Shown piece by piece: positions 1 through 64,000 of a stretch of DNA of 64,000 nt; the first letter of the stretch is position 1, and every line of letters starts with the position of its first letter. The DNA lies in NCBI GenBank assembly GCA_907165135.1, contig OU015568.1, forward strand, positions 992,001-1,056,000, in the 5' to 3' direction. Origin of the DNA: Oikopleura dioica (Eukaryota > Animalia > Chordata). The notes below the pieces were generated by a model. The model saw nothing but the letters and a program-made list of their open reading frames with translations. It had not been told where the DNA came from and made no database searches. Position numbers and translations under genes: made by a program.

Positions 1-682
1 TGCTGATTGCAGCGTACATCATGCTCATTGTTCCCGTAAGTACTAGAAATTGTGAAAAACTTCTGTTCTGACTCCAAGTTGTTGATTCGAGCTATCGACC
101 ACGGCTCTCAAAAATAACTAATTTCTTTTTAGTTCTTCCCTCTCGTCGGTGCATTTTTGCGAAGAAAAGAAAGCAACCACGTTTGGGGCTCAAACTTGCC
201 TGGTATTTGCTCACTCGTTGCTGGTGCGCTCTACCTTGCCTGGTATTACACAGGTAAAGAAAGAAATAACCAACCAAAAATTTAACTTTAATTACTCAGA
301 AATCAAACCGAACGAACTTGATGAGATTGAAAAATTCAACAAAATCTTCAAAGCTTTCAATGCTCTCTCGCTTACTGTCACCCTTTTCGGAGCCTTAGCA
401 CTGATTCATCTTTGCTTCGCTTTCCTTGGAAATATCCTCTGCTCGAAATTCGGCTCTGGTGACAGACTTGTCGGACTTTTCACCTTCATTTTCATGACAA
501 TTGGTGAGATGAAATTTTCAAATTTAATCTTATTATTTTTCTAAGTTTTGGCTGTTTTGATCGCCGCTCCCGCTGCTGCTACTGCTCTCGGCTGGAAGTA
601 TGCCTTTGGTGCTTGCGACCACTGGCTTACCGGACTCACCCTTCTTAACAAACCAGAAATCGACTGGTCGAATCTTGATTAA
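1..682 (+). CDS. Multi-pass (tetraspan-like) membrane protein, 5' end outside window
   Basis: Exons joined by short GT-AG introns (e.g. 504-545). Hydrophobic segments FNALSLTVTLFGALALIHLCFAFLG and LVGLFTFIFMTIVLAVLIAAPAAATALGW; ends ...IDWSNLD* (TAA 680-682). Family not identified. Confidence 0.65.
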
Positions 683-1193
683 GACGCTCGACGAAAAGAT
701 ACCAAAAGAATGACATGAGAAATCATCGACGAAATTATTCCCTTTTTTGCTGTTTCATATCTTTCCCTAAATATGAGTCTTTTTACAAACAATAAATCTA
801 TTGATGCTGATTCGATATTGTTTTTTTCATGAAGATGATCTTTTACTCTTTTTAGGTATTAGCAATTGCAGATTTTTCAAGGAAAAGGCAGAGATTTCTA
901 TGAAGATGAAAGTGCTGACTTGGATTGAGGCGGTTACGAACTCTTTGAAGGAGGATATGATACGGAGTTGACGTAATAAAATCCAGAAGTTCTTAGCGCA
1001 GATTAAAGTAATAGTCCGCCCATTTCTAAGTTTACTCTTCAATTACTAAAAGAGCCTATTGACATTAAAAATTTTTCGAGAAGAAAAAAGGAATGAGTTC
1101 AATTTTGCACAGCCAATCAGATACAGTCAGCGTCCAACTGTATCAGTTCGCTCGATTTTTGAAAAAGAGAAAGAGAGAAAAAACGTAGTAAAA

Positions 1194-4077
1194 ATGAGCT
1201 CATCATCAGACTCGGAGCGTATCAAGTTGAACCCAATAAACTCGGAAGATCAAAAAGAGAAAGAAAAGAAAACAATGGCCTGGAGTAATTTTCTATTGTT
1301 GGTGACGTTTCCCCTCGAAGGGTTGATTTTCTTCGGGACAATTATGGGTACGTCTATCTTTCTTTAAATATCCTAAACAGACCTGTCCCCCTTAATTTTT
1401 CCTTTCAGGGTGGCCAAATATGGTCGAAGTCCTAAAACAACTCCATGTTTACGAAGATCTCTGCGATTTGAACTCAAACGAGACTGAAATAACCAACTCC
1501 ATCGTCAACTGCAATCAACGAGATGTCATTTTCAGCACTGCCGGGACCATCGGCGGCTTTTCTATGAATGTAATGACTCTTGTCTTCGGCCTTATCGTCG
1601 ACAAGAAAGGGCTTTTTCTGAGCAGGAGCTTGATAACTATCACGGTAACTGTTGGGCTCCTTTGCTTGATGTTCACGCCTGATGCAAACTGGCTCATGTT
1701 TCCGGGGATTTTCCTTCAGTCGGCGGGAGGATATGCTTTTGTCTTGACAAATGCAACGATGTCAACTCTTTTCCCGAAATTTGCAGCGATTGTTTTAGTT
1801 CTTGGACAGTGCTTGTTCCAGATTGCGAGCTCGTACTTCAGGAATGGCTGAGAAAATAAGCTGAGAGCAAGAAAGCCTTCGGAAACGAGGAGCTTTTTTG
1901 AGCCCAAGAAAAGAGTTTTGTCAATTATCTTCGATTCCGGAGTTCCATACAAATGGATCATCGGCGCAAATATTCTGTTGACGATTCCTGTTTGGATCAG
2001 AACCCTGTTTTTATTCCCCGAAAAACGATTTGAACTTGATATGAATGTTTTCAACGAAAGCTTTTTTGGTAAGTGATGATTTCATTTTATGCTCCTTTGA
2101 TCATTTTTCCAAATAACAGTAAGAAAATTGTGGTAAAGTTTATTTTTGTTTCAGAAATATCGTCTCTCGAAGACATGATATTGAATTTTATTTGGGGAAT
2201 ACTTGTCGAGTAGACCTATATCGACAATTCGGGAGGGAAAGATTAAAGGAGACAAAGGTGAAAATTTTTGTTGACCTTTTGAACTAAGCTACCATCGAGT
2301 AGAAGTAGGCATTTCGTAAGTCGTTGTTTGATATTCTCCCGACATACAGATTGCTTGGAGTTTGGTTTCGCATCCGTCTGGAAACAAAGCTGCATGATGG
2401 TCATTATCCAAATTGTGTGAGCTGCCCATAATGCCTCTAATTTGATTGTATCTAAGAGCCGAACAAGTAGAATTCGGGTAATAGAACCAAGAATAGTGAG
2501 TAATATCCGGATCTACCAAATCGCTGGTAATACTCGATACTAACTAAATAAGACATACTTAAAATCTGAAATAAGTAAAAAAAAACTAACCAGTTCTTCG
2601 CCATAAGGATTTTTATGGTTTGGTTGGAAAGCCAATTCCATGTCCTGCTCATTGCAATATTCTATTGCCTCATCGTACGTCATTAAATCATCGGATTTAT
2701 GATAAATGACTGGGTCGATCATCGGTGGCTCAGTTGTCTCATAATCCGTAGAGCCGTCCTTGCAATCTCCCTCCGAGAACTCGAGTGAAAGTTGATTTCC
2801 TCGCCGTGTTATTTTGTCGAGAACTTGGCCTTTATCAAGAGCCATTTGCGCGATTCTCTTGAAAATTTACCATGATAACATTTTTCAGAACCCCCTCCCC
2901 GTCAGCTGTCGGGGGTCCTTAAAAGATATCTTACTTCAATTTCTCCTGCTGGAACGTTGTTCAGCGGAATACAACTAGCAAAGGCGAAAAAATTGAAAAG
3001 CTTCATGTTTTTTCCTTAACGATTCAGTTTGATTTATTTCAAAAATTTTTTTCTTAAAGTACAAGGATTGGCAGGCGAGAGCATTTTTTTACAACATCTA
3101 AAAAAACTGCCCGCACGTGGGTCAATGCGCGCGGGCACTAGAAATAATCCCCGAGCGCAGAGGTAAACCGCATGGGACAGAAGTTCTAACCATTCATTAT
3201 CCGCAACTGGGTTATTTTTACCCGTCGCGTTCTGCATGATAAGAAACTAGATTCGCAATAATTACTAGGAAAACGATTCCGAAAAACACCGATTGAGCCG
3301 GAAAAAAATGATGGAAAGAAAATGGAAGACAAAAGCGACAACACAGCGAAAGAAAAAGAATCGAGTTTGAAATATTTCAAAGACGTCAATTACCTGATCA
3401 TGGTGGTTTGGATCGTCTTTGCCAATCTCAACGTTCTCTTCTGCACTTTCACTTGGAATGCGTACACAAGACTCGTAGCTGGAGATGATTATCAAACTCA
3501 TGTGAATAGTTTTGGCAACTTTGCTTGGACGGCTTCGATTTTCGCGATCACGGTTGGTTTGTGCTCTGATGGACTGACAAAAGTGTTCAACAAGAAAACG
3601 GCTGCTTTTGGAAAGATTCTTGGAGTCTTCATTTTTGTCATATTGAATTTGATTGTTGGCGTTATTTTCGGAATCCTACAGGTAAAAATTTTACTCAAAT
3701 TTTAATCTGAAATTTGTTTTTTCAAGTTGTCATTCGATGAAGATTTGTTGCTACCAACTGTTTTTATTTACAACATTTACAGAGCCTGGGCGTACTCACT
3801 CGTCGCCGTTTTTGTCAAATTCATGTTTCCGATGAAATTTTTCGGCAGCCTTCTAGGCGCGCAAAGATGCGCTCTTGGAATCACAAGGTAACAACTTTTG
3901 AAAAAATAGTTCATGATTTTTAGTTTGGCGATGCTTGGTCTGCCGGAAATCCCGAAAGAGTATGGAGAAGATGGATTCAGAGGGATCTTTTACTTCTTTA
4001 TTGCGACGCAGGTGGCAATGATTGCGTTTCCAATTATTTTGGGACGAAAACTTATCAGAATGAAAAATGAACAATAG
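1194..4077 (+). CDS. SLC43-family (LAT3/LAT4/SLC43A3-like) MFS transporter
   Basis: MSSSSDSE...LEGLIFFGTIM|GWPNMVEVLKQLHVYEDLC matches the SLC43 TM1/'GW..L..VLK...Y..LC' signature; about 12 hydrophobic segments. Introns include non-canonical 1842-1913 and a 1.2 kb intron 2069-3268. Stop TAG 4075-4077. Confidence 0.8.
1842..1913 (+). other. Non-canonical GA-AG intron (alternative GG-AG 1841-1915)
   Basis: The ORF stops at SSYFRNG*. Removing gaatggctga...cccaagaaaag restores SSYFR-VLSIIFDSGVPYKWII, and no GT donor gives this frame. Confidence 0.75.
2289..3006 (-). CDS. Secreted C-type-lectin-like protein nested antisense in the SLC43 intron
   Basis: Signal peptide MKLFNFFAFASC, GT-AG intron, then ...MTYDEAIEYCNEQDMELA... 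and ...CSAL...DGCETKLQAIC, the CTLD-like Cys pattern. One internal junction is unresolved. Confidence 0.6.
2888..2918. mobile_element. Collapsed relic (two termini joined) of the TTAA/GGAACCCCC MITE family
   Basis: gaaccccctccccgtcagctgtcgggggtcc|ttaa matches both ends of the copies at 28231 and 41799; lies in intron 1 of the lectin gene. Confidence 0.55.
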
Positions 4078-4200
4078 AATTGTGCCTTTTTTAAAAAAGA
4101 AATCACTGCTTGATGAAAATAAAATCTGTCAGACAAAAACAATTTATTGTTTCTGATTTCTTGAGAAGAGCATGATCAATTACTTAAGCTCAGTTACAAA

Positions 4201-4429
4201 TTAGGCCATTGGACTACAAGAAGTCTTTCTCAAGATTTTGTTCATCAGCTTTTTGGCTTTAGCGAGCTTCTGTGGGATTCTTTTACCAAGCCGCGTAGGA
4301 GATAGCTTATCGATGCGGTCGAGGCAGACGAAATCGTCATAAAAGCCCAAAAGGCTGTCGTAAAAGGTTTGAGCGGCGAAGCAGGGGTCAGCGATGTCGA
4401 TGGTTGGTTCAACGAAATCTGGGCCATTT
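4201..4429 (-). CDS. Tandem duplicate of the terminal exon of the SMB gene (alternative last exon or relic)
   Basis: Open frame NGPDFVEPTIDIADPCFAAQTFYDSLLGFYDDFVCLDRIDKLSPTRLGKRIPQKLAKAKKLMNKILRKTSCSPMA* is paralogous to the exon at 4621-4853. No upstream exons of its own. Confidence 0.65.
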
Positions 4430-4620
4430 CTTTTTTAAAAAATATCAAAAGAACAACAAATATCACTGAAGATTAAATCATTCAACTTTGAAAAACACTA
4501 ATCATTTTGTATCTAGATACATAATTCCTTTATTTGAGATAAATAATAAGAATTTCAGTGAATCACTAATCAAATGCCCTAAGAAAACTACGATCGAATT
4601 TCGATTGTTGATTATTTTTT

Positions 4621-5510
4621 CTAGACAATTGGTGAGCAGGATGGGGTCTTTCTCAAGATTCGGTTGAAGAGATTCTTCGCGTGCGCCAGTTGAGCGGGGA
4701 CTTTGGCGGCGATCTTTGGTGGAACTCGATCCAAGCAGACGAAGTCATCATAGAAGCCGAGGAGGGAGTTGTAGAAGGTTTCGGCGGCGAGGCAAGGATC
4801 AGTGATGGCGATGGTAGGATCGATGTAGTCTGGTGCAACTCCTTGTTTGAAAGCTTATCGATTAAAGTTCGAGATTTATAAAAAAGATTTCTATCAAAAA
4901 GCCTTTCCTGGGCCAGCACCGGCCGGGTTCACGCAGGGACTATCAACGTAGTCATTAAACCAGCCGAATCGCTGCTTTATCTTGTAGAAATTCTTCAGGC
5001 CATCGTTGGGATGATCGGAAACAGCGTCGTCAAGAACGAATTCGAGCTCGTCGTATTTCTCTTCCAGTTGAACGATTGTGGTTGTTGAAGTTGTTGTTGT
5101 GGTCGTTGTCGTTGAAGTTGTTGTCGTTGTTGTCGTCGTCGTTGTTGTCGTGTTGGATGCTCCTCCTGGGCCAGGTGCATTTGGGTCGCCGTTTTGGAAG
5201 CCACAAGAGCCTTATCGACAGAGTGGCAATTTTTTTTCTTGGAAAAATGAGAATGAAATCGCGCTCCGGTTCCTATTAAGATATTGCAAATGCCGGTGGT
5301 ATCGTAGTCATCACAGCAGTCGCCATACGAGCAGCAAACGGCATCGCAATAGCACCCATTGGAGCAAGATCCCCCGTTGCTTTCGAATTGACTTCCACAA
5401 CACTTAGGATTATCGACTGCCGCGCAGGAACCAGAAGATCGTTCTAGAGCCGTAATATTGCCCCGTTGTCTCTCTGCAAGAGTTGCCGTAAAAAGATAAA
5501 AAAGCTTCAT
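4621..5510 (-). CDS. Secreted somatomedin-B-like domain + Thr-rich linker + 4-Cys C-terminal domain protein
   Basis: Signal MKLFYLFTATLA; SMB-like CYCDAVCCSYGDCCDDY; poly-Thr stalk (5076-5150); last exon AFKQGVAPDYIDPTIAITDPCLAAETFYNSLLGFYDDFVCLDR...TPSCSPIV*. Confidence 0.75.
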
Positions 5511-6044
5511 TTTAGCAAAATTGATTTCCACGACTGACCAACGAGTGTTGTAAATTAAGGCCAAAATCGTTTTAACGATTATCTTTATTGCCTCTTCTGA
5601 GATTTAATGTTTGGTATGCTACTTCTGGACGAACGGGTTCATCGATCGGGATTTTCAATTGATATCATTTAAGCAAATTAAAAATTTTTCTGACCCCCAT
5701 AATGGGGGCCCCATTGGTTCGAATTTCAAATTTTAACATGAGCAAAAAAAAATATTTTTTTTTGTCATTTTTTCAGAAAACTTTTTTCGGTTTACATTGT
5801 ATCTTCTAGGGCTGCCAGTTCAACCAAAGATACGGGGAGGTGTCTGTTACCGATAAAAAAATTTCGACAAATTTTACGTTAAAATTTTCAACCAATCAGA
5901 ATCTTTGATTCCGGCAAACCGGCCAATCAGCAGCCGAGTAACCGTCCACGCGAAATTTTTGTCGGTTCTAGACACCATCTGACGATTCTACCGAAAATAG
6001 ATCTAGCGGCTAGCCTAAGATAAAATCAGATTTTAAATTGCTTT

Positions 6045-6694
6045 GACGCGCTTTTTTTAAGGTTACTGTATTTATTTCTCTCACTTACTACTTTGAAGAC
6101 CCAGATCATTATATATATTTGGAATCAGTAGATAATATCTAGAAACTTGACCATAACCGATTCTCAAAAATCACTTCCGTTTACGATTCTAGAGCCGAAC
6201 ATGTAAAAATCATTAACGAACGGTACCCAAAGAACCCCTAGACAATGGCATATCAAATTGAGTCTTGTGTCATTTTACTAAAATGATTTTAGAAAAGCCC
6301 GTGATAAAATAAAGGCTAGATAAGCTTTTCATAGGTGATTCTAGAGGCAGAAATTGATAAAATTTGAAAATCGGAAGTTGCGTCATCACAAAAAAACAGC
6401 ACTCACTCGCTTTAGCATCGAAAGAGAGCATATCTAGCCTTTATTTTATCACTGGCAACTCTAAAATGACACAAGACTCAATTTGATATGCCATTGTCTA
6501 AGGGTTCCTTGGGTACCGTTTGTTCATGATTTTCACATTTCCGGCTCTAGAATCGTAAACAGAAGTGATTTTTGAGAATCGGTTATGGTCACGTTTCTAG
6601 ATATTTTCTACTGATTCCAAATATATATAATGATCTGGGTCTTCAAAGTAGTAAGTTGGAGAAATAAATACAGTAACCTTAAAAAAAGCGCGTC
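6045..6694. mobile_element. Foldback/MITE with ~270 bp inverted arms (inner TTAA|GG...CC|TTAA element 6061-6678)
   Basis: 6045-6322 is the near-perfect reverse complement of 6431-6694 (gacgcgctttttttaaggttactgta / tacagtaaccttaaaaaaagcgcgtc). No ORF. Confidence 0.9.
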
Positions 6695-7526
6695 TTTGCG
6701 GTGAACCACGAACAATAATACTTTGGCGTCTACTATAATTTTCTGCCGCTCATGGCGTTAAAAATTTATTATGTTAGCGCTCACCGACGATGATTTAATA
6801 TGCTGACAACCCGTCAAAAATATATCGCAATAACCTTCTCAGGATAGAACCAACTCCAAAAAGAGCTGTTTTGGAAAGAATATTGATAAGAAAATTGATA
6901 AACAATTCACTTTTTTAAAAATTTTTAATTTGACCGGAATTTTTCGTTAAAAAAACGATACAAAAACCAACGTCAACTCAAACAGAAAAAATAAAATCAA
7001 AATCCAAAGCGACCATTGATTTCGGCTTATTTCTAGAACACCAAACAACCGGACCTGGGAAAATGATTGACGGTTCCGACTCTTGTGACTCACAACATCC
7101 CAAGAGCCGCCAATTTATGAGAGTCAGATGTTCAATTGGCGCCGCGGTTAGTGGATGATAAAATAAGGTAGCTCTTATGTTTATTGCTGTTGCCGGTTAC
7201 CATTGACGATAAGTCTATTTCAAAGGTTCTCACGAATAACGACATAATCATAACGTGTCTAAAAACGTCTTATGATTCAAAAGTTATGAATAAAAATCTG
7301 CTGAAATAAAAAATAAATTGAAGTTTTTTGTCCTCTTTCATCTCTTTCACTACTTTTCTTGATTCGAGTTTAACACCTCGTAAGAAGGACTCTGAAAAGA
7401 TTGTTGGTTCTAGCAGCTTGTGCCTTGTTGACTGAGGGAACCGATCTGACAGCTTGCTCAATAAAGTTCGGGTTTTATCAAAAGTGATATTTACCGCGAG
7501 CAGCTCAGATTTATGGAAGTTGAAAG

Positions 7527-9168
7527 ATGAGGGAGAGAAATATTTCCGTCAAGCTGAGAATTCGGCCACAGAAGGAGATAACCAACGAAGTTATCAAAGT
7601 GGTCAAAAACAAAAAGGCTGAAATCGAAGAGGATCGCATAAAATTCAAAAATCATGAATTTTTCCCCGACGAAATGTATGTTGAAGAATTACAGTTAATT
7701 ATGAAATTTTTGGACATTTTTTGTCCCAAGATTTTCGCAAAAATGTCCAAAAATTTGATACACGCTGCCAAAAAAAATGTCCCATCCAAAACGCTTAAAA
7801 AATTTTTTTTTGAGAAAAATCTCCATCATCCTCTGTTTCATCCTTCTTCTTTAGACAAAAAATGTTCTAGGGGTACGAGATCAACCTTCAATCTTATCTT
7901 TCTCAAAGAAAAAGTATGATTTTTCATAAGAAAAAACGTCATATTTGGCAAAAAACAGAAAATTTAAAATCTAAGCGCAGAAAATGTCCAAAAATTTGAT
8001 ACAGTCACTTTTGAAAAGTGTCCCAAGAAAACCGCTTAAAATTGCAAAAATGCCCAAAAATTTGATGTCCAAAAATTCCATAAAAAACTGTATCGTTATC
8101 AGCACTTTTAAAAAAATGCAAAAAAAGAAAGCCCAAAATCATAAAAACTTTTAGTTTTCGATCAGATGGAGACTACATCAAGCTCGAGAACGGATACCTC
8201 GCCCCACTATTCGTCCCAAACCCGACTTTTTGCGACCAAGGAATAATTTTCTATGAGGTTGCTCAGCCAATGATTGATGCTCTCTGGCAACACGAAAGGT
8301 AGAAAGACCAGTGTTTCTGTGAAAGACACTCTTCTTAGTTCGACCCTTATTCTGACAGGCCCGTCAGAATCAGGGAAAAGATATACGCTTCTTGGAACAG
8401 AGGATAATCCTGGAATACTCAAAGTTCTGTTTGGCCAGATTTTCGATGTCGTCAATCAAAAGCGTCTCCAAGGGCAAAAAACGAAAGTCAACTTTTCAGC
8501 AGTGCAAATTTATGATGAGCAGATTCAAAACTTAGCGAGGCATCCAGCTTCATGGCCTTCCAAGGGTCTTCCATCACATACCTACAGGTTGAATTGAGAT
8601 TTTCTTTTTCGACTTTCACGATAAATTTAGACGGATTGAATTCTTTGATAGCATTGATGAAAATGTATTCAACGAAAGTGAAGCCTCTCGTTTGCTGAAT
8701 AGAGCGGTGGAAAATCAAAAAGAATTCATGGAAGAAAATTTCGTGACGAAAGAAGAAGTCCATACTCTTTTCAGAGTGAAGCTAACACAAATAATCGGCA
8801 TGCAAGCAAAAGAAGCAACGATGACTTTTGTGGTGATGACTGCTTCGGAACTCAAGCATTACAATGGAAAGGTTATTTCTAGCAACAGGTAGAACGAGCA
8901 GTTTTCATTGAAAGAAAAATTTATTTCTAGAAGAAAAACGACAAAAGACACTCATCAAGACCTTTTATCCTGGCTCCAATTTCTGAAATCTCCAACTCAA
9001 AAAAGACCAAAGCAAAGTTTTTGCGCCCTGACGAAAATCATGAAGGAATCATTCTTTCGAAGCTCGGAAATCTGCGTCCTTGGCACGATCTTCCCGCCTT
9101 CGGAGAATTCTGCAACTTTTACATTTCTGTCAGATCTTGGTTCTCTCATGAAAAATAAAGAATTCTAA
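7527..9168 (+). CDS. Highly divergent kinesin-motor-domain protein (probable pseudo-ATPase)
   Basis: N-term ISVKLRIRP (kinesin 'V.VRVRP'); P-loop region ILTGPSESGKRYTLLGTEDNPGIL; VNFSAVQIYDEQIQNL ('S..EIYNE.I.DLL'); C-term ALTKIMKESFFRSSEICVLGTIFP ('KLTRLLQDSLGGNSKT.MI..ISP'). Stop at 9168. First intron junction unresolved. Confidence 0.75.
7686..8150. repeat. Decayed AT-rich repeat (aaaatgtccaaaaattt units, both orientations) in the kinesin intron
   Basis: Unit recurs at ~7739, ~7981, ~8048 and ~8065, with an inverted copy at ~7686. Confidence 0.6.
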
Positions 9169-9463
9169 GGCTCAATCTTTCAAATTATTCTTTCTTTTTC
9201 TTTGCTCAATTATTCAGAATTTCATCGATCGACTCTACTCTTTTTCAACCAAACGGTTTCTAGCCTTGAATCTTCGAAGAAAAAATGCGCTTAATTTTAT
9301 TGATTTGTTCAGTTAGAGGAAAGATATGGAATTTTATGGTCGACGAAATGGGAAAAACCTCAGAGGATGCGCAAGAGGAAGAATTGAAGTATTCAAAGGC
9401 GGAGCCGTGTTTATTTGAGTTTCAATATTTTTGAAGAGTTTTAAAGATACCTCGAATTAGAAA

Positions 9464-11494
9464 ATGATAAAACTCTCAAGAGATGTTGAAGGGGGTCATA
9501 ATTTCCCGAAAACCAAAGGAGAGCCACCAGATATCCAGCTCAAAGAAAACCTGCGCGAATGCATGGACTTGGGAATCGATTGCGTTCGAAAGCTGAACTT
9601 ACAGCACTTCCACTGCGATCGCCTACCCCCGCGCCCCGAGTTCATTCTAGAGGAGCACGTCGAAAATAGCAATTTTGACAAGGTCTATTCTACTGGAACA
9701 ACTGGAATGTCTTACACGATGGAGGGCAACAATCCCTGGATTATTGGCGGCCAGAACTTTACCATCACAAACACGACTATGAAAATGCAGTGGAACTACG
9801 CTGGAAATGTTTTGAAGGGATACAAATGGGAAAAGAGCTGGATAAAGATGGCGTATCTAAATATTCCAAGAACAGGGGCTGTTTCGGAGTTTTTTAATGG
9901 GAAAGTTTGGACTTGTGGAGGAGCGACGAATGGGAATGAAATCAGGAAAAGATTTGTTTTTCGACTCAAAATAAATTTTTTTCGATCATTTGAAAATCTG
10001 GAAAAGTGATGAAAACGTCGAACTCGGCATCCACAAACTCAAAGAATTTCAAAATGGAACCCATCGGCTAATCAACAATACCCTTCCTTACGATTTCAAA
10101 GTGCTGAGTACTTCAATGGCCTTTCTCGACTCATTGCCAGAAGAATACTCTGGTCTTGACGCAAATATTATTGCGAAGAAGTTGTGGGCGAGAAGAAGTC
10201 CTCACGCCGGACCGGGCGAGGAAGGCGACGGGGTAAAACATGGCTTAGATTTTTTCCTGATAGATTTTTAGTGGAGTGCGGGGCTGGAATTTGCAATGAC
10301 CGCTACTGGCCCTTATGGCGGGTGGAAAGGGAATCCGAAGCATAGAATCTTTTTCGATAATTTTGACATCCGCGAAACCGCGACATGCGAGATCTACATC
10401 GACAGAGATGTCGACAAAAAAGGCTGGCACTACCAGTTCATCCCACCAGGACCGTCTCAAGAGCAAATTAATAACGCGCCTAAAGACAGATGGGAGTTTC
10501 ACAGCGAACAGATGAATGTTGCCCGGAGATCTGCATCCTCTGGCGTCGTGAAAATCCTGGAAGAAGATGTCGAAAATGGAGTTTCTTTTCTTCAAGAGTA
10601 TTTTTACGTCATTGGTGGGGAGCAATCGTGCCCGGGTTGTATTTGGCCCGGAAAATCGAAGAGTTTGTTGAGCTCGGTTGAAATCATGAGTCTCAAAAAT
10701 GAAGAATACAAATGGGAGTTCGGGCCCTCGCTCCCAGGAATGTTTCATTCATTGCTTTTTTGAGAGTAAAAAATGACTGTTTGAAATTATAAAAAAGAAC
10801 CGATTTGCTGCGCCAGCTCGATTGTCATTGTTGACATCATTTATCTCTCTGGAGGGCTAGTTTTGAGCGAAGAAAAAGAGCTGGTGAAATCCGACAAAGT
10901 CTTGCGACTAAAACATGGAACATCGGAATGGACTCACTTTCGAACAATGAAGGTACCAAGGGCGTTTCATGGAAGCTTCATGTTTCAGAAACTGCTCAAG
11001 ACGAAATCGAGCGAAGTCGGTGAAGGTAGGTTTTGGATGTACTTGATCGATTTTTAACCTTGTTTGAAGATGATATAATTCTTGTTGGAGGGACAAATGT
11101 AGTTTCAATCAAGACTGGCGAGCTTGATGCTTTTGGAGAAGAAGAAACTATTGACGTCCGTGCCGAGCATATCCCGATAACTGGAGATAAAGGAGCCGGT
11201 CTTTATTTATTCAATATTCATTTTTATCCGAAAATAATCAAAAACGCCCATCTATTGAACTTTTATTGACATCGATAGGCACCATGTGTCGATATTTAGT
11301 TAAGCTCGTGTCAAATCTTGACCACTATAAAAGCGCTCGAAGTAAAAAACTTCAATCGAACTTTCGACAGAGGAGTAATTTTCACAACGATACAAATGCA
11401 TCCAGACGCTGAGCCGCATGATTCGCCAAATACTGGTTTTGAGAATGAAATTTCCATGATTGTCGCATTCATCGCATTCTTGCTACTTGAATAA
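9464..11494 (+). CDS. Kelch-repeat beta-propeller protein with hydrophobic C-terminal tail
   Basis: Kelch motifs MAYLNIPRTGAVSEFFNGKVWTCGG, FYVIGGEQSC...SSVE...WEFGPSLP and WTHFRTMKVPRAFHG; ends ...NTGFENEISMIVAFIAFLLLE*. True start lies upstream (~9330-9460) and is unresolved. Confidence 0.7.
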
Positions 11495-11624
11495 AATTTC
11501 AAAAGCAATAAAATCTTTACTTCGAAAGCACATATAAAATTTATTGAACACGAAACAAGAATTATTCCAGTTAATTTTTAAAATGATAAAAGGGCACAAA
11601 AAACTGGCTAAGATGCATTTGATT

Positions 11625-11795
11625 CTAGCGTCGCTTTCGCATTGCGAATTTGATGATCTGGGCTTCCAGATTTTTTATCTCATTGACTTGATTGCTTCCG
11701 TAAAGATGGTAGAGTCGATTGTTTGCGAGGCGATTTTGTCCGAGAAGATCGGCAGCAGCGAAGTCGAAGAGAAGGAAGAGAGTTGAGATGTTCAT
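11625..11795 (-). CDS. Putative 56-aa secreted peptide
   Basis: MNISTLFLLFDFAAA-DLLGQNRLANNRLYHLYGSNQVNEIKNLEAQIIKFAMRKRR*: signal-peptide-like N-terminus; no homology recognised. Confidence 0.35.
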   Translation of the reverse strand: MNISTLFLLFDFAAADLLGQNRLANNRLYHLYGSNQVNEIKNLEAQIIKFAMRKRR

Positions 11796-12286
11796 TTTAC
11801 AATGATCTTTCATAGATAGGTAGATGTTTATATGCGAACTCTTACGGGTGATTATATATACAAAATCCTCCATTATCGGAGGTTTCCATCTTCCGCTCCA
11901 GCTTTGATTGAAGCGGAAACCGCACTCGACGCACAGAACATATTTCGTCAATGTTACATAAAAAAATCAATCATCGAGAAGATCTGGTGCGAAACAGGAG
12001 TAAAAATGATAATTCATATAAAAGATTGAGAATTTTATGCAGACAATGGCTAGTGTTTACGTTTACTTTTGTCTGATTCTTGATTTTCTTCGAAATTTTT
12101 ATTTTTCGGTGCGCAATATAGACCTCTATTTTTTGACAAATAATATAACTCATTTTAAATAAGAGAATAACAAGATCGTGTGTTTTTGATTTATTTTTTT
12201 CATTAAATCCTTCATAGTTGTTGTTGCCAGTAAAAAAAGTTGATTGTCGAACGGAGAGATTTTTACAAAAATAAAGAGCTGAGATT

Positions 12287-13507
12287 TTACTCGAGGTCAG
12301 CGATGATTTCTTTGAAAGCCTTCTTGAGCTGCTTGTCAAAGCTCTTGGTGAAGACCTTCTTGTAGTTGCTTTGTCGAGAAGCGAGAGTGTTAGCGATGAA
12401 GTCGTCATCGAGATCGGCAAGCTCGTTGGGTCGGACAATGACGGGGTAGGTAGCGAATTTGGAGGCGGTCTCGGTGGCGATCTGAATAGAAAAAATGCTA
12501 TTTGATAATTTTTCTAATTTTTCTTACCTCGTCTCGGTCAGCAACTCGGCCAGATGGAGTCTGGAGCTTCTTAAGATCCCACTCTTCATCGGAGACGATG
12601 ACAAGGATTTGGTTTCTGCTGGTCTTTTGGTATTCCAAGTTAAGATCCTGGAGAACAAGGAAGAGCTGGCCGTTTCCGTCAAGACCTTCGGAGTAGGACT
12701 GAAAATGATCGTTAAAATTGCTTTGATTTTGGTTTTATTTGAGCTGTTAAAAACCGTCAATTTTATTATTAAAAATTTTAAAAATCGATAAAAATTTGTA
12801 AAAATTCTTTCAGGGCCTATTTTATTGGCTGCGCCGCGGAATTTGCACAGCACTATTTTTTATGTTCAAACCCAGCGGATATACGAAGAAAACGGTCGTA
12901 AAAAATTAACTTACTTGTCGGGTAGCGCGGTCGAGAGAAGTCTTGGCAACTTCTTCTTTGTAGTGGAGAAGTCCGGAAGTACCTGCAGCGCCGCCGCTGC
13001 CTGGCTTGTAGGCACCCTCGAGCTGCTTGATTCCGGAGAATTGGAGGAGTCGGAAGGTTGCTCGGTCACCAAGCTTCTGCTGGAGGCCGGGGATGAGGTC
13101 GGAGTCGATGATCTCCTGGGTGGCTTCAAACGCATCTCCGGCATCGATCTCACCGTTGATGGAGACCTTGTTGTTGTAGGAGTCGGAACCGTCGATGAGG
13201 ACGAGGACGTCGTACTCAGGCTTGGGTTGTGGAGCAGGTCCGCAGAGGCACTCACCGCCGATTCTAATATCGTCGAGCTTGGCCTTGGTTACAACTGCCA
13301 CTCGGGCGTGGATGTTGATCCTAGAAAAGTTTATTCGAAGAAGCGGCAACCTGATTCCAAGAAATAAGTTAATTTAAAGTCTTTATCTTAAAGTTTAACC
13401 GTCAACCTATTTCTTAATCTAACCCGAACCCTAACCCTAATCTCTGATACTTACTCGCCATGCATGGCAACCTCCGGGGAGGTAACGCAAATCTCTCGTC
13501 GTGGCAT
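12287..13507 (-). CDS. Single VWA-domain protein without signal peptide
   Basis: MPRREICVTSPEVAMHG|EINIHAR...YDVLVLIDGSDS (MIDAS DxSxS), FRLLQFSG, ILVIVSDEEW; four exons with GT-AG introns; stop TAA 12287-12289. Confidence 0.8.
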
Positions 13508-13534
13508 GATGAAGAGGTTGTTTAGAGTTTGATT

Positions 13535-13580
13535 GAAACCGAACTGAGCTCTGCTTCGAGAGCGCGTGATTATAAAAGGG
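13535..13580 (-). promoter_or_regulatory. Candidate TATA + Inr core promoter of the VWA gene
   Basis: Minus strand reads TTTTATAATC, ~20 nt, then CTCAGTT (Inr-like TCAGT), directly upstream of the 5' UTR. Confidence 0.4.
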
Positions 13581-14439
13581 TCCTGAAAATTATACGAGCC
13601 GGCGTTGGCTCTGCCTTCGTTTGGCGCTGCGGATCGTAAAACCTATTTTCAAGTCGAAGTCAAAGAACCACACCATCAGGGCACCTTTTATCGTTTTAAA
13701 AAAATGCTGATCGGGTATGTTGCTTCGTCTTCAATCTCACTCAAATTGACAGGAAAGGAATTTCAACTAGACTTACTACGGTTATTAACCCACAATCAAT
13801 CATCAAAATCCCTGAAAAATCCAGGGAAGAATAAAAGTTTCAGAAAAAAAGCTTTATTAGCCGAAAAAGCGACGCTTAGACAAAAGAGGGTTAAAATCAT
13901 CTTGGACTTTCGATTCGGAAGCTCCTTCGTGGTTGAAGAACGGGTGCTTTTCAGCTCGTTTCATATGACGCCAGTTAGCAGGATCGAGGCAGCTCAGGTC
14001 GAAAGCAAAAGCGCCTACGAGATGAATTTAGGTTGACAAATCTGATCCTTAATTTTACCTTGAAGAAAAATAAAGAAAACGTTCATTGTTGGTCTTAATT
14101 GTGCATACTTCTGGGATCCTTCCTTTTTATACGCATTTTTCTATCAAAAATTAACCACCTTCCAAATGGTTAATAATGATTATCGTCAAATTTATTGGTG
14201 GCTGCCCAAGTCATCGATAATGCAATAAGTAAGGGAAGGTTCCTTTAAAAGAATTGGGAAGCAATTGTTTTTGAAAGAATCCATTCAAAAGATTTCTAAT
14301 TACGGAAGATACAACTACAAGAATAAAAATATAATGGTCCCAAAAATCGAGGCCGCATAGTAACCGTAGTATTTCGTGATGATAAACTACGGTCTTATTT
14401 GACATGAAAAGTCAAGCCGAAGCAACGATTTATGTTTTT

Positions 14440-14702
14440 TCATTTAACTTGTAAAAACTAGATCGTGGCCTGTTTCATGGCAAAGTTCATGATATAGGCC
14501 AGATGGTATCACGAAAACAAGCCGCATTTTTCTTTTAACAAGCTCTTAAAATAATGTTTACGTTTATTAGAACTTGTTAAAACTTATGACCGGCTTGCTT
14601 CGTAAACAAGATGACACATAAATTTAACAAGCTCTTTGAAACGAAAATATTTTTTATAGAACTTGTTAAAACCAATGTGCCGGTCTTTTCGTAAACCGCA
14701 AT
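14440..14702. repeat. Short tandem array (~89 bp period, ~2.5 units) of hairpin units
   Basis: ttaacaagctct-N22-agaacttgttaa at 14535-14580 and 14624-14669, each followed by aac...ccgg...ttcgtaaac; partial copy at ~14446. Confidence 0.7.
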
Positions 14703-14852
14703 TTTATCTGCTCTTCGTCATGAACTTTGAAGCGATGGACAGCACTTCATTGCTTTTATTGCTGACCTGGCCTTTCAAACGAATTCCTGTGGTAGGTACT
14801 CAAATGATCCTTTCTATTTTTCAGCCATTATTTTTGAAGAATATTCGGGATT

Positions 14853-15763
14853 TTATTTTATTTCTGTAATATTGATGAAAAAATGTTTGAAGGAGTCAGT
14901 AAGGAGAGGAAGAAGATCCCGCCGAGCTCGAGCCAGAAGACCCACATCGTTGTCTAGGGCTTCGTTTGCAATTTTGCGCCGCCCAACGAACTCGTTCCGG
15001 CTCATTTTTGCCAGTCGAATCCACTCTTCAAAAGTCGGCGCAAGTTTTCGCATATTGCGCGCGGTCAGCATTCGTCCCTCGAATCGGCAAATCGTTGTTT
15101 GCGAAATTTTTCTGCCGCAAAGAGCGGTGATGCTGTCGGAAAGTTCTGTCTGGGTAAAGCCAAGGCGGACTCGAAGCTCGCGAAGTTGACGGATAAGGGT
15201 GTCAATGGCGTCTTCTTGTGGGGCCATGTAGTTTTCTTGAAAGAGGGGGAGAGATGAGCAAAGATCGAATTCGCCAAGTTCTGGGAGCGGAACGTTCTGG
15301 AAGAAGAAATATGGAGTCACGTCAAGAGCGTTTTCGAAGATGGAGGAAAAGTTGTTTTCAAAGGTCATCTTGCTTTTCGGGTTTTTGTTGATTGTTTTGT
15401 TGATTTTTGCTGATTTTTGTTTGATTATGAAAACCGGAAATACCGAAGCATATTTATACCAGATTTCACGCCCTCTAGAAAATTGTTTCTTCCAGGAATT
15501 CTGACCAGAAGACTTCCGGCACTGGCTCGTGCACATGCTCGCGGGCAGGTTGCGACTGAACATGGCAGGTGGAGGAAGTCGTCTGATCGGACAAAGCGGC
15601 ACCTGGTAGACTCCTTTTGATACCGATCAGGTGTAGATTTCAATTTCAAAGAGGAGTTACTGGAATTTTGATTTTTTTGTATTTTGGACTTTGGATGCTG
15701 ATTTTTTTTGCTGAGATTTTTTAAAGCGGAATATGAGCAATCTAGGTTACTTCTTTTAGACAT
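14853..15763 (-). CDS. POU-specific-domain protein lacking a recognisable homeodomain
   Basis: LRELRVRLGFTQTELSDSITALCGRKISQTTICRFEGRMLTARNMRKLAPTFEEWIRLA matches POUs (SQTTICRFE). Start is either 15368 (MTFENN) or 15763 via an in-frame GT-AG intron. The 3' end is uncertain. Confidence 0.75.
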
Positions 15764-15910
15764 GAGCGAATAAAATATAAATAAAGAAAGACGACAGATT
15801 GTCTTGACATTGGTTTGTTTATTTTGTTTCAGTTGGTCGGATGGAATTCAGCCAGTGAATAAAAGAATGAAATATAACTAGGGAAAGGGGATTCTTTAAG
15901 AATCCATTGT

Positions 15911-16579
15911 TTAGTGGAGGAAGACGTTGGCGGCGTTGAGCTCGAATCGGGCGATTTCCAAAAGAGAGCAGGAGTTGAAGTCACCGTCAAGCTAGAACAA
16001 TAATGAGAGCTATAAGAATGAGTGGTATTTTACCTGGGCATCAGCGTAGGCAGCCTGGAGGGCACCCCACTGGGCATCAGAGACGGACCATCCCCAGCTG
16101 GATCCAGTGGAGAGGACCTGGTCCTTCCATGCGCTGAGCTCAGCGCCGGAGAGGATGTTGTCAGCGTTGCTGTCGTAAGCATCGATGACGACTCGGGCGT
16201 TGGTGGCGGCGAAGGCACCGATGGCGAGCTTGAACTCTTCGAAGTCGAGGGAGCCGGAACCGTCGAAGTCGACAACATCCCAGTATTTGGCACCGAACTG
16301 GTAGAGGTAGTTCTGGCTACCCTCGCTCATCTCGACGTAGTTGGCGATTCGGGCGGCGCAGGTGGTGAGCTCGGTGCTATCGACGGCTCCATCGATACCT
16401 CCGCAGAAGCTGAAGAGGGGCTGGTAGGTGGCGTCACCGACGGAGTTGACGGCGGCGGCGAATTCGGTTGGGTTGGCAACGGCAAAGTTGTAGACGTTGA
16501 CGGCCTCGGACCACCATTGATTGGTGATCCAGACGGCGGGGGAGGCGGTGGCGGCGGCAACGAGTCCAAGAAGCTTCAT
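15911..16579 (-). CDS. Secreted EF-hand Ca-binding protein
   Basis: Signal MKLLGLVAAATA; EF loops DFDGSGSLDFEEF and DSNADNILSGAEL plus two degenerate loops; one intron; last exon LDGDFNSCSLLEIARFELNAANVFLH*. Confidence 0.85.
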
Positions 16580-16884
16580 TTTTACTGGCTTAAATTAAGT
16601 TTAAGACTTTTTTCTTGAATTCAAGTGATTCTCTCTTCGCTATTCTTACCTTTTTAGAGATTTGTTAAGAATAATCTGAGGCTCCGATGGCTGTACACTT
16701 GCTTATATGCGCCCGGTGAGTCCCAAGGTCAACTTTGCCGCGATCAACAAGCCGGTGTTGATGGATGGCATCAACAAATAAACGATCAGGCGAAACCGCC
16801 GCATCTTGCAACAGTATCTACGCAATAGAACTGAACTCAGAGCAAAGGTCGTAGAGTACAACTGACGATTTATTTCAGAATTTT

Positions 16885-17816
16885 TTACTGGGCATTTTTG
16901 ATGATTTTTTTCGCCTTTTCAACAGCATTGCCAAATTTTCTCTTCAGAATAACTTCCTTATTCCGCTCGATTCCCATTAAATAGTCATGGTCAGAATGAC
17001 TTCCGTAGGCGAATTCGGAAGCATCTAGAGTTGGATAATCGGTTTCTTCGCCATCTTCTCCCGAGTGTTTGAACCAATACATGAAGCCCATTGAGTTCAC
17101 AACAGGATCGCCGCCGAGTCGAATACGCAGGTGTTTCTTGACTCTGAAAACGAACATAAGGAAGCTTAAAAATAGATGTTTTCTCAAACCTCTGCTTGAA
17201 TAAATCTTGAAGAGCCCTATTACCGATTTTCGGCGAAGCAACAGTGACGACGAGAAAACTCGTCGCTTCGTATTTTGGTGCCAACGATGCACCAATTAAA
17301 CAAGCCACCGCACCACCAAGTGAGTGACCACAGATCAAAATCTCATCGACCTGTTTTTCTTTCAAAGTCGCGTCAAGAAAACTTTCGATTTTCGGTTTCA
17401 GCGCTTCGAAGCACTCGTAAAATCCATTGTGAGCAAAAGCTTCCGTTTCTTCGAATTTAACTTGACAAAGACGCAAATTTTGGAACATTTCTTGAAGTTC
17501 TTTCGTTCCTGTGATCGTCACAATCGCAAATCGTTTGCCGTCGACATTGTCAACTGGCTTTTCTTTCGCGTAAATGAGGACCGCGTCAGATGCGGTTTCC
17601 TCGTCACGGATGCTTTTGGATTCGAAAGTTTCGAATCTTTTCATAAAAGATTCAAAGTTGCTCTTTTTCGGAAATATTTGTAAAAAAAAATTTTTTTCTA
17701 CTCATTGTCCGACTCCTTTCCTTCGTTACAGGTGTTTGCTTGATCTTGTTTTTCGGAATCCGGTCCCAGTCAATTGGTGAATGATTGTCCTTTACAGACT
17801 CGGCGATGATTTCCAT
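16885..17816 (-). CDS. Class 3 lipase (alpha/beta hydrolase)
   Basis: ITGT oxyanion region, AHNGFY, ILICGHSLGGAVA nucleophile elbow, SPKIGN, GDPV (Asp) and HSDHDY (His). Confidence 0.9.
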
Positions 17817-18357
17817 AAACTCAAATTAAGGTAAAAAGAAGAAAATTCATTTTCTTCTTACATCATGATACTAGGCAAGAAGAGCGAGTCGAGTTGAAAA
17901 CTGAATTTTAAGTATCTAATCAATTGAAAAATTTTGGAAATTTTCATCAATCCATTCTCTCGCATCTTTGTTGAAAAAGTACGCGACTTTATCCTTTAAA
18001 AACTCCGCGCATTGCATTATCAAAAAAATAAAGTATCTCTCCAGTTACTCTTTATTTCTTTCCTTTTGAATATTTCCAGTATTTATAACCCAGCACAGGA
18101 AAATAAACTTTTATTGTAAAAACCTATCGCAGAATACAATTTATTTATTTTTAAGGACCCCCCCTCGGTTGAAATCATGAAGCAGAAGCTTTTGCCCGGG
18201 ACTGATTTGAACTTTATTTTGTTGACAAGTCTGCTGTGAGAGCGGCACTCTAGCACTCGAAAATCCGCAAACAAACAATTGCTGAAGATAGTTGTGTAAT
18301 TTGCATCTAATTATTCATCAACTGTTTTATTTATTTAGCAAATTTTGATTTCGAAAT

Positions 18358-20536
18358 CTACAGACACTGAAGTGGAGCTTCGAAAGCTACAGAAGTTGTG
18401 AAATAGTCGCCGGTTGGGTTCTTTTCAAACTCGATTCTGTGGACAGTTTCAACATCTCGGACAAAAAGGCCATCCCACAGGAACTTTTCAATATCGCCTT
18501 CTCGACTAAAATGGCTTAGAAATGAGGCCATTTTTTTATAAGCTTACTTTTCGCTGAATCCAGAAATTGAGTAAATAAAGTTGTTTTTCATCAAAATCGC
18601 GGTGTTCGAGTGGACCGGTTTGTTCAAAGCCCCCTTTTCTGTCTTAAAAAATCATGAGTTTTTCTATCAGATCTAACAGACTCACCCAATTTCCGTCAAA
18701 AAGCCAGATCGAAGAAAGTGTTCCCGCATCAGTAAGACCTCCGACAACCATGAAGCCTTGAGGAACTTGAACAGTAGCAGCACGCTCGATGAATACTTCA
18801 GAAGGGAAAGTTCCGAATTCTTCCCATGATCCAGTCAGCGATCGCTTTTCCATGTAGTTATCACTTTTTCATGTTTTCATTTAGTCATCAATTTCACCCT
18901 TGAAAACTTTGATAACGAAAAACATTCCTTGTTTGAGGATTTGAATAGTTCCATCCGCCAAAAGCGTACAATTCATTCTCAAAATGCCCCAAAGATCCAA
19001 AATAGTGGCCATAGTTTGATCTTCCTTCGATTACTTCCACATTTTCTCCGTCAAAAGTCTCGCATCGCGCCCACTGAGTGGTAGAAGTCGAGAAACACAA
19101 ATAACCTGAATGATTTTTTGAAACACCATAATTGACAAAGATCTTATTTCTTTTTATAGTAATTGTTCGTCTCTTCGCCGAACTCATTTTCTACCACATA
19201 ACAGAAAGACAACATGTCAAGAAAGTCAACAATGTCGGCTTAATTACTTACTTTTTTCATTCAAAATAGTCATATCTCCATAATGCTGGGAAAACCCAAT
19301 TTCTAGCTTCTGGCTCTGCATTTCAACGGAACAATCCTTCAAGATCGCGATCTGGGTTAAATTCGTCAATCCTCCGAGAATAAACTGCTGTCCCTTGAGA
19401 AGAGCAGTCCCAGAATCGTAGACGAATCGGTCGGGAATTGCCCAGTTTGGCTTGGACACAGTATTATCGTTTTCGACGAAGAGGGCGACGCGTTCGAGGA
19501 CAAAATAACTATCGCCAAGAACGGTCAAGCCGGTTTCTGCTGGACAGCCACCGTAGCCGTTGTCGCAGGGGCAGCCGTTTGGACAAGTGGCGCCACAGGG
19601 ACAGTTTCTGATTTCGGAAGAGAATATTTCTTGGCACTGACTCACGCATTGGTTGTTTCCACTGCAGGACAGGAGGCAATTTCTAAAAAAGTATCTTATG
19701 ATCAAGACGTCCTGATCCATAAATTTGCCAAATTATCAAATTGATAATTATTATATACCGATCAGATCTGGAAAATTAGGCGGTGAGGATGACGTGGCCT
19801 TCGATTTAACCAATGAGAGCCAGCCCTCGCTCTCTCGGTCTGAGAGGGCTTCAGACCCAGATTTGCGGCCGCCTAAGCTACCAAATCTGATCGGTATATA
19901 TATTTATATTGATATTATATACCGCGATTATCATTCCTGAATGACGGACTCTCATCCGTCATTCAGTCGTTTGGACATTTTACAATGCAAAATTTGTCCG
20001 AACGAGCGAAAATTGCGTGGGCGGCCCTGATTGTCCCGTCACTCAGAAATGATAATCATGGTATATATTTCTTTGTGGTCATGATGAGATCTATTTTTCG
20101 TACTTAAACTTGCTCACAAAATATGATAGCAATTTTTATTTACTGACCAATGAATTTTTATTGTTATGGTTCTTTTCCAAAAATCATGTCCTTACGCGTA
20201 AACTCGCTCAGCATCTTCATAGCAACTCGTGAAGTCTTCATTTTCTTCCGGAATGAAACAGGCGCCACATGTATTGCTTTCACAGCCAATGCAGCCAGCG
20301 AAGCATTCAGTGTGGCAAGGACAGCTGTTTCCGCAGTCAAACATGTCCCTCGCGCAGTTTTCTTCGCAGAAAGAGTTTTCGTTGCAATTGCGCTTGCAGA
20401 AATCATAGTCGGATGAGCACTGGCGGACACATGCTACTTCTCGATCTCCATCCGGGCAATTCTCGTTAAAACTGTATCCACCGAAAATCTCATTTGCGAA
20501 AATCGAACAAATCGTTAACCCTAGTAATTTCATCAT
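18358..20536 (-). CDS. Secreted Cys-rich-repeat + Kelch-like propeller protein (family copy 1)
   Basis: Signal MMKLLGLTICSIFA; two modules of type C..QC...C...C...C..NCPC...CP.GCPC; propeller motifs QQFILGG, YLCF...CETFDG, HYFGSLGHF..LYAFGG and FMVVGG; ends ...APLQCL*. Confidence 0.8.
19752..19900. mobile_element. TA-flanked MITE in intron
   Basis: TIRs tataccgatcagat..aattaggcgg / ccgcctaag..atctgatcggtata. Confidence 0.7.
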
Positions 20537-20731
20537 TTCTGTCTGCAATTTTTCGCTTCAAACTTCTGTTCTTATCCGGAGCTTTTGCCCTTTGACATTT
20601 CCCGAGCGCTTAAATTTTATGAATTTGGACTCAAGCCTGCAGATGAACTCGTAATATTTTGCAAGGCTTTCGTAACTGTACTTTGTGCTTTGTTCGTTGT
20701 GGTTTATTTGTTTTCAGTTTAAATATAGGTT

Positions 20732-23700
20732 TTATTTTGCTACTCGTTTTGAACACGTCAGAATGGCTGAAATCAGGTTGAAATCAAGGAAGAGAATAAT
20801 TTTAGAATTTTACCTATGAAGGCAGATCGAAAGGCTGGATTGCACGCGGCGTAGCACACTGGGTTGAGAGTACTTTCATCGGTTAGGAAAAACGAGACAG
20901 AAGAATATGATGATGAAAAAACCGAGTCCTGTTGAGATAGCATAGCCAGTAGGAGAGCTCCCAAGCTATCTCTGGAACTTGCATTTGAAGCGAGGCGTAA
21001 ACTTTATTGGTTTCTTGAGATATTTTTAGAGAATGAATCTGAAAAATTGCGTTTCAAATACTGAATAATTATAACTTACATGATTTAAAACGTACACATC
21101 GCTGTAAAACTCGTTGAATATTACAAATAGTTTTCTTGGACCAATAATTTAAAAAATTGCAGGTCCACTAGCGGTTTAATTTAATATGGTGTTTAAAATT
21201 TTATTTAATCAATCAATTTTCTTTATCTAAGAAACTGCTCCTACAAGGATATTATAAGGCGCCCAAAGGCTTATAAAGACTTGAGGCTGACAAAAAATAG
21301 TATTGTGTAAATTCAACCTATAATATCAGACTTTCGCTCCAAAATTTGTCATAAAATTAACATTTTGTCAGCCCGTGCCGAAAATAATGGCAGCTAAAAG
21401 CCTTGTTGCTCTTGACTCTTTCTTCAAACTTTTCAGTTGTCGTCCATACTGCGGTTTTTGAGGTTGCGGAGTCGCCGCTGAAGATACCGTTGATTAGAAT
21501 TAGTCGAATTTTTTAACCTGTTGACGAGGCATCTTTTTTGCTGGCGAGGCGCGACCAGAACGACTTTTTCTCCTTTTCCTCTTTTTCGCCGCTGTCGTCG
21601 ACGTTCGAAATTTGGCTCGGCTCGTCTGACAGATCCATCGTTCCCTTTGAGTCCTGCTCATCCTTAATCCAGAATGAATAAGCGAGTCTGGAACGGATTA
21701 AAGAGACTTACGGATATTTTGATGCTTGAAGTCTTTACCGGGCTTGTTGCGTCTTTGGCCAGCTTATTTACTGTGCTGCTGATTACGGCGTTTTGCAGAT
21801 TGCTGTAAAGAACAAAAATAAATAATAAGCAAAAAGGGGGAAAACTACATTTTCTACAAAGAAGAATTAAGTCATGTCATAGTGGTTAATTTACCAGAGG
21901 CTCTTTTCGTGAATGTCTACCTGACCAGAGTTGCAAATTTGGCTTTATTTTCGCTGAGCTGAGCTGAGTGAGAAATTCTCTGAGCTGAGCTGGCCTATTT
22001 CGGAGCTCACTGAGCTGAGCTGAGCTGGCCTATTTCGGAGCTCACTGAGCTGAGCTGAGCTGGCCATTTTCAGAGGTCATTGAGCTGAGCTGAGCTGAGC
22101 AGACCTTTTTTAAGGTAGTTGAGCTGAGCTGAGCTCAGCAGACCCTAATAATTAGGGCCTAATTAGAGCTGAGCTGAGCTGAGCTGAGTGAGCTGAGTTG
22201 AGCAATTTTTTACTGTTTTTTAGAAGTGAAATTTTGTTAAAATCATTGAGCTGACCTGATTGAATGATACTTCTCTGAGCTGAGCTGAGCAGAACAGATC
22301 ATGTTCGAGAATAATTGAGCTGAGCTGAGCAGATAAATTCATTTTCGAAAATCAGTGAGCGGAGCTGAGCTGAGCGACTGCTCAGCTCACTCAGCCAGCT
22401 CAGCTCACTCAGCTCAGCAAATTTGCAACTCTATACCAGATGGGGATATTTTCGGTCTCAGATTGACGATGATTATGTAATCTCGTCAATTTCTGACCGG
22501 AAATAGCAATGCCTAGCAGACAAAGTAATCGAGTGCCCCTGTAAATCTGCATCTTTCCAGATGAAATCCCTTTGGGTCATCTGGGTTGAGACTACTGAAT
22601 CAGCAGTACTGATCTAGTCTTACAGTATTTCAGTTCGATTTGAGTTGTTTGAAGGATCATGCGATCCTTTTCTTCTTATTGAAAAACGCGATTTAAACGT
22701 TTTTGCTGAGGAGCGATTCGAAATGCCGAAAATTATTTGCGACACTTTGGAATTTCTTCTAGATATTTTGTCAATAAGCAAAATATTTTAATAAAGACAC
22801 CATAAAAGATTTTTTAAAACATTAAATTGAATATTTATCGTTGATAAACTCAATTGATTATTCATTAAAAGTGTTAAGACCCAGTGGCGGGTTGTTCAAA
22901 ATGACTATTTTTCTTGTGTAAGTCGTAAAAAGAGCTTTTGATTTTTTATCGATAATTACTTTTTTCTCGCCGCGATCGTCATGTACACCTTTGCGTAAAG
23001 AAACATCATCGCAATCGCAGGCACATAAAAAGCCCCTGAACGATTACATAACCATCATTGATTGATTTTGAGCAACTTGGCATTTCAAAAAAGTGCGTTC
23101 CAAACCTGCCGAAGTCGCTAGACCGATGGCAGCAGACTCAAAAATGGCCTTCACGTAGCATTTATTAGCAGCTGGCTGCTGCTTTGGATCGACCATTTGC
23201 CACAGGACCCATGGACCCCAAAGAATGGCAGAAATGATCCAGGTCAAGGCCATGGCGATTTTGACATGCACCAGTTTTCGATGGTTGCGGTACTTCACCG
23301 GGAAATTTACCGACAAATATCTGAAAAAGAACAAGCTTCGAAACCTCTTATCTAAGAATTGGTGAGTACCTATCTATACAAATAATGAGCAGATTGAGAA
23401 CGGATGCATTTGAGGCGACGTAGTCCACTCCCAGCCAGACATTGCAGGCGAAGTTACCCATGTACCAGCCGCCCTAAACAAAAAAACTCGGTACGAAAAT
23501 AAGGGTGTCGCCATTTTAATTGAATAATGATGAAAACTCTCTTACCTGTACAAGGTAAACAGTATAAACATTCATAGAATACATTCCGATAATCTTTGCT
23601 GAAGGTTTATAATCGAACGCAATTGAAATTGTTTTTAAAATATCCTTATGAGCTGAGCGAGGCTAAACCCGAGACAAATCGGCGATGGCTAAGTTGAGGA

Positions 23701-24153
23701 TGAGGTAGTTGTTGATTGTGCGCAGACTGCGGTAGAAGCAAAACGAAGAAATTACTTGACCAGGGCTCTATATTATATTATATTATATTATATTATATTA
23801 TATTATATTATATTATATTATATTATATTATATTATATTATATTATATTATATTATATTATATTATATTATATTATATTATATTATATTATATTATATTA
23901 TATTGAGCCCGATCCTAAGACATTTCCGCAAGAAGTTATCAGACTTGCGGTCAATGCCAAAATAACAATTGTTATTGTTGATGGAGTCGAGTAGCGACTG
24001 GGAGGCATTCCTGCCACGGCGGTGCTGAAATTAAAAAATTGATAAAGATTCTCGAACTCAGAAAACTAACGTAAACGCGCTGCTGTCATTTCCGTAAGTT
24101 GTCGGGGCAAGTGTTGTACTGATGTTCCAAGACGTCGTTCCATCTGTATTCAT
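20732..24153 (-). CDS. Muscarinic acetylcholine receptor-like GPCR
   Basis: [47 protein letters not shown] (Asp3.32, DRY), [21 protein letters not shown] (muscarinic Y-N in TM6) and [18 protein letters not shown]. At least three non-GT introns. Confidence 0.9.
20873..20928 (-). other. Non-canonical GA-AG intron (56 nt)
   Basis: tat ctc aac ag|gactcggtt...aaccgatgaaag|t act ctc aac cca restores the invariant CYLNSTLNP. Confidence 0.85.
21280..21374 (-). other. Probable non-canonical GG-AG intron (95 nt) bounded by an 11-bp TIR
   Basis: Interrupts TM6 ([16 protein letters not shown]). Ends are ggctgacaaaa / ttttgtcagcc. The only canonical alternative would insert ~18 residues into TM6. Confidence 0.6.
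21926..22433. mobile_element. hAT-like MITE with internal (CTGAG)n arrays, in GPCR intron
   Basis: TIR cagagttgcaaatttg / caaatttgcaactcta; degenerate 8-bp TSD tacctgac / taccagat; CTGAG pentamer runs flip orientation near 22375. Confidence 0.85.
23755..23914 (-). other. Non-canonical GA-AG intron (160 nt) consisting of TIRs plus a microsatellite
   Basis: gga aat gtc tta g|gatcgggctc(aatat)n...gagccctggtcaag|ta att restores GNVLVISSF. Confidence 0.85.
23769..23904. repeat. (TATTA)n pentanucleotide microsatellite, ~27 copies
   Basis: Perfect repeat visible in the sequence. Confidence 0.98.
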
Positions 24154-27100
24154 CTGAAAATAACTGTAAACGTCTGTGGTGCAAGAAGGTAAAGGTTTAG
24201 TCGTTATAAAGAGTCAAGTTTACGAGTCAATTTGTGATGGTTTCTGGTTGAACGGACGAAAAGGTTCTTCGCGGTTAATTTGAGATTCTTGTCAAGTTAA
24301 CGCCATTTTCAAGTCCTATTAAATGCACATATCTAGGTCACAGATTTGACCCATCTCGAAAGTGAGGAGTCAGGTTAAAGTCATATTTTCAAGCAGTGCT
24401 GATTCAAAGTTACGCTTTTGGCTCTAGAACGTTGTTATAAATATAACACAACCCGATCAATATTCAGGAGCAAAATAAAAATATTTATATAACCGTAGAA
24501 ATATTTTCTTATGGTTTCATGACTGTCTTTTTCTTTGAAATCTAGCGAATCTCAGACTTTTCTTGGGATTCATTAAGGGGCAACTTAGGCCTCACATTCT
24601 GAACTGAGTAATAACCTGACTCAGGAATAGTTTTTCCTGAGCACTTAGTCAGATCGCCGAACCCTGATTAAAAAGATAAGCGAATGAAAACGATAGAAAA
24701 TCAACGCGAAAACAACCTTGACTAAGATGGTTGGACTTTTGGACGATCAGCGTGAAGTGTTTGAATAAGTTATGTCTCGAGCTTGAGCATTTTAAATATT
24801 CAATTTGGTGCTTGTCTCCGCGTTCAGGCGCGTTCTGTTGCGCCACTATGCTCACTCGTTTAGAAACGATTTTAGCCGGGTACCTTGTTACGGTTAAAAT
24901 TCACTGAATAACATGTCGACTTCAATTTCGAACAATTCGAACAAAAGAACATGGGTAAAAGGGGATGTTTTTGAACTCAGATTGTCAGTCGACTGGATCA
25001 ATCTTTGGAACTGTCTCCAAACTGTCAATTGGATTCTGATTTGAGGTAAGAAAGAACTTTTGTTGCAAAGAATGAACTCTCTTTTATCAAAAATAGCATT
25101 TTTAACAATTTTTAATTCTAATTATATTATATTTTTACTATTTGTAACATGATTATGATTTTCAAGTAAGGAAATCTTGTTTTATACCACATTAATTGAC
25201 AGAATAGAGATAACAAGTCAACGAACTAGTGTTATAAAAATCCAGTTATTCATTTAAAAATGAATACTTATGATTTCCAGAAAGGTTAGATCGAATCTGA
25301 CAGAAAGCTTCCAATTGATAATTATCATTTGCATTCATATTTTAGGTAGTTACGAAGCGACAAATCAAAAGTCTTTATTCGGCTGCTCGAAGATCGACGG
25401 CCAGAACCCCTGAATTTTTTTTAGAAAAGGAACTCTTTAATAGTGACCGAGTCATGAGTTGAGTCTAGCCAGTAGACCATACGGTAGTATTGCAGACTGA
25501 AGATCAAGAGCAAGTTTACCCAGTCTGTGAGTATATTATTTTTACGTAACGACATGGTGCTTAAATGACAATCTATCGATATCTATTTCCTCTCCAAATT
25601 AGTAAAAGATGCTTCATTTCATTAAAATATAATTTCTGATCCAGATTATTTACTCTTCCAAATAACGCGGATTTTAATTTTTATAATTATTTCTTCCTTT
25701 ACCTTCGCAAAATTTCTCTTTCTCAAATCTGCTGCACAAAAAGTCCGATTTCCAAAGTGAAAAAAAGCGTTGTTTCCCGAAGTGTAAAATTATATCAAGT
25801 GGCGGATTATACCGAGAGGTTGCATTTAACAGGCTAAATTGACTGTTGAATATTCAGTGCTCATATGCGGACATATTTTACGGCCGTGAAGGATATTGCT
25901 TCAGGAGTCCAAAGTGTATATAACAAGCAACAGGATTAGCTTTGATGAATTGGGCCATAAACGCTAATTGGGCGGATTCATTTTTAATGCCGTGACCAAC
26001 ATTCTTACTGTAATTCTATGAATAATTTATAGAAAAAAATAGAATCGATCATTGCTTGATAGTATCAAAAGCTCTCGCTGAGCTGTGAGTTTTCGATTTT
26101 TGTTCGCAATTGCCCTAATTTGAATATTATTGATATGACCGATATCTTCATTAAGTCGATTAAATGACGACTATTTTGTAAAAAATTTTCTTGCCAAAAA
26201 TTCTTTGACTATCAAAATCAATCCATAAAGTACTGATAGAAAGTATTAATTTGAAAAAGATAATTTCGCTCATGAAAACTCATGATTGACGGATTTCTTG
26301 ACCCAAAGCTGTGTAGAATCTACGCAGAAGATGACAACCTGTGCAGAAAACCTGAGTCAGGGTCCTTAATATCTTCATGAAAGCGGCTTCACCAATATTC
26401 TCAGGTTCCTCAGAATCAGGTTTCCTACTTAGGGTACTCTAAATAGGTCCCCAAATATAATTTTTTCAAGTATCTCGCTCGATAACCTTATTTTAGGAAA
26501 ATCTCTAAAAGCAAAAGTTTTATTAAAAAATCGTTTTTACCTTGTTTGTCATAAGAATGAGGAGAGATTCTTTCAATTTTCTTTCCTTTTAAAATTCATG
26601 ATTTATGAAATTTTGTCTCAACTAGGAGTATTGCATCAAGGTCAATTTTTAAATCGGTTGAGTAGTTTTATGGGTTTCGGCGAATTCTGTTAAAAAATGT
26701 CTGTTTTACTTACAATTCAGAAAAGCGCGTGTAATTTCAATCTCTTCTCTTTCATTCGATTCTATTTTCCGCCATTTAAATTCTTGCAATTTTCGCTTCT
26801 TCCTATTCTGAGTTTGCCGATTTGAAATTAAATCTCTGACAGACAAGAACACGGGCTAATTGAGCAAAAATGATTTGAAGCTCTGGAATTGGATTCGACA
26901 GGGATCGAAAGTTAGAATCTGAACATGCCAACCCTCTGACACGGAAAATGAAGCTCGCGGGCGCCGCGGAATGCGCTAGCGAACGCGCCGCGGGGCAAGT
27001 TCAAGGCGCTGCCGCTTGAAATGCTGATAAAGATGATATTTTACCTTTAGTTTAAACCTTAAGTATAAAGATTTTCAGCAAAATCTTTTGATTAATTTTT

Positions 27101-27260
27101 CCAGTTTTCCAGAGATGAAAAAAGCGCCTAACACTGGAAAGAATGAGCTTTTTCTTTGAATAAAGCTCGATTTACGTCACAAATGAGCCTGCATTCAAAT
27201 TTAATCTATGTCTGTTTCATGTTGAATGTTGAATTTTTCTAATACAGCGTTTTTTTCTTT

Positions 27261-27640
27261 CTAAAAAGAATCTTCCTCCGCTGCGGCTGATTCTTCTTCT
27301 GGCTCAGGTTCCAGCTGGGGTTCTTGCGCTGGTTCCTTTTCGGGCTCGGGTTCGGGTTGTTCCTTAGGCTCAGGTTCTGGCTCAGCTTCGGGTTCTTTTT
27401 CTAGATCTTGTTCTTGCTTTTCTTCATTTTTGAATTCGGCTGGTGCAGGAGTTGCCTCTCTCACGGGAGTTTTCACTTCTTGCTTTTCTTCGGCTAAATT
27501 TTATAATGAATTTTAATAAAATTATTTTATAATAAAAAACTTGAGAAAAATAATTATTTTCAAATCAAATTTAATTTCAAACCTTGATTTTCGGGCGCAT
27601 CATCAACCGCTTTCGACCGTTTACAACACTTGCTTCCCAT
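27261..27640 (-). CDS. Small acidic disordered protein with N-terminal MGxxCC acylation motif
   Basis: Exon 1 MGSKCCKRSKAVDDAPENQ, GT-AG intron 27494-27582, exon 2 AEEKQEVKTP...(EP)n...AAAEEDSF*; ~96 aa. Confidence 0.75.
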
Positions 27641-28230
27641 CTTTCTTTTTCAAAAAATCTCGAATGAAATGGTTGAAAGAATTTTTGGCACCTCGGATTC
27701 TGTTGACCTTTTTCATTTTTTCGATAAGGAAAGTTTACGTCCCGCGCCGGTGCTATCTGCTATTTGCCAACTGCGATTTAAAAGACTACCATTTATTTTT
27801 TGCTGAGAAAGTTCATTTGCAGTACTTTTTTCTTAAGGATCTACTGTCAAAAAAGGGCGGTTTTTCTATCCACGAAAACGGGCTTTAAAATTCATTTGGA
27901 AAATCAGGTTGTTCGTGGCCACAGTCCAGCGGAATAGAGGGTTGTTTCTGCCGGTATTCTGCGGCGACAAGTACAGTTAGAAATACAGGGAATCCCTTCA
28001 ATCATGCAAGATGCTTGGTGAAGCCCAGCTCAGTGGCCAACGTGCGACGCTCTAAAATTCAAGAGACTTTCCAAGCTTTCACTCACTTTCAAAATACATT
28101 AGTAGCTTCCTCCCTCAAACGATCAATTATACATTGAGGGCTTAGGGTACCTCCAAGAAATACAGTCAGCGAGTTAGAAGGAACTAAGTAGATTCTCCTT
28201 CCAATACGTTTTTAGGAGGAAATTTTTTAA

Positions 28231-28546
28231 GGACCCCCCCCCTTTCCTCCGAAAAATTGAAATTTTGTCCTCAAGTCATATTTGCTTCAAAAACTTGAAA
28301 AGACGAAGATTTGACCAAGAAAAATCAATATTTTTGCCGAAATAAGGGCAAATTCGTCAATTTTCGGCGAAAAATCCGCTTTTAAAATGGGATTTTGAGG
28401 GTGAAGGACTCCTTCAGAAGGAGTCGAGATAGACCCCCAAAAAATGAAGCCTCTAAATCGTTTTTTGAACCGAAGAATCCATTTCCGGGGTCAAAATTTT
28501 AAATTTCCGAAATCTGATTTTTCAAAAAAGCTGACGGGGGGGTTCC
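28231..28546. mobile_element. Kolobok-like MITE (family A)
   Basis: TTAA|GGACCCCCCC...GGGGGGGTTCC|TTAA; interior shares gagtcgagatagac.cccaaaaaatgaagcctc.aaatcgttttttgac with the 41799 copy. Confidence 0.85.
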
Positions 28547-29027
28547 TTAAAAGGGGATGACCTTCCTAACAAAAAAAAAAGAAGGATTTTTTGGCGAAAA
28601 ATGCTTCTGAATTTTTCTAAAGCCCAAAACCAGCACAAAAAAAACCAAAATGCCCTCTAAATCGAAGCCAAAGCGTCAATTTTTGATAGAGCTTTTGAAC
28701 GTTTGTGGAGATTAATGCGAATAATTATTCCTTTCATAGGGAGCTCGGGGAATTGACACGTGATTTTCCAAGAAAGAGGCTTTTCTTTTTATTGATGAAT
28801 TTTTCAGGGATGAAGAAATTTTTTCGTCTTGAAATACAGGTAATACTGGATTGGAAGAGTGGCTTGTCTATTTTTAGACAGGAATTAAAGGTGTTTATAC
28901 AAAAATGACGACTGTAAATGTGCGTAAGAATAGATACATAAGGTACTAAAGCCTTAAAAATAGTAAGTTTCATCGAGGATATCTACAAGGACGCGTGAAT
29001 ATTAATTTAATATAAGTTACATATCCG

Positions 29028-31474
29028 TTAGTTTGAGTGAGTCGAAACGCGAAGAAGAGGATGAAAAATTAATCGTCGATGCGCTCGTATCCCGTCTGCT
29101 GCCGCGGCTGCCGGACGAAGAGAAAATAATGCGCCACGACGGCTAGGCTCGCCACAGCGCAGATTGCTGAGACGCCGATTGTGAGTACTTCGCGGAAGAA
29201 CTTGCCGCAGTCCTCGCAGTTGCAGGAGCATGGATCTTCGTTTTGAACTGAAAACTTGCTTAATATTTTCTTCCCCTGTGAAAATACATGGGTGAAAAAA
29301 GGGAGAGGAGGATTGCTTATTTTTTATTGGCTGCCACAAAATAAGCTGGCTTTTGATTGGTTGACAGGACCCTTTCTCCCCATTCCTCTGCCATAACTAC
29401 ACCTTTTATCAGACTTACTGATAACAACAGCGATTCCATTAGCTATCTTATCCGTTAAACTCATGGCTCCATAAACAAACGCCGAAGTAGAGCAATTATC
29501 ACCAATTAGAAACGCTGTGAGGGATAAGGAAGATATCAGCACTGCCGCACATCCAGCTCCATTCATCTAGAAAAGGGTAGAAAACTAATGTTTTGTCTGC
29601 TTACGATTGCGACGCCGATGATTTCATATCTTCTGCTTGGGTCGACTGCTCCAATTGGCGTTGCTAAATCACGTGCCCAGATGAATCCGGATATGCAAAG
29701 AACTGTGCCGATGATGTAAATCACATTGTTGTTGATGTACTTGTTCAAGATCGGAACGCTCATGCTCATAACAAAGCCGGAAATGAACACTATCAATGGG
29801 ACGATTGCTATCATCGTTTTTCTAGAATTTGTTTCATTCGAGAATTGATGAGGGTACTCACTGAACACCGAGAGAATCGGTAAGGTAAAATGGCATGTAG
29901 ACTTGGGACATGTTCACAATAAGACGGCTTGACATGTAGATGAGTCCTGTCAGATAAAAGTTCGGCAGCTTGAACCATTCCGTCCATTTTTTGATGGTCT
30001 GAAAGGAAAATGTCGATTTATCGGCAGATGGGAGGTTCATTTCTGGAGAAATTTGTGCTACTTTATGTGTATAATTCCTATAGGAAGTGACGGCACATTT
30101 AAAATATTCTTTTTGACTTCAATAGAATCAAGACCTAAAACTGCCTATTTCTACAAAATTTCTTGTTATTATGGTCTTTTCTGTCATACTTTTCAACCGT
30201 AGAAAACGTCAAAATAACTTATATTACTAATATAAGTTATTATATAATATTAGTCTAAAAAGTTTATTTTAATGCCATTCCAGTCCAAGTGATGGCTACC
30301 TAAATTTTTCAAACTCCAGAAAATAGTAGCAGCCACAAGTGATGTCAATCGCGAAGAAAATTGATCGGTTCATTTCAATATTTATTTTTAAAATATTCAA
30401 AAGTATTCGAAAAATTAAGGCTTAAATGCATACGTTCGATTTTGCTCATAATTGATATCATTCAAAAAAGGACATAGAATTCTGTGGAGCAAAATTTATT
30501 TCTCAATATGTTACTTTTTGTGAGTTTATCTGGAAATTAAATTAAAATCGTTCAATTTTATATCATAGATATCAAGATCACTAACGTACCTCCTCATTGC
30601 TTTCAGTCAGCAAAGGTGTTCCTTCATTCTCTATGTGACCTCTGTTCTCCTCGTTGTCATCATCCTCATCATAGTTCACATTGGCGATTGTTCCCAATGG
30701 CCCGAGTTCCGTTTCTTCTGGCACAAAAAGATGGAAGAGAAAGGAGAAAAAGGACCCAGTGCAAATAACAATAATCGCAAGTTTGTTGAAAATAAATCGG
30801 TCATTCCAGCCGAGATCGTCAGAATCTGAGCTCTGCAGGAAAGCAAAAGCGATTCCATAGACTGCGATCGAGCTAACAAAATTTGAAAACGCCTTTCTCC
30901 CTCGTTTACCTGAGAACAGTTCCGCCATATCTGAAAGAATTGAGTTGGGTTCTTTCCCTCGCAACTGGCGTCAAATTTGGAATGACTGAAAGATGAGAAA
31001 CTTGCGTCGAAGCCCAGCCGATTTGAAAAATGACGATAAAGGGCGTATAATAAACCAGTGCGACCCAATCTGGAGTGACATCTGGGATGTATTTTGGCAC
31101 TAGAATTGAGAGTAATCAATCAATTTTGCAGAAAACCGCATTTACATAACTAGAAATCGACAATATTGACGATTCGCGCGTCTAAAAAGCCTCATTACCT
31201 GGTGTAAAGATAAATATAAAACTGAGAATGACACAAATTGTTCCAAACAAATGCCAGCTTTTTCTTCTGCCATAAATCTTCCCCAGCAATCCAACTCTAT
31301 CACTCTCGATTCCGACAAAAGGCGTTGCGAAGCCGTCCGTTAATTGTCCTATCAGAAGCAAATATCCAGCAGTATCAGCGTCGAGCATCAAAATCTGATG
31401 AAAATAGACCAATAAGTAGCTGAACCACATGGCCGCGCAGAGGTCATTGAGCACGTGACCCACCGAGTAGCCAG
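29028..31474 (-). CDS. MFSD12: MFSD12-like MFS (GPH family) transporter
   Basis: GYSVGHVLNDLCAAMWFSYLL, GQLTDGFATPFVGIESD, YGRRKSWHLFG, FQIGWASTQVSHLS, SRLIVNMSQVYMPFY and SAFVYGAMSLTDKIANG. First exon and start lie upstream of 31474, unresolved. Confidence 0.85.
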
Positions 31475-32379
31475 CTGTTTGAGGATTGAATCATTGAAAA
31501 GCGAGTTTGTTGCATGAAAACAAAAGATGTGTGGAACTCGTGTTCTTTGTTCAAGAATTTATTTGAATAACGAAGAAACTGAAGCTTCCAGTTGAACTTC
31601 CGTGAATATCAGATAAAATAGTATTGTTTCTTGAAAGAAAGATGGGTCTTTCTTCCAGCTTTTTATCGAATTTTTAATACAAGAAATCTTCGAATTCGAA
31701 TCCGTTAAAATGGGGACTTTCAAGAAGAATCTGTCCGCGAAAAAGTAGTCCTCTATTTTCATTAAGGATCTTTAACGCTTTGACACCCTTATTCCTTAAT
31801 CTAATCATTCTCATTCACCATTTTTTTCTAAAGACTCAACCCTTTCCTTTGACCCGAGGCGAAATTGTGCTCATTTTCTATCTTCTGTTTCTCTCCTTTC
31901 TTTCTTCTTGTCAACCCTTTTGAGCTTCTTCTGTTCTTCTGGATTATTCTCTTTACAAAAATAAGCTTGCTTCAGCAAACAACTTCCAGCTCAGCATTAT
32001 CTCTTATTGTTCAAAGGCCAGGAAAGAAATTGTGAGAAAAATATACAAAGTAGGGCGAGTCAATTTTACGCGCTCTCGTTCAAGAATTCAGCGTGGGTTC
32101 GTATTGAACCACAGTAGTTCATTCCGCATAAAAAAGGAACACTGATCGCAATCGTCGAAAATTTCAAGCTCTTATGAGAAGATGACGCAAGATGTTGACT
32201 TTTACGGTTCGATGACTTTACTGATTATTTCAAATGTCAGATTTAAGAAGTCAGATTAAAAAGAAATAACTAAGATTCAGTTCTTATTTCTCGCATTCCA
32301 ACTGCATCGGAATGCTGATCAAAGCAAATATTGATATTTATTCTCAGACTTTCGTAAATGAGTTATCCTAAGCTGTCCC

Positions 32380-34520
32380 TTGAAAATCTCTCAGTATGAC
32401 TTTACTGCAAATTTTCTATATTTTTTGTCGAGATCGGTTTTTGCTAGAGATTCTCAGCGATTTTGCCCTGAAGGGTGGACTTTGGGTCACTTAAAATGCT
32501 TCAGAATTATTCCTGAAATAACTAAAGGTACCGCAATGATACCATATTATCCCTCTAATCTTATGTCACCTTAAAAAGATACTAGAACCGAATGTATCCG
32601 TGAAAGATTTTTTAACGAAAAAACTGGAAAAAGCTGGTATGGTTTGAAGCTGAAAGAAGATCAATTCTCGGCAGCCAAAGAAGCATGCGCGATATTGGGG
32701 CAAAAACATAAAAACGGAAGAATTTTTACACCGAAATCGATTTGGGAACTCAATCAGTTATCAAAAATTGAAATCGTTGGCTTCAATTTTTCATCGTCCT
32801 CTTTCTGGACTGGTTACAGAATAAAAAATGTTGCTTCGGCTCGATTTCCTCCAATTTTGACAACGAAACCATAACCAGCTCTTCACAAAAGAAAACTGGC
32901 GGGCGAAAGCTTAGTTGATGATGATGTTGATTATGGAGTTGCCATATCGAAAAGAAGACACTACTCGAAAATGTTCAGCCAGCAATCGCGAAGAGAGCAG
33001 AGTTGGGCCTTGTTCAAAGACGAAATGCAACTCTAATTCGTGTAAAGAATGGCAGACTTTACTTTACTGGAGCAAGATTGAAGAGTTCAAGCGTCAATAT
33101 TCTGTGCGAAATCGAGAGCTATCCGGCGATTTTCGCAAATGAAGAGTTCTTCTTTCATGACAAAGCTTCCTGAAGATCAGATGAAGGACTGACGAGACAG
33201 AGTAGATTCCGCAAAGATCAACTTGATTGTGGTCGGAGCCCATTAGCAGCAAGTCAATACATCAATTCTGAGATTCGGATTGCGGCACAAGCTATGGAAG
33301 AGCCTTACGTCTGTAGAAAAGATGAAGGGTGTAAGTTTCGAAATGCAAATCGATTTTCTCCGCCTTATCGTAATATAATATTTTGTAGCTATGCTAAGCC
33401 ATCCATATCCCGGAACTTGCGATATTTGCCGTCAATGGCCCATTGACAATGGGTAAAAGTATTTTATTAATCATTATCTATTATTTCAGCGAGCATAAAA
33501 TATGTTTCAAACAACGGACTCGAGCACAAATGTGGGGCAACAGTTATTTCATCTTGCTGGGTCTTGACTGCAGCTCATTGTTTTCAAGGGAATTTGTGGA
33601 TGTGGAGGGATGGAAAGCATGTTTTGAATAAACAAGAAATACTGCAGCATTACCGGGTTCATGTGGGGACAGAAGCTTTGCTGCATAATACTTGGCATGT
33701 TGATAAAATTATGGATAACTTTCAAAACTTGAGAATCAAGGATGTTTTATTTATCCAGTAGTTCCTTAAATTAAACCCCGATAACGATTTTGAAGGAATT
33801 TACTCCTGATGAAATGAAATACAACGATATTGCTCTCCTTCGCCTGTGGCCGCAGAAAAGTCCGTCGAACATTCCTGATAATGATTTGAGCAAATGTATT
33901 CAATTTCAAGGTCCTGTTCAGTTTTATGGCCGTAAAAATCAGGATGAAATGACTGCAAACGAATATAAACAACCTGTTTGCGTGTCCAAAAATCCGACAT
34001 TTGATGAAAACGATTATTGAAAAGGATTCAAGAAGACGATATTTTCGTTCAAAAGTTTATTCAATTTGTCTCTATTTGTTATTTTAGTATTGTAAAAACT
34101 CTTGAATCTCTTGTTTGCCTTATTGCTGGCTGGGGACATACAGAACAAGGAAGGATATTGGCAAGACAGCTTCATTTTGGAGATGTTAATTTGAAGGACT
34201 TCAATGAATGCAAGAAGAGCTACCAGATTGAGTACAGATTTTCTCTAAATGAAAGTCATATCTGCGCTTCTGGTGATAGAGTGGATGCATGCGAGGGAGA
34301 TTCTGGCGGACCCTTGATTTGCTTCAAGAGAAGTGCCGATTATCCGGGGACTGCTGGACTCTATGCTTTTCAAAGAGCGTATTTAGTAGGAATCACGAGT
34401 TTTGGCACATCATCCTGCAACGGAAGAGTGAGTTGAATACAAAATAATTCAATTCACCAGGAAAAGATGTGTATAATGAAAGATTTGACTGCTCAACAAA
34501 TCATTACCTCAGAGTAGATT
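32380..34520 (+). CDS. Modular trypsin-family serine protease with N-terminal C-type lectin-like domain
   Basis: FCPEGWTLGHLKCF...FSAAKEAC...FWTG (CTLD); CGATVISSCWVLTAAHC, NDIALLRL and DACEGDSGGPLIC (intact triad; Asp189-type DAC). Start and end approximate. Confidence 0.85.
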
Positions 34521-34576
34521 GCTAATAGTCTCTTTATTATCAGTAATTGTCCTTTTCTATTTCTTTTCTCACTTAA

Positions 34577-34937
34577 GGCTAGGATGGTCGATTTGGCCAA
34601 AGCAGAGCTCATAAACTCTGGACTTATGAATGCTAGAATACCAATTAATGGCTAAAAATAAAGATCTATCCTAGATCTTCTGAATAATAGAAGGTTTTTT
34701 TGTTCTGCGAAATTTCGGAGTTTTTAAGCCTTGAATATTGGCTATTTTCGCGATTTTGGCCGAGATGCCAACTTTGAAGCCTCTGGAAGTGATTTTTTTT
34801 CTTGGCAGAACAAAAAAAAAACCTTCTGTAATTCAGATCTAGGATAGATCTTTATTTTTAGCCATTACTTGGTATTCTAGCATTCATAAGTCCAGAGTTT
34901 ATGAGCTCTGCTTTGGGCCAAATCCACCACCCTAGCC
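34577..34937. mobile_element. TTAA-flanked MITE (family B) with ~100 bp TIRs
   Basis: TTAA|GGCTAGGATGGTCGATTTGGCC...GGCCAAATCCACCACCCTAGCC|TTAA. Confidence 0.9.
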
Positions 34938-35173
34938 TTAATTTAAAAAACAATGTCTCTCTCCTGTTAACGATGCTGAAATTTGCAAAATATCTTCAAA
35001 CAATGGCTCGACTTGCCGTGGCATCATGTAATAGGCTCGGTAATCTGTGTAGAAACCTGATTTAGGCCCTGAAGATTGATTCAGATTTGGTATAGTAGCT
35101 CTTTCGGATCCCTAAGTCAGTTTTCCACACAGGTTTTTGATCCCGAGACGCCAAGACGAGGTAGCCGACAGAC

Positions 35174-35604
35174 ATGGGTTTCTTGTTTGATTTATTCGGA
35201 AAAGAGGAACGACTGAATTGTCTCTGGTTTTTGAAACGAAATTATAACGAAAGGTATTTTCAAAAGCCAGATCGATAGAAACATAATATGAAAATGAAGT
35301 TTTTATGATTGAAAGCAGTGAAATATGATTTACTACTGTTTTGACATTTTAACAGTACTTGACGGAAGGAGTTTTTACAGTGATTTTCGATCGCGAAAGA
35401 GGAATATTTTGGATGAAGGTGGAACTAGTATTGGGTGTGGTTGGGATAGCGGTTGCGCGTCGAATACGAACTTTGAGCCATATTTACGGCGAAGGAACGC
35501 TGGAAAGAAGGATGCGACTGGAGGATGCGATCGCAGCTGTCTGCTTGGAGCAAGCGGTCGAAGGATGCAGCGTTGGGGTCGTTGTTCACGGCGGGGCTGA
35601 ATAA
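35174..35604 (+). CDS. Possible small uncharacterised spliced gene
   Basis: ATG exon MGFLFDLFGK... and GC-richer open segment 35349-35604, but exon phases could not be reconciled. Confidence 0.25.
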
Positions 35605-35777
35605 AATTGTCAAAATTAATTACATTTGTCCTTCCTGTCGTAAAAAGACCGAGAATGGGACCAACTGGATCCGGCAGTCAGGGTCATCCTTCGAGCCCTA
35701 GCTTTGTTACATCCAATGTCTCTGGAATGAAGGGTTACCTGCTTAAAAACTCAAAAGGTTCACCCCTCTCCGGTTAA

Positions 35778-36249
35778 CCCGTTAACTGGGCAGTCAATAT
35801 TAGGCGTTAACGGCCGCGAGGCCCTGAGACGGCCTCGCACATTTTGGCGTTTTCCGAGAAACAGGGCTGAGGAAATTCATTTCTAAGAAGACGAGATGAT
35901 TCACAAGCGTCTGCTCTTTCTTCTAAATGTTGTTTTTAAGTGTTTCTGATTCGTTCAGTGGTTGAAAACGGAGGTCAAAGTTACGTCACTTTTGGCGTTG
36001 AAATTCAGAAAAGGGAAAACGGGAGCGAATTGTATTACGCTTTCCCTTTTTTTCGAGGATTGAAGTTTTTCTTTCGCCTCCCATTGTCCGAATTTCAGGC
36101 CGATTTTTTTCCGGAATCAAACACACAGATAGAGAATCGATTGAAATTTTCAAAAATATAAAAATTTTTCATAAAAAATTGAGTCTACGCCTTTTTATCG
36201 CGCTCTAAAGGCGAAAAGGCCGTGAGAGGGCCTCGCGCCTGTTAACGGG
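35778..36249. mobile_element. piggyBac-like MITE
   Basis: TTAA|CCCGTTAAC...GTTAACGGG|TTAA with internal subterminal inverted repeat gcgaggccct..acggcct / aggccgt..agggcctcgc. Confidence 0.85.
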
Positions 36250-36382
36250 TTAAAGCCGTGGGTAGGGGTGAAGGGTGAGGGAAACTCGAAGGATAACCCC
36301 TTACTACAACTGTGTCAGTTGAAAACCTTAGTCAAGGATCCTCGCTCAGCGTCATGAAAGATCTTTCATACAAAGCAACAAC

Positions 36383-37508
36383 TTACAAATTTGCTTGATA
36401 ATGGAAATCTGCGTTGTCCTTGTAAAGTCGGCTTGTTTCGACTTCACGCGCTTTCTTGAATGCGAAGATAGAAGTTAAAAAGCCGATCGAGCAAAGAATG
36501 ATGATCAGCAGCAGCAGAACGACTTCCAGAAGACGGCCGAGTGTTACCGCTTCTTCGACAAAGAAAAGGGCATCTTCTTCGAACACTTAAAATCCTGTTA
36601 GACAAGATTGTAACGAAATGGACGTTGAAGAGAGAATATCGAAGGATATTCTTTGGCGAATATGAAGGCGCAAAATATAGATGCTTACCAATATTTTGCA
36701 ATTTTGGATGCGCGAGCAGATATGATTGTTTGTTCGTATTCGTGTACAGCGTTAAAATGTTCAGGAAAGTATTTTCTTTCTGTCTTTCCGTTTCGGTAAA
36801 AGTCGCGTTTACAAGGACTGGTTGAAAGCTCCTCGTCTTCTCCGCACGAACGAATTCTAGCTCTTCGTCGTCTGAGAAGAAGTTTGATCCGTCAGCAGAA
36901 GACTCAAAGTCACCAGAGCCTAAAGCTTCTTCTGGGAGTTCTTGAGCGCGGAGGGATTTGTCGTAGGGAAATTCAAGAGGTCCGATTTGAAGATAGAGCA
37001 GAAACAAGAACACATTCCATCCGATAAAGAGGGGCTAGAAAGAAAGATTGCTTATGAGCTGAATTGACGGGTTGGAGAACGAGAATTTGTTAAAGAAAGC
37101 CTGAGTCAAGGTCCTGAAGGACCTTGTCGAGGTTTAATGAATAAGCAGCTTTCTCTTAATAAAAAAGGAAAGACTGGGACCCGGATCAAGCGAAGCCGCG
37201 ACCCGCCTTTTCATTAACTCTCTTTCTGAATTGAGTCAGAAAACCCTGAAGGTCTTTCTCAGAGTGCCGAACCCAGCCTCAGAAGAAGCCAAAAGAGCAG
37301 TGATTATTACCTGAAGAAAAATGTAAACGGCGATGAGGGCAGAGTTGTGGCGATGAAGCGCGGAAAGTGTTAAAACGGCAAGGAGGATACAGGCTACAGT
37401 GATCACGAATGGAGTGAATTGGTCAGAGACGAATTGAAGAAGCTACAAGAGAAACATCAATTACGAATTCGTTTGAGACGGCTTACGGAAGAGAATGTCA
37501 AAACGCAT
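36383..37508 (-). CDS. Uncharacterised multi-pass membrane protein with acidic Ser-Gly-containing loop
   Basis: Hydrophobic segments FVITVACILLAVLTLSAL, ALIAVYIFLQVIITALL, PLFIGWNVFLFLLYLQIG and LLEVVLLLLIIILCSIGFLTSIFAF; loop EALGSGDFESSADGS. May be two genes. Confidence 0.5.
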
Positions 37509-37750
37509 ATCTGCGCTAGAATGACGATCGTGGCGTAAATGCTACACGCGTCGCGGCTTTTCTTTTCCATTCCTCAAAGTTTTCTTCTTCCCACTTTTTC
37601 AGTCGCCATTTCAGTCTAAACCAGCAAACTGGCATTTTGAAAATGTTTCAAGAAAAACTAAAGGCCCTTCAGTCGTATTATTCTTTTTATTTCTAAGAGC
37701 ACCAAGCAAGTAAAGTTGGCGAGTGAACTGAGTGACGCGAAAGAAAGAGA

Positions 37751-38263
37751 TTATTTTTTGCCGGATTTCTTGATGCCTCCAGAAGTGAGTGGCCCCTTGC
37801 CGCCTGCTTTCTTCGCCATATCGGCCATTTTCTTCTTTTCTTCACGCATTTTCTGCTGGTGCGCGATGTCATCTTCGTCCAACTCCTTTGGGCCCTGAAA
37901 AGGTGTGTAAAAACGGCGAAATAGGTAGGGTGAAATTGAACGAACCAAACTTTTCTTACAATGGTCGGAAAATATCTCGTCAACCTGTGTCCAAAGCCTG
38001 GGTGTCGTCCTGACTGAGGTTGCATGAAAAGCCGCGTAGCGGCTTTTTCGAAAACGAAGCCGCAAAGGAGCGTCGCCACAATAAGTAGCAGACAAAGATG
38101 ATAAATTCGGGGTATTTTTCAATCTCTTTGAGGCCCTTACATAGGTTATAGTCTATAACTTATAGACACGGGGTTCCGAGCCCATGGTCGGAAAGTAACA
38201 TTTGGTTCTTACCTTCTTCTTAGCTTTGAGGGGCTTTGCTTTGCCTCCTTGTCGACCACTCAT
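37751..38263 (-). CDS. TMA7: Translation machinery-associated protein 7
   Basis: Exon 38213-38263 MSGRQGGKAKPLKAKKK plus exon 37751-37894 GPKELDEDDIAHQQKMREEKKKMADMAKKAGGKGPLTSGGIKKSGKK*. Confidence 0.95.
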
Positions 38264-38540
38264 TTTCTTAGGAAACCTCTGAAGCCAATAGTGTTAATTC
38301 GAATTAAGGATAGTATAGTAGAATAAATTTAGTAGAAAAGGTAATAAAATTGCTAAACAGTTAATTTGAAATTGTACTTTAATCTGTTAAAATGTTTTCT
38401 TATGAATCTGCGGAAGATAGAGTACATACAGTACATACAATAAATAATCAAGTGTTCAATTCTCTAATTTGTTATTTCGGAAATTTCTTCTTTTTTTCCT
38501 CTCTTTAGGATTTGAAATTAATTTCACGCGGGGGAAATGA

Positions 38541-38780
38541 ATGGACGCGCGCCGATTGGCTGCTGTGAATCGAACCAATTTTGGAATTTCAATCAAGAAA
38601 CCGAAGAACAGCTCAATGAGTAGCACTAACTGGTTGTTTTACTCAAAGTCACCACCCCAAATCTCCGAATTGATCGATTCAGATCATTTTACAGATGATA
38701 ATACAGATGTGGGTTGGAACGAGTTAGAGTATGAGTTAGAGCAATTTACTCAGGATTCCTTGCTCATGAGAGTCATTTGA
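38541..38780 (+). CDS. Possible uncharacterised 79-aa ORF
   Basis: Single ATG-initiated ORF divergent from TMA7; no recognised motif. Confidence 0.25.
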   Translation: MDARRLAAVNRTNFGISIKKPKNSSMSSTNWLFYSKSPPQISELIDSDHFTDDNTDVGWNELEYELEQFTQDSLLMRVI

Positions 38781-38908
38781 TGAGGAGAGTCACTAGGTCA
38801 GACGCTCCTGACTAAATGGCTCCTGCCCAGCTCCAACTCGTCTTAACCCACTTCTGTAGTATCGTATGTAAAAGAAGCTTAGTTGATTAGCTCAGAGATT
38901 GGCGCGGG

Positions 38909-38990
38909 CAGGGTTTGAAATGTCTGATCATGAGCAAGTCGTGCTCAGTCCTGCTCATGCTCAGCCAAAATTTTGATTTTTCAAACCCTG
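38909..38990. mobile_element. 82-bp micro-MITE with hAT-like termini
   Basis: TIR cagggtttgaaa / tttcaaaccctg; internal tgctca motifs; no clear TSD. Confidence 0.55.
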
Positions 38991-39113
38991 GGTACCGTTA
39001 ATCTTTTTTAACTTTAAAAAATGGAATGTAATGACTAAAAATAGGCTCAGGATGATTAGGCCAGCGAGCATGTTTTAAAAGCTGAACACCACCAGGTCGC
39101 TACAAACCAAAAA

Positions 39114-39437
39114 ATGATTCGACTTGCAAAAAGTGAAAGCCAGAAAAAATTGATCAAAAGGGCTGCCAAAAAACTTTCCCGAAAAGCCGCTAGAAAACGG
39201 GCTGAGCCAAAATTTTACGAAGTCAGAAAAGCGTTGAGCCCAAAAGAGCGTTGTTTTTGCACGAAGCTGCCGAAATGGCTTGTTTATTTGCAAAAATTCA
39301 AGACTTTTTCGAAGCATAATTTCAAAGGAGCAGTTGATATTAAATGCAGGGAAGAATTACTGTACTACAAACTGGTTGAAGAATCATTACTGTATGAAAA
39401 AGACGAAATTATTTTGTGCGAACATGATTATTTTTGA
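39114..39437 (+). CDS. Possible uncharacterised basic 107-aa ORF
   Basis: Lys/Arg-rich N-terminus (KKLIKRAAKKLSRKAARKR); no recognised domain. Confidence 0.3.
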   Translation: MIRLAKSESQKKLIKRAAKKLSRKAARKRAEPKFYEVRKALSPKERCFCTKLPKWLVYLQKFKTFSKHNFKGAVDIKCREELLYYKLVEESLLYEKDEIILCEHDYF

Positions 39438-40302
39438 AATAAAGAAGAAAAGCATCATTATTGACGTTCAAGTTCTTCGATCTGTCTGACTGATGATGGT
39501 ATTCGTTTCTGAATTCGCAGGTGCGGGAATGATGATTGAACGGTACCTAACGTGCTCGAATAATAGTTAGCGCGACTCGAGCAAATACCACAGCTGCAGG
39601 GTTTTCAAATTCCGGGGCCATGCATCTTTGCCAGAAAACATCGCTATTTTTTCTTGCGCTTACTCGAATTGCTTCAGATTGAGTCAGAGCCGACAAACGA
39701 TACGAAGCCCCTAGAATAGCAGTAAAGATGAGGAAATGCTGACAGGTCGGAATTCCTTCCGTCTCAACCTGTCAAAGGAGGAGTCTCCTTTGCGGTAATT
39801 GTGGACCGCGTCTGCTCAAATCTATTTTCGGTTTCTCCCCACCCAGAAACTATCGTTCACGGAAAATGCGTTTTTAATCTAAAAAAGCAGCAACCACTTA
39901 TCCAAGAGCTCGAGATAAGGTTTTTCATCGGAAGGTGGCAATTTACTTACCCGCGTGGCCGATTCAAGTGTCCCTTCCCCACCCTACCAAGAACTACAGC
40001 TCAACTCATTTCACTCCTGCATTTTCACGTCATTTTCAAATGAAAAGAAAAAGCTTGCAAATGGCAGAAAAGAAAATTGAGTGCCAAGATCAAAATTGTC
40101 AGACCTGTCCAAGGCTTAATCAGATTATGTTTACGTTTTAACCGGATTTCGACCACGTTTTCTGGCAATTTGAAATCGTTTACGTTTCAAAATTATTGTC
40201 GAAAAATTTACCTCAGGAAAAATAAAACCTCAAAATCGCGCCCTAAAAACACGCAGGTTCCATGTCCAGGTCAATTCGCACGAATTTCTTTGCAGAAAAA
40301 AG

Positions 40303-41029
40303 CGGATACACGACGTTTTCAGCATACCGACGTTTTCAGCAACCGACGTTTTCAGCATAACGATGTTTTCAGCGCCGCTGAATTCGTCGGTTTGCTGAAA
40401 ACGTCGGTTTGCTGAAAACGTCGTTTTTCACCTGAAAACGCGTGGGCGTTTAGAGAGGCAATCATTTTATCAAACTACATCTGAAAACGATATTTCCGTA
40501 AATCGTAAAATAACATAAAATCGATGTAATATTAATGAATCATTTACAAAAGATTATATTTAACAAAATTATTATTTTTATCTTTTTCAATATTGATTTA
40601 TCATTATTTTCATTGTTTTAAAACAGATTCACGAAACTAGATAATACGTTTATACTGTAAACTTTCTGGTGATTTATAGTGACTAATGATTATTATGATA
40701 ATAATGTATTAAGAAGTAATTTAGCTAATTCTTACATTTTTCTAAATAATGCATAATAATGTTTTCTAAATAATGCATTCTTAATGACTCATTTAGAAAT
40801 GCTTTTAAACTATTAACTAGCCAATTAAATTGCGAGAACCTCGCCTTTAGATCCATTTGGTTTGAAAATTTCGTTCCGGCAAACGCCCACGCGTTTTCAG
40901 GTGAAAAACGATGTTTTCAGCAAACCGACGTTTTCAGCAAACCGACGAATTCAGCGGCGCTGAAAACGTCGTTATGCTGAAAACGTCGGTTGCTGAAAAC
41001 GTCGGTATGCTGAAAACGTCGTGTATCCG
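40303..41029. mobile_element. Foldback element with ~150 bp TIRs built of GCTGAAAACGTCG repeats and an AT-rich core
   Basis: cggatacacgacgttttcagc... / ...gctgaaaacgtcgtgtatccg; candidate 6-bp TSD aaaaag on both sides. Confidence 0.9.
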
Positions 41030-41552
41030 AAAAAGCGGGCAAATCGTGAGCGCGTTGAGATAAAACCGTATTTTTAGAGGCGGGCCGAGGGTTTTAACTG
41101 AATCGCCAACCGGATCAGCTTTCAGATACAAATAGGTGCATCCCTAGTTTCACAAGTAGACAACGTGTCTGGCAAAATTGCGAAATTTTCCGGAAACTCA
41201 AGTGCTTTTTGGTCAAAAAGCTAAACTGAAATTTATTTGGGCGAAAATGCGATTTTTATTTATAAAAAAACACTAGACATTTTCCTTGATTTCATCACGA
41301 AGAAAAATGAAATCTACACTTTTAACCATAACACTTAGAGCAAAACCCAAATTCAAACTTAAGCTCGAACCCTAACCCTTCTTTTTTTATCAAATTTTCG
41401 CTGATAAGGACAGATTTGCCGTCATCTCGACTCAAAAATGAAGAGTTTTCAAAATCCAGTCTCTCGCGCGCCCTCCGCGCTTTTCATGAAACCTCCGTCT
41501 TCGAGGGATTCGCGCTCGACCGTTGTCTTTCAATTATTCTTTTTTCTGAAAA

Positions 41553-43262
41553 ATGAAAATCTTCAATTTTTTCTCGATTTCTTCGATTTTTGCAAATGAA
41601 GTGAGGACGTTTCAAAATGACATTTGCGAGGAGCCCGTTTGGATGAAATTGAATGGCAAAGAAGAGAGGTTGATTCAAAGCCAGTTTCCCGGACAGAGAA
41701 ATGTTCAACTCGAGATGCAGGAGCAGAGATGCAAGTTTTGTGGAGACGATTTGGTCGAAATGTTCAAGAGACGTTGTTGCGGAGCTTCAGGTAATTAAGA
41801 ACCCCCCCCTCCCCCGTCAACGATTTTCCTCAAAAAATCGAAAATCTCAAAACAGCCATATTTTGGCTTCTGAGTATGTCTGGAAGTTAAATTTATCATA
41901 AAAACTTGTTAGAAGCTCTTCTGGACCAATTAAAATCTAAAATATAGGCAAAATTGGGACTTTTTTGTCATTTTTCGTCAAAAAGTCCAATTTTCAAACG
42001 CGATTTTGAGGGTCTTAGAGTCGAGATAGACGCCCAAAAAATGAAGCCTCAAAATCGTTTTTTGACCTGTAGAATCCATTTCAAAATTTTGAAATTCCGA
42101 AAATAGATTTTTCGAAAATTGTTGACGGGAGGGGGGGGGGGTTCCTTAAAGCGATTAAAAAAATTAGTTCGAAAAATACCGCTAGAATATCTTATCTTAT
42201 TTCAGATGCAGAAAAGCTGATAGAATTTTAGATTTCATAGAAAATAAAAAGGCTTATGGTTTTTTTGAAAATAAAATGAAATGAAATGATGAGTACCAAT
42301 CATCTACCGTGGCAAAAATTTGATCTACGAGATAAAAATCTTCGTTATCTTTATCCTCTACCTAGTTCTCATGTAGATAAACTGAGTAGCGAAGATCATG
42401 ATAATATTCGATGTCAAATCTTCCGTTTCTGTACGAAGTACCTTTTTTTTAATTTGAATTTCGAGGCCACGCGGGTCGACAGATGAATTCCCATTTGAAT
42501 TTTCTTTTCAAACAAGGTCAAATAATATTCACTTTTCTTTTTTAGAAGAGCTCGTTGATCGGCTAAGACGCGATGTGCACATTGACGAATCGGACATTTT
42601 CAATCCCAGGTACATTTCTCTTCCACTTTTCTTGAATAACAAATTTGTTAGATTCATTCACACGCCTCCAGTTGAAAAGAGAAATCTCCAAGCTTCGAGT
42701 TGGAAGGGCCATGATTCGATTCACATCGAGCGACTTTCAGATGGATTCAAAATGGCGAAATGGGATGCCAATCAGTTTTTAAAGACTTGGAAACATACGG
42801 CGATCCCGAGAGCTGGCACAGGACTGGGTTTTTATAAGCCGACAGCGGACTTGAAGATAGTACCGCGAAGAGGATAAATTCAAGTTCATTTTCGCAGCTG
42901 ATTTTTCGATCCCCTGGATTGAGAATGAGAAAAAGGCGAAAAACAAGATTTTTTTCGTAACCATTTTTTTCTGAAAAATAAGATAGTGACACTCTTATTT
43001 AATAAATTACTTTTTAAAATTTCGAAAAATTAATAAAAGAAAACAAAAATATTTTTCAAATTTCGACTCGAATTTTCCCTCTTTCAGCGAAAAACCCGAA
43101 AAAGTCCGATCGTCCCTGTACAATGAGTGTTGTGGAGACTCCTCCTGTTCTTCTCAAAAAATCCTCGATTCTTCCATCAACCAAGAATGCTGCGGCGTCG
43201 GCTGCAGATACGAAGAGGTTCTAGAAACCTGCGGCGCTGTTAAATGGGTGCCAATGAAATAA
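41553..43262 (+). CDS. Insulin/relaxin-superfamily peptide precursor with extra cysteines
   Basis: Signal MKIFNFFSISSIFA; B-chain CGDDLVEMFKRRC (C-x11-C); A-chain CCGVGCRYEEVLETC (CC-x3-C-x8-C) in last exon 43088-43262. C-peptide exon junctions only partly resolved. Confidence 0.8.
41799..42145. mobile_element. Kolobok-like MITE (family A) in intron 1 of the insulin-like gene
   Basis: TTAA|GAACCCCCCCTCCCCCGTCAAC...GTTGACGGGAGGGGGGGGGGGTTCC|TTAA, starting 8 nt after the splice donor. Confidence 0.9.
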
Positions 43263-43629
43263 TGCCCTTTAAATTTTCTGTACATAAATTAAAATAAAAA
43301 GTTTCAAAGTTCAAAAACTTTTTTCTTTCTAAATTCCGCTGAGGGAGAAAAATGCAAATTTTCATCCAAGAAATCAGACACATGTCTCGTGGTCGAAATG
43401 AAAGAAAGACGCTCTGCGAAATTTTGCGGTCGGTTCGTGTAATTGGCGATTTTAATGAAGAAGCGAGACTCTTTTTTTTTATTCCCTAATGATATCATAT
43501 TTGGATGATTTTGAAAAAGGACTCAAGGAATTTATGAATAAGTGGGAATGAATTTTGAGCAATTATGCAGACATATATTACATATGATATGTATCACTAA
43601 TACAATATTAGGCAGACAGGTATTCAAGT

Positions 43630-46600
43630 TTATAAGCTGCAGTAGTCAGGAGAAGTTATAAATGCAATAGGATAACAGACATTTACCCCTTGGTCAGCAA
43701 TAGCATCAGTCGATATAAGTTTCTCTTCCGCATCTTTTAAGGTTCTTTTATATTTTTGACCTTGAACTTTGATGTCCAGAATTAAAATTCTACAAGTAAA
43801 TATTTAAAACTTTATCGAGCGTCCTCGAAAACTGACAAAAATTATAAAGTAAAAACCTCGTCCTAAATTAATTCGTTGAATTAGGCTATGACTGTAACTG
43901 GCACTATAACTCGTTACTCCTGGAAAAACGAAGATCGTCCCATCAAGCAATATAACTGATGAAGAGTAAATTGGCTAAAATTAATAAAATATGATAAGAA
44001 AATTTTTTCAAAGTTCGAGAGAAATTTTCGACTAACGCGAAAGAGAATTCCAAATAAAAGCCAGGTATTGTTAATCAATCGCCAAATTTGTTTCAAGGTC
44101 TCATATCTCCAATTGTCATATCCTCCAATTGTCAAAAGACTTCCAGAAGACAGGCCGACTAAAGCAGACTTCTGAATGCACCTATATTTTGCTCAAAATA
44201 AACTTTTTCAGGATGAAGAAAACCTTGGATGCGGCGTGAGATAAATCCAACTAGAATTAATTAATGTCTCTACTGAGCATTTTCTATTTTTTTGCCCAGC
44301 AACAGCTGTTGGTCGACCATTATAAAGACCCAGACCACCGTTGAAATGATCCATCTTTGTTTCTGGTATTTTTGAACTCAAGATTCCATTGAATTGCTCG
44401 CAATTTGTGCCCTTTTCCGGCCAGCCGAAGCAAATTATTGCTAAAATGCTATTCAATCTAGATTAAAGGACTTCAACCTTTGTCTCCTTCTTGAACGGTT
44501 ACCGCCGCATGTCCATATTGAAAATAATTAATCAATCTAACTTTTAATTCCTTGAATATACATCCGTCTAACCGCGCAATCTACAAGAGAATGATATTTT
44601 TTCTTCCTTCATTTTGCCTACTCTTTTTCCATAAGACTCGCCACCAAAAACGTGCACCTTGCCACTTATGATTGCGAGTCTTGACTCATAAGTATACCGT
44701 GAAATATGAGCAGATTCGCTTTCTGGAGGGTTGACAGATATTTCTGTCTTTCTCGACGCATCAGTTTGTAACAGGTAGGGTTTGTACTTCTCCGTCAAGC
44801 CGAATGATGTCATGTGAGGTAGAATAACAGTAATTTGTCGAGGGTCCACATAAGAATAAATAAAGTTTTTGATCATGACTTTTCGCATTTTTTTAAAAAC
44901 TCTTATTCTTTTGTCTTGAACATAATCAAGACCAATCAGTTCAATTCTACCGACATCTTCTTGAAGAATTTCCTCGCACCAATCTTTGCACCAATCTTTT
45001 TCTCGACACCATCTTTGACCGCAATTTCGTTTTATCTTGTCGACATCCTCCGTAGTTTTTGGCTTCTTCTTCAAAACTTTAAGCACGGTGGTTGCTAATG
45101 TCCGATTTGTGGTAATAATAAGCTCAATATCTGCAGTTGCCGTTGAATTTGAATCGAGAATGAATCGTTGTTGAAGAAAATCAGAGTCAATCCAAAGCGA
45201 ATTATTTCGAAAAAATCCAAGATTCAAGAATGTCTTTCCGTCATAAAATTTCATAAAAAACGTTTCGATAACTTGCGTTTTGGCTTTTTCCTGAAAATTT
45301 AAGCCCTTTTTTTCATCGAATTTGGCTCACCTCAATTCTTGTCTGAAAGCTGATTTTTTCTGTTCCATTTAATTTCAATTCAAGAGAGCAAATATGTTTT
45401 AATTCTTCCAGCGAAGAAAAGAACTTATCAGGAATAATTGTCTTTTTATAAGATGCGCGGTAAATCGAAATTGCTGACTTTGGAAAGAGTTTTATATGGA
45501 AAACAGCGTTTTTCGCAAAAGCCGGGAAAATGTCATCATGGAAGGCAAAAGAAGGGTTGCTCGTAACAAGAATTTTCTTTTCAGGTTTTTGTTGAACAAA
45601 ATCAATTTCGATCATGTCTTTTTGTAGAGGATAAAAAATTTTGAACTTTTAATTTGCATTTTTATCAAGTTTTTATCCGGTCCAAAATCGAATTCGATCT
45701 CAAATGTTGCATCAAAGACATAATTTTGAATGAAAATCCGATCATTCGTGATTACACCATGACAAAAATATTCGCATTCATCGTTGTTGTTCCCAATTTG
45801 ATCAGTGTAAGACAGATCATTTGGGGAAAATAAAGCGGAAAAGCAAACCGCCATTTCTTCGTATTTGACAAGTGATCCGATCCACTCGCTGCCAACTGTC
45901 AAAAAGTTTCCATCTGCCTCCAACAACAAGGAATATTGAGTATTAGAGAGATCCACGCTTCTTGTCACGAGAATAAGAACCAGCCGCTTAATGTCAATCT
46001 TTTCAGAACTTTTTTTTTTGGCAAAGAAAACTGGTTTTAATGACAAATGAGTCCCTCTCAATGGTATGACGTGAACGGGCTCAAGATCCCTGTATATTGC
46101 CGGCAACGCTATCTCATCTTTTTTCCACCCTTTTTCATGAAAGGAGTCGTTATTTGTTCTTATTTTCGTGGAAATTTATAAAGAAATTTGAAAGACGACT
46201 CCCCTTTCCAAAAATTTCGCTTCTTCTTATTGTATTCAGTGCGATAGTTGTCGAAAGCTTAATCCAGTATTCTCCAAGCCTAACACTCATCAGATAGAAA
46301 GTTCCTTTGAAGCTGATAGAGGACATTTTCGCGTTGAAATGATTGCTTGCTATGAAACCCTGAGCCACTTCGAAGCGATTGTTATTATAATCAGGAGCAA
46401 AGAAGTAGCATTTATCTGATCTTCCAGTTGGAGAGCTTTGACTGGTCGAAAACAGAACTCATAATAATTTGAAAAGATTGCTTTGACCATTTACAAATAA
46501 CAACGACTGAGAAGATTTTCTTGTCATTCTCTTTTTGACGGATCTCGATTTGATGAGTTCCTATTGATGATCCGAAATGAAAAACGAAGAAACCGCTGAA

Positions 46601-48069
46601 AAATAAAAGAAATATTAACAAACATTGAAGTATGCTCACATTCCACGGAGTCGATTGACAATAAAGACCGAGTCATTAGCCTCATCGATGATCATCAAAT
46701 TGCCTTTTACATCGACCAGGAAATGCTTGTTATTCAGAAAAGTTGCACCACTTGACTTTTTAGAATTTTTGCCAAGTGAGATATTTTATATTTTTTTAGA
46801 AAACATTATTTTTTTTTTGAAAAACTCCTTCATAAAAGCCAAAAAAATAAGGAGCTTCAATGTGAGCTTTCTTTCTTTTCCCAGTCAAATCATAAAGAAC
46901 AATTGGAAGTTTTCTTGTTTTCGGTGGATTATTTGACCACCGACCAGTTATTCTTTCGAGCAGTAAGGGATTGTTTGTTTTGTTGTCGAAATTTGACTCG
47001 GTTGTCGTTTCGTGCGGTAGAGTCGTCTCGGTTGAGGTTAACTCAGTTGACATCACCTCAGTTGTTGGTGAGAAAGTTGTTGACGTAGTCGGATTATTTT
47101 TTGACTTCTGAAGATCAAAAACAGGAACCATCTTTTGAATCGAGCCCATTTTCTCACATTCATAGAATTGGCAGGGACACCCGTTTTTGCAGTACTTTTG
47201 AGTGGGGCAAACTTCTCCGGCAGAATCAAATGATCTAGTAAGCTCGAAGCAGATTGACTCGCAAGGAGAAATTGGGTAAGTCCTCATTGTCTCCAAAACG
47301 AGGGTCTTTGAACAAAGATGGCGGCAAATTTTCTGATCGTAAAACTTTTTCTTTTTACAGCGGCGCAAATTGAGTTCGTTTTCTTCTTCGGTGAAGTCAA
47401 ATTGTGTTTTCCCTTCTCGCTTGAGTTCCGTTAGCGGCTCAGGAAGAATGAACTCCTGCGTTTCGTAGCATTGTTTCATCAGATGTCCACAATAATCCAT
47501 CGTTTCGATTTGAACGCATTTTTTATAATTTCGATGACAAGTCGAAGTCAAAAAAGTCGTCACACCTCGAGATTTCTGTAATGAGTACCAATTCGCTAGA
47601 AATCTCAGTAAAAGAATAATCTTCTCAGAAAACTTACTGATAAGCATAATTGTGATCCAAAAGAGAGAACCCATTCCAACATACCAGCTTTTTTGCTGCG
47701 TCGTTGCAAATCCATGCCGAGTTACTCTCATCAGCGGTCTCGATCTTTCCTTGTAGGTAACATTCTTCAAATCCTGCTTTCTTGTGTTGATGCTTCGAGT
47801 TGACAAAATGTCTTTTGCAAACAAATAAACCTTGCCGTCTTTTTGTTTGAGAATTCCAAGACAGTGACAATCCATACACTTAATTAAAATAAAAAAAAAA
47901 TTTTCCTGATTCTGAAAACCTCGACTTTTGTGTGATGCAAATTAAAGAAAATCTCTTTGATACCACCAGTCATAATCGACTTTTCTCTGAAATTCTTGAA
48001 AAAGTAAGTTGAAAAGAAAATTAAAGTGAAAATGAATTCTAGATAAAAGTAAAAAGTAAAAGTCATCAT
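43630..48069 (-). CDS. Large Cys-rich + Thr-rich + Kelch-like propeller protein (family copy 2)
   Basis: Hydrophobic N-term; CPTQKYCKNGCPCQFYEC module; Thr stalk; second reduced module CGQRWC..WC..WC; propeller motifs VHVFGG, IICF...CEQFNG, HFNGGLGLYNGRP and TIGG; C-term YPIAFITSPDYCSL*. Many exons; could be two genes. Confidence 0.65.
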
Positions 48070-48601
48070 TCAAAATGAACCAAAACGGAGGCAAAAGTGT
48101 CAAAAAGTCAGACCAAGGAATGACGAGTTTTCCCATGAAAAACTGGTTTTATCATCAAAAGTTCAGTCAGTTTCGCTCTTGAAGAAATTGGACTTCTAGC
48201 ATTGACTGGTGCAGTTCCTGCGTAATGCTCTTGTTTATATGATTACCATGGCGAAAAACCACAAAGCGGTGTCTCGTAATATGGGCCCCCAACGGCACAG
48301 GCTTTCTTGTACCTAGTCATGTTCAAAGTATTATCGCAACCAAAATGTTATCCGGTACATGAAACATTGGCTTGTTGGAACAAAAACATGGAATCATGAA
48401 CAAGATAACGATAAAATAATTAACTGAAGACTTCAACAAGAGATGACCTAGATTTCCTATCATTCTGGGCATTTATTTCTGATTAAAATAACAGACAGAG
48501 AAAACTACTGAGAAAACGATTTTGTAAACAGAAGAAAGAAGTTCACAGTGTTGAAGACCCTACCAAATTAATTGCTGAACAGAATTTTTCTGGCCTTATT
48601 C

Positions 48602-49191
48602 TTAGTTCGCAGCGCATCCGAGTTGCTTGAATTTATTGTTCAAAAGCATCTTGCGCTGTCGATGAAGGAGTCTTCTCATTTTGATTGGAGCCCATTCGTT
48701 TCTTTGCTGGGGAGTGAGACCATCCATGCAGACGAAAGCTCTTTGGTAGCTCAGGAGAGACGAGATAAGGTCATTGATCGACTGGCAGATGTCGTTCTCG
48801 TCGAAAACCGAAGGGACGAAGTCGGCAGGATTCCCAGAACCGGCATATTTGTCGCATGGGGTGGTAGATCGCAACGCAAAGTTTTGCACTTTGGCTATGA
48901 GTCTGTCAATAACTTTACCCTTTCGGACTGGGGGGATATTCTTGTTCTCATAGGCGGCCAAAACACCGTTGTAGAGATTGATGCCGGTTTGTTGGACCGA
49001 GGCCCAAGCAGCGGTTGCTTCATCAGAAACCTGTTGGCCAGAAGCAGCTGCAGCGAGGACAATTGGAAGAACCTGAATAAAGTTTTAAAAGAGTGATTTA
49101 AACAGATCTCTCTTGATTTTTGAAGAAAACCCCAATTTATGAGGCTTTTTCGCGAAAAATCCAAAGCAGAGAAAAATAATCGTACCTTCAT
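48602..49191 (-). CDS. Small secreted protein made of the 4-Cys domain shared with the SMB gene
   Basis: MK|VLPIVLAAASG signal split by a GT-AG intron; ...TTPCDKYAGSGNPADFVPSVFDENDICQSINDLISSLLSYQRAFVCMDG...KQLGCAAN*. Confidence 0.8.
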
Positions 49192-49750
49192 TTTGTTTTC
49201 GAGTAAGAAATACTTTCTCTCGCAAATGATGAATTGGACGAGGAAAAACTGAATTTAAACAATGAAAATAATCAACCGCTTGGTGTGCTCAAGAGCGCCG
49301 TCCGTATTAACGAAATACTAACTCCGCACTACGTGATGAAAGCGCAACTTCAGCCATTCTATACGTCTTTTCTATGCAGCCATATATAGAATCGGTCAGC
49401 TCAGCTGCGCTATGGGGAATTTTTATGTGAATCCCGCTACGCTGAGCTAAATTTACAAGTCAGCTCCGCTATCTGAGATAGCCTATCTCTGCTATAGAAA
49501 AATTTAAAAAATTTTTAACTCTTATTTTTATTTAATTTCGAAGACAATTTTTTTAAATCTTGTTGATACCAAGACAATTTTTATGCAATAATGCGATAAA
49601 AGTTCTATCATAGAACGATATTTAGGTAAAAATTTTTATTGATGCTCAAAAAAAGAACACTTGGTTATGCGCGAAGAATCCGCAGAAGTTGTTAAGATCC
49701 CCCCACTGAGCATTTTCATTGCAACCATTCTTGGTCAGGTCGAGTTAAAC

Positions 49751-51711
49751 GGTCATACGTGGTCAATCTTCGGGGTAGGGATCCCGAAGAATAGACGATT
49801 TTAAATACGCTTAATCTTCGGGGTAAAATCCCGAAGAGCTACCGATAAAAAATGCGGTCAATCTTCGGGGTCTCGAAAATCCGGAGACGAAGAATAACCG
49901 ATCAACATTGTGGTGAATCTTCGGGGTCAAAAAAAACTTTGAAGATGAATACTTATAAAAGATCAGCATATTTAATTTTTCTATAGTTTTTCCTGCTATG
50001 AATCATAGCATATGATAAACTATCAAACAAATAGAAATCCGATGTTATAAATTTCAATAAATTTATGAATGAATAATAATGAACAATAATTTAATGAATA
50101 ATATCTAATAAAAGTGGCCGATATTTCTGACCAAAATTGAGGGATTTTCGAATAAAAAAAGTTCGTCCTAAAGATTGAAAGCCAATTAACGAGTGGTCGT
50201 CATTTGCCCAAGTCGTCATCTGCCCAAGTCGTCATCTGCCCAGGTCGTCATCTGCCCAACTTGGGCAAATGACGATCTCGGGTGAAAGACGATCTGTAAT
50301 TGAATATTTATTTGAAAAAAGCTTTTCTGTAATTCACAGGAACGGACTCATCACTGTCCAAGTCCGGAAGTCCGGTCCATATATTTTAATAGCAAAGACT
50401 TACTCAATTACTAATTGACAATTAGGCCTCGATTTTCTAAAAAATATCCTGAAATTCAGAGTATTCTACTCTTCCATACTTATAACTAGCTTCCGGAGGA
50501 GATTCATAACTTTTCTCTTCTTTTCAAAAGTTATTACTCAAGTTCAAATGTGAACCGAGACTCGGCTGCCGATTCACTCGGCCCGAGTACCCTCGGTTCC
50601 ACTGGGACTGTTCCACTTCGACATTTTAATTCAATCAATTCAAACAAAATTTCATTCAAAGTTCAGACTAAACACAAAACCGACTTTAGCACCTTTTTCC
50701 GGCGCCAAGCGTCAGCAAGGCGTATAGGTACGCGCAGTTTATTTAGAATAGGCTATTGTTGGCGAAAACTCATTACACCTTGCTTAGCGAAACGATGCTA
50801 ATGTCCCAGATGAAATTGTTTTCTCAACAAAAACTGTCGAATTTGAACTGATAAGAGGTCAACTTCCTGCGAGTAGTCTTCTTGCAAGTAGTCAGTTTAA
50901 CTTTTATCTTGCTGCATTTTTCTTAAATTTTGAATTCAATTGCATCGTCATTCACCCAGGTCGTCATTTGCCCAAGTTGGGCAGATGACGATCTTGGGCA
51001 GATGACGACTTGGGCAGATGACGACTTGGGCAAATGACGACCACTCCAATTAACAACTCTATTATTGAAAGTTTTAAACAGTTAACTATTTTAAAAGAAG
51101 AAAATCATCAAATCTGATTGTCCCTTACCTCGGGGCTCCGCCCCTCGGTCCTAAGATGCCGGGGTCTAGTCTAGGGTTACTTAGGGTTACCTTCGGTAAC
51201 CCTAACTAACCCTAGCCTATCCCCCTCGGGTAATTTGTTCCGTCATTTTTGAAGGTGCCACCTAACCCTAACCTTTATTTTAGCAAATACTATGATTTTA
51301 ATTTTTTATCGGAAAAAGTCTTTGGTATACTTCCGAGCCATTTCGTACTTCAATGCGCTTCAAGAATGAAGGGCGCCTTGAAGATTTTTGAAGCGCAGGG
51401 CAGTATACAGTATACTGTTTACTTTTTTACCAACTCTGGTGCTGATAGCAACATTCATAAGGCGGGCGGATGATAGGAATTTCGATAACGCAGCAGCGAA
51501 ATTTAGCACTCGGCGATCACGAAAACACTCATTTGACCCCGAAGAATCACCGCATTGTGCATCGGTTATTCTTCGTCTCGGGACTTTCAAGACCCCGAAG
51601 ACTGACCGCATTTTATATTGGTAGCTCTTCGGGATTTTACCCCGAAGATTGAGCGTATTTAAAATCGTCTATTCTTCGGGATCCCTACCCCGAAGATTGA
51701 CCGCATATGTC
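49751..51711. mobile_element. Mutator-like non-autonomous element (host of a nested insertion)
   Basis: 9-bp TSD gagttaaac (49742-49750 / 51712-51720); ~100 bp TIRs with repeated cttcgggg...cccgaag palindromes. Confidence 0.85.
50191..51046. mobile_element. Nested MITE with 16-bp tandem-repeat TIRs
   Basis: Perfect 8-bp TSD caattaac; TIR gagtgg(tcgtcatctgcccaag)n / inverse. Confidence 0.92.
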
Positions 51712-52417
51712 GAGTTAAACATTTTGCACGTACCTTGGTATTTCGAAAATGGGGCTCCGAGCCGGACGGGGTTCCAAGTACCGAGCCGGGTGTATTCTTG
51801 ACTTATATTGCTACCAAAATATACCGTGCGCGATACGTGGAACATTGACTGTTTTGATGAAAAGAACATGGAAAAATGAACAAAGCAATTGCCAGCAATA
51901 AAAACTACCGGTATCGGAAATTCTTTTCAAAGATATCATCCTGCTCTTATTCAAGTTCCTTTTTATAATATTAGTTAATTTTTACGAAATTATTGAAGTT
52001 TTTGACCTTTTTAAGGACTACGGCGGAAGAAGAAAATGTCCACAAAAGGAAATCAACTGTATAGATGTTATCCTGGCTGCATTTAATTGCAAAAGAGGAC
52101 GTTTTCAAACTTCTAGTCAAAAAGGACAATATAAATTTGCCCTTATTTTTGCTTTCACCGTAGACGATGTATCAATAAAAGCCGATTGGTCAAGGTTGGA
52201 GGATAAACGACCCAACTAAAAGGATAATAAGCCTAAAAATTCTCTTCTGGCATTTGAAATGCTGCATTTCCTTTTTCGTTTTTTCCTTTTTCCCAATTTT
52301 ACGAGCAGCTTTATAAAACCTCTTGATAAAGAAAATGAAGGCGGTTACTCTACGCAGTATTTAAAAAAGCTAGAGATTTTCATCGACAGAGAAACTCTCC
52401 GTAAATATTCTCTCAAC

Positions 52418-53179
52418 ATGTCTCAAGATTTAACCCTCAATGTGCTTTTGCAAAACTCTTGTCGCGTAGAAATCAAAATGGCTGACGACGCGAAGGTTCA
52501 TCAACTCAAAGAATTGGTTATTCAAAAACTTAATGAAGGTGAATTCGCGGGACTCGGTGTGCCGAAAACCGACAACATGCGATTAATTCGTCAAGGAATC
52601 GAGCTGAAGCCGAATCAAGCGGCGATTTCGCAGTTTGTGATGGCAAGTGGCGATGTTCTCCACTCGCAGTTGCCCAACCCACTATCTCTTCTCCTTCAAA
52701 GACGCATGATCATTAATCAAGCGGACGAGGAGCCGAGCAGAGAAGCGACGAAAATGAGGAACATGTCGATTTATCAGCGCAATTTCGAAGAATGCGTCAA
52801 GGCGTCGAAAAGAGGCATCAATCCGAGCGAAAGACCTCGTTACAACGATCCATCGCGCGAGCCTCCACGTGATCCGATCCTCCGAGATTTAGGTGATATG
52901 GTGGACGATCTTGGAAACGCGCTAATTCAATGGAGCAGCCAGCTTCAAATCGCTGCGGATGTGCTTTTGGCTGATCGGAAATATAAAGACGACGGCAGGC
53001 TAGAAAGAGAGAGATGGCTAATTGATAATAACATGCAAGCAGCGAGATATCTTTCCCCAATTGTAAAGGTAATATTTACTTTTGTACTATTTGTGTCTAA
53101 ATCCCATTTTTAGCAACTGTCAGCTTTCATTTTTCCGATAAATCGTGGAGAAGACCCTCGAATATTCAAAGTAAAATGA
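52418..53179 (+). CDS. Ubiquitin-like domain protein with a BAG6-like helical domain
   Basis: UBL: LTLNVLLQNSCRVEIKMADDAKVHQLKELV...MRLIRQGIEL; C-half PILRDLGDMVDDL...ERERWLIDNNMQAARYLSPIVK|QLSAFIFPINRGEDPRIFKVK* resembles the BAG6 domain that follows the UBL. Confidence 0.7.
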
Positions 53180-53498
53180 GTTTATGTGAAACCATAAGGG
53201 TAGAGACCCATTTAAAATGAGCCAATATGCATGCGCTATCTGATAGAAATTCATTCTTTTAATACAATGTGTTTAATACATGTGTTTTTTTTCTGTCTGA
53301 TCTCCATTGAAAAATAAAATTTCATAAGAAATATTTAAAATTTCTCGAATTTTTGAAGAAACAAATGAATTTATTTGGCAAAAGCAGGAAATATTACATG
53401 ATATATAAAAACAGTTATAATTATAATTTTTACAAAGGCACCAGATCCAAATGATTTCATAAATCATATCTGGAAAACAACGAAGAGACATTTCAAAA

Positions 53499-55236
53499 TC
53501 AAGCATTTCTTTCAAAGCCAAGAGCAAAATTTTCCATCTGTTTCATGCATTTTTCAACAACGACTTGTTCCGCCCGAGCGATGTTGGTCGCCATCTCCTT
53601 GTGGTACAAAAACTGTTCGTCCCAGTTCGCCCCTTCGATTTCTTCGAGGAGATTTCCCAGGTGCTCTCTTCTTCTGTAGATTAAAAAGAGTGCGCCACGG
53701 TAGAGACGGGCGGTTTTGGCATTTTCATCGTCGTCTTCTGGATTGTCATGATCCTAAAATACTTTGAGGAAAAATCTTTTGTTTGACTCATACAAAAACT
53801 GTTTCAAGAACAAATGACTCGATTCCACAGTTGAAATCAATGTGACCTCCTTCATCCCCAGTTTGTTTCAGAGCATTTGACGCTATTTCCTCGCACTCTT
53901 CTCGTGCTTTTCCAAGTCGAGCTACGCATGCATCGACGATTTCATCTTTGTACAGGTAGATATTCTGAATTTTATGCTAGACCAAGGTACGTAGCTGATC
54001 AGCACACCTCTTCGACTTTTGACACATCTGAAAAAGTGAAGCCATAGGTTTGAGCCATTCTGACATTTTCATCAACCCTTAAATCGTTATAAATCTTCTT
54101 CTTCAGGTTGAGAAACACTTACACTGAAATTTAGGCTTGTTAAGTTTCAGTCCTGAAAATCCACTGTTCAAAGACCCTTTGAACAATTTCAACTTGAAAT
54201 TTCGCTGGAAAATTCAATCAAATCAGCAGTTATTCTACCCATAAGAAATGAAAAGCTCTTGGCCGGCGGCAATGCTTTCATCAGTGGTCATCTTCATAGC
54301 CCCGCCCTCTCCGACTTCCCAGTCGCAGTTTGGCTTGACTTCGTGATTCCAAAGGTCAAAAATGGGACCGAGAGCGCCACAATCGCCCTCGCCAAGGCCG
54401 GATATGAACCAGTCAGGATGGTTTTCCGGGGCATCGTTGTAGTAATATCGGGTGGTGACGATAGAATATGCCCTAGAATCCTTTTGGCTATCAAAAATTG
54501 ATGAGGACACCTACCTGTGAAATTCTTCTTCTTCAACATTGTATTTTTCAAGAATCTTCTGCAACTTTTTGTAGGAATCCACATAATCGGCCGTCGCCAA
54601 ATAAAGGAAATCGAACGCAGCTGGAGTCAAAAAATCATGAAGCTCCATCGGCCAGTAGTCCAACGGCGTCGTGTATTCTTTTTGCATCGTCGCCAAATAT
54701 GGCCAGAGTTCGGACTCGTCTCCTTTTCGCAGCTCGAAAAGAATGAAGAGACTGAGTGTATCTGCGCAATCGAGGGGTTCATTGACATCGTCTACGTCTG
54801 TAATGACGGATTCGAGCGCCTCGATAGCCATGGTTATCATGATTGTCTGCTCTGGAGGGGCGAAAAAGAGCGTCTCCCCCTTTTCGAGATCTTCTTTGGC
54901 AAAAACACCAAGGCCGTAATTTCCCCGTCTGATTTCTACCTTTTAAAAATTAATGATTTTTTTACATTTTGCAAAAAAAATTACCTTTTCCGAGAGCTCC
55001 CATTTTTTCCAATTCAACAAATCTTGGATCTTTTCTTCGTCAGTTTTCTCTTCAATTGACTTTTTGATACTCTTGATTTCGATATTATCCGTACAAGTTT
55101 CGGGATTGATACATGTCTTTGAGATATTTTTGTGTTTGAGTAAAGGTTGTGTCTCTTCTGGCTGTGGAATTCTCGAGTCGAGGGAAAAACAAGGCTCATC
55201 GGCTTTGATTATTGGAGCAAGAATTGGTTCGCTCAT
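53499..55236 (-). CDS. SETD3/SETD4-type (Rubisco LSMT-like) SET-domain methyltransferase
   Basis: GLGVFAKEDLEKGE, SELWPYLATM, RAYSIVTTR, LGPIFDLWNH, GQELFISYG and MAQTYGF. An upstream exon (to ~55475) is possible. Confidence 0.85.
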
Positions 55237-56026
55237 GTTGCAAATTGTCTTTCTTGAAAGATTCTTTTATGAAGCGATTTGGTTGAGGCACCTTTAAAGG
55301 TTGCTTGAACCGGTCGCGACTGGCTCAAGGATCCCTCTGCGCTGCTCCCTTCTGACAAAGTAGGTTCAGAACTCATGTAAGATTGCCTGGCAGCGGACAC
55401 CGCGGGGCAACTCTGAGCGACATCCATTGAAAAAGTGCTGCTGCGACAGCGAGGTTGCTGAGAATTTGCCTCCAAGGCACATGTCTACCTTGTTGAAATT
55501 GACAACAGAAGGTCAGCCAGATTTTAGAAGCACTGAATGAGATGACGATTTTTCTTGGTAAAAATTTAGCCTTGGTTTTATTTGTTTAATAAATATTTTG
55601 CTTAATTATTTATTTTTGATAAGGCTCATAATTCTTGTTTTTAAAAATGATAATTCATATAATAATTGATGTTTCTCTCCGAATAGATATTGTCTTTGAT
55701 GAGTTCAATGGAATTATCTCCGCTAATTTTCAACATTTTGCCTTTATTTATTGTAAATAGTAATTAACCTTCGCCTGATGTGTTTAATAAATAAGTTGGA
55801 GGCAAGATCAAACCAGAAACCTGGGTCGATTACGTCAACCGCGGCACAATACTGAAGACACTCCCCAAAAAGCTATTAGCTTTTTAGAGTTAAACTCGAC
55901 CTTCCGAGAACATAAAGGGCTCCTGGATGAACTTTGTCTGGACATAAAAAGTGACGCACGCGATCGAAGGAAAAGCAGGCGAAAGATCGGAGCGGGTCAG
56001 TTCGAGATTTGAAAGAATCTGGAATC

Positions 56027-57465
56027 ATGAAGCTTTTTTCTCTTTTTGGAAGTTTTGTTGCCGCCTCGGAGAAGGTTGATTACTCCGGAAGCAAAGTTCT
56101 AAGGTAATTAAAATTTTTTTTATTTTTTGCTCATTCTCTTATTTTTTAGAGTCACCGTCGAGGATGAAGCCCAGCTCAAGTTCATCCGAGCCGTGAGCGG
56201 CGATTTTGACATCTGGAAGGACGCTCATGTCAAGGGCGATGTCATGGACATCCTCGTCCCTGGAGAATACCTTTCTCGAACGTCCAACACCCTTCGCGCT
56301 CGAGGAGTCGAGTTCAACATCATGGTGGATGATGTCCAGGCTCTTATCGATGAAACTACTCCTTCGAACACTGAGTACACTACCTACGCCGACTTCGACT
56401 ACAATACCTATCACACTTTTGACGCTCATCAGCAGTGGCAAGCTGATTTTGCTGCGGAAAACAGCGATATCGTCAATGTCGTCGAGTACGGAACATCTCT
56501 CGAGGGCCGACCTTTGAACACGATGGTCATTGGAAAAGGCAGTCGAAAGATGATTCTTCACGGAGGAACTCACGCTCGAGAATGGATCAACCCGATCGAA
56601 ATGATCAATTTCTCCAAGCAACTTGGTAAGTCTCGATTTTCTTTCTTGAAATCAATAAATATTTTTCAGTCGAGGAGTACCGAGCTGGTGGTGAGTCGGC
56701 CAATTACCTCAACGATCTTGAATGGCACATCACTATCAACACCAACCCCGATGGCTACGTCTACTCTTGGACAAACGACCGAATGTGGCGAAAGACCCGA
56801 AACCCAGACACGGGCGGAGTTTGCGTTGGTGTTGACCCCAACCGAAACTGGGATGCCTGCTGGGGATGCCCAGGCGCATCGGCTAACACTTGCAGTCAGA
56901 CTTTCTATGGAAGAAGTGTCTTTAGCGAAGTCGAGACAAAGGTAACCTCTGTTTATACGATCCAATATTCATGTTTATTTCAAGGCCGCTGCTGATTACA
57001 TCACCAACATGTCTGGCAACGTCGTCGGATACGCCGATGTCCATGCCTACAGTCAGTACTGGATGACACCATTCGGCTACAAACGAACCCACCCAGCTGA
57101 TTACGACGACCAAATGACAGTTTCCAACGCTGCTCGGGATGCAATTTACGGAGTTCACAGAAAGTTGTTCGCCACTGGAAGCATCTATGACGTCATCTAC
57201 CAGGTTTTTTATCTGACAATTATATGAGAACAACGTTATATCATTGAAAAATTCGCCCTATAACAATTCATAGGCTTCCGGAAACACAGCCGATTGGGTC
57301 TACGAGACCGCCGGTGTCAAGTGCTCCTTCGCTCTCGAACTCCGCGACAAGGGTCAGTATGGATTCCTTCTCCCTGCCGATCAAATCCAGCCCGTCAAAG
57401 AAGAAATGTGGGCCGGTTTCACCGCATGGGCAGATCTCGCCATTCAGGGTCTCTGCGACAGCTAG
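56027..57465 (+). CDS. Pro-carboxypeptidase A/B-type (M14A) zinc metallopeptidase
   Basis: Signal + prodomain; GTHAREW (His69/Glu72), [26 protein letters not shown] (His196) and FALELRD (Glu270). ASGNTADW places Ala at position 255, i.e. CPA-like rather than CPB-like. Confidence 0.95.
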
Positions 57466-57584
57466 ATAAATTAACTGTGCAATTCAAAAGAAGACTAGCT
57501 CTATTCAAATGAATGGTTCAATAAATGCTCTTTTCAAATTTGAAATTTATTCACAGTTATTGACTTTGGCCCGGAAATGGCGTT

Positions 57585-59004
57585 TTACTCTTTTGAGTGC
57601 TTGATCTTTGGGATGCGATATTTGAACATTTCATAATCCGATCTGAAAATAATTCATTAGAAAAAAAATTGTTTATTCAATTTACCTGTAAATATCGATA
57701 AATTCTTCTATCACTTCCAAATCTATTCCCTCAAAAGCTGTGGCAAAGAGATTTCGATGATTTCTCATCAGCTGCTCGTTCAATTTCGAGTCGTGCTCAA
57801 CTTCGATCAGGAAATTGCATGTTTCTTTATTATCTTTCAATGGTTTCGCATTGCTCGTGTCAAAAAGACGGCGCTTTATATTGAACCTTTCCTACGTTAA
57901 GTTGGTGGCAGAGCTCGCGCATATCTTGATCGAAAGTTTCCAATTTGATGATGAATGTGTATGTCATTTGGCAGACAGAACAAATTGCACCTTGGCGAAG
58001 TAGCCGCTGGTCGGTTCGGTAGCCACTTGAGATGACGTATTGCATGTACTGATTTGATAAAACTGATTGAGGAAATATTGATAGGAAAATTACCTTTTTG
58101 AATTCTCCACGGCGATGATCATCCCATTGAGTCAAAGATTTCCCATGTTTTGCCTGACAAAGAATGCATAAATTGCTAGGACAAAAGAAAAATTTTTTAA
58201 TTAATTTTTTGAGAACCACAATTATGTTTTTTAGGTTATTTGTAAGAAATTTAATGATTTCTAGAAGATGATACTCATAAAGTTCTATCAAAACAGTGAA
58301 AAGATATGCTTTGCGCTCTTTCTTGTATTCATCCGCAAACGCCGACAAAACCTTACTAATCGGGTCCTGAACAATCAGCACTCTCACTTTCGATCCAGCA
58401 GCTTTTGTCTCCAATTCTCTCTCATCCGCAATCAAGTCTGTCTTCAACTCATTCTTGTCCAATTTCGCCTGGAGTTCTTCAACATTATGATGAATAATGC
58501 CAAGAAGTCCGTTTGACTCGCCATATGGAGTTTTGCAAAGAAATACGCCATTGCCGTAGAGGCTGTGGCGAAGAGTTTGAGCTTTGTTAGGCGGAGTTAG
58601 GAGCTGAGTGCACATTTCGTCGATTCGCAGTAAAAGATCGCCTTGTTGTGAGCCTTTCAACGGGGTCGGAAAATGCGTTATTTTTCTAGAACTTCCCATT
58701 GTTCCTGGCTAAATTGACCCTTATCATGTAAATTATGCAAAACAAGCTCGTGTTTGTTCAATTCCTGGTTGTTATCCTTCATTTTATGCACTTGCTTCTT
58801 CAACAAATGAATTTGTTTCGCTGACGATTCTTCTTTATTCAAAAGCTCTTGAAGCTGGTGCGTTGAAAATCGTGCATCCGAGGCTTTTATTCTCTCAGAA
58901 AGTTTCAGCATACTTTTTTGAAGCTCTCCCACCGACCCTGTCAGCATGAAAATACTAACTGTGACATAAAGTAAAAAAGCGAGAACTGCTAAGTGGCGAT
59001 ACAT
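57585..59004 (-). CDS. Golgi type II Sulfotransfer_2 (CHST-like) protein with degenerate motifs and an apparent frameshift
   Basis: Signal anchor MYRHLAVLAFLLYVTVSIFML, coiled stem, VLIVQDPISKVLSAF, CSVCQMTYTFIIKLETFDQD and C-term IYRSDYEMFKY; frame break at 57860-57866. Confidence 0.75.
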
Positions 59005-59779
59005 TTGAAATTGAAGCGGGCCCAGAAAAAAATATTGCCAGAATAATGTTTTTATTAATCTTGATGGACCGGTTGATGCACTGGTGGTGATGCCCGCGGG
59101 AGCAGATAATTGAAATTCTTTTTGAGATTTTTTCTTCTTCATCATTTTTAAAGGCCCAAATATCTTAGTTTCGAATGATTGAATATTTTGATAATAGACA
59201 AAAATTTTCTTCACTTTATTTGACAAATGCGGATTTTTTATAGTTTGCGTTCAGTCTTACGTGAAAGGGGTTATTGTCTCCGGTGAATAGAAAAATAAAT
59301 ACAGGGATCTACGTAGCGCGTCGAAAAAACTCACTCTAGTCAAATTTCAAAGAGTTAAAAAAAGAACGAAAAAATGGGAAATGTTCTTTGGACCCTAGGT
59401 ATGTAAGTAAAAGAGGGATTGCGAGGGAAAATTGTTTAGTGAACTTGGTGATTTTGATCTTTATTGGCTGGCCAGTGGCGATGTTCTGCGCTGGAATCTA
59501 CATTTTTGTCGCTCCCTTCGCTGCTTGTCTTGGATCAGGTTAGATATTTATTTTGAAAAAAGAGTGACGGGTATCTAAGGATGCGACAAAATTGCGGATC
59601 TTATGGATAAGGGTATCCAGTGGCCTCGCGGACTCGGAAAAGCAATTGCAAACGGGAGCGACAGCATGGGGCTCTAATTGACTTTTATTTTCTTTGGAAA
59701 TAAATCTCAAACGTCACTTCGATGCCTCTGATTAATTTTTTTTTATTTTCGAGTACATAAATTTCAAAGAAGAGGACAA

Positions 59780-61341
59780 TTAGATTGAACAAAAATCTTC
59801 TGTAACGCTTAAAATTACCGGATAGTCGATCTGATGGGTTTGATTTCCGATTATATCAGCAAAAATTATTTCGTCTCCAGAAAAATCGAGCCGCTGAATC
59901 GGATATTCTTTTTCTCTTATTCCAGTCTCGTCGTCATATGAAACAACTGTGTAGCCGCCAAAGATATATACAGACGAGTCGACCAAAATCGATGATGCTC
60001 CAATCACACTCTTTTGAAATCGTTAGAGCAATATTGCTATTTAAAATAGCCTATTTCTTTTAAAACCTGTTTTAAATCTCCAATGAGTGACCAGGACTCA
60101 TCGACAGCAGAAAGCATCCATACTGCCGACAAATAATTTTCAGGATATGGCCCAAATCCGTTGTGTCCGCCAATAGTTATCATAGATCCCGTACTTAGAC
60201 CGATCGATGTATGTGCGCCAAAGTTTCTTAATTGCGTTACTTGATTTTGGACAAAAAACTACCTGGGATGATTTGGTACGTCGTTTGATGACCAGCCATC
60301 ATCGTTCAAAATTTCAATTTTTCTGTAGGAGTTTAAGTCGGAACCAAGAGAAGCAGTCGGTTTTCCTTTGAAATAAGCAAGTGATCCGTACGTATGAGGA
60401 TATGTTGTTGAGTGCGTTCGTCTAGCAGATTCACCATCAAAAATTTGACACCTGCGCATTGTCACGGAGTCAGTACCAAAGCAAATTAAAGCTAAGTAGA
60501 TATATAATTTGATAACATGATGCAAAATTGCAGCTTTTACCTCCAGAATCATCATTGAGACTCAATGCGGATCCTGTTTCGTCGACATCGAAGCTCAACG
60601 TTGATGAGAGTTGTCGGAATTGACAATCCTCAAGAATCCACATCTATTATTATTTGTTTTTATTGAAATAAATAATTTAAATTACGTCTTCTTCAAAAAT
60701 ATGAAGAAACCCTTTTATCATTGCAAAAAGAGAGCCCCGGAGCCAAACGTCCGATGGCGGGAGGGGAACGTTGAATCGTTTATGTCCGTCGCCAGAAATT
60801 ATGTATGGCATTTCAGGCACGCTGCTATCAAAGCCCATTATGAATGTCCTGCTCTAGAAAAAAATATCTGCAATGTTTCTTTGGAGAGAAATATACCGGT
60901 TCGCATAAAGGATGGGGACAATCTAGACATCCATTAAAGCAATTTACGCCGCATGGACAATTTGCTTCACAGTCTTAACAAACCGCTCACTACTAAGAAG
61001 GGTATCAAATCAATTTATACCGCCTAATTCGCGTCCACAAAGACTCTGACAAGAGCTTTCATTGCAAGTTTCAAGGCAATCCATATATTTGGCAAAGCAG
61101 TCCGCTGAGCAAATACGCTGTAGATCCGGACGTCTGAAAATTTTAGTTTGTTTAGGAGTCTCAGAGAAAAAATAAATCTAATCAACAATTATTAATGGTT
61201 AATCTAATTATTATTATCTGATAGAAAATCAACATACGTGCATTCTTCCTCTCTTTTCAAATGTTTTTCAGACGCTTGGATAGTCGTTGCATTAATGCGA
61301 CCAGCATTAAAAATGAAAAATACAAATACGATGGATATCAT
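59780..61341 (-). CDS. Secreted Cys-rich + Kelch-like propeller protein (family copy 3)
   Basis: Signal MISIVFVFFIFNAG; CSADCFAKYMDCLETCNESSCQSLC...CPCGVNCFNGCLDC; LICF...CQIFDG, HTYGSLAYFKGKP, VYIFGG; C-term YPVILSVTEDFCSI*. Confidence 0.75.
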
Positions 61342-61541
61342 TTTGAATTAATAGAAGACAAGATTTTTCAACGAAATTCTTGCCACAGCTGAGAGTTTTC
61401 ACAAAAAATGTAAATTTACGTCCCGAACATTTTCCTACCTCTAGGAAAAAATAAATACGGGGTCTAGGAGAACCAGCAACATAAAGTTTAATTAAGCAAA
61501 AATTGTCAATATAAGATTTATTCATTTGTTTTCTGTTGAAC

Positions 61542-62902
61542 TTAGAGATTTTGCTCGATACTGACATCGAGTTGTTCAAAAGTTGAGGAATGATGGCTTG
61601 GAGTTTTTTGGCGACGATGATTTTCGATGAAATTGGTGATTTTCGCTTTCCACCGTGGCTTAAAAACTTTTTGAAGAAACGGACTTCTCGATTGGGCACT
61701 TCGTGTTTTGTCTAGATTCGAAATTGTCTTACCAGAGGATTTTTAAAAGTCGGCCAATCAATCTTTCTCCGTCTGACACACGCGCATCCCTTGACCTTCT
61801 AAAAATAATCTTCACCGAATTGTGATTACATTTGTCAACATGTCAAAAATCGCTGATCAAAGAACAAAACTTAAGGTCAACGCGCTCTATAAAGTTCCTA
61901 CCGCGGATCGCGAATCAGACGATGCCTCATCAATCAGCTCTTCTTCGTTTAGTGAATCGATTTCGATTTTATGCGCAATCAGGAGTTCTTCCTCCGATGA
62001 CTCCGGGTTTATGAGCTTGACATTTGAATCGACAGACGAGGAATCTGATGGCTTGGTGATTTGGGAGGAATTTGTGGGTTGGACAGGGCCAGGGCCAAGG
62101 ACTGTTGAGGCTTCGGAGATTTGAGAGGGCTCTTCTGGGATGGGAATAAATTCCTTTTTTGGGTTTGTTTTTATATTTTTATTTGAAAAATTAACACTAA
62201 AAAAATTATCTACTAAAAACCATAAACTTATTCTGAATTTATAAATTTGGAATTTTTTATCTCACTGATATAATATCAGTCTTTATTGAATCAATTATAT
62301 AATTTCTTTTTTTAGAAATATTCGCGTCGACAATCGTCTGAGTGCAGAAAACCATTGGTAGCGATTTTACATTACGAGTAAATTTTTATAAAAAAGAAAC
62401 CCTGACAATCGACTTTTTCTCGCTCTCTTGACCTTCAAAATCGTGTCCTCGCTCTTTTCAGGAATTGGCGGAGGCAGTTCTTTTTCGAATTTCTCTTGAT
62501 CTTGCTGAATCAGCAGATTGTCTAGCGACTCAAATTTCGGCTCTTGAATTTCTTCCATGTCTTCGTCTTGAATACTTTCGATTTCTGAGATGGTTCCAGA
62601 GTCAGAATCGTCGATAGTTTTTGTGGGTTCAGTTTCGTAGTCGAAGATTTTTCGGATCGACTTTCTTTCTAAAAAAAATATCAGAGGTGTTCCCCTTAAT
62701 TTCATTTTTTACCCTTTCGTTTTAAAGTTCCGCTTCTTCCAATTTCATGAATAATTTGGCTCATCAAACTATCCTCATCGCTTTCCTCGATTTCTTCCTC
62801 TAGAAAATTTTCCCTCTCCATTCGAAAACGAAAAAATCCTCTGACGAGCCTTAGAGCCCTCTTTTTTGTACTAATACCTGGCGCGCGCCTTGTTTTCCCC
62901 AC
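61542..62902 (-). CDS. Uncharacterised low-complexity acidic/basic protein
   Basis: Several GC-richer open segments with GT-AG boundaries (e.g. ...EEEIEESDEDSL..., ...EKELPPPIPEKSED...); model incomplete. Confidence 0.45.
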
Positions 62903-63167
62903 AGATCAGAAGAAACAATAAAACTGCTCGTAATAGAGCACTTAGTACTAATCAAAGGTTTTACACCTGCTCGCGCGGCGATTGTTCCGCTTCTCAAGGA
63001 AAGAAATGCGAAAGATGCTCTGAAGAAAACGAATGCTGCCGTTTATTGCACTGATAACTTATGAGTGAACTTGAGAAACTCAGATTTTAAAGTCTTTTCG
63101 GACAGCGTAGCCGGGCCCCTTGCATTCGGGGACGGTGATTGGGAAAAACTTTGAAAAGGTTAAAATT

Positions 63168-64000
63168 TCATTTTTCCTCCTCTGATTGGTCGAAATTCTC
63201 GATTATTTTTTCTGATTGGTTCAAAGTAGGAAATTCTCTATTTCTTCGTCGCAACCAATCAAAAGTAAGTAGACGCTTTCGACCAATAAAAAGCGTGAAT
63301 TTCTTTTCAACCCTTTTCCTGATCATCATCAAAATTGCTGTCAAGAGAGACGGCAATCTCATAATCTCCCGGCGCCAAAAGTCTGAAATACTCTCCATTC
63401 TTCGTAACAGTAATTCCATGCGAATTTCCCTTGATGACGACCACCGCTCCAGTCGCCGGTGCACCAGTTTGCGCGTCAACGACGAGTCCGTAAACGCCGC
63501 AGTGTACCTTTTAATTTTGTATTCAAAGTAGGAAGTTCGCGACGCGCCTTTAAAAATTAATCTACCTTTGACATAAAAGCGAGGAGCGCGTTTTTGTTTT
63601 CTCCCCAGTAGGTCGGCAGCGTGTCTTCTTTTGGAAACTTGTCGCAGCCAAGTTCAAGGGTGATTTCGAAGCAGTTCGAGGCGAGGTAGTTGAAGTCCTG
63701 CATGCCGCCCGGGACGGAGTACCAGTCTGCTCCGTTGGTAATTCCGTTCTAAAAGTCTTTGAAACATGGAAATCAAGGAAGAAGCCTACCGCAAATTTCT
63801 CCCCCGGATCGCAGGCTTGTCCCTTTTTGCTCATTCTCGTATGCGCCATTGAATAAGAACTGGCCAAGTAACGGAAAGTCGAATCATCAGGCGATTCTAG
63901 ACAGAAAATTAAACTCCTTCGTTCCCCTCTCTTCTCTGATTACTTTGATAGTGACCCATTTCTTGACCATTGCACGAAGCGTCATAAGGATAATTGGCGA
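63168..64000 (-). CDS. Carboxypeptidase E/D/N-type (M14B), 3' part only
   Basis: [60 protein letters not shown] and [14 protein letters not shown] (transthyretin-like domain). 5' end lies beyond the window. Confidence 0.9.

Follow-up and report, generated by a model that had tools for sequence, protein, structure and literature searches.

Complementary ends in non-GT introns of Oikopleura dioica: a candidate class of structured spliceosomal introns

Non-GT-class introns sampled from a window of the tunicate Oikopleura dioica OKI2018_I69 (the whole stretch of 64,000 nucleotides analyzed here) and from four unlinked lipase paralogs have ends that can pair with each other, and the pairing persists in a second lineage even where the donor has changed. 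It is fairly probable (roughly 0.6) that they form a distinct, inherited class of structured spliceosomal introns, in which a bridging helix stands in for weak splice signals. How a single U2-type spliceosome removes the thousands of GA-AG, GC-AG and GG-AG introns of O. dioica has been an open question since the genome paper, and earlier proposals have turned to variants of U1, to modified snRNAs or to a spliceosome that is permissive in general. If a cis-acting helix does close these introns, it would offer a concrete mechanism that is open to mutational testing. It would also tie larvacean non-canonical splicing to the structured introns of fish and the nonconventional introns of euglenids, and would let annotators call non-GT introns by a rule based on sequence.

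Intron boundaries and the pairing of intron ends

The Okinawa sample comprised 16 non-GT-class and 30 canonical introns, to which the window contributed 8 and 22, respectively, and the lipase paralogs 8 non-GT and 8 GT introns. From the Bergen lineage, which split from Okinawa ~25 Mya, 6 orthologous class introns and 19 canonical introns were taken, so that the class is represented by 16 Okinawa and 6 Bergen introns at five loci, with three lipase positions counted in several paralogs. End pairing was scored with RNAduplex between the first 22 nt and the last 26 nt of each intron, segment sizes that were chosen by the analyst. The public annotation was built with RNA-seq hints (PMC8008620). 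Junctions in the window's GPCR gene were obtained by exact mapping of the annotated protein P0064, and the eight annotated non-GT lipase-family introns were also placed by exact mapping, while the junctions of I1, I2, M_j1 and the intron at 9946-10006 were deduced (Table 1).

Table 1. Class introns of the window and their predicted closing helices (window positions; termini as in Okinawa)
Intron	Position	Strand	Length and termini	Gene	5' arm	3' arm	Tail	Duplex energy (kcal/mol)	Basis of junctions
I1	1842-1913	+	72 nt, GA-AG	SLC43-like transporter	1846-1862 (GGCT, AGAA, AAGCT)	1891-1904 (AGCC, TTTT, AGCTT)	CAAGAAAAG	-14.0 (13 interrupted pairs)	Read-through meets a stop
9946-10006	9946-10006	+	61 nt, GA-AG	533-aa gene (9464-11269)	AGATTT (9950-9955)	AAATCT (9994-9999)	GGAAAAG	-6.9	Annotated gene range and product length
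K3	18864-18927	-	64 nt, GA-AG	g8656	ATGTTTTT (18918-18925)	GAAAACAT (18871-18878)	GAAAAAG		Bergen cDNA contig
I2	20873-20928	-	56 nt, GA-AG	Muscarinic-like GPCR g8657	TCGGTT (20920-20925)	AACCGA (20879-20884)	TGAAAG		Acceptor as annotated
G11	21002-21240	-	239 nt, GA-AG	GPCR g8657	GTTTCTT (21229-21235)	AAGAAAC (21010-21016)	CAATAAAG		Annotated (P0064)
I3	21280-21378	-	99 nt, GC-AG	GPCR g8657	GGCTGACAAAA (21363-21373)	TTTTGTCAGCC (21285-21295)	TCAAG	-18.7 (11 perfect pairs)	Annotated (P0064)
I4	23755-23914	-	160 nt, GA-AG	GPCR g8657	GGGCTC (23905-23910)	GAGCCC (23763-23768)	TGGTCAAG		Annotated (P0064)
M_j1	31475-31840	-	366 nt, GT-AG	MFS gene, first intron	GTTGAGTC (31833-31840)	GATTCAAT (31485-31492)	CCTCAAACAG		Okinawa/Bergen comparison alone

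All four stems that a preliminary description of this DNA had reported in non-GT introns (I1 to I4) were located in the sequence where it had placed them, and its association of such introns with stems was borne out. Its list was incomplete, with three more stem-bearing non-GT introns lying within the range it covered. Altogether the window holds four class introns beyond those first described, namely G11, K3, M_j1 and the intron at 9946-10006, each with pairing ends. The four boundaries first proposed fared unevenly: I4 is exactly the annotated intron, the acceptor of I2 was confirmed, and the end of I3 had to be moved. A 95-nt I3 (21280-21374) was rejected, as it disrupts the reading frame. 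By class-A GPCR numbering, only the 99-nt form yields the spacing from E6.30 to W6.48.

The donors of I1 and I2 are less straightforward, as each has an in-frame GT alternative. For I1 this lies 9 nt upstream, at 1833, and its product would lose YFR; the GA donor is favored because the ENBT1 structure alignment extends over ...SSYF. For I2 the annotated donor is a GT lying 6 nt farther downstream (20873-20922), with CYLNRTRTLNP as the encoded peptide, whereas the conserved CYLNSTLNP results from the GA donor, whose position is that of a GT donor in Bergen. The 61-nt intron at 9946-10006 is required in every solver solution consistent with the annotated range and product length of its gene. M_j1 is the least certain member of the class.

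These alternatives raise the prospect that the class is an artefact of gene models, with the real junctions at nearby GT donors. The in-frame GT at +6 of I2, the one upstream of I1 and the annotation of gene K, which bypasses the GA by an upstream GT, could all be read in this manner, but the idea is scarcely credible. In gene K (g8656), the Bergen metatranscriptome contig L005 lacks positions 10134-10301 of the Bergen sequence L002, so that K3 is removed at the RNA level. The only AG-ending reading of that gap is GA-AG, and the GT model of the OKI annotation deletes 14 conserved residues. I4 and G11 are annotated as GA-AG with no other reading possible. In all, termini of the form G-nonT...AG are documented for I4, I3 and G11 by the P0064 mapping, for K3 by the Bergen cDNA contig and for the eight lipase-family introns by exact mapping. 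Moreover, G[A/C/G]-AG introns of the U2 type are established for the species at ~11-12% of introns, with RNA-seq support, in the available portions of the literature (Denoeud et al. 2010 in PMC8008620; Frey & Pucker 2020, PMC7072748), and the ends can pair in the DNA no matter which donor is chosen. The gene models g8656 and probably g8657 appear to be mis-spliced, GT having been preferred.

In the combined sample, a duplex energy of -7 kcal/mol or lower was reached by 14/16 non-GT-class introns versus 2/30 canonical ones (Fisher 5e-8), and the energies themselves differed strongly (MWU 2.5e-7). Non-GT introns are enriched in complementary ends, and canonical introns, the short ones of which had been described as stemless, prove so as a class. 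The contrast is present in both parts of the sample: energies in the window ranged from -20.4 to -6.9 for the class (n=8) versus -9.2 to -0.1 for canonical introns (n=22; MWU 4e-5), and in the lipase paralogs from -14.9 to -4.0 for the 8 non-GT introns versus -5.4 to -0.9 for the 8 GT introns (p 0.0014). Within the class, an intron's own ends outscored mismatched ends (8e-7), while canonical introns showed no excess end pairing, matched and mismatched ends scoring alike (p 0.32 and 0.22). The GC content of the ends was similar (0.34 for the class and 0.31 for canonical introns). The repeats span 6-13 bp, with the 5' arm 0-5 nt and the 3' arm 4-10 nt inside the intron ends.

The signal belongs to the class more than to the individual intron: tested one by one against window segments of equal length, only I3 and I4 were exceptional. 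When whole introns were folded, the mean z-score was about -1.4 in the class, against +0.7 in canonical introns (MWU 4.6e-4). I2, I3, K3 and the Bergen forms of I3, I4 and M_j1 include the closing helix in their MFE structure, and other pairings are preferred in that of I1, Bergen G11 and the intron at 9946-10006. Weak members also occur, namely the 9946-10006 intron and lipase position B of P0004 (-4.0). Finally, such helices also occur outside the non-GT introns; the canonical introns K5 and G8 pair at -9.2 and -8.0 in Okinawa only, and some solver-inferred GT introns of the sequences L007, L008 and L010 have pairing ends as well.

Conservation of the helix and switching of the donor

A check of intron presence across lineages had been proposed at the outset, and all six comparable class introns (6/6) are common to Okinawa and Bergen, at identical positions. 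The six Bergen orthologues scored -14.6 to -7.3 and the 19 canonical introns -7.0 to -0.9, so that the two ranges do not overlap (p 1.6e-4). This pairing has been kept although the arms are only ~60% identical between the lineages and the loops differ in length and are unalignable. Helices also persist across lipase paralogs that are ~70% identical in protein, and the lipase-family introns are older than the duplications that produced those paralogs.

Changes in the arms were called by hand alignment between the two lineages, automated mapping being unreliable. On this basis, I2 carries a C:G to T:A change, K3 a T:A to C:G change and I4 a T:A to G:C change, while M_j1 carries two, a C:G to T:A and a T:A to A:T at intron +2, where T in Okinawa and A in Bergen are paired to A and T, respectively. 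In total there are five compensatory changes, about six one-sided changes that keep the pair through G.U, and one broken pair, in I3 (A:T in Okinawa, C.A in Bergen).

The donor, in turn, has switched at unchanged positions while the helix is retained. In I2 and I4 the Okinawa donor is GA and the Bergen donor GT, M_j1 shows the reverse, and at lipase positions B, C and E the donor is GT, GA or GC depending on the paralog. For example, the Bergen orthologue of I2 is a GT-AG intron with the helix TTGGTTA/TAACCAA, and that of I4 (6239-6308, 70 nt) is a GT-AG intron with the helix GGCTTAAGA/TCTTGAGCT that lacks the (TATAA)27 microsatellite forming the Okinawa loop. In other cases the donor has been kept: G11 is GA-AG in Bergen as well (L002 8434-8514, 81 nt), with a GTTTC/GAAAC core at identical offsets; I3 is GC-AG there (8308-8394), its helix partly retained at -14.6; and K3 is GA-AG, a third lineage (L006) also having the GA donor.

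Origin of the inverted repeats

The preliminary description had regarded these introns as products of a family of TIR elements acting as an intron generator, with the exonic AG as a target-site duplication. An active or recent family of this kind, which would insert at AG, duplicate it and so create new GA-AG introns, is very improbable and largely refuted for the introns at hand. An exonic AG does precede the GA donor of I1, I2, I4, G11 and K3, and MITE-like elements do exist in the window (e.g., 19752-20067). The AG, however, belongs to the ordinary AG/G consensus of exon ends (PMC7072748); it precedes 6/8 class members of the window (75%) versus 50% of the canonical introns here, and the same AG stands before the Bergen GT donors. 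The MITE-like elements lie inside a canonical intron and are not introns themselves. Every testable class member is shared with Bergen or among paralogs, so none is recent, and the sole lineage-specific intron seen (30873-30909, Okinawa only) is a plain, stemless GT-AG intron. The four introns first described have no further copies in the 64-kb window, no multi-copy family was found in ~120 kb of Okinawa sequence, and no direct repeats or target-site duplications flank the arms. The idea of a MITE intron generator is therefore unsupported.

An older origin from such elements is a different matter. The arms could be relic TIRs of old MITE or introner insertions that have no present role, the non-GT ends being element termini as in Fritillaria borealis, and several features are compatible with this. 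The inverted repeats lie directly at the intron ends, one exact 12-mer (GGCTGA[G/C]AAAAT, at +5/+6) is common to the 5' arms of I1 and I3, and the GGCT...AGCC core noted early on in three introns does recur, as GGCT(C)/(G)AGCC, in I1, I3, I4 and the lipase position-C introns. Furthermore, the non-canonical splice sites of F. borealis are TIRs of introner transposons (PMC11282704; bioRxiv 10.1101/2025.08.15.670264), and Oikopleura has been credited with transposon-derived intron gains (PMC3443670, Table 1). Even so, a purely relic status is unlikely. Neutral relics are expected to decay, yet with arms ~40% diverged and loops unalignable both lineages have kept complementarity and show compensatory changes, the lipase paralogs have likewise kept their pairing, and neither target-site duplications nor other copies accompany the arms in the sequence searched. 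Given the shared 12-mer and the recurring core, a subset may descend from one old source or reflect a preference for the motif, and some members may have started out from an old TIR element. Enrichment of the core over shuffled controls was looked for in the window, and GGCT/AGCC-seeded hairpins were as frequent in the shuffled sequence as in the real one.

Splice signals, a proposed mechanism and known intron systems

All class members begin with G and end in AG, while their remaining signals are poor. The median number of matches to GTAAGT is 2.5 versus 5 in canonical introns, and pyrimidines make up 0.33 of positions -14 to -3 versus 0.67, the 3' ends of the class being A-rich. Among 24 class introns of Okinawa and Bergen, A occupies +2 in 17 and +3 in 13. 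An exonic AG upstream and an A just after the GA had already been described for non-canonical introns of O. dioica (PMC7072748), with which the class agrees in species, termini, upstream AG and frequent A at +3. The available portions of that literature (PMC8008620, PMC7072748) propose U1 variants or a permissive spliceosome and make no mention of end pairing, structural conservation or pyrimidine depletion. U12-type introns were considered and rejected, as the donors do not match /RTATCCTT (the branch site of that type being TCCTTAAC); the U12 spliceosome is absent from larvaceans (PMC13326754).

In the mechanism proposed here, a helix of 6-13 bp would hold both splice sites together, its 5' arm beginning 0-5 nt into the intron and its 3' arm ending 4-10 nt before the 3' AG. 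With the helix defining the intron, there would be less need for a polypyrimidine tract or for a donor of the U1 type with its T at +2. The donor could then drift among GT, GA and GC with splicing retained, and the 3' end could turn A-rich (...AAAG at the junction). From sequence we infer that the helix forms in vivo, is needed for splicing and replaces recognition by U1 or U2AF. The early suggestion that the hairpin may compensate for a weak donor fits the retention of the helix despite donor flips, the compensatory changes, the poor 5' sites and the missing pyrimidine tract. More tentatively, with the odds slightly against it, most of the ~11-12% non-GT introns of O. dioica could constitute one ancient class, heritable by position and interconverting with canonical introns. 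Their +2 base would be free to vary because a conserved closing helix, rather than the interactions of U1 with the 5' splice site and of U2AF with the pyrimidine tract, defines the intron.

It is also conceivable that the helix is functional in some other way, by hiding cryptic donors, by binding a double-strand-specific factor or by marking the intron for a non-spliceosomal, cut-and-ligate removal like that of euglenids. In I2 and I4, an in-frame donor (GT or GC) located 6 nt past the GA does lie under the 5' arm, and the short 5' and longer 3' overhang resembles the +4..+6 / -8..-6 pairing of euglenids (PMC11282704). Such roles are nevertheless improbable: the strict G...AG termini and the exonic AG/G consensus speak for spliceosomal removal, no cryptic donor lies beneath the arm in most members, and a bulge-helix-bulge or IRE1-type motif is not evident.

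The bridging model has its closest parallel in the (AC)m-(GT)n introns of zebrafish and lamprey, where complementary tracts near both sites bridge the intron (Lin et al. 2016, PMC4691745) and, in zebrafish, the bridging helices substitute for U2AF2 dependence (PMC4691745). Replacement of a core recognition factor by structure is the working model proposed here, its sequence correlate being the low pyrimidine content at -14 to -3. Those fish introns are GT-AG introns whose arms are simple repeats, whose helices are long and whose orthologues are poorly conserved, in contrast to the short unique arms, conserved helices and non-GT donors of the present class. The introner/MITE introns of F. borealis (Henriet et al. 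2019 in PMC11282704; bioRxiv 10.1101/2025.08.15.670264) are likewise larvacean and non-GT, have inverted-repeat ends and are served by a U2-type spliceosome only. As described there, most of them have AG-AC or AG-AT termini, they belong to multi-copy families, and they show target-site duplications and positions specific to the species, unlike the G-AG introns described here, which lack target-site duplications, occupy positions common to lineages or paralogs and have arm sequences unique to each intron.

Euglenid nonconventional introns (PMC11282704; PMC12501133) share the non-GT ends, the missing pyrimidine tract and a short helix (+4..+6 with -8..-6), although their borders are variable and their excision may be non-spliceosomal and circular, whereas G...AG and the exon consensus are kept here. 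Assignment to a euglenid-type class was rejected on the borders, every member keeping G at +1 and the 3' AG. In yeast, stems joining the 5' splice site and the branch point (Goguel & Rosbash 1993 and others, as cited in PMC4691745) also shorten the effective distance between signals by pairing; as summarized there, however, the signals are strong and canonical and the stems are internal rather than intron-closing. Two points about the accessibility of signals within the arms run against the bridging model: pairing with U6 would require a predicted helix over +3..+12 to be opened, and in I2 the 3' arm overlaps the sole CTAAC-like branch site.

Non-GT introns and their boundaries

Four introns lacking a GT donor were reported in the preliminary description, each with a stem pairing its two ends, and all four stems are present: I1 in an SLC43-like transporter gene and I2, I3, and I4 in a muscarinic-like receptor gene, g8657, whose introns were placed by exact mapping of the annotated protein (P0064) onto the window. 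For I4, the GA-AG intron proposed earlier is identical to that of the annotation. For I3, the intron and its stem hold but the proposed end does not, as 21280-21374 is out of frame; the annotated intron is GC-AG and 99 nt long, and another boundary, at 21372, yields two extra residues and was set aside in favor of the annotated 21378. Among the versions of I3, the annotated one alone keeps the spacing from E6.30 to W6.48 that is fixed in class-A receptors. For I2, the acceptor is confirmed but the GA donor differs from the annotation, which takes a GT 6 nt downstream (20922). The annotated GT puts RT into the NSxxNPxxY motif; the GA donor restores CYLNSTLNP and lies at the same position as the GT donor of the Bergen (OdB3) orthologue. 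For I1, read-through of the unspliced sequence runs into a stop, and an alternative in-frame GT is found 9 nt upstream, at the cost of YFR; the GA donor is mildly favored, since the structure-based alignment extends to ...SSYF. An SLC43 match in the PDB was found neither with exon B alone nor with the junction peptide, and a mixed-alignment protein search returned g8656 and relatives of an unannotated ORF, the SLC43 protein not being among them.

Genes, loci, and non-GT introns of the window
Feature	Position	Strand	Remarks
SLC43-like transporter, exon	1420-1841	+	matches ENBT1 and LAT4 structures; gene carries I1
I1	1842-1913	+	
Locus L001	6885-27644		locus of PAR.g8655; exact reverse complement of this interval
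Gene with 533-aa product	9464-11269		carries the 61-nt intron
61-nt intron	9946-10006		GA-AG; best placement; needed by every model fitting the annotated length
Lipase ORF	16991-17641		protein search: O. dioica OKI2018_I69 gene PAR.g8655
g8656	20536-18358		carries K3
K3	18864-18927	-	GA-AG; Bergen metatranscriptome contig evidence
Receptor g8657, CDS	24153-20732	-	422-aa product; carries I2, I3, I4
I2	20873-20928	-	
G11	21002-21240	-	GA-AG, in g8657; in public annotation, absent from the preliminary description
I3	21280-21378	-	
I4	23755-23914	-	
M_j1	31475-31840	-	first intron of MFS gene; GT in Okinawa, GA in Bergen

The match to PAR.g8655 and the identity with L001 place the window in Okinawa O. 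dioica, on scaffold OU015568.1. The ends also pair in G11, K3, the 61-nt intron, and M_j1, with the same geometry as in I1-I4. For K3, the Okinawa annotation of g8656 (P0175) gives a GT-AG intron, 18864-18969, from an upstream GT, with the loss of 14 residues (LYAFGGWNYSNPQT) that are conserved in a Bergen-type cDNA, a MERC transcript protein, and other transcripts; the public model is probably an annotation error arising from avoidance of the GA donor. Splicing of K3 is seen in a JGI metatranscriptome contig (L005) aligned to the Bergen locus (L002, syntenic with window 18375-32059), from which exactly L002 10134-10301 is missing, and among the possible readings of this gap, only GA-AG ends in AG. 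The K3 GA donor also occurs in a third lineage, on a contig (L006) that stops within the intron and shows the 5′ arm alone.

End pairing in non-GT and canonical introns

Pairing was measured as the RNAduplex energy between the first 22 nt and the last 26 nt of an intron, using a table of 26 Okinawa introns and their Bergen orthologues drawn from L002 synteny, two annotated proteins, a cDNA contig, and exon conservation. In Okinawa, introns that are non-GT in at least one lineage (hereafter, the class) range from -20.4 to -6.9 (median about -10.8), as compared with -9.2 to -0.1 (median about -4) for canonical GT-AG introns (Mann-Whitney U, 4e-5). In Bergen, the ranges separate fully, with six orthologues at -14.6 to -7.3 and 19 canonical introns at -7.0 to -0.9 (p 1.6e-4). 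Matched ends of class introns pair better than mismatched ones (p 2e-4 and 8e-4), and canonical introns show no such difference (p 0.32 and 0.22); the GC content of the ends is 0.34 for the class and 0.31 for canonical introns. Folding of whole introns agrees with the duplex test: the mean z-score is about -1.4 in class introns, as against +0.7 in canonical ones.

An independent test was provided by four unlinked Okinawa lipase paralogs (chr1, chr2), in which exact mapping of the annotated proteins located 16 introns. The eight non-GT introns have energies of -14.9 to -4.0, versus -5.4 to -0.9 for the eight GT introns (p 0.0014). Non-GT introns are confined to three fixed positions, which follow SELEK, GASL, and LYWF and where the donor is GT, GA, or GC depending on the paralog; the remaining two positions have GT without pairing in all paralogs.

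When Okinawa introns are pooled, the excess of end pairing in non-canonical introns is pronounced (16 class versus 30 canonical; Mann-Whitney U, 2.5e-7), with 14/16 class introns at or below -7 kcal/mol versus 2/30 canonical ones (Fisher, 5e-8) and a matched-versus-mismatched p of 8e-7. The overall sample comprises 22 class introns at five loci, some of them paralogous, with four class junctions placed by inference. Within the window, introns were resolved between 7 and 32 kb, except in a kinesin gene (7527-9168) and a 274-aa gene (12287-13507), either of which could contain counter-examples. For these two genes, the models from a length-constrained exon-chain solver had implausibly many introns and were rejected, and its models of other loci served as hints only. 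For example, the models of two further Okinawa genes contain GA-AG introns with strong closing helices at L007 12157-12217 (-), with the helix GGACAAGAAA/TTTCTTGTCC (-14.8 kcal/mol), and at L008 7678-7812 (-), with GAATTGGTCCTT.../...AAGGAACCAAGATTC (-12.2 kcal/mol). Some inferred GT-AG introns near them also pair, such as L007 18958-19151 (-16.6), and the helix class therefore probably has GT members too.

Evolution and possible role of the closing helix

The Okinawa and North Atlantic lineages diverged about 25 Mya (bioRxiv 10.1101/2023.05.09.539028), and orthologous class introns differ in length between the two, with unalignable loops: introns of 56, 160, 239, and 64 nt in Okinawa correspond to introns of 151, 70, 81, and 168 nt in Bergen. 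The loop of Okinawa I4 (23770-23904, -) is a perfect (TATAA)27 microsatellite, absent from the Bergen orthologue (L002 6239-6308), indicating that the expansion took place within an intron closed by a hairpin and left the arms undisturbed. The arms themselves are only about 60% identical, yet pairing occurs in both lineages. Compensatory changes include C:G to T:A in I2, T:A to C:G in K3, T:A to G:C in I4, and, in M_j1, T:A to A:T at intron +2 plus C:G to T:A; about six one-sided changes keep the pair via G.U, and some pairs are frayed or broken, such as A:T to C.A in I3. These changes were read by hand, anchored on splice sites and conserved cores, as automated lineage mapping mis-aligned the arms; with only two lineages compared, the covariation is suggestive. 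A JGI metagenome contig (L004) belongs to the Bergen lineage, is identical in I2, I3, and G11, and contributes no divergence. I2 and I4 have a GA donor in Okinawa but a GT donor in Bergen, and M_j1 shows the opposite; because such flips occur at fixed positions, the stable feature is the helix rather than the donor dinucleotide.

Class introns also differ in their splicing signals, with a median of 2.5 matches to GTAAGT versus 5 in canonical introns, a pyrimidine fraction at -14 to -3 of 0.33 versus 0.67, and an A-rich 3′ tail (...AAAG|). Of 24 class introns, 20 have a G at +6, and a C often stands at -9 to -11, the two pairing with each other; the unpaired stretches measure 0-5 nt at the 5′ end and 4-10 nt at the 3′ end.

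The best-supported reading is that a closing helix would bridge the two intron ends and thereby define the intron, which would make a consensus donor and a pyrimidine tract less necessary. A comparable bridging helix is known from the (AC)m-(GT)n introns of zebrafish, which are spliced without U2AF2 (PMC4691745); in the Oikopleura class, the helix is predicted from sequence. Counting against such a model, the minimum-energy fold favors other pairings in three class members, and the helix would have to open before U6 pairing. The literature describes non-GT introns in O. dioica and TIR-derived non-canonical introns in Fritillaria borealis (PMC8008620, PMC7072748, PMC11282704, PMC13326754). Our search found no paper that connects end pairing with the non-GT introns of O. 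dioica, and an earlier mention in Denoeud 2010 or Henriet 2019 is possible.

Possible transposon origin and neighboring repeats

It had been proposed that a family of TIR elements acts as an active intron generator at this locus, with an exonic AG as its target-site duplication. The exonic AG, however, precedes the donor in both groups (75% of class versus 50% of canonical introns) and was already known at O. dioica GA-AG sites (PMC7072748); it is therefore not a target-site duplication. No further copies of I1-I4 were found in the window (blastn-short), and GGCT/AGCC-seeded hairpins are not enriched, with 30 matches (15 unique, both strands counted) versus 8-30 in shuffles. The pattern GGCTGASAAAAT, with up to two mismatches, has 20 matches versus 16 expected, of which just the two exact ones, in I1 and I3, are meaningful, and no partner arm was found for one-mismatch matches. 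Flanking duplications and lineage-specific members were likewise absent from the class, and together these results leave the active-generator model unsupported. The only lineage-specific intron found, a 37-nt gain or loss in the MFS gene (30873-30909, -), is present in Okinawa and cleanly missing in Bergen (L002 2228-2278 contiguous); it is an ordinary GT-AG intron whose signals are canonical and whose ends do not pair. I1 and I3 do share an exact 12-mer at +5/+6, with no third exact match in the window, and I1, I3, I4, and the introns at lipase position C have a GGCT(C)/(G)AGCC core in common. Both observations speak for a shared origin or motif, and it is possible that a subset of class introns came from an ancient element.

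Rfam gave no match anywhere in the window. Several repeats occur elsewhere in the region. Two adjacent MITE-like elements of about 150 nt each (19752-19900 and 19916-20067), both bounded by 32-nt terminal inverted repeats that begin with TATATACCG, sit in the canonical GT-AG first intron of g8656, which is 513 nt long versus 41 nt in Bergen. In the Bergen lineage, several canonical introns carry an inserted repeat, about 165 nt long and palindromic in its interior (AGCTGAGCGAAGCGAAGCTT...; L002 6596-6760, 7043-7139, and 1869-2017; L004 4232-4394). Two of these introns belong to the receptor gene, and the insertions bring the introns concerned to 138-394 nt, versus 49-72 nt in Okinawa. Large inverted repeats at 6045-6694 (233-nt arms, 95%) and 34561-34953 (87-nt arms, 97%, with outer 41-nt arms) resemble foldback or TIR elements, and their sequences show no relation to those of the intron arms. 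At 40305-40429 and 40903-41033, a CGACGTTTTCAGCAAAC-like unit of roughly 17 nt is repeated in two clusters, in nested inverted and tandem arrangement. A 359-aa ORF (46796-47875, -), without a Pfam match or an annotated gene on record, has dozens of relatives (45-69% identity) on short ENA and Logan contigs and may encode a protein of a repeat or mobile element. Finally, the 1157-nt receptor intron contains CAGCTCAGCT-type low-complexity repeats (about 21900-22430) and a block (22623-22775, -) translating to ...KSRFSIRRK, which is conserved in Bergen (L002 7567-7695), is in neither annotation, and is a candidate exon of the third intracellular loop, either alternative or unannotated.
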